Part shown: positions 1-29,947 of the stretch, in pieces
How positions within the stretch are numbered: position 1 is the first letter of the stretch
Layout: each line of letters opens with the position of its first letter
Assembly: GCA_938045545.1 (NCBI GenBank)
Contig: CALIBN010000021.1
Span: forward strand, 1 to 29,947
Reading direction: 5' to 3'
From: an uncultured archaeon
Lineage (GTDB): Archaea > Thermoproteota > EX4484-205 > JAAOZP01
DNA: 29,947 bases
Notes under the pieces: model-generated
What the model was told of the DNA's origin: nothing
Databases searched by the model: none
What the model saw: the letters and a program-made list of their open reading frames with translations, nothing else
Made by a program: the position numbers and the translations under genes

Positions 1-1941
1 CCTGCCCCTCGGAGCCCTAATATAGATTTGAGCAGCCTCCTTCCCAGGGAGGCTTCCAGTGTTCACGACTTCGAAGGAAACAACCACCTTACCGTCAAGC
101 GTCTCAACCTTCAGACCCCTGTATTCAAAGCTCGTGTAAGATAGGCCGAAGCCGAACTCGTAGGCAGGCTCAACTCCAAACGTGTCGTAATACCTGTATC
201 CGACGTATATCCCCTCGTCGTACACGACTCTCTGCGGGTTTTCACTCGGCTCCCCTGGGAAGCTCCAGGAGGGGACGTCAGAGTAGTCCATTGGGAAGGT
301 TGTTGGAAGCTTGCCCGACGGGTTTCTCTCCCCGCAAACAACGTCGGCGACTATCCTTCCCGTCTCCTGACCCGCCTGCCAAGTAAGGAGGATTCCGTCC
401 ACCATGTTCCTCCAGCTGGCAACCTCTATCGGGGAGCCTATGTTCAATATGGCTACAACCTTCTTACCATGCTCATGAAAGGCTTTAGAAACTCTTTCCA
501 AAAGGATTTTCTCGTCGTCGCTCAAGTAGAAGTCGCCTTTCTCAGGCTTCCTATCGTAGCCCTCACCCGAGATCCTGCTTATCACGATTACCGCGACATC
601 GTTCCTCTCCGCAAACCTGCCCATCTCATCCTCGCTTAGAAAGTCTTGGGGAACCGGTTTAAAGACCTCTCCGAACATTGTTTTCTCAATCCTGTATTCA
701 TCCCTACTCCTGATCTCAGCCAAGTATTTAGCGTGAGCCTCGGCAAGCTCCTCGTCTATTCTCAGGCCTCTCTCCCTCATCCCGTCAAGGATGGATACCA
801 CGTACCTTGGGTGCGTGTCGCCGCTCCCAGTGCCGCCTTTTATAGTCTCAATCTGGCCTGTTCCGAATAGGGCGATCCTAGAATCCCTGGCCACGGGCAG
901 GGCACCATTATTCTTGAGAAGGACAACTCCCTCAACGCCCGCCTCATAGGCGACTCTAGCGTGAGCATCTAGATCAGGCTTATTGGAATACTTGTAGCCT
1001 TTGAAGGAGGGCGAGTTGACGAGAACCCTCAGAATGTTCTTCACGTTTCTGATAAGGGTCTCCTCGTCCAGCCTTCCTTCTCTAACAGCGTTGATTATCG
1101 CCTCCACCTCATCCTTCCTTTTCGGATCAACCTGGTGCGCCTTTCCAGGCATAATCATGTCGTTGCCTGCCCTCATCATCTCCACCGGATCATCCCTCGC
1201 AAACCAGTCCGTCATCACGAAACCTTCGAACCCCCAGTCATCCCTCAAAACCTTTGTCAGAAGCCACTTGTTCTGAGCACAGTGCTCCCCGTTCAGCTTG
1301 TTGTAAGCGCTCATAACCGTCCAAGGCTTAGACTTTCTAACAGCTATCTCAAACCCCTTAAGATATATTTCTCTAAGAGCTCTTTCAGAAACCAGTGTGT
1401 CAACCAGAAAACGGTTCGTCTCCTGATTGTTGGCCGCGAAATGCTTCAGGCAGGCACCCACGCCCTGGGACTGAACACCCTTAACGAAGGCAGCGGCCAT
1501 CTCCCCGGTGAGAAGAGGATCCTCGGAGTAATACTCGAAGTTCCTGCCGCACAGAGGATTCCTGTGAATATTCATCGCCGGCGCGAGAAGAATATCCACC
1601 CCGTATTCCCTAACCTCCTCGCCGACACACCTGCCGACAGCCTCCAGAACCTCCCTGTTCCAGGTTGAGGCGAGCATCGTCTCAACCGGGAAAGCCGTAG
1701 CATGATACGTTTTATCGTCGTTCTCCCTCTCAGGGTTTATTCTTAACCCGGCGGGCCCGTCAGCCAGGACGGCTGAAGGTATTCCAAGCCTTTCTATGGG
1801 ATTAGTCTCGCCAGCAGCACCTGGAACCCTGGACAACGGGTTTCCAAACATGCCGGGTATTCCTACTCCCACGACGATCCTGGCTTTCTCCTCAAGAGTC
1901 ATCTTGGCAACTATCTCAGCAACCTCTTTCAGCGTTACCAA
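1..1941 (-). CDS. GH3 beta-glucosidase (Thermotoga BglB-like), 3' end beyond window edge
   Basis: Manual translation from TTG at 1941: MVTLKEVAEIVAKMTLEEKA...DGPAGLR...PAMNIHRNPLCGRNFEYYSEDP...KHFAANNQE...VMSAYNKLNG...GFVMTDW (GH3 nucleophile motif), reaching an FnIII-like region (GKEAAQIYIRAPRGR) at position 1. Absent from the ORF track because there is no stop codon in the window. Confidence 0.95.
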   Translation of the reverse strand, partial: MVTLKEVAEIVAKMTLEEKARIVVGVGIPGMFGNPLSRVPGAAGETNPIERLGIPSAVLADGPAGLRINPERENDDKTYHATAFPVETMLASTWNREVLEAVGRCVGEEVREYGVDILLAPAMNIHRNPLCGRNFEYYSEDPLLTGEMAAAFVKGVQSQGVGACLKHFAANNQETNRFLVDTLVSERALREIYLKGFEIAVRKSKPWTVMSAYNKLNGEHCAQNKWLLTKVLRDDWGFEGFVMTDWFARDDPVEMMRAGNDMIMPGKAHQVDPKRKDEVEAIINAVREGRLDEETLIRNVKNILRVLVNSPSFKGYKYSNKPDLDAHARVAYEAGVEGVVLLKNNGALPVARDSRIALFGTGQIETIKGGTGSGDTHPRYVVSILDGMRERGLRIDEELAEAHAKYLAEIRSRDEYRIEKTMFGEVFKPVPQDFLSEDEMGRFAERNDVAVIVISRISGEGYDRKPEKGDFYLSDDEKILLERVSKAFHEHGKKVVAILNIGSPIEVASWRNMVDGILLTWQAGQETGRIVADVVCGERNPSGKLPTTFPMDYSDVPSWSFPGEPSENPQRVVYDEGIYVGYRYYDTFGVEPAYEFGFGLSYTSFEYRGLKVETLDGKVVVSFEVVNTGSLPGKEAAQIYIRAPRGR

Positions 1942-2174
1942 TCCTAATCCCCGGTGATGAGTAGTTTAAAGATTATTTAAGCCTTTCAATTAATACTAGA
2001 TTAAGGATGGCTGCGGCAAATAGCGCGCGCAACGAGGCCGTGAAGCATGCTGTTGAAATGCATTTCGATACTGTTTTCGAGGACGAAGTTTTGCAGGAAG
2101 AGGGCTTTAAAGACGACGGTGTAATGCTTGAACTTTCTTTAAACAGATTCAAAGTGGGAAAAAGCATTACGGTA

Positions 2175-2492
2175 TTATTCTCTTCTCTCCACGATTATCT
2201 TGCATTTTGTTGCTATTGCTGCGATCACTCCTAGAGCAGCCATCCACGGCGCCAAGATGGCGCCTATCACTCCCACTGTAGCAGGAATCTCAAGCAGCGT
2301 CTCATCCTTCTCACTCTTCACAATGATTCTTGTAACATTCCCTTCGTGAATAAGGTGTTTAATCGTTTTCACGAGGTCCTCGGAAGAGACGGAGTATTCC
2401 TCTCTGGAAACCTTACCCACAGGGGAGCCGCATGCGGAACAGAAGGCAGCGTCATCAGGCAGCTCCCTACCGCACCTCTGACAATGCTTCAA
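2175..2492 (-). CDS. Zinc-ribbon + DUF4342 domain protein
   Basis: CQRCG...AAFCSACG zinc ribbon followed by LVKTIKHLIHEGNVTRIIVK...LLEIPATVGVIGAILAPW, the DUF4342 pattern. Probable TTG start at 2492 after a purine-rich GGGGGTGGAG. Confidence 0.85.
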   Translation of the reverse strand: MKHCQRCGRELPDDAAFCSACGSPVGKVSREEYSVSSEDLVKTIKHLIHEGNVTRIIVKSEKDETLLEIPATVGVIGAILAPWMAALGVIAAIATKCKIIVERRE

Positions 2493-2587
2493 ACGCTCTC
2501 CACCCCCACAATATTTTAGCAGTAAGTTTTTAAACGTTTTCATCAAACTATATTAATTAACGTCCCATTCTTTTTATCAAGAGATGA

Positions 2588-2743
2588 AGCGCATTTGCAC
2601 AAGAATACGGTTAATGGAGGGCAACGTCTGCAGCAGGAGTAGCCATAGCCCCACCAGCCTTAATATTTGCAATCCTAGTCCACAAGCATATTATAAAGGG
2701 ATTGACCCTTGCTACGTGGGCTGAAAATGCAGCACCGATTTGA
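2588..2743 (+). pseudogene. C-terminal remnant of a carbohydrate ABC transporter permease (MalG-like)
   Basis: Reads SAFAQEYG*WRATSAAGVAIAPPALIFAILVHKHIIKGLTL, matching the last TM helix and QKYIxxGLT-type tail of MalG-type permeases. Internal stop, no start codon. Confidence 0.65.
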
Positions 2744-2829
2744 CTGTCGCACTGGAGACTGTAGGCTTTAAGACGCTCCTGTGACGTAAGCGAAAAGATT
2801 TAAACCTCTAAAAACCTTCTTGCTCACCC

Positions 2830-3866
2830 TTGGCAAAATCTCCACTGGCGCCCATTATAGTCCTATTCTTCCTGTCGCCAATCGTAGGCGAGCTTCTCTC
2901 AGGCTCCAGCCCGACTGCACAATTCTTTCAACCCGTGGTCCTGTTCCTGCTAGCTGAGCTTTACGGGAGCGGCGCATCTTGGCTAGAGAGGCTGTAAGAA
3001 GACGGGGCGGAGGTTGGCCTTCGGTCCTCTTGCTCGGCGCAGCATACGGCATACTGGAGGAGGGAGTGTCGTGAAAAGCTTCTTCGACCCCAACTGGCCT
3101 GACCTAGGAGTTCTAGGGGCATATGGAAGATGGGTTGGCGTAAAGGTCTGGGCAGAGTGGTTAACAATCTACCACTCGATATACAGCATAACGATCCCCA
3201 TATCCTCGTCGAACTCCTTTTCCCCTCGTTGCGCGCGCAAGCACTGCATACCTGGGCAGAAAGCGAGTGGCCTTCTTCCTGACGCTGATCTCCATCGTCG
3301 TGATCCTTTGCCACTTTTACCTTAACCCGTATCCCGTGACCCTGTGGCAAATGCTCGGCTGCCTCCTAGCCATGACTATTCTCACGCTTTGCGCTAAGAG
3401 GCTCAGAGGCTTAAGCCAGGGGTGGCGAAAGCCGCGTGAGGAACAGGTGGCTTTGGCTGCTTGGAGCATCAGGGGGTTTCACGTATTTCTTCCTCGTATT
3501 TGGCCTTCTGCCCACGATCGGCGTCCCAGTTCTACTCACGATCTCCATAGGCATTGCATCAACCGGCCTCATTGCGGTAATCGTGCTCAGGCTCTCGAAG
3601 AGGGATATGGGCGAGCTGAACGCGCTTGGGCTGCATCCGGCTTCCTAACCCTTCTGATAATCCTCGACCTCATTTTGGAATTTTCCAATCCAACGCCCGA
3701 GGACTTCAGAGGGCAGACAATTGTCTGGGTTGTCTTCACACCCTTTTTAATACTGCTCGGCCGCAAGACCAGCCGCAGGGAGGCGAGGAGGCGGCGGAAC
3801 AGTCAGGCTGAGCAGTTTCCCCCGCCCCGCCTCAAGTCTCGCGCGATCTTTGCAGAGAAGGATTAA
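2830..3866 (+). pseudogene. Frameshifted conserved polytopic membrane protein
   Basis: Stitching frames gives MAKSPLAPIIVLFFLSPIVGELLSGSSP..LYGSGA/LAREAVRRRGGGWPSVLLLGAAYGILEEG/VVKSFFDPNWPDLGVLGAYGRW../LVELLFP../WLWLLGASGGFTYFFLVF.., one coherent hydrophobic protein broken by at least 5 frameshifts. Confidence 0.8.
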
Positions 3867-4050
3867 GTTCAGCACACACTATCCTCATTGAAGTTTACCG
3901 CCGCATAAAGCCGTGGTCTCCAAACATAATCACATCATAGTCCCATCAGTATCCGTGACTGAACCAGGCGCATGCGGATCATTCTTAAACATGTTCTTGT
4001 AGGCCGGCTTAAACCAACGAGGCCTCGACGCTAAAGAATTTTAACTATCG

Positions 4051-4242
4051 TTAGCCGCTGCACGCACAGCCACCTGAAGAACCGCCGGAATCTGAGACCA
4101 AGCGGTTCTTAACGTAGGCATCTATCCAGCAGTCTCGACACATTCTAACCACCCTGTTAAAATCCTTATGCATAGCGAAGTAAAGACTGACACCTCCTTT
4201 TCCGCAGATCTCACATTTTAAATCATCCTGATTTTGAGCCAT
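4051..4242 (-). CDS. Small Cys-rich putative zinc-binding protein
   Basis: 63 aa with CEIC and CRDC pairs and C-terminal GGCACSG. TATA-like TTTATTA about 25 nt upstream of the ATG. Confidence 0.7.
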   Translation of the reverse strand: MAQNQDDLKCEICGKGGVSLYFAMHKDFNRVVRMCRDCWIDAYVKNRLVSDSGGSSGGCACSG

Positions 4243-4404
4243 GCTGGCTCCCGTACCGGGAGACGCTAATAAACCTTACTATCAACCTAAAAGTGCGCAC
4301 ATCCAGAATGCGGAAAAACAGCCCAACTGGATGCCTTTCAACCATGTTACGCATGCCTATATGCATCTGCCAAATAAGTTCCACCATCGTCCTAGCTCTT
4401 GGTA

Positions 4405-4893
4405 TTAATATGGTTTCCTCGCCTTGGTCCTCCCCGGTTTTAACCTTTTTTCTCTTCGAAGCGGGAATATTGCTTCCGTGCCCAGATAGGAGTTTAAATC
4501 CTCCGAGGTAAGCAATAGGAATACGATGCTGGTGCTCAGCACCCCGGTGACCAGATTCACCAAATGAGGCGCCGCCCTTATGGCAGCGGTTTCAGAATCA
4601 ACCTTTTTAGACAAGAAGTCTGAAAGAAGCGGGGTTAAACCGTAAAGGGAGAAGAATATCCCCAGGAGGGCGAACACGGTGAAAACAAGCAGGGAAACAG
4701 AGAACGTGAGCACTCCCCGCAGCCTGTAAAACATTACGATGAAAATAATGCAGAGGAGTATGAGCAGCAGGTCCTCAATCATCCACTGTTTTAAGAAATA
4801 CGCTTTCAGAATCCAGTAGACAAGCCAGGAAACCATTATAATCACGATGAATATGACTACCCGCCGGAGCTCCTTGGGTTTCTGTTGGGACAA
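4405..4893 (-). CDS. Hypothetical membrane protein (about 4 TM helices)
   Basis: 162-aa ORF with four long hydrophobic segments. AT-rich promoter-like sequence at about 4915-4930. Confidence 0.7.
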   Translation of the reverse strand: MSQQKPKELRRVVIFIVIIMVSWLVYWILKAYFLKQWMIEDLLLILLCIIFIVMFYRLRGVLTFSVSLLVFTVFALLGIFFSLYGLTPLLSDFLSKKVDSETAAIRAAPHLVNLVTGVLSTSIVFLLLTSEDLNSYLGTEAIFPLRREKRLKPGRTKARKPY

Positions 4894-5041
4894 CCCCTGT
4901 AATGGGAGGAATGTTTAAAATAAAAAGTTTTCTTTAATTTGAAGAAAACATCCGAAGGAGGCTTAACCTTGTTAGCATGCTCCCCACCGGTTTAGATGCA
5001 TCGCGGGTAAAAGAAAATTTAATATTTAATCGAAAACACGG

Positions 5042-6184
5042 ATGGATGCGATGAAAAAAAGAGCGTTGGACGCTTTAAGCCTGAGGCGCGTGAAAAGCCT
5101 TCTTCTCTCCGGAGCCCCGACTACCGATGAAAAGCTTGTGGAGAGGCTAACAGGAGTTAAAGTCTACGGGGTAAATCAGAGGGAGAAGATGAAAGCAGTT
5201 TTCGAAGCTCTCGATGTAGACCTGTTCTACCAGCTCGGAGTAAATTTAAACGTCGTGTGGAGCGACAGGAAGCCTAGGCTCATGGAAGGGTTTTTCGAGG
5301 AATTGAAGGAGGACTTTCCGTTTACGGATGCTTTCCATGTAGCCTATAAAAATCTCAGGCTGAGGAGGACAGAGACGGCCTCCCAGCTTTGGGTTGTAGA
5401 GAGGCCTTTCAAAAACTATGGAGAGCTTTTAAGCTACCTGAGGAATTATGATCCTCGTGAGGATGAGCCGAGGTCAACGAGTGAAATAGCCGACGAATAT
5501 AGGAGGGTTTTTCAGGAGTATCAGGAATTGCTTGGCGAAACAACGTTGTACGCCGGAGAATTCTATTTAACGCTCTTCACGTATTTAGATATTCACATCG
5601 GCCTGCAAATGATAGCTAGGCTGGGCCGTCAAAACCCAGAAATCCTGGACGAGCTCGCCTCCAAGTATGCTCAGGTGGCTAGAAAGCACGTTGAAGCCTG
5701 GTCTAACACCGGGATAAAAGTTTTCGTTTCGCACGACGACGTAGCCTGGAGAGGCGGCTTGTTCTTCCCAGCGGAATGGTATAGGAAGCACATTCTAAAA
5801 TGGTGGAAATACATTTGGAAGCCTGTTAAAGACAAGGGTATAAAACTGATCTATGTTTCAGATGGAGACTACAGGGGTCTGATGGGAGACCTGGTTGAAA
5901 CAGGGGTTGACGGCTTCCACGTGGAATGGGATCCCATGTTTTCGAGAAGAGACGTTGAAAATATTGTGGAGAGATACGGTGGTGACAAGATATTTCTCCT
6001 CCACCCAAGCTATGAGGTTTTGACCCGTGGAAGCATTTCTGAAGTGGAGGAGGAGGCCAGATGGTTCGCCGCCCTATCGAGGAAATACCCTTCGATATTC
6101 TTTGCGGGAAACCCTCCTGGCAATCCTGTAAACGAGGAAGTCTTCCTTAGAACATGGTTTTCCGAAAGACACCGTGAAAACTAG
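5042..6184 (+). CDS. Uroporphyrinogen decarboxylase (URO-D)/MtaA-CmuA superfamily protein
   Basis: C-terminal motifs FVSHDDVAWRGGLFF..WYRKHI..IYVSDGD..DLVETGVDGFH..YGGDK typical of the URO-D-like TIM barrel. Confidence 0.8.
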   Translation: MDAMKKRALDALSLRRVKSLLLSGAPTTDEKLVERLTGVKVYGVNQREKMKAVFEALDVDLFYQLGVNLNVVWSDRKPRLMEGFFEELKEDFPFTDAFHVAYKNLRLRRTETASQLWVVERPFKNYGELLSYLRNYDPREDEPRSTSEIADEYRRVFQEYQELLGETTLYAGEFYLTLFTYLDIHIGLQMIARLGRQNPEILDELASKYAQVARKHVEAWSNTGIKVFVSHDDVAWRGGLFFPAEWYRKHILKWWKYIWKPVKDKGIKLIYVSDGDYRGLMGDLVETGVDGFHVEWDPMFSRRDVENIVERYGGDKIFLLHPSYEVLTRGSISEVEEEARWFAALSRKYPSIFFAGNPPGNPVNEEVFLRTWFSERHREN

Positions 6185-6250
6185 GTTCTTCCAATACACG
6201 GCGAAGAGTATTAAAAAGCGGTCCTCGAGCAGTGTTACTTTTTAATTTAA

Positions 6251-6463
6251 TTATTCAAGCACTGAGAAACAGCCCGAGGGCGAACAGGAGTAGCGACAAG
6301 ATTCCCAGCGCCCCGCACTCCACCCCCTTCCAGAGGACGCCCGAGTGAGTCGGGTATTCGGCTGTAAACAGTTGCCAAAAATAATGGCGGAGGATAGGAA
6401 GGGCAGAAACGAGAAAACAGCATAAAGTAACGCTTTCAACGTTTTCCGAAAATCCACCGTCAT
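6251..6463 (-). other. Possible small or degenerate membrane-protein ORF
   Basis: ATG preceded by GTGGGTAGAG and one hydrophobic N-terminal helix. The C-terminal half looks out of frame. Confidence 0.3.
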
Positions 6464-6583
6464 ACTCTACCCACTATCTTCTAAAAAGCCGATTACAAAC
6501 CTCCGTTAACGTTTACGTTGAAAACCGGCTCCCTGCCAGAATAAACTTTTAAGCCCGGGTCCAGGTTACAACATTGAGGAGAA

Positions 6584-6925
6584 ATGTGGAAGATTATAGA
6601 TTCTAGCGAGATTCCTTTCACGCCTTATCCCAAGGGGGTTTCAAGCATAAAGAGGATTGTCGAGAAGGAGAAGATTGGAGCCCAGCGGATAAGCGGGTTC
6701 GGCCTAATCCAGGTTCCCCCCGGGGGAGCCTTCGGCCCACACGAGCATCCTGAAAGAGAGGAGATATACTATGTTCTCTCCGGTTCCGGGATGCTCATCG
6801 TCGGCGGCGAGGAGATCCCTGCCAGAGAGGGGTTGGCCCTATATGTTTCAGGAGAGGAGTCTCACGGGCTGAGGAACCAAGGTGATAAGCAGCTCATCGT
6901 AGTATTCGTAACCGTCTACAAGTAG
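6584..6925 (+). CDS. Cupin domain protein
   Basis: Cupin metal motifs GPHEHPEREEIYYVLSGSG and GEESHGLRN. GAGGAG upstream of the ATG. Confidence 0.92.
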   Translation: MWKIIDSSEIPFTPYPKGVSSIKRIVEKEKIGAQRISGFGLIQVPPGGAFGPHEHPEREEIYYVLSGSGMLIVGGEEIPAREGLALYVSGEESHGLRNQGDKQLIVVFVTVYK

Positions 6926-6945
6926 TGGGATACGGGTGTATTTGG

Positions 6946-7971
6946 ATGAGGGCACTAGTATACCGTGATTTCAACGATTTCAGGTGGGAGGAGGTTGAGA
7001 CACCTGTCATCGGCCCAGAGGAGATTCTGGTTAGAGTGAGGGCTTGCGGCCTCTGTTCAACAGACGTTTGGAAAGCAATGTATCACGAGGCTAAGCCCGG
7101 CATGGTGCTGGGCCACGAGGTCTCCGGAGAGGTTGCGGAGACCGGTTCAAACGTTTCAAGTTTGACGGTTGGCGACAGGGTGGCGGTGTTCCACCGCGCT
7201 GAGTGCGGAGCATGCTATTATTGTAATCATGGTGATGAAACGCTTTGCAACGAGTACCGTCAACAATCGATTTTCCCAGGCGCTTTCGCAGAGTATATTC
7301 GCGTCGCCCCGAGGCTTGTTGGAAAATCAGTAGTCCGAATCCCGGATGAGATGACTTACGAGGAGGCAACGATGATAGAGCCTACAGCGTGCTGCGTTAG
7401 AGCAGCCGCTAAGATCGGAATAGCCCCGGGCGACAGCGTTCTGATCGTCGGAGACGGCCCAATGGCTCTGCTGAACGCTCAAGTCTCTAAGACAGCCGGA
7501 GCCCTAGTTATTCTCAGCGGCCACCATGATCATCGTGTCGAGACAGCTGTAAAACTGGGTGCGGACTACGCGTTCAACTCGAACAAGACTGACCTTAGGA
7601 GGAACGTATTGGAGTTAACAGGGGGACGTGGAGCCGATGTTGTAATCGTAGCCGTCTCCTCCACAGAAGCTGTTCAAGAATCCTTGAAGCTGGTTCGCGA
7701 AGGAGGCAAGATATGCGTTTTCGGAGACTTCAGAGATGTCCCCCAGCCTAGCCTAAGCCTAGACCTTAAACCGGTGGTTCACAGCGGCGTAGGCCTGCTG
7801 GGAAGCTGGGGCTGCTCAACCAAGGATTACCATGCTGCCTTCAACCTGATAAAAACCGGGAGGGTAAGGGTTAGGGATATGATTACCCACAGGTTCCCAT
7901 TAGACAAGTTCATGGATGCGCTGAAAGTGTTCCTTGGCAAGAAGTGTATTAAAATCATCCTCCACCCTTAA
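6946..7971 (+). CDS. Zn-dependent medium-chain dehydrogenase (sorbitol/threonine dehydrogenase-like)
   Basis: CGLCSTD catalytic Zn site, GHEVSG, structural Zn CGACYYC..C, Rossmann-like GDGPMA. Probably co-transcribed with the cupin gene. Confidence 0.93.
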   Translation: MRALVYRDFNDFRWEEVETPVIGPEEILVRVRACGLCSTDVWKAMYHEAKPGMVLGHEVSGEVAETGSNVSSLTVGDRVAVFHRAECGACYYCNHGDETLCNEYRQQSIFPGAFAEYIRVAPRLVGKSVVRIPDEMTYEEATMIEPTACCVRAAAKIGIAPGDSVLIVGDGPMALLNAQVSKTAGALVILSGHHDHRVETAVKLGADYAFNSNKTDLRRNVLELTGGRGADVVIVAVSSTEAVQESLKLVREGGKICVFGDFRDVPQPSLSLDLKPVVHSGVGLLGSWGCSTKDYHAAFNLIKTGRVRVRDMITHRFPLDKFMDALKVFLGKKCIKIILHP

Positions 7972-8054
7972 CTGGTCTCCCGTTTCCAGGGACAGCGTAT
8001 GCCTACCAGACGGGCGTAAAAAGTTTTTAAGCGAAGCAGAACGGGAAAAGAGGA

Positions 8055-9473
8055 ATGAGCGGGACGTATAGTTTTCCCCACCGAGAGCTCTACGCACCCG
8101 GACACTTCGGAAACTGGTATGAGGTTGCCGGACGCTTCGAAATGAGGGACGTGCTGGCTGAAGCCAAGTGGTGGGGGTTCAACTGGTATGGCGACTGGTT
8201 TGACACAGTGAACCTGACGGAGAAGCCGCACCTCTCCCCCGTGGCTTCCCATTGTTGGCTGACCAAGGCCCTATGGGAAAACAAGAAAGCCCATTTTCAA
8301 GAGGCGCGAAGGCTCGGATTTAAGCTTGACCTTTTAGTTACTCCAAACCATGTTTACTTAGACCAGGTTTCAAAAGAGACTATGGCTAAGGATCTTCCTG
8401 AGAGACAAGCGGAGAAACGTGGGATCCGCTTCTTCGGCCAATTGGTATGTCCATCTAACCCTAAGGCTAGAAGCATAATTCTGAAAAACTATGACGAGTT
8501 GTTCAGGGAACTGGCGGAGAGCAGTATACGCCTGGACGCGGTTACATACGCTGCCTACGATTTCGGCGGATGCGCGTGTCGAAAATGCAACCCTTGGATC
8601 GTGACCTTCGCAGAATTATGCAAAGAAATACACGGAGTTGCTGCAGAATACTTCCCGGGTGTTAAAATGAGGTTTTGCTGCTGGTGGTGGAACCCTAAAG
8701 ACCATAATCTTTTCGCCGAATGGGCGGATAAGCATATGCCTGGGGAGGTTGAAAGCATGGCTCTGTGGATAAAATACGGCGAGGATAAGCCGGGGACCGT
8801 GCCACCCGGCAGGCTTCCCGAAGAGTGTAGAGAAGCATACTTCATCCACATCGGGTATTCAGACAACAGGGCTGACAACGATGTCTACGGGCAATGGGGA
8901 CCCGTGGTTGCTCCAAGCAGAATAACTAGGACGCTTGAGACTCTGAAAAGCGTCCACGGCGAGGGTTTCATGGCTTATTCGGAAGGGGTTTTCGACGATG
9001 TTAACAAGGCGATCCTAGGCGGTTTGAGCAGCGGCAGGTTTTCAAGTGTGCAAGAGGTTCTCGAAGAATATGCTAGAAGATATTTCGAAGCAGAGGGCCG
9101 GGCAGTAAGAGAATGGGCGGAATGGATCTGTCAATGGGGAGAGCCGAGCATGGTTAACCTGGGGAAGGCGAGACGAGTCTTCAACCTGCTGGCTTCTAAG
9201 GCCCCTGACACGTGGAGGCTGAAACAATTCGCATCGAAAATGAGGCTGTTCGAGTTGAACAGGCAGCTGGAGGATAAGAAAGCATGGACACCTAGGCTCT
9301 TAACAATGGTTGAGGCATTCCTAAGGGAGCGCGAGGCCCTGCGGAGGAAGATTTACGGGCTTCCCCCGCTTGAGGACCAGGTTTTCAAAGCGATAGTAGG
9401 CGAGCCCCGCTGGCTCAGGGAGCTTATTGCTTCAACCACGCTTCCAACAGTTCTTCCCGGAAAGCTAGCGTGA
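8055..9473 (+). CDS. Hypothetical protein, putative glycoside-hydrolase-like TIM barrel
   Basis: 472 aa, Trp/aromatic rich. Motifs HFGNWY..WWGFNWYGDWFD, YDFGGCACRKCNPW, GFMAYSEGVFDDVNK. GH assignment is by resemblance only. Confidence 0.6.
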   Translation: MSGTYSFPHRELYAPGHFGNWYEVAGRFEMRDVLAEAKWWGFNWYGDWFDTVNLTEKPHLSPVASHCWLTKALWENKKAHFQEARRLGFKLDLLVTPNHVYLDQVSKETMAKDLPERQAEKRGIRFFGQLVCPSNPKARSIILKNYDELFRELAESSIRLDAVTYAAYDFGGCACRKCNPWIVTFAELCKEIHGVAAEYFPGVKMRFCCWWWNPKDHNLFAEWADKHMPGEVESMALWIKYGEDKPGTVPPGRLPEECREAYFIHIGYSDNRADNDVYGQWGPVVAPSRITRTLETLKSVHGEGFMAYSEGVFDDVNKAILGGLSSGRFSSVQEVLEEYARRYFEAEGRAVREWAEWICQWGEPSMVNLGKARRVFNLLASKAPDTWRLKQFASKMRLFELNRQLEDKKAWTPRLLTMVEAFLREREALRRKIYGLPPLEDQVFKAIVGEPRWLRELIASTTLPTVLPGKLA

Positions 9474-9548
9474 CGAGAAGAGGATTCAACCCGGCGTTTA
9501 AAAAATATAAAGCGCTGTCCTCTCGTAAGGTGGACAGAGGACCAGTTC

Positions 9549-10241
9549 ATGAAAGTTAAAGCAGTATTGTTTGACTTGGGTGAAACATTGGTAAGAATAT
9601 GGACTCCTGAAATCGTTTTTAAAAGAATTTTAGATTCGCTGGGGATTGACAGGCCTCTTGAAGAAATAAGGGAGGCGTTAGCAAGGACTGATGAGCAGTT
9701 CAAATCTCCTAGTTACCGCTCGCTCTATGGGAAAACCCCTTATCAAGAGTACTGGGGCATGTGGAGTTCAACCGTTCTTAAAAATCTCGGAATCGCAGGG
9801 TATGGGAGGCTTGCCGGAGAGATAGTGGCACGGTGGTTTGAACACGCGGATTGCGAAGCCTATCCTGATGCTGAGGAAACACTGGTTAAGCTGAGGAGTA
9901 TGGGTTTAAAGACGGGACTTGTTTCAGCAGGCTATGAGGAAGACGTCTACGCTATCCTGGAAAAATCAGGTCTTAAGAAAGAGCTTTTCGACGTTATAGT
10001 TGGGGCTGACACTATTGGAATGGCAAAGCCTCATCCGGAGGCCTTCAACCATGCTCTTGAAAAACTCAGGGTTAAGCCTGAAGAAGCCCTGTTCATCGGG
10101 GACAAGACTGATGACGACTACAGGGGGGCGGAGGGAGTGGGCATAACTCCCATACTTATTCGGCGGGAAGCCGGTGGAACAAGCAAGGTTCCCGGCTTAA
10201 GAACCGTCACGAGCCTTAGAGAAATCTTCCAATTCATATAA
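9549..10241 (+). CDS. HAD-superfamily hydrolase
   Basis: Motif I VLFDLGETL, motif III KPHP, motif IV FIGDKTDDD. Confidence 0.92.
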   Translation: MKVKAVLFDLGETLVRIWTPEIVFKRILDSLGIDRPLEEIREALARTDEQFKSPSYRSLYGKTPYQEYWGMWSSTVLKNLGIAGYGRLAGEIVARWFEHADCEAYPDAEETLVKLRSMGLKTGLVSAGYEEDVYAILEKSGLKKELFDVIVGADTIGMAKPHPEAFNHALEKLRVKPEEALFIGDKTDDDYRGAEGVGITPILIRREAGGTSKVPGLRTVTSLREIFQFI

Positions 10242-10384
10242 AGCGTAGCACGTATAGCTAAAAAGTCTACCACCTGGTATTCTTAGGAAAGAATCCGCGC
10301 GAGGCTTTCGGCCTATACCAGCATGCACCATTCTACACCAAATAATTTTGCATAATTTTGCAATTTAGAATTCGCCTTTTATAG

Positions 10385-10786
10385 TCATTCTATCACCTTG
10401 ACTCGTATCGCAAGCCTCTTGGCTTTCTCAGCCTGCTCCTTGTCTAACGTGTAGAGCGTGGCGTCCCTGCTTTCTGCCAGAGCCAGGAAAAGGGCATCGT
10501 ACACTGATAAGTTTTCAGAGCACGCGATCTCAAAAGCCCTTTCTAAAAGCGTTTTTTCATCCACAGTTTCTAAGCCTGATTCCGCCAAATCTAAAAGGGC
10601 CTTCGCCTTAGTCTTAGCACTCTCCCCGCTTATACGGCCTCTGGCATATGTTTTCCAAACAGCGTTCAAAGACTCCTTGATCGCCATGTCAACCGTAACT
10701 GCATGCATAAGCAGGTTAGCCAGTTTTTCCCAACCCGGTTCCTTTAGAACGTAGGCAGCTATAACCGTGGTATCAATGGCTTTCAC
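10385..10786 (-). CDS. vapC: PIN-domain toxin, VapC family
   Basis: IDTTV N-terminal motif and SVYDALFLALA..LYTLD. Overlaps the upstream small antitoxin gene. Confidence 0.9.
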   Translation of the reverse strand: MKAIDTTVIAAYVLKEPGWEKLANLLMHAVTVDMAIKESLNAVWKTYARGRISGESAKTKAKALLDLAESGLETVDEKTLLERAFEIACSENLSVYDALFLALAESRDATLYTLDKEQAEKAKRLAIRVKVIE

Positions 10787-11003
10787 GATCCTCTCTCACC
10801 AGCTTCACTGCGAACCCTTTCGGAACCCCCTCAGTATTCTCTATTTCTCGCGTGATTCTCTCTATTGTCTTCTTGGCTTCCACCTCTCTTACTTTCGCCT
10901 CTATGAAACGCCTTATTTCCTCCGGCCAGTTCACCTCCTTCTTTAGAGTTTTCATCTTCTTCTTGAGCTCGCGGGGAACCTTAACCGCTATAATTTCACT
11001 CAT
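10773..11003 (-). CDS. vapB: RHH/CopG-type antitoxin, VapB family
   Basis: 76 aa, IIAVKVPRELKKKM...VNWPEEIRRFIE...LVREDRES. Overlaps the vapC start. Confidence 0.85.
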   Translation of the reverse strand: MSEIIAVKVPRELKKKMKTLKKEVNWPEEIRRFIEAKVREVEAKKTIERITREIENTEGVPKGFAVKLVREDRESH

Positions 11004-11005
11004 GG

Positions 11006-11016
11006 TTACACTGTAA
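11006..11016. promoter_or_regulatory. Putative VapB operator TTACA-C-TGTAA
   Basis: Perfect short inverted repeat between the TATA-like sequence (about 11025-11035) and the vapB start codon. Confidence 0.5.
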
Positions 11017-11174
11017 GTTAAACTTTTATTTAAACTTTAAAAACGACAAGAGCAATGCTTCTAAAGGCAAATAACATCGTTTAGAGCAAATATTAAGCGC
11101 CGCCGAGGCGGGAAAGATCTCGAACAGATATGTTTCAAAGAGCTCTCAATAAGCGATTTGCAACAGAGGCTTAT

Positions 11175-11584
11175 TCACTTTATCATTATGACCTCGTTCT
11201 TCAGGTCGGCGAAATGCTTGTCTCCTGTAACAACTTTAGCATTAGATTTTCGGGCTGTTGCCAGGATGATTGAATCGGCTAACCCCCAGTCCTTACTTTG
11301 TCTTTTCTCTCGATGTCTATCTCGCCTGAGAGTTCGGCGATGTCGCGCGATAAGTCTATGATCTTCGTGATGGTTCCAATGAACTCCAGCTTGGTTCTCC
11401 TGCCTTCAATAGTCTCCACTCCTCTTCCAACTTCTTTAAGCGGCTTCCTGCTTAGCTCTGCAATAACTATTGTCGGGGTGGCTGAATTCTCGTCCTCAAT
11501 GTAATGCTTCGCCTCCTCGCCAGGCTTTGAGCCCCTGAAATACTCAATCCGCGCGTAAGCGTCGATAACGTATTTATAGCTCAT
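11175..11584 (-). pseudogene. vapC: Frameshifted PIN-domain toxin (VapC)
   Basis: ORF 11279-11584 (YVIDAYARIEYF...) continues after a frameshift near 11295 as KDWGLADSIILATARKSNAKVVTGDKHFADLKNEVIMIK*, ending at 11175. Confidence 0.85.
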
Positions 11585-11772
11585 GGAACTCCCTCTTCTT
11601 CCTCCTTGAAGCGGGACAGCTTAGGGTTTGAACCAAACATGGGGGTGGGAATCTCTATCTTTTCGGCTATGAGCTTTTGTAAAACTTCATCATAGCTTTT
11701 CGCGGACAACTTCTTCTTTAAAACATCCAAGAGCTGCCGCGTTTTCCTACTAACCTGAATAGTAGTAGCCAT
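11581..11772 (-). CDS. vapB: Antitoxin (archaeal VapB-type)
   Basis: 63 aa MATTIQVSRKTRQLLDVLKKKLSAKSYDEVL. ATGA overlap with the PIN gene. Confidence 0.82.
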   Translation of the reverse strand: MATTIQVSRKTRQLLDVLKKKLSAKSYDEVLQKLIAEKIEIPTPMFGSNPKLSRFKEEEEGVP

Positions 11773-11774
11773 AA

Positions 11775-11792
11775 CTATAGTTATAACTATAG
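11775..11792. promoter_or_regulatory. Perfect 18-bp palindrome CTATAGTTATAACTATAG, putative antitoxin operator
   Basis: Lies between the BRE/TATA (GGTAAAAATATAAAT on the minus strand) and the antitoxin ATG. Confidence 0.7.
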
Positions 11793-11826
11793 CTCATTTA
11801 TATTTTTACCCGCACCGGCACGAGCG

Positions 11827-12432
11827 CTATCTGATGATTTTTACTTCGACATTGTCGATATAGTATGTCATGCGAGTCTCCCAGCGTACTGAGATTCCTA
11901 AGGCGACCCATATCTCTTCACTTGAGTCTGTATTTATGCTTGTTGTGTAAACGTATCTTTTCCAGCCCTCAACTTCATTAGCGTTTCCAATTACGATGAA
12001 ACATTCTTCAGTTCTTGGTTTTCGTGTACCAGCATAAGCGCATATTACAGCCCTCGTGTTAGCTTGGCTTTCATGGTCACTATACAAATCGAAGGAGATG
12101 CTAACATTGATTCGAGTATCTCTTGGCACGGTTATTTTTCTCTCCACCCATATGGTTCCGTCGTCCTGCCGCCCGTCAATGAAGAACCTTAATGAATATC
12201 GCCCAGAGCTGGCGACTTCAGTTGAACGCGTTATGTTCCATTCGACGAATTGACCAGGATTGTTTGGATCAAGCGGCACGTCCGCACCTACAGCCCATTC
12301 GCCGAATCCGTTTTCAAAGTCTTCTTCCATTATTTGGGGAGCGGCAAGGAGATGAAAATACAATGCGGTTAAGGCGGCGATAGCAATTATTACCGAAAAG
12401 AACGATGCCGTTTTCATGTTCAAATCATCCAC
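11827..12432 (-). CDS. Secreted or membrane-anchored hypothetical protein, predicted beta-sandwich
   Basis: N-terminal hydrophobic helix, then EEDFENGFGEW...YYIDNVEV, a pattern common in jelly-roll/CBM-like domains. Confidence 0.75.
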   Translation of the reverse strand: MDDLNMKTASFFSVIIAIAALTALYFHLLAAPQIMEEDFENGFGEWAVGADVPLDPNNPGQFVEWNITRSTEVASSGRYSLRFFIDGRQDDGTIWVERKITVPRDTRINVSISFDLYSDHESQANTRAVICAYAGTRKPRTEECFIVIGNANEVEGWKRYVYTTSINTDSSEEIWVALGISVRWETRMTYYIDNVEVKIIR

Positions 12433-12735
12433 CCCTTTCCTCGTTCACATAACATTTTTCCTTAACTATAATGCTACACTTTAGAACAAATGTGTAAAGG
12501 CCCGTCCAGAAAATAGAACAGTCAATACGGCGCCACTCGGTATCCAGTTCACCCCCTCGCAAAAGCGCTTATTCATTTAGGCGCTTTACAAAACCCGGGG
12601 TCTTTCCAAGAGATATTCTGATCATTGGGAAGCAGCCTCGTCACGGTTCCGCGATTCATGACTTAATCGGGTGAGGCTGCATGCCCTACCAGAGAACATA
12701 ACCCATTGGATGCTTATCGCTTCTCTTCCATGCCC

Positions 12736-14859
12736 TTAGTGTGAGGAGCGGCGGCGTACGATTATGATTATCGCTAGAATCACGATTACTGCCAAAGCTA
12801 TAGCTATAACTATTAGCATGGTTGGGAAAGCCTCTGCGACGGTAACCGTTACGCTATGAGTACCGGTGTTCCCAGCATAATCTTTCACCGTTAATGTTAC
12901 GGTGTAAGTCCCAGCCTTCTTGTAAACATGCGTAACTTTCACACCGCTTCCCGTTTCCCCGTCTCCGAAATCCCATTCGTAGCTGGATATCCCTATGTTG
13001 TCCGTCGAGGAGGTTGCATCAAAGACTAGGGTATCGCCGACATTTACCTTCCTATCCCCTCCGGCGTTCGCAACGGGCCTAGTCTTGTCCAGCTTTATGC
13101 CGACTACAAACCTGTGGGTTTCCTCGTTCCCGGCATTATCAACGCTCCAGTATTCTAGAGTATTGTTAGCACCCTCAACTGTTATGAGTGGGTGGCCGTC
13201 GACGCTAACACTTTTCACCGTACCATTATTTATCCTGTAATAGGTTTCCGCAACCCCGCTCAGGTCGTCACTAGCCTCCAAGCTTATGGTGAAATCCGCG
13301 TTACGCCACACATCTTCATGCATAGCCCTGGTCACCGGGGGGTTGACATCCCTTTTCTCAATAACTTGACAGACACGTTCTTCAGATACAACGTAATTGC
13401 CAACTTCATCTATTGCGATGATCCTCCAACTGATTCGCGAGCCGGCACGTTGAGCAGGTATCTTACCCAAATATGGCTCTTCACCGAAGCCATAGCCACA
13501 CACGGGCTCAACCACGTATCTCCTCTCTAACTCCATGTCCACATAATTCCATTTACCACCATCAATGCTGTAAGCTAACAGGGTCTTGTAGATCCCGCTC
13601 CCGTTGTCGTAAACCGTAGTCTTCACGACGAATTCCTCTCCCTCGTACGCTTCGCTCGCCGCCTCTGCCGAAACGACCACCGGTTTTTCAACGTCGTGAA
13701 GCTTGTAAAGCACATTCCCATCGTACGTGTAGAATACGGCGTACACATTACCATAGGCTACGCTTATCCTTGGAGAAATAGCCCCGTCTCCGTAATGAGT
13801 TAAGTTGAAAATTGGAACTATACCTCTCCAAAGTAGATAGAGGCGACCATATCCCTTGCCCTGCACTGGGAGAGCCAAGATTTTTCCAACAACCACCGCA
13901 GCCCCATAAGGTTCGTGGAAGAACTCTTCAGAGAAATCGAACTTGGTGATATCCGACCCCTGGAAATCGAGTACAGAAAGCTTTCTGTGATCAACAACAT
14001 AAATACGATCTTCCCCTATGGAAATGCTTTGGGATCTTATTTCCTTCCTCCATCTCACCTCGCCATTCGACGAAAGCGCAATTAGCTTATCATCCCCCTC
14101 CCTGACTAAAACCAAGTTATTCTTGAATGCTACTTTTGACAAATAGTCATCGCCGCTGGACTTCCAAACGAGATCGCCGGTTTCCGTATTTAAAGCGTAA
14201 AGGTTTTTACTCCATTCGAGGTTTACGTATAGCATACCGCCGCCACAGGCCAAGTCCGTAACAACATGATCCTCCAAAGTTTTTTTCCATAGAATTCTCC
14301 CGTTTTCATCAATACAGTAAACCACCCCCTTTCTTGTGCCCATGTATACCTTGTTATGGCACGTTATGAGTCGTTCAGATACATCCTCCTTGCCTATTTC
14401 AGTCGTCCAAACGATTTTCCCAGTATTTTTTTCTAACGCTATAAGCAGATTCTCCGCCGCCAGATAATAATGTTTCCCCAAGGCGTTTTTCCCAACAGAC
14501 TTGTAAAAGGAATCGTAGATAGCGGTGCGCCAGAGGATTTTTCCCGTAGTCTCGTTTAAAGCATATGCATAACTGCTCGTGAAAGAGAAGATTATTCCTT
14601 TTTCCACTAAAACCGCCTCTGCAGAAGGAACCTCGGATTCATATGCTGTTTGTGGTCTACAGGGTATTGGTGAAGGAGAGGAACGCGTGGATCCTTCATC
14701 TCCATCTTTAAGAAGCCAAGGGTAATTCAAGTTCGGAAGGAATTGTTTAACCTCGTCCTCTACGGCGGGGAATGCGTTAATTAACTTAGGGGAAAGCGGA
14801 AGCAACGAGGCGAGCATTATTAAAATTGGGAGTACGTAGCAACTCGTCTTCATTTCCAT
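12736..14859 (-). CDS. Cell-surface protein: PQQ-like beta-propeller, Ig-like domains, PKD domain, C-terminal TM anchor
   Basis: Signal peptide; repeated ALxxxTGKIxW blades; LEYWSVDNAGNEE Ig-like domain; PKD motif YEWDFGDG..HVYKKAGTYTVTLTVKD; hydrophobic tail followed by RRR. Confidence 0.88.
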   Translation of the reverse strand: MEMKTSCYVLPILIMLASLLPLSPKLINAFPAVEDEVKQFLPNLNYPWLLKDGDEGSTRSSPSPIPCRPQTAYESEVPSAEAVLVEKGIIFSFTSSYAYALNETTGKILWRTAIYDSFYKSVGKNALGKHYYLAAENLLIALEKNTGKIVWTTEIGKEDVSERLITCHNKVYMGTRKGVVYCIDENGRILWKKTLEDHVVTDLACGGGMLYVNLEWSKNLYALNTETGDLVWKSSGDDYLSKVAFKNNLVLVREGDDKLIALSSNGEVRWRKEIRSQSISIGEDRIYVVDHRKLSVLDFQGSDITKFDFSEEFFHEPYGAAVVVGKILALPVQGKGYGRLYLLWRGIVPIFNLTHYGDGAISPRISVAYGNVYAVFYTYDGNVLYKLHDVEKPVVVSAEAASEAYEGEEFVVKTTVYDNGSGIYKTLLAYSIDGGKWNYVDMELERRYVVEPVCGYGFGEEPYLGKIPAQRAGSRISWRIIAIDEVGNYVVSEERVCQVIEKRDVNPPVTRAMHEDVWRNADFTISLEASDDLSGVAETYYRINNGTVKSVSVDGHPLITVEGANNTLEYWSVDNAGNEETHRFVVGIKLDKTRPVANAGGDRKVNVGDTLVFDATSSTDNIGISSYEWDFGDGETGSGVKVTHVYKKAGTYTVTLTVKDYAGNTGTHSVTVTVAEAFPTMLIVIAIALAVIVILAIIIIVRRRSSH

Positions 14860-15048
14860 TTCCTAAAAAAGCGGTGTCAATTCTCTTAAAAAATTTCTCC
14901 GACTAGATGAAAGAATATGAAAGCTATGTATATAGAACCTAAAATCTCCGAACAAGCTTGTGCTACAATAATCTGATGAGCCTTGAAGCGTGCATTAAAG
15001 TTAGTATAAAAAAGTAAACTTTAAATATAATTTCTTACACTTAATCTG

Positions 15049-15813
15049 ATGATGTACGACGAATTATCGCGTAGAATCCTACTCGAACTAAGGAATAAAG
15101 GGAGGGCAAGGTTTACAGATTTAAAATCGGTTATCGGCAACCCAAGGACGCTCACAATAAAGCTGGATAAGCTTAAGCGTCTAGGGCTTATAGAAGCTAA
15201 AAACGGGCTTTACGAGCCTACGAATAAGGGTCTTGAAGTCAGCAGGATGCTCGAAGACTTACGGAACATTCTGCATTCTCCTGAGCCCCTGATGGAGAAT
15301 GTGGAGAGAATACCCCATCAATATTATGCTCCAGTGGTAAGAAGATATTGTGAATTTTTAAGAGAGCTATTGGGGGACAGGCTTTTGAGCATAATGCTTT
15401 TCGGCTCTATCGCCAGAGGGGACTGGGACAAGAATAGCGATATAGACATCCTGATAGTGGCTGAAGGCTGGGAGGATAAGCCTGCTTGGGTTAGGATTAA
15501 AGAGCTTAGGAGGGCTAAGGAAGCCTTGGAGGGAAGCCCAGAATATTCGGAGAGTTTAAGAGCCGGCTACTACCCCATAATTCAAAACTATTGTTTAAGT
15601 GTCGAAGAAGCTAAGAGGTTCAATAGAATATATCTTGATGCAGTGCTCGACGGCATAATGCTCTACGATAGAAACAGTTTTCTAACGCGGGTGCTTCGAT
15701 CTTTAAGGAAGAGACTTGAAGAAATGGGTTCTAGGAGGGTTACTCTCCCAGGAAAAGGGTTCTACTGGATCCTTAAAGATGTAAAGGCAGGGGAGGTAAT
15801 AAAGCTTGGATGA
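15049..15813 (+). CDS. Winged-HTH fused to minimal nucleotidyltransferase (MNT) antitoxin
   Basis: N-terminal wHTH (RARFTDLK..NPRTLTIKLDKLKRLGLI..YEPTNKG) and MNT motif LFGSIARGDWDKNSDIDIL. Confidence 0.88.
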   Translation: MMYDELSRRILLELRNKGRARFTDLKSVIGNPRTLTIKLDKLKRLGLIEAKNGLYEPTNKGLEVSRMLEDLRNILHSPEPLMENVERIPHQYYAPVVRRYCEFLRELLGDRLLSIMLFGSIARGDWDKNSDIDILIVAEGWEDKPAWVRIKELRRAKEALEGSPEYSESLRAGYYPIIQNYCLSVEEAKRFNRIYLDAVLDGIMLYDRNSFLTRVLRSLRKRLEEMGSRRVTLPGKGFYWILKDVKAGEVIKLG

Positions 15814-16246
15814 TACTACAAACGTAGACCTCGCTGTCTCAGCAATAAGAAGGAGTTCACGCTGGTTGAAGAGTGCCCTAAGGGCTTTAGAAGACGAGAG
15901 ATGGGATGACGTCGTATACTCTTCTCAAATGGCTGTGGAGCAAGCGTCTAAATCCGTCTTGATAGCGCTCGGAATAGAATACCCTAAGGAGCATGATGTA
16001 AGCACAGTATTCAAACAGGTCTCGCGCATAAGGAACATCCCAGAGTGGTTTTCATCCATGATTCCTCAACTCGCTGAAAATATTTCTGAACTCGCTGAGT
16101 TAAGAGGTCTAGCAGGCTATGGGTATGAAAAAGGTTTGGATGCAGATTATTTTAAGGACTATGCGCCCAAAGCATATGAAATGGCTAGGAAACACCATGA
16201 GGCCTGTGTCAAATTACTCTCTGAGCTTTACAACGTGCATGTTTAA
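15806..16246 (+). CDS. HEPN domain protein
   Basis: SQMAVEQASKSVL..YPKEHDV..LAELRGLAGY. Overlaps the MNT gene. Confidence 0.88.
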   Translation: MDDTTNVDLAVSAIRRSSRWLKSALRALEDERWDDVVYSSQMAVEQASKSVLIALGIEYPKEHDVSTVFKQVSRIRNIPEWFSSMIPQLAENISELAELRGLAGYGYEKGLDADYFKDYAPKAYEMARKHHEACVKLLSELYNVHV

Positions 16247-16366
16247 ACAATATTCTTAGAGTGGACTTGTTGAGAATATCAAAAGGAATAGGCTTTTTCC
16301 CAAAGCAAGCGCATTCCCCTAACTGCCTGCAAGGGTTTCCTAAGTCGTTCACCCATCCATAGCGCG

Positions 16367-16412
16367 TATTATGGACCATGGTTATACTTATATATTACCT
16401 AGGTCAATAATA
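16367..16412. promoter_or_regulatory. 20-bp inverted repeat pair around the TATA box of the AbiE operon
   Basis: TATTATGGACCATGGTTATA (16367-16386) and TATTACCTAGGTCAATAATA (16393-16412) are complementary at 16 of 20 positions, with a CTTATA spacer. Confidence 0.7.
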
Positions 16413-16415
16413 TGC

Positions 16416-17057
16416 GTGGCATACAGGCTACCGCTAGCGAAGATACTTAAAGGAAAATTGCTCCAAATCGCGGAGCTCCAAGACTCGATATTGATTGAAC
16501 TCTCTAAAAGCTTCGACTTCATTCTTCACGGCGGCACAGCGGTATGGAGGGTTTACGGTGGGAAAAGGTTCTCTTATGACATAGATGTTTACCATAATGA
16601 TCCTGAGGGTGTGGCGGAGCATTTCGCCTCCTCCAGTGTATTCAAAGTGCTTAAGTCTAAAATCACATCATCGAAAGTGCTTTACCTTAAGATAGGGAAC
16701 GAAGTTGCTGCTGAGCTGGAGGCCTCTCCAATCCCTAGCGGGGTTGAAACCGTTGAGGCGAGCTTCTGGCTTGTAGACGGAAGCACCATGGTTGTGGTTA
16801 CGCTTAAGCCTGAAAGCCTGTTAAGGGAGAAGGCAAGGGCATTCATGGACCGCAAGACCGCTAAAGACCTATACGATATTTTCTACCTGCTGGATTTCTG
16901 CGATAAGAGTAAAATAAGGAGGGAGATGGAGAAAATAGTGCCTCTCCTCGAATCCGAGCCTAAGGATTTCCCTGGGTTGCCTGAACTCATTCTGGTAGGC
17001 AAGCCTCCTAGCTTTGAAGCCATTGTGAGAAAGGTGAAGATGCATGCCACGAGTTAA
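16416..17057 (+). CDS. abiEii: AbiEii-family nucleotidyltransferase toxin (type IV TA)
   Basis: GGTAVWRVYGGKRFSYDID and EKARAFMDRKTAKDLYDIFYL motifs. GTG at 16416 preferred over ATG 16371, which lies upstream of the TATA box. Confidence 0.88.
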   Translation: MAYRLPLAKILKGKLLQIAELQDSILIELSKSFDFILHGGTAVWRVYGGKRFSYDIDVYHNDPEGVAEHFASSSVFKVLKSKITSSKVLYLKIGNEVAAELEASPIPSGVETVEASFWLVDGSTMVVVTLKPESLLREKARAFMDRKTAKDLYDIFYLLDFCDKSKIRREMEKIVPLLESEPKDFPGLPELILVGKPPSFEAIVRKVKMHATS

Positions 17058-17646
17058 GTATGGCGCATTTGTAGAGAAGCTTCAGGCAGCAAGCATATTC
17101 ACGTTTAAAACGGTTGAAAACAGGGTTGGAAGACAATACGCAAAGGTTCTCATACACAATTTGAAGAAAAAGGGGAAGATCATTGAACTTGTTAAAGGAG
17201 TTTACACCTTCAAGAAGTCTCCCTACATGATTACTAAGGCTATTCCAAAGTCTTACGTGGGTCTGGGAAGCGCCGCCTTCCTTCATGGGTTATGGGAACA
17301 GGTGACGAGAATAACAGTCCTCTCCCCCTATGCTTCTTTAAAAGCAAGGGTGGGCGAGAGGGAGGTCTCCGGCTTCAAAGTAGTTTTGAAGAAGATCTCT
17401 GAAAAAATGTTTTTCGGATACGAGCTTAAATATGTGGAGGAGATAGACGAATGGATAAGGGTTTCAGATCCGGAGAAAACCCTGATAGACCTTGTTTATT
17501 TTAATTACCCGTTTAAAGAAGAAATGATGCCGAAGCTACTGGAAGCCGTGAGCAAGGAGAAAATAAGGAGGCAAATCGAAACAATGAGAAGGAGAAGGGT
17601 GAAGGGGTGGAGGAAAGTTCTGGCGGAAATAAAGCCCTATTTATAG
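17044..17646 (+). CDS. abiEi: AbiEi-family antitoxin / transcriptional regulator
   Basis: LIHNLKKKGKIIELVKGVY, SYVGLGSAAFLHGLWEQ, VSDPEKTLIDLVY. Overlaps abiEii. Confidence 0.85.
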   Translation: MPRVKYGAFVEKLQAASIFTFKTVENRVGRQYAKVLIHNLKKKGKIIELVKGVYTFKKSPYMITKAIPKSYVGLGSAAFLHGLWEQVTRITVLSPYASLKARVGEREVSGFKVVLKKISEKMFFGYELKYVEEIDEWIRVSDPEKTLIDLVYFNYPFKEEMMPKLLEAVSKEKIRRQIETMRRRRVKGWRKVLAEIKPYL

Positions 17647-17799
17647 TGGGCGCGAAAAAGCATGGGCAACAGCTTCACGCCCGTATTCTAGGGGCCTCAG
17701 GCAGACAAAGCCCACGAGCCTTCGTAAAGCCTTAGAGAATTCTTAATCCTGATGCTGAGGCCGGTGAAACAGGCGCGCGCTAAAAGCCTGTATAAGGGA

Positions 17800-19581
17800 C
17801 TATTTATTCGTTTGGGAAAGAAAGACCATTAACTGTCTTCTAACCTCACTAAATTTCGAGGAATCTTTTTCGTATTCAGTTATAGTTTTAACGACAGAGT
17901 TTGCAAGATCCCTAGCTTTAATAGGATTCTGTTCCTCCAGCATTTTAAGCAGTTCATAATCCTGGATTCCAAGCCTTAGAACTTCAAACCTTATAGAGCT
18001 TAATGGGCCTTCTTTTCCAGGGTATATTATGAAGGCATCGCCGGGAGGCAGGTTGCTAGGTTCCACGTTTTTAAACGGGTCTTCACGCCAATAGTTTAAC
18101 CCCCAATGAAGATAGCCTGAAAGATTGTACTTGAAGTTTATCCAATGCAGGATTCTAACTTTTATTAAGGGGTAGTCGATGAACCTATTCGGATACTTTC
18201 CTGTCGGGGCAAGACAAGTGTAGAACCATACTTCTTCTCCCGCTGTTTTCCTCTGACTGTAAAAGTCTTGATTCTCATCAAATTGATTCAATAGCGGAAC
18301 CCAGACGTCTAAAGCCCCAACAAGCTCTTCAGTAGCCTGATTCGCTTCTATAATCTTAATTTTTGGCGCCAGTTCTTTAACATAACTGGCGAATACCCTG
18401 TAGCTTTCCGAATTCACGGGAATCGGTTCATCAGTCAAGTGCTGCATGTAGATGTTAATCCAGCCTTTTTCCTCCAAATGCATCTGTAATTGGGGGAGAA
18501 ATATAGAGAGAAATTGGTAGTACTCTCTAGAAGAGACGCTTACAGAAGGAATCTTATAAGCCTCCACTCCATTCGCCCTGTAAACAGCCACTTCATAAGA
18601 GTAAAAGTCCTTTGCTTCCCATTCTTTTCTGTAAGCGAGGTGCCCCCCTTCAATCCTCCCGATTACACCTTCTTCGATGAAAAGTCTAACCCAGCGGTCA
18701 AAGTTTGAAAAGTCACATTCAATAGTTCCGGTAGGCGTTTCCACAAACCTTACTAATTGCAGTAATGGAGTTATAATAACATTTTGACGATACTTGGAAA
18801 TAAACCTAGCATAACTTCTAATCAACTCCCAATGCTCTTCACTCCAAGGCTTAGCGCCATGATAACTAGCTAGGCCTTCTGCGTTGAACCAATTTGTCAA
18901 CCATAATGTTCTTTTTGAAGTAAGCGTAACAGGGTAAACCCTTAAAGTAATTTGCATTGAAGCATTCATCTTTTCTGAAATTACATGAATTTTCCCAGTA
19001 TAGTTTCCAGGAGGCGCTTCCGGCGGGATAAAAATTGTAACCCAAACCGGTTGAGTTTCACCAGCCTTTAAACGAACAGAGACGACATCCAGCAGAGGAT
19101 CGGGAAAATCGCATGGAGCTGAACGAACCAGCTCTTCAGCAGGGGTATTCGGCGTGTTCCTGTAAACGGGGACATAGCCGATAAAATTTGTAGAAAAGTC
19201 TATTTTAAACCCATATGGGCCTTCAAGGAGTTCAGTCTTAAGATGAATTTTTGGATTCCCCTTTTCTACGGTTATGGCGAATTGCGCAGCAGCGTACTCA
19301 TTTCTTACGGCCTCAACATACAGAGAATTCTTCTCGTTTAAAGCAGGCTTCGTATCTTTAAATATCTTTACAAGAGGATCTGAGGCCCAAACTGAAAAAC
19401 TTTCTTCGAAGCCCATTTGATTAATCAACAGTAGAACCAAGCATAAAAATATTGCTGAAAATACAAGAGCAGATACGAGCCCCAGTTTTTTATCTCTTTG
19501 AAGCCCCTTTATCAGTGTCTCCTTAAGGAAATTTAGTTTCCTTACTTCTTGATTCACAATGCTAAGGGATGCTATGTACAT
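17800..19581 (-). CDS. Membrane-anchored GH123-like / DUF4091 glycoside hydrolase
   Basis: N-terminal TM helix; AVRNEYAAAQ, FPDPL, DEP, VWFYTC, GYLHWGLNYW, PGDAFIIYPG..SSIRFEVLRLGIQDYELL (DUF4091 tail). Start chosen from the TATA-like element at about 19610-19624. Confidence 0.85.
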   Translation of the reverse strand: MYIASLSIVNQEVRKLNFLKETLIKGLQRDKKLGLVSALVFSAIFLCLVLLLINQMGFEESFSVWASDPLVKIFKDTKPALNEKNSLYVEAVRNEYAAAQFAITVEKGNPKIHLKTELLEGPYGFKIDFSTNFIGYVPVYRNTPNTPAEELVRSAPCDFPDPLLDVVSVRLKAGETQPVWVTIFIPPEAPPGNYTGKIHVISEKMNASMQITLRVYPVTLTSKRTLWLTNWFNAEGLASYHGAKPWSEEHWELIRSYARFISKYRQNVIITPLLQLVRFVETPTGTIECDFSNFDRWVRLFIEEGVIGRIEGGHLAYRKEWEAKDFYSYEVAVYRANGVEAYKIPSVSVSSREYYQFLSIFLPQLQMHLEEKGWINIYMQHLTDEPIPVNSESYRVFASYVKELAPKIKIIEANQATEELVGALDVWVPLLNQFDENQDFYSQRKTAGEEVWFYTCLAPTGKYPNRFIDYPLIKVRILHWINFKYNLSGYLHWGLNYWREDPFKNVEPSNLPPGDAFIIYPGKEGPLSSIRFEVLRLGIQDYELLKMLEEQNPIKARDLANSVVKTITEYEKDSSKFSEVRRQLMVFLSQTNK

Positions 19582-19755
19582 TCTCTTATCTTTGGCTACA
19601 CGGCGATGCTTAATTAACTTTTTAAGCAAGAATATGCTCGGAAGTTGTAGCGCACTATTTCGACTAATCTGATGTTACGGTCTTCACGAGAAAACAGTTG
19701 TATAAATTGAGCGGAGAATCATGCTGGAGAAGGCGTTGGCCAGGCGAACGCAAGC

Positions 19756-20910
19756 CTATAGCTTTAAGTATCCATCGGGAGCCATGCTGGTTGCCAGCAT
19801 CACCATATTTATGTCCAGATGCTCCCTCCAGCTTCCACTCCCCCTATTTTTAAGCCAAAACCTCTCGATTTTACCGGCAAGGAAAACATACTGAAGGAGG
19901 CTGTTGACTAATGATAGTGAACGTTCGCCGAAGAGATCCGGCTTTTGCTGGACAAGTCCTTTAAGCCTCTCCAAGGATTTTAAACCGATCGATAACCCAA
20001 GCTCTCTGAAAGCAAGCCTAAGGTTAGCGGGAAGCTCTAGTTCGTCTCCCAAAGCGTAAGCCTCCAAACTCATTTCTGAAGACTCTAATAAATCGTCGAC
20101 GAGACTGGGGTCGAAGTATTTGTTGGGAATCAGTTGCGCAGCTTTATATGCGTTGCAAAGAAGCTCGCCGATTCCTAGAGGATCCGAGGTAGCCCAGTCT
20201 ATTTCTTCACACATACCGGCCATATCGTTTATCTCGGAACCGAGGTCAGGCCAATTCGCATCCCTAGGAGCTGTTGATTGAAGGTCAACATAAGTTATAA
20301 GCCCGTCCAAGGGGTCATGCTGCCCCATGGCTTGGACGAGAGGACGGGAAAGGTCTATGCTCATCTTCCAGTACATCCGCTTCACGCCGGAGGGCGTGAA
20401 ATAGACGAAGGAGGCGTGCGCGGTCTTCGCGAGCTCCATCGCCCAAAGGTTGTAAATACGGTCACCTGTTGTTTTGCACACCCTATTCAAAGCATGCATC
20501 CATTTAGTCAGATAATGGTAATACTGCCCGTCCCTCCCCCATTCCAAGACCTCGTCGAAAGGTTCGTTAGGCTTTCTCTCGCTTAGCTCCTTGCCTATCC
20601 TCAATCCACCTATAGTAGGGTGCTTCCTGCCTTCCTCCTCGCTGAGCCCGCTTATCCAGCCCTTTCTTTCATCGTCTCCGCGATGGCGGCCAAGCGTGTG
20701 ATGAACTCGATCGACTAGGTTTAAGGCCAGGTTCTTGAACTCGGCTTCGCCGGTTTGACGGTAAAGCTCGATGAAGTTGCAGACAGCAAACGCATCCGTC
20801 CATAAATAGCGGCGCTGCGGCTTATCCGAGAGAAGCCCGGTTTGACGAGCAAACTCTTCCATGATTTCTTTAGCTTTGAAAAGCGGATTTTCCGCCATAT
20901 TTCCTATCAT
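19756..20910 (-). CDS. Conserved hypothetical protein, possibly alpha/alpha-toroid fold
   Basis: 384 aa with distinctive blocks RRYLWTDAFAVCNF, GGLRIGK, RDGQYYHYLTKWMHAL, MYWKMSIDLSRPLV, RLAFRELGL, EHLDINMVMLAT. Confidence 0.8.
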   Translation of the reverse strand: MIGNMAENPLFKAKEIMEEFARQTGLLSDKPQRRYLWTDAFAVCNFIELYRQTGEAEFKNLALNLVDRVHHTLGRHRGDDERKGWISGLSEEEGRKHPTIGGLRIGKELSERKPNEPFDEVLEWGRDGQYYHYLTKWMHALNRVCKTTGDRIYNLWAMELAKTAHASFVYFTPSGVKRMYWKMSIDLSRPLVQAMGQHDPLDGLITYVDLQSTAPRDANWPDLGSEINDMAGMCEEIDWATSDPLGIGELLCNAYKAAQLIPNKYFDPSLVDDLLESSEMSLEAYALGDELELPANLRLAFRELGLSIGLKSLERLKGLVQQKPDLFGERSLSLVNSLLQYVFLAGKIERFWLKNRGSGSWREHLDINMVMLATSMAPDGYLKL

Positions 20911-21119
20911 CTTCTTTTAGCTCGTCTTTAAATTCGTTTCGCGAAGCCCGTGACGTCATTTCTGAAATAAGCCCAATCATAAGTATAAAAGCATACAACA
21001 TGTGTTTTCGAACTCCAGCCAATGGCGCGCTCTATATAACTATATTGGGGGCCGAGGGAGCTTGTCACAAAGGTTTTTAGCGCTTGCTAATAATGTTTCA
21101 ATCGAGTAGAACGTCACGG

Positions 21120-21318
21120 CGAGTCTTGAAGGCGTTCACGTTGAGTTGAAGAATGTTAATACGGGACTTGATTCGTGGAGAAGACTCTTGAGACTTTAGT
21201 GGTCATGATGCTTCCCGAGGAGGAGGTCGCGAGGAAGAGTTGAAGGAAATAGAGGAGGCGGAGGCAGAGAAAGGGAGGAATACGTTACCCTCAAGGAATT
21301 AATGAAGCACGCGCTAAA
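21120..21318 (+). pseudogene. Degenerate small acidic antitoxin (RelB-like archaeal type)
   Basis: Stitched frames: SLEGVHVELKNVNTGLDS/VEKTLETLVVMMLPEEEV/EEELKEIEEAEAE/GEEYVTLKELMK. The EYVTLxEL tail is typical of archaeal RelE-associated antitoxins. Start codon lost. Confidence 0.55.
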
Positions 21319-21366
21319 CAGAGTGGCTTAAAATTTATAAGATTTCTGTGCTGGCTGGTATGGGAA

Positions 21367-21783
21367 ATGTTAGACAATATTATGATGAAAATCAAAAAAT
21401 CTCTTATTATAATGGTGAAGGCTGTTTTTTACTTCTATGGACTCCTGTGGACGCTTAGATCAAGAAAGGTTTGTTCAACTTCTTGCATCCTCAGGCTTTT
21501 CTATCTAGGCTTCTTAAGGATAGATGAAGAGCATATCGACATCGTAAAGCTTAACGAGAACGAGCTCGTGACTAGATGCAAGAATCCATGTCCGATTCTT
21601 CAACTTTCCCAATTCCTGAAACTGGACACCAAGTATGTATGCAAGGAAGTGTCGGAGCCAGTTTGCAAATTCGTGTTAAGCAAGCTTAATCCGAATCTAA
21701 TATTTGAAAGGAATTATGAGCATATTAGGCCGTATGCAGAAAGCTGTGAGGAACGCATATACTGGAGTAAGACTCGCAGGTAA
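21367..21783 (+). CDS. Cys-containing hypothetical protein (V4R-like small domain)
   Basis: RCKNPCPIL..DTKYVCKEVSEPVC..RPYAESCEERI Cys spacing. Confidence 0.7.
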   Translation: MLDNIMMKIKKSLIIMVKAVFYFYGLLWTLRSRKVCSTSCILRLFYLGFLRIDEEHIDIVKLNENELVTRCKNPCPILQLSQFLKLDTKYVCKEVSEPVCKFVLSKLNPNLIFERNYEHIRPYAESCEERIYWSKTRR

Positions 21784-21986
21784 TTTATGATCCCTAATCA
21801 TTTCACAATTGAAAACCTTTTTCACCGCCGATCTTCGACGCCGTCTAGTCAGGGTCGCTTAGCTCCGATAATTGGTGAATTAAGCCTTTCCGAGAATTCG
21901 GAAAACTTCACGCAATCCTGATAAAGCTTAAATTTCTTTTTTTAGCGGTAAAAATAGTGTGCACTGTCAACCGAGGGATTAGTGGT

Positions 21987-23114
21987 ATGGAAGAGTATGA
22001 CGTCGTTGTTGCAGGCGGTGGTGTGGCTGGTTCTGTTACTGCAAGGCTCGCTGCAAAAAGCGGTTTCAAAACATTGTTGCTGGAGAAGTATAAGACTCCC
22101 AGGAACAAGCCTTGTTCTGGAATCCAGTTTCAATATTTCGAGAAGCTTATTGGTGAAAAAATACCGCATGAAAAGCTTTGCAGAAACGAGCTCTTTAAAG
22201 TGGAGATTATAACTCCAAAGGAGAGGGTTTTAAAGGGCAGGATGAAGATGCTGAACTTTTGGAGGTCCACCTTCGACAGTTGGCTCAATTCGCTCGCGGC
22301 AGATGCTGGCGCAGATTTTCAAGATAATACTTCGCTTGTCGATTTTGTTCAGGATAAAAGCGGAGACAAAATAACTGTTAAAATCTCTGTGGAAGGTGAG
22401 CATAGGGAGGTTAAGGCTAGCTATCTTATTGGCGCTGACGGAATGCTTTCAAGGGTCAGGAGAAAACTGCGGCCACAAGACTTTAATAGAAAAACCTCAG
22501 GGGCAACAATAAACTATTACTTTATTGGAGAGGCAAACCTCGACCCAAACACGCTTTACATGTTCTATAAAAGAGAGTTCTGCCCTCTAATGTTTGCATG
22601 GGTTTATTTGAAGGATGACAAGTGGGTGATCGGCACAGTTGCCAACGAAAACCCGTTAGAATATGCGGGTAGATTCTTCAACTATGTTAAGAAGAAATAT
22701 GAACTTCGAGGTGAAATCGTTAAGAGGGAAGGTTTCTCTTCAACTTTAAAAAGCACAATATTCCTTGGAGAAGGGCGAACATTGCTGGTTGGGGATGCTG
22801 CAGGCTTGGTGGATCTATATCGGGGGGTGGGGATGGATAACGCCGCCCTCAGCGGGCGCTTGGCAGTAAAAGCCATAACAAAGGCTGAGGAAGAAGGCTT
22901 AGAAGCTGCGAAAGCATACGAAAATCTAATGGAGAAAGTTGTCAAGAAAATAGGGGTGAATACGAAAAAGCAGATGAAAAGGCTCTCATCAAACAGCGAG
23001 CTCGAAAAAAGCCTGTCACCGCTAAACATGCTTAAAGGAGTACTGCACATGCTGATAGCAAACCAAATAAACAAAATACTGCCACCGGAAAAACTCGCAT
23101 TTCTCCCACCCTAA
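21987..23114 (+). CDS. Geranylgeranyl-reductase-family FAD-dependent oxidoreductase
   Basis: YDVVVAGGGVAG dinucleotide fold, PRNKPCSG, IGADG, LVGDAAG. Confidence 0.88.
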   Translation: MEEYDVVVAGGGVAGSVTARLAAKSGFKTLLLEKYKTPRNKPCSGIQFQYFEKLIGEKIPHEKLCRNELFKVEIITPKERVLKGRMKMLNFWRSTFDSWLNSLAADAGADFQDNTSLVDFVQDKSGDKITVKISVEGEHREVKASYLIGADGMLSRVRRKLRPQDFNRKTSGATINYYFIGEANLDPNTLYMFYKREFCPLMFAWVYLKDDKWVIGTVANENPLEYAGRFFNYVKKKYELRGEIVKREGFSSTLKSTIFLGEGRTLLVGDAAGLVDLYRGVGMDNAALSGRLAVKAITKAEEEGLEAAKAYENLMEKVVKKIGVNTKKQMKRLSSNSELEKSLSPLNMLKGVLHMLIANQINKILPPEKLAFLPP

Positions 23115-23282
23115 TTTAAGCAAGAGCGTTACTCTTAACCTGCCTGCTAGGATTCCCACGTCTTCGGAGTAGAAGGTTCCCTTCCCGCCTGTTTTCAAAA
23201 GCTCCCACGCGTCCCCCCTGCACCCGACCAGGCCCCTATGGTTCTTAGTCTCGATGACGAGGATGTCTCGGGTTGACACGCC
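23115..23282 (-). pseudogene. Internal fragment of a NERD (nuclease-related domain) gene
   Basis: VSTRDILVIETKNHRGLVGCRGDAW...FYSEDV/NPSRQVKSNA matches the NERD xVIETKNxxG...W...NPxxQ pattern. No N-terminus. Confidence 0.7.
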
Positions 23283-23422
23283 AGCGCGCGCATCGTTATC
23301 CTAAGACTTATCCTGACACTAGAATACTACAATGCTGCGACAGGGTCTTCATGTCTTCAGTTATCGCATCCACGTAGCGCACACAGCGCGTTAGTATCTC
23401 AGAAACGGGCACTTCCCCGCGC

Positions 23423-24064
23423 TTACAGCGGTGGCGGTGGAGGTGGTTGAAGCTTTGTTTCTCTTTTACGCATGACCATGCCGGTTAAGCAGAATGCTCC
23501 TGAGAGTAAGGCGAGCCAAAATTGGATGGTGAACCGGGACGTTATGCTAATTTTTACAAAGCCGTCAACCTGCATCAGCGGATAGAGGTTCAGGGTTAAG
23601 TATTGGCTTGAGTAAGGCATCAGCGCCTCCCTCAGGTCTGGAAGCACTTGAGCTATAAAAGGGACGAAGCGTGTTATTAAGGATGTTATTGCGATAATGC
23701 TAATTAGGATTGTCACTCCGAACCCTATGGGCATCGTTAAAGGCCTAAGGTTAAGAAGCCTTCGCGACCATGTTCTCCCGTGTAGCAGTGAGCCAGCGAT
23801 TATCGTGGCAGACCCGAGGATGGCGAGTAGTCTTTCGGATACGAACAGCGCAATCATAAGGGGCGATGGCTTAATTATCTGCGAACCCAGAAGCTCTGCC
23901 TGGAAGCCGAAGGGTGAGAAACCCACGTATAGAACGGGTTTAGAAACTTCACCTCCAACCAGCTCCCACCAAGCACCGCCAGTCACGGATATTATTAGAA
24001 ACAGCACCCCGCCGATTAAGTAGAGTATTCTAAACTTCTCCAAATCAATCACCCGGAGAACCAA
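23423..24064 (-). CDS. Hypothetical membrane protein (about 4 TM, poly-Pro tail)
   Basis: Hydrophobic segments and a C-terminal poly-proline run. Overlaps the upstream gene. Confidence 0.75.
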   Translation of the reverse strand: MVLRVIDLEKFRILYLIGGVLFLIISVTGGAWWELVGGEVSKPVLYVGFSPFGFQAELLGSQIIKPSPLMIALFVSERLLAILGSATIIAGSLLHGRTWSRRLLNLRPLTMPIGFGVTILISIIAITSLITRFVPFIAQVLPDLREALMPYSSQYLTLNLYPLMQVDGFVKISITSRFTIQFWLALLSGAFCLTGMVMRKRETKLQPPPPPPL

Positions 24065-24576
24065 GAACTGATCGGTAAGTTGACTATGGATAGGTTAAGG
24101 GGAAGCTCCGCCGAGTTCAACACTAGCGTAGCCTTCCCCGAAAGATTCACAGGGGGATTCTGAGAAAGTAACATTAAAAAGTCTTCATGAGTACCGTTCT
24201 CTAAGAGGAATATAACGTTTACCTTTTCCTCCTCTCCCGGTTCCAGGGTAAAGGGCGATTGGAGGACAAGCCTTCCAATCATGTTTAATGAGGGTACGGA
24301 TATCCTTACGTCGACTTCCTTCAAACCGATTCCCATGTTTCCAGCATTACATAATCCTATGCTCAACAGGTATGTGCTATCCCTAATGTGGTAATCCACA
24401 GAGGTTACTCGGAGCGAATTCGGATTGAAGAACAGCAGGTTTGAAGGAGGAGTTAAACTCGGCATTAGGAAACTCGATATTGATCCGGAGATGAGATAGT
24501 AAAATGCAAAGGGCACCAAAAATACGATGATCGTAATAAGTCTGAGCGACCACGCTATGATTTTCTCAATGTTCAT
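24049..24576 (-). CDS. Membrane-anchored hypothetical protein with LEA-2/Ig-like beta domain
   Basis: N-terminal TM helix, then a beta-rich domain with FTLEPGEEEKV. TATA-like sequence at about 24600. Confidence 0.7.
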   Translation of the reverse strand: MNIEKIIAWSLRLITIIVFLVPFAFYYLISGSISSFLMPSLTPPSNLLFFNPNSLRVTSVDYHIRDSTYLLSIGLCNAGNMGIGLKEVDVRISVPSLNMIGRLVLQSPFTLEPGEEEKVNVIFLLENGTHEDFLMLLSQNPPVNLSGKATLVLNSAELPLNLSIVNLPISSWFSG

Positions 24577-24814
24577 GAAAAATAAGATCATTTTGGGAAC
24601 TTAAATATTACCTTTAGTATGTGCACTTCTTTGTTTAAAAATTCTTGCTAAGCTGTTTGTAATCTCTTCAAAATTCCTCAGGCCTAAGTATTTCAACCGC
24701 GTGCTCCTTAAGCTTCTTAGCCAGGCGCTAAGCCACGGCTTTTAAACCAAAAACCTCATATAAAACTAAGGATCATGACTCCTCTACTTCTTTACCTTTA
24801 GGACGCTTACCTGC

Positions 24815-25897
24815 TTATTCATACCTTGACTCGAACTCATCTCTTAATCTTTTTGCTTCTTCATATGATTTGCAAACAGTGTTTATTGCTACTCCTCTAG
24901 GAGAAACTTTGCCAAGTATATGCATTACTTTCTCTGGTGGAACATAAATCTGGAGTAGTTTTTCCTTATCTTGTATTTTCCTATATAAAGGCAGCCAACA
25001 ATCGTCTCCTCCGTCAGGGTTTCCCTCTCCCGGAATCCATTGTATTGCATCCAACTCAGGTATGTTCAACAGTTTATCTAGGTGATGCAGTTCTAAGGGG
25101 CCGTCTAGATGCCATATTGTTCTATCAAAATGCTCGCATTCTTCGACAATAAACGGGTAGGAGAATTCGTCAAAAAGTTTAGGCGATAAATAGACTATCG
25201 TATCGCATTGGAGAACGAAATGCTTTCTCTTACTCCACAGCCCAGCCCAAGTTGAATAACCGTTTTCCGAAACGTTCATGACGTCACAGAGTTCATCGTA
25301 GCATCGAAGCCAAATGTCATGAACCCTCTCTAAAACTTTCTTCAACTCATATCCATTGGTGAACATGTCCTTTAATAGATTTGTTGGATAGTTTCCTCTG
25401 AGCTGTCCCACGACAGTTACAGCATCCAGTATATCCGTAAAGGATACGGCGGCCTTACCTTTACATCTTCTTGTTGCTACCTCTGTGCATATAATGGTGT
25501 ACTTCCACCATTCGTTTGCAGGGTTTAATTCAATGTTCTTGAGTTCATCTAGAGAGAAAAATCCTTGAAACCATGCGGTGTTCACGTTTCCATCAAACTT
25601 TAATTCGCCCCCCAAATATGCTGATAAACTACCGGGACCCAGATTAACCCAAACATTTGGATAAGCCTCTTTTTCGAAAAGGATCGTTGAAAACTGTTCG
25701 AAAAGCCTGTCCAATGCTTTATCTGGATCTGGATGATATCGGAGAAACGCCCAAGAATCGATCGATACCGTACCTACGTTTCTTGGCGAAAAAATTTGAA
25801 TTAAAGGTCTATCAAGCTCCCTATTCCACCAAGCCTCGAAGACCTCTTTTACTTTAGGCCAATCATCCTTATACATATTAACTACCTCGTAATCCAT
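24815..25897 (-). CDS. URO-D/methyltransferase superfamily protein
   Basis: NLGPGSLSAYLG, LQCDTIVYLSPKLFDEF, WHLDGP..HLDKLL..LDAIQWIPGEG. Confidence 0.8.
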   Translation of the reverse strand: MDYEVVNMYKDDWPKVKEVFEAWWNRELDRPLIQIFSPRNVGTVSIDSWAFLRYHPDPDKALDRLFEQFSTILFEKEAYPNVWVNLGPGSLSAYLGGELKFDGNVNTAWFQGFFSLDELKNIELNPANEWWKYTIICTEVATRRCKGKAAVSFTDILDAVTVVGQLRGNYPTNLLKDMFTNGYELKKVLERVHDIWLRCYDELCDVMNVSENGYSTWAGLWSKRKHFVLQCDTIVYLSPKLFDEFSYPFIVEECEHFDRTIWHLDGPLELHHLDKLLNIPELDAIQWIPGEGNPDGGDDCWLPLYRKIQDKEKLLQIYVPPEKVMHILGKVSPRGVAINTVCKSYEEAKRLRDEFESRYE

Positions 25898-26222
25898 CTT
25901 TTGCTTTACATCCCATACCTTCCTCTAACATAATCAGGTAGTTCTGAACAGGAACATAGTTTGCCACGGTGTTGCCTGAACCGGAGGTGCATATTCCTCC
26001 AAGCATGCATTTGTCTAGAATTTTCTTTTACGCATCCTCGTAGTGCTTCTCCGTTGAAGCGTGCCAATTTATCTACGTCCACTCCTCCGAGGAGAGAAAT
26101 CTATCTCCATATCTCCCTTTGAATTCCCACGCCGCGAAATCTCATCTGGAAAGAAGTGAAAAACACCTATCTTTACCTCCTCAGTTAAATCCTCTACGAC
26201 CTTAAATATGTTTTCCGCAAAT
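25890..26222 (-). pseudogene. C-terminal remnant of another URO-D-family gene
   Basis: Stitched frames: CG/NIFKVVEDLTEEVKIGVFHFFPDEI/WEFKGRYGDR/LLGGVDVDKLARFNGEALRGCVKKILDKCMLGG..GSGNTVANYVPVQNYLIMLEEG, the classic URO-D-like C-terminus. The 5' part is absent. Confidence 0.8.
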
Positions 26223-26289
26223 TGATACTTAGCGCGAGCGCGCGCTTGTTCGAACGCATACTGTTTAACTAATGCAGCACTACTAGGGG

Positions 26290-28790
26290 GTTTTGGCAAC
26301 AAATTCTTCTTCATCTTCCAAATGAGTTCCTAATATTTAAGTGTATATCTGCGAAGGCAACCTGAGAAAGCGATTCTGCTCTGTTCCCAAGCGTATTTAT
26401 ACAATCTACCTCCAGGCCGAATTCCACTGCCTTTGGCACTATTTGAATTCCGTCCAGTGTAGCGATTAGCCCATGTACTGCCTTCGCCTCGTCCTTGAAA
26501 GGTGAAAGGTGGATAGAAAGCTGCTAAAGTATCAAGAGCATCGGCGAGAAAATCGAGAATGCGTACTAAGCCTTCAAGTCCTTCTGCCCAGTTCTCAATA
26601 GCCTCCTGTACCTCTAGTGCCTCCCACGCTTCGTCCTGCACAGAATCTACGATCCCCCTATACTCATAGAAATCCCAAAACATTCCCTGCTCTCAATCAT
26701 TATAGTTTTCTCCTTGAGGCACACAGCTCTTAGCGCTCTCTAATGCTGCGTATAGACCTATCCTCGCTTTGATAATGTAATAAGGCTTCAAGACATTTCA
26801 ACAAAACCCTTTTCAACGACCTCCTTTGACAATTCAGGTCTGCCGATATACTCGTTGAGCATAACGGTGAGGAGCGGCTTGTAAGGTCCGTCCGGAATCT
26901 GTTTTAAAACCATATTAACAAGCTCGAGTGTGAGCTCTTCTTCAATATACGCTTCTAGAAGATTAAGTCCTTTTCCGACACCTTCTTTTGCAGCCGTGAA
27001 TTTACCCGATGTTAAAATATCGTAAGCTAACTCTAGTACTGCAGCTGCTAACTCCTCTTTGAAGGATACTTTCGTAGCATTCTTAAAAGCTCTAATTGTT
27101 CGACTATTTTATGAACGTCTTGTATAATTTCATAGAAATCCTCAGCTGCACTTTCAGCTTCACGTTTAGCATATTCGTTAAAGTTTGCATAGCCTGAAAG
27201 AGCAACATAGAAACGTTTGATGGCTACCATTTCTCGCCATGTGACTCCACCTGCTTCCACTTCATCTAACCACTTCTCAGCTTTAGCCGCAAAATCTTTG
27301 AAAGGACTCCCAGTCAGACCGCTTTCCCCCAAGTCTTTTAGTGAACCTCTTGCCTTTGCAAGTTCCATTTCTCTTTCTCCAGTTTTAACTCTTAATGTGA
27401 GATTCAACCCTTCTGCTGGAACCTCAATCCGACGTCTCTCCTCGTATCAAAGAGTTTCATAGCTATATACTGGGTTACCATGTGCATGAGTGATTACATA
27501 GTAATTGCCAATAGGCATTCTATCAATATCGATTAAGCCATTTTTCGGTTTCACTTGCGACTTAACACATATCTTGCGATCGCCCATTTCTCTATAGAAG
27601 TATACCCAAACATCATCGGCAGGATTTCCTTCCTCATCGTAAACATTAGCCATAAGTCTTGCTGTTTGCTGATAAGGAACATAAGAAAAACTGCATTCTA
27701 TCCACTCACCAGAACGACTAGGATCTTTAGCTTTAATCGTTACTCTTACAGTATAATTACGTGGATCTCCGGTATTTTAAGCTGACTTCTCCATACAAAG
27801 AAGGTATTGACTATCCACAATTTGACCGGCTTTTATATTAATATCTTCTTGTCGGAAAGGCCAAGAAATTCTTGTTCCGAAAGTTTCGAAGCCAACCATT
27901 GCTTTCGGATTTATATTAGCATCAAAGTATCCTTTTAAATGGTGTAGCTTTTCAGGCTGACTATAAAGCGCTTCAACACCTTTATCTTTAAGAAATAGTT
28001 CGATAGCCGATAAAGTTGCAGCAGAACAATCTGGAGCATACCAGAAGGTTCCATATACACTTTTTGCTGGAGAATCCGTAATAATCACAATAACTTTTCG
28101 TGCATCTTTTCTAAAATCAAATTCACTTATCACCAACATTAATTGATCATAGCTTGCAGCAGGATCCCACCATTCTCCTCCAGAAAGCTGCACATGATCT
28201 AACCATTGATGAATCTCTTCAGCCTCCATAACACCACGAAAAGGCATTGTGAATGCCCAATCAGTATATGATTCAGCAGGAGAATTCTCTACAGTACTTC
28301 CTTCATATTTTACAATTGATATATGAAAATCGACATGCTCAGAAAGAAGTCTATTAACAAATTCATGAAGCTCAGAATGTATTCCAGGCATTTCATCTTT
28401 CATAGAACCAGTCATGTCAACTAGAAAGACGATATCCAATTTTTCCCTCGTCACAGACCTTTCCCAAAACCATCTCCATAGAATTGATAATACGAGTTCG
28501 CTTCACCAAAAGTAATTGATAGCTCTTGAATAACATTTTCCTTAGAGTCAAGAAGAGTTTCAGAGAGATTGGAATCCTTTAAAGACAACCCTGCCACCAA
28601 ATTCCCCGCCGAGTCTTTCATTGAAACCGATGCCCAGAGAAGGTTTTTACCAGCACTCTGATCCCAAAGTGAGAAATTGTTTACAATTTAATTGTGCTCT
28701 TTTTTAAACCGGACGTAAGAGAAGGAAGGAGGTCGCTGCAACTGCAACAACTACACCTATTATGGCGACAACCATTACGCTTTTTGTCAT
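26290..28790 (-). pseudogene. Fragmented large membrane-anchored vWA-domain protein
   Basis: ATG 28790 MTKSVMVVAIIGVVVAVAATSFLLLRPV*, then KDSAGNLVAGLSLKD, vWA core LDIVFLVDMTGSM..VIVIITDSP (27777-28454), and further same-strand fragments 27447-27653, 27048-27407 and 26330-26683 separated by frameshifts or stops. Confidence 0.75.
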
Positions 28791-29025
28791 TATAATTCAC
28801 TTATAGCCGGCATATAAAAAGTTTTTCTCCGTACATCATTTATCCAAGATTGTTATAAAATGACACTGTACTAAAACTACAAGTTTAATCTTCAAAGAAA
28901 GATCCCCGGATTGTTTGAGAGAAGTTGAAAAGCTTAGCGAGATTGCTAGGAATCTGACAGATAAACGAGCCGGCGCGTGCAAGAGTTTAGGGAAAACTTA
29001 AAAGCCCTGAGGAACTGGGTTGCTT

Positions 29026-29571
29026 ATGGATGTTCATGAAGCGATAGAAAGCAGAAGAGCCTATCGTGCTATCGAGCCGATAGAAGTAACTGATGGGCTG
29101 ATCAAGGATCTGGCTTATAATGCTTCTCTAGCTCCCTCCTGTTATAATAACCAGCCTTGGAGGTTTGTATTTGTGAAGAGCCGTGAAAAGCTTATGGAAT
29201 TATATGGTGCGCTGTCGAGTGGAAACAGTTGGGCTAAAACAGCTTCTTTAATCGTTGCTGTTTACTCCAGGAAAGATTACGACTGCATTGTTAAGGGTCG
29301 TGAATATTATCTTTTCGATACAGGTATGGCAGTAGCCATGATGATTCTGAGAGCGACGGAGCTTGGATTAGTGGCCCATCCCATTGCAGGATACGACCAA
29401 GATAAGGCTAAGAAGGCTCTGGAGATACCGGAGGAGGATATTCTGATTACCCTAATCATAATTGGGAAGCATTCTAATGAAGCCTTCAGCAGTCTTTCAA
29501 GCAAGCAGATGGAAGCAGAGTTGAAAAGACCTCCGAGAAAGGAGTTTGAAGAAATCGCAAGGATCATTTAA
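29026..29571 (+). CDS. Nitroreductase family protein
   Basis: AIESRRAYR, APSCYNNQPWRFVFV, DTGMAVAMMILRATELGLVAHPIAG. Confidence 0.93.
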   Translation: MDVHEAIESRRAYRAIEPIEVTDGLIKDLAYNASLAPSCYNNQPWRFVFVKSREKLMELYGALSSGNSWAKTASLIVAVYSRKDYDCIVKGREYYLFDTGMAVAMMILRATELGLVAHPIAGYDQDKAKKALEIPEEDILITLIIIGKHSNEAFSSLSSKQMEAELKRPPRKEFEEIARII

Positions 29572-29811
29572 GCGAGGAAACTGAATAATATCCAGCTTAA
29601 TAGTTATGTTCACGCGTAGTCTTCTCCTCTTTCCTGACTTTTGACGAGCGCAATAGGGGTCTATGCCTGCTCTAACGGGAAACCCTGAACTTAGCGTGCG
29701 CTATACTGATAAGGCCTTAAACTAATTGAATATTAAAGCCTAAAAGTCTTAGCAAGTTATTTCCCACAGGGTAAAGCTTAAAAATAGCGAGGGAATAGTT
29801 AAAGTAATCGC

Positions 29812-29947
29812 ATGAAAAAAATTATTCAAGTGAGGATTCACAGGGGAGAGAAATTTTATGTTGCTGAGTGTGTTGACCTGCCGGTTGTCAGCCAGGGTAA
29901 AACGCTGGATGAGGCTGTGGAGAACGTAAGGGAAGCGATAAGCCTTC
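29812..29947 (+). CDS. hicB: HicB-family antitoxin (partial, runs off right edge)
   Basis: MKKIIQVRIHRGEKFYVAECVDLPVVSQGKTLDEAVENVREAISL, the HicB N-terminal pattern. Not in the ORF track. Confidence 0.85.
   Translation, partial: MKKIIQVRIHRGEKFYVAECVDLPVVSQGKTLDEAVENVREAISL

Follow-up and report, generated by a model that had tools for sequence, protein, structure and literature searches.

The window, a 29,947-nt stretch of contig CALIBN010000021.1 from the genome of an uncultured archaeon (G000; 2.03 Mb, 92% complete), contains islands in which toxin-antitoxin pairs and single genes abound, with copies of a short palindrome, GCGCGCGC, between them, an arrangement that recurs in G008, a genome of another species of the same genus. 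This locus raises the question whether the palindrome is a dedicated site at which gene modules are exchanged, as the initial annotation proposed, or whether it is a by-product of the events that brought unrelated sequences together. The eight main positions given in that annotation are accurate, with exact copies at 2023, 17773, 23284 and 26238, and copies with one mismatch at 21025, 21307, 28973 and 29694. The four shorter variants listed alongside (14988, 16362, 19650 and 24698) deviate from the motif at two to four positions, and their inclusion is unsupported.

The window contains five exact copies of the motif against 0.25 expected, a number reached in none of 100 dinucleotide-preserving shuffles. 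With up to one mismatch allowed, there are 14 matches against 5.8 expected, four of which overlap one another at 26232-26238, and one of the 100 shuffles reaches 14. The enrichment noticed by eye extends to the entire 2.03-Mb genome, which carries 38 exact copies compared to 22, 14 and 4.7 expected at orders 0, 1 and 3, respectively. By a crude gene call, on which all coding and non-coding figures reported here rest, 35 of the 38 copies (92%) are non-coding, compared to 15.8% of the genome (p = 5e-25), and the other three fall in gene calls. Within the window, it places each of the five exact copies outside genes, as it does the four one-mismatch copies listed in the annotation. GCGCGCGC is the most over-represented 8-mer of the non-coding DNA (z = 24.7). 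The copies sit in long, decayed stretches (non-coding stretches have a median length of 400 bp if they contain a copy and of 99 bp otherwise), with a density of 0.07 per kb in spacers shorter than 100 bp and no fixed distance to genes.

The full form of the palindrome is TAGCGCGCGCTA, with a core of 7-8 alternating G/C. The A/T flank recorded in the annotation, T then A outward, is found genome-wide and is stronger in G008. In the flanks of the G000 and G008 copies, no base preference is detectable more than 2 nt to either side of the 8-mer, that is, there are no arms beyond 12 bp, and no common sequence was found among the flanks of all 38 copies. Non-coding runs of alternating G/C with lengths of 6, 7, 8, 9 and 10 number 68, 34, 32, 4 and 2, with a sharp stop at 8. 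Copies carrying 0, 1, 2 and 3 transitions number 35, 79, 122 and 155, against approximately 2-3, 14-19, 46-59 and 90-116 expected, whereas variants with internal transversions are close to background.

The origin of the motif can be read from a comparison with the related genome G006, which covered about a quarter of the latter. Homology breaks at six of the ten covered exact copies, consistent with the initial impression that the motif marks boundaries between unrelated modules. A copy is located within 5 bp of 9 of the 103 internal alignment ends, in either genome, against about 1% expected, so the breakpoints of relatives do fall on the motif; about 90% of the alignment ends have no copy. 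Among the 36 collinear gaps of at least 100 bp, 8, about a fifth of the structural differences, carry the motif and 28 do not. In C8 of G000, 8 and 7 nt of alternating G/C are present where G006 has 110 and 235 bp of unique sequence, and in C4 of G006, 7-11 nt stand in place of ~650 bp, ~420 bp and 37 bp of G000 DNA. In a five-copy paralog family, one 165-bp deletion is joined by the motif, and two copies are truncated at it, in different positions. At two sites, the genomes share a flank and a copy, and differ in the DNA beyond. Some of the small insertions are accompanied by flanking duplications of ~4-5 bp or 10 bp, others by none or by small deletions; among these few events, there is no fixed length of target-site duplication (0 to 10 bp), as variable end processing would give.

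The motif arises de novo at joints, in the form of extra bases that are located exactly at the joint and are missing in the ancestor. Wherever the ancestral state is readable (CAG at 3231, unique DNA at the deletion edges), the motif was absent before the event, so it is not a pre-existing target, and neither TA nor any other target is apparent at these ancestral sites. The copies are not conserved and decay by transitions: only one of the eight non-coding copies spanned by the alignment is identical in G006, and the differences, mainly transitions and indels, amount to 0.39 per motif column compared to 0.06 in the flanks, an approximately sixfold excess.

Several of these events can be traced within the window. 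The exact copy at 2023..2030 is a deletion scar upstream of a GH3 gene. Five genomes (G002, G007, G010, G009 and G008) have ~100-440 bp of extra DNA at this position, in place of which G000 and G006 carry the motif; the missing DNA is the 5' part of a gene, most complete in G002, the 3' part of which remains at ~2031-2170. Three 1-bp indels separate G000 from G006 within 40 bp of this scar. The exact copy at 3231..3238, which had been taken for coding-derived sequence, is a derived insertion in a membrane-protein pseudogene, in place of a CAG that is retained in G006 and in the outgroup G010, where the frame is open across the site (365 and 327 aa); in G000, the frame is broken. The exact copy at 17773..17780 marks a homology break between an AbiEi-like and a GH123 gene that converge: the identity to G006 is 95% as far as 17781, and G006 carries GCACGTGC at the position of the motif and unrelated DNA beyond. 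This copy is spanned by contigs of X1, X3 and X5.

One case of capture is a 282-bp inserted piece bordered on the left by GCGCGCTC at 21025..21032 and on the right by GCACGCGC at 21307..21314, each with one mismatch. The captured DNA (21033..21306, plus strand) includes, at ~21128-21306, the 5' part of an antitoxin-like gene with the 3' end cut. The piece is 87% identical to a part of C25 of G006, where the frame continues for nine codons to a stop, and the homology of the window sequence ends at the motif, the truncation point of the gene. In the related assembly X3, a contig joins 21024 straight to 21307, lacking exactly the 282 bp between the copies, with one copy remaining. Another truncation point is the exact copy at 23284..23291, as the annotation had noticed: the internal gene fragment at 23118..23279 (minus strand) belongs to a gene that runs on both sides in G010, G007 and G008, and the homology to these genomes ends 4 bp short of the copy. 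X3 lacks 23209-23427. Two abutting copies, GCGCGA and GCGCGCGC, lie at the end of a module at 26232..26245, with the exact copy at 26238; in G020, from another genus and ~74% identical, the corresponding end of the homologous module also carries an exact copy, and the similarity does not extend past it. The one-mismatch variant GCGCGTGC at 28973..28980, upstream of a nitroreductase gene, is present as the same variant in the same place in G006, the sole identical one of the eight spanned non-coding copies, whereas the variant GCGTGCGC in the spacer at 29694..29701 is absent from the homologous G006 spacer (78% identical), with 13 bp here and 6 bp there.

We interpret the motif as a scar rather than a signal, namely, a constant palindromic filler that is left when DNA ends are joined without homology and that later serves as microhomology; we put the probability of this reading at about 0.5. 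Joining of this kind would follow breakage, deletion or the uptake of a stray piece of DNA. The ends might be bridged by short G/C tails on both 3' ends or by a few bases copied from an existing copy; because the filler is self-complementary, either tailing or copying could bridge two ends, and a bridge of alternating G/C would have the highest heat stability. Existing copies, identical in either orientation, would then supply 8-12 bp of microhomology for more deletions and exchanges. Such reuse would account for the resemblance of the right half of the window to a cassette array, and for the repeated use of one site. The two sites with shared flanks and the absence from X3 of the DNA between two copies count in favor of this reuse.

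Fillers produced by NHEJ and by polymerase-theta joining are variable or copied from nearby DNA. The motif resembles them in adding bases precisely where deletions and rearrangements are joined, and in the small deletions or duplications of varying size in the flanks, but it is one constant palindrome, and Ku, which known end joining pairs with LigD, was not found in G000. To our knowledge, a constant filler at repair joints has no precedent, and we found none in the literature searched. Neither PolX, nor a reverse transcriptase, nor Prim-Pol was found in G000, and the motif could not be linked to any polymerase, ligase or nuclease. More tentatively, a Ku-less archaeal order with its own end joining might write TA(GC)4TA into every such joint, by protein-directed tailing or by copying earlier scars, so that the word would multiply like a minimal replicator and, via 8-12 bp microhomology, drive gene loss, fragment capture and the growth of toxin-antitoxin 'junkyard' islands.

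The motif is not confined to G000. In G008, 34 of the 45 alternating runs of at least 7 nt are non-coding where 10% of the DNA is non-coding, and in G023, from another family of the order, 15 of 22 are; in the congener G003, a 200-kb sample contains no run of at least 7 nt. Within the single genus, copy number spans 0 to 339 per genome (339 in G016), which provides a handle for finding the responsible gene. This patchy spread is more in line with an accessory or mobile agent than with core repair. Phase and flanks differ between lineages (the genus has the GC phase and TA flanks, G023 the CG phase), which also fits an inherited sequence. The motif points to a mechanism, not described before, by which broken DNA is mended or shuffled. 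If the scar interpretation is correct, joints in this uncultured archaeal lineage carry a readable tag, so that deletions, captures of foreign DNA and rearrangements could be counted and dated from sequence, and the tag would explain why the variable islands resemble cassette arrays without an integron. It would also point to sequence specificity built into an end-joining or insertion activity of Ku-less archaea.

Among the alternatives, the one that survives best, although we consider it unlikely, is that the motif derives from a mobile element, as its footprint or remnant. The element would be either of the cut-and-paste type, with TAGCGC-inward ends, or the 12-bp palindrome itself, as a minimal element moved by a transposase encoded elsewhere. 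Excision of the former would leave a few end bases, and imprecise excision would cause the flanking deletions; two abutted inverted ends would yield just such a palindrome, the duplications next to some insertions could be nibbled remains, and the patchy spread and lineage-specific phase fit inheritance of a sequence. Cut-and-paste elements such as the P element and Tc1/mariner do leave palindromic remnants of both ends, with flanking deletions from imprecise excision, and the motif shares with them the palindromic remnant, the flanking deletions and the adjoining duplications. However, neither an element, nor, among the few events seen, a fixed duplication length, nor a matching transposase was found. 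The annotation had suggested looking for insertion-sequence ends that carry the motif; across G000, 515 kb of G006 and 400 kb of G008, no element is bounded by an inverted pair of ends starting with it, although bins may lack repeats, and metagenome-assembled genomes often lose multi-copy elements. The flanks of the 38 copies have no sequence in common, the repeats found at the ends of contigs are TnpB elements that do not carry it, and no target is apparent at the ancestral 3231 site or the deletion edges. The IS630-type DDE_3 domain was not found in any of the 17 genomes of the genus, the counts of TnpB and DDE_Tnp_1 show no correspondence with the motif, and no Y1 (RAYT) transposase (PF01797) was found in G000.

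The original proposal of a dedicated site at which a recombinase encoded elsewhere would capture, excise and shuffle modules is supported in part but, as a whole, now appears improbable. The breakpoints on the motif, the 282-bp piece missing from X3 with one copy left, the two sites with a shared flank and differing DNA beyond, the islands split by copies in the window and in G008, and the copy at the same module end in G020 all agree with it. What fails is the notion of a pre-existing target: copies appear where none existed, inside genes and at deletion edges, the supposed cassettes are often pieces of broken genes, and no copy lies within 1.5 kb of the GH123 homologues of three other genomes. 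Moreover, the site has no binding arms past 12 bp, and its copies are not conserved. Tyrosine recombinases do not track the motif: the four in G000 are all on other contigs, distant from the exact copies, and none was found in G016 with its 339 copies, or in G012 or G023. In integrons, attC sites of 57-141 nt have paired inverted repeats and conserved 7-base ends, and the cassettes are intact, mostly co-oriented and promoterless. The window shares with such arrays the unrelated small genes and toxin-antitoxin pairs split by a recurring palindrome, and one cassette-like presence/absence; however, no integrase family, including the integron type, is represented among the 36 window ORFs scanned, there is no attC-type site of 57-141 nt, gene orientation is mixed, broken genes lie between copies, and the copies arise de novo.

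It is very improbable that the copies are (GC)n microsatellites or Z-DNA-prone tracts grown by slippage in unconstrained DNA and easily broken, the latter of which had been raised in the annotation. The minor variant at 16362, where a 2-bp GC indel is all that separates the window from G006, the existence of runs of 7 and 10, and the location in unconstrained DNA are compatible with slippage, but the length distribution stops at 8 without tailing off, replacements involve whole units (CAG, or hundreds of bp, by the 8-mer) rather than 2-bp steps, and the TA flanks belong to the inserted unit. Purine-pyrimidine alternation as such is only weakly enriched outside genes (non-coding share of 16-31% for runs of 6-13, compared to 16% of the genome). 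A selected protein-binding site (operator, terminator aid or insulator) would be palindromic, non-coding and often next to A/T-rich DNA, as the motif is, but is hardly credible for a sequence sixfold more variable than its flanks, rare in the short spacers where promoters lie, and present between convergent genes and inside pseudogenes at no fixed distance from genes. Finally, all the genomes are metagenome bins, and X1, the best holder, may be the very sample from which the window comes. Even so, an artefact of assembly or sequencing is the least tenable reading, considering that the same joints occur in another assembler's contigs (Logan), orthologous copies in separate genomes carry different point variants, and the fillers vary by transitions and length, unlike a fixed artificial filler.

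Among other known repeats, the GC clusters of fungal mitochondria (e.g., GC42 of Saccharomyces) come close; they are characterized by Wu and Hao 2015 (PMC4478555) as mobile, hairpin-forming palindromes of 30-60 nt with a two-base target duplication, in an organelle with intron-encoded endonucleases and reverse transcriptases. GC clusters and the motif are both short G+C-rich palindromes scattered in A/T-richer non-coding DNA, differ in presence between close relatives (which we observed for the motif), show putative target duplications at some copies only, evolve by fast nucleotide substitution and include abutting or merged copies. Compared to that description, the motif is 8-12 bp long rather than a hairpin unit of tens of nucleotides, and resides in an archaeal chromosome, mostly at joints of deletions and rearrangements; the reverse transcriptase search in G000 was negative. 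REP/BIME elements with RAYT are imperfect palindromes of 20-40 nt, and differ from the 8-12 bp unit also in that PF01797 was not found in G000. HIP1 (GCGATCGC) of cyanobacteria is frequent inside genes and is tied to methyltransferases. Like HIP1, the motif is a G+C-rich palindrome of 8 bp that greatly exceeds its expected frequency in one lineage; unlike HIP1, it is 92% non-coding. The C5 methyltransferase PF00145 was found neither in G000 nor in any other genome rich in the motif, and is present in 2 of the 17 genomes of the genus, both motif-poor. We found no archaeal case of highly iterated palindromes in the literature searched.

Two more one-mismatch matches in the window lie inside gene calls: another instance of GCGTGCGC at 20414..20421, which is most likely a chance copy and falls outside the feature, and a match at 22852 that the initial annotation did not list.

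The palindrome GCGCGCGC, a word of alternating G and C, occurs exactly five times in the window (2023, 3231, 17773, 23284 and 26238), against 0.25 expected, a count that none of 100 shuffles reached; the one-mismatch copies listed in the initial annotation are indeed present where it placed them. The genome under study (G000) is a 2.03-Mb metagenome bin (51 contigs, 92% complete, 48% G+C), for which gene calling by codon log-odds, with long ORFs as the training set, yielded 1,895 calls (84% coding). It contains 38 copies of the word, compared to 22, 14 and 4.7 expected from base composition, dinucleotide and third-order models, respectively, and no other palindromic 8-mer in this genome is as over-represented. 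By the codon-score gene calls, 35 of the 38 copies are non-coding (p = 5e-25); for all other G/C-only 8-mers, the non-coding share is 17% (1,568/9,160). Among the non-coding 8-mers, GCGCGCGC ranks first (70 two-strand counts vs 4-7 expected, z = 24.7), followed by TAGCGCGC, CGCGCGCT, TAGCGTGC and GCGTGCGC. The sole flank preference of the run is T, then A, going outward. The initial annotation also considered an alternating, Z-DNA-prone tract. Strictly alternating non-coding G/C runs of 6, 7, 8, 9 and 10 nucleotides number 68, 34, 32, 4 and 2, respectively, and purine-pyrimidine alternation in general is only mildly enriched outside genes; the word thus has a set length and is not a tract that can extend indefinitely. 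Separately, the 8-mers GTTTTCAA, TTGAGAAC and ACAGGGTT, with their neighbours, each reach 350-580 occurrences in G000 (two-strand counts), far over expectation.

The window is the entire contig C21 (29,947 bp) of this bin. Its left half (1-16,452) aligns collinearly with a single contig of G006, the closest relative among the genomes compared, at about 89-97% identity; for the right half, G006 matches only as scattered pieces, on four contigs. Pfam domains in the window include PIN, NTase-HEPN and AbiE pairs amid sugar hydrolases, oxidoreductases and many ORFs without an assigned family; Rfam and tRNA scans of the window returned no matches. The comparison with G006 was made on a rebuilt sample of about 515 kb, outside which 28 of the 38 exact copies lie. 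Of the 10 copies that are covered, six are located where the G006 homology ends, two are unaligned close to the end of a block, and two are spanned by the alignment. The initial annotation was correct in that the signal is real and strong and is located at module borders.

The two spanned copies are informative as to the origin of the motif. At 3231, the 8-mer stands where both G006 and the more distant outgroup G010 have CAG, and therefore the motif is derived in G000. The frame of a membrane protein is open across this site in G006 (365 aa) and G010 (327 aa), and is broken in the window. An origin by duplication of a GCGC target can be discarded here, the ancestral site being without GCGC. 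The polytopic membrane-protein gene as a whole (2633-4349), intact in those two relatives, is split among several frames in G000, as a result of the motif insertion and at least one further 1-bp deletion. At 2023, the motif is common to G000 and G006, and five relatives (G002, G007, G010, G009 and G008) have about 100-440 extra bases. These make up the 5' portion of a gene, the 3' portion of which is still present on the right-hand side of the motif. This remaining part (2031-2170), the fullest copy of which is in G002, may be acetyltransferase-like, judging by eye. In G010, a separate alternating-G/C joint is present elsewhere within the same decaying gene.

Similar replacements are found in both genomes. 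On contig C8 of G000, two stretches of unique DNA present in G006 (110 and 235 bp) are replaced by 8 and 7 nucleotides of alternating G/C, respectively. Conversely, on contig C4 of G006, three G000 stretches of about 650, about 420 and 37 bp, which include an ORF, are replaced by 7-11 nucleotides; one of these G006 fillers is a near-full form of the motif, with TA at the left. A five-copy family in G000, consisting of a small Cys-rich ORF and the adjoining downstream gene (C10, 88.5-89.3 kb; C16, 33.1-33.7 and 50.6-50.9 kb; C42, 14.6-15.1 kb; C18, 31.9-32.2 kb), includes one copy that has lost 165 bp internally, with the 8-mer at the joint, and two copies truncated at alternating-G/C runs, at different positions. 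In the window, the 160-bp piece to the left of 23284 comes from the interior of a gene that extends both ways in G010, G007 and G008, with the homology ending 4 bp short of the motif, and at 21307, an antitoxin-like frame is cut at the motif, whereas in G006 this frame continues for nine further codons to a stop. The first 47 bp of the piece captured next to the copy at 21025 (21033-21079) recur at 86% identity on contig C39 of G000 and in several relatives, and may be a small conserved element or leader.

An operator or another selected site is excluded as an explanation of the motif by its lack of conservation, its decay series and its rarity in short spacers. Among the eight non-coding copies with up to one transition that are spanned by the alignment, only one is identical in G006, and differences per column amount to 0.39 in the motif versus 0.06 in the flanks. 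Non-coding copies with 0, 1, 2 and 3 transitions number 35, 79, 122 and 155, compared to 2-3, 14-19, 46-59 and 90-116 expected; the transition variants form a decay series of the motif. The non-coding share is 53-57% for internal transition variants and 11-29%, near the background, for internal transversion variants. The density of copies is 0.07 per kb in spacers shorter than 100 bp and 0.18-0.32 per kb in longer non-coding stretches, and the median non-coding stretch is 400 bp with a copy versus 99 bp without one. The enrichment of palindromic double-transition variants is not clearly above that of non-palindromic ones, and thus, nothing suggests that symmetry is selected for. Chance copies inside genes, compared between G000 and G006, show 0.09 differences per column versus 0.025 in the flanks. 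This may reflect CpG transitions that are fast in general, even though the search for C5 methyltransferases detected none in the motif-rich genomes.

The joints show a constant, self-complementary filler, with the flanks variably lost or slightly duplicated. The initial annotation proposed the word as a recombination site; the evidence reverses this reading, in that the joining event itself writes the word, which is re-used afterwards and is no pre-existing address. Because the events seen share no fixed duplication length, and neither a donor element nor a target was found, we favour deposition of the filler during homology-independent joining. The filler could arise from short G/C tails added to both ends and pairing with each other or, alternatively, by copying from an existing copy.

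Several cases of re-use, a process that would give the right half of the window its cassette-like appearance, were traced. At 17773, the left flank is common to the window and G006, with the copies being GCGCGCGC and GCACGTGC, respectively, and the right sides are wholly different; a second case of a shared flank, a copy in both genomes and different DNA beyond is on C8. In X3, an assembly from another study, a 41-kb contig joins 21024 to 21307 and therefore lacks precisely the 282-bp segment delimited by the copies at 21025 and 21307. The module beginning at 26246 has an exact copy at the matching end in G020, a genome from another genus. Because the word is palindromic, any two copies are direct repeats in either orientation, and deletion or exchange between copies by microhomology would explain the cases of re-use, with no need for a dedicated recombinase. 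The related assemblies were compared as contigs, disregarding the parts of the window uncovered in X2, X3 and X5. All five sites of the right half are covered by X1 contigs from a different assembler; X1 may come from the window's own sample, and so these contigs show only that the joints are not the product of one assembler.

Alternating-G/C runs are involved in 9 of the 85 indels of at least 4 bp in 332 kb of alignment, with flanking duplications in some (10 bp in one, about 4-5 bp in others) and none in some. A run of at least 6 or a copy with up to one transition borders 8 of the 36 collinear gaps of at least 100 bp, and such a copy is found within 5 bp, in either genome, of 9 of the 103 internal alignment ends, compared to about 1% when non-coding positions are taken at random (p = 3e-6); for exact copies, the corresponding values are 3 of 103 and 0.2% (p = 0.002). 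The motif is therefore absent from most joints. Many of the joints without the motif show plain microhomology, and the ends of large indels with overlaps of 11-12 bp are free of the motif.

Five described systems come nearest to the motif: the mobile palindromic GC clusters known from fungal mitochondrial DNA (PMC4478555), the filler DNA of end-joining junctions, the footprints of transposons, attC sites and HIP1. None of the five fits the motif on its own defining features. In the open-access literature, among the papers listed, we found no report on GCGCGCGC in archaea by title or abstract opening, no report of a constant filler in archaea and no archaeal case of highly iterated palindromes, and the matches for archaeal end joining with filler or microhomology insertion all concerned plant or fungal editing; in the Brockarchaeota paper, "palindrom-", "transpos-" and "repeat" have zero occurrences.

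Within the genus, the counts of GCGCGCGC and its reverse CGCGCGCG are 38:14 in both G000 and G006, and 145:38, 56:11, 229:88, 63:12 and 339:132 in other genomes; in seven smaller genomes, these counts are 0-3, and in other families, the ratio is near or under 1. No run of at least 7 was detected in G003 (200 kb; same genus, 44% G+C). In G008 (400 kb), where 10% of the DNA is non-coding, 34 of the 45 runs of at least 7 are non-coding, with a stronger TA flank, and in 200 kb of G023, which belongs to a different family of the order, 15 of the 22 runs lie outside coding DNA, with the CG phase prevailing. A 13-kb island of toxin-antitoxin pairs and gene fragments in G008 contains about 25 runs of at least 6. 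On contig C1 of G008 (22-38 kb), a second island of the type present in the window has about 25 alternating-G/C runs between its CcdA/RHH+PIN and MNT+HepT pairs, split MFS gene, beta-helix fragment and pyrimidine-dimer glycosylase-like ORF.

This patchy spread, together with the lineage specificity of phase and flanks, would suit an accessory or mobile agent behind the motif, but no candidate gene family emerged among those searched. Ku, the PolX palm, reverse transcriptase (RVT_1) and Y1_Tnp were not detected in G000; C5 methylases were found in only two of 17 genomes of the genus, both motif-poor; and TnpB, DDE_Tnp_1, DDE_3 (IS630-type), Prim-Pol and tyrosine recombinases do not track the motif counts across 41 genomes. 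Comparison of the 300-bp flanks of all 38 copies with the genome revealed no common element; several paralog matches of these flanks end at the motif. When elements flanked by inverted ends that begin with GCGC were sought, the motif itself was recovered, along with two long inverted duplications and nothing else. Repeats at contig ends proved to be TnpB elements and assembly overlaps of 141 bp. Many G000 contig ends overlap others by exactly this length (for example, C2/C37, C16/C27 and C39/C43), and therefore the assembly graph could be joined further. The multi-copy TnpB family (IS200/IS605-like) is located at several contig ends (C24, 15.5-20.8 kb; C29, about 47 kb) and makes up the entire 3.5-kb contig C4, where the repeat has identical inverted ends. 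G000 also encodes four paralogous tyrosine recombinases of 404-450 aa (C23:37561, C11:43732, C12:120834 and C13:4417), with no exact copy of the word near any of them. In the distant genome G033, a fragment of a tyrosine-recombinase gene (C8:72154-72295; profile positions 125-168 only) lies 3 bp from the sole GCGCGCGC of that genome, another truncated gene adjoining the word.
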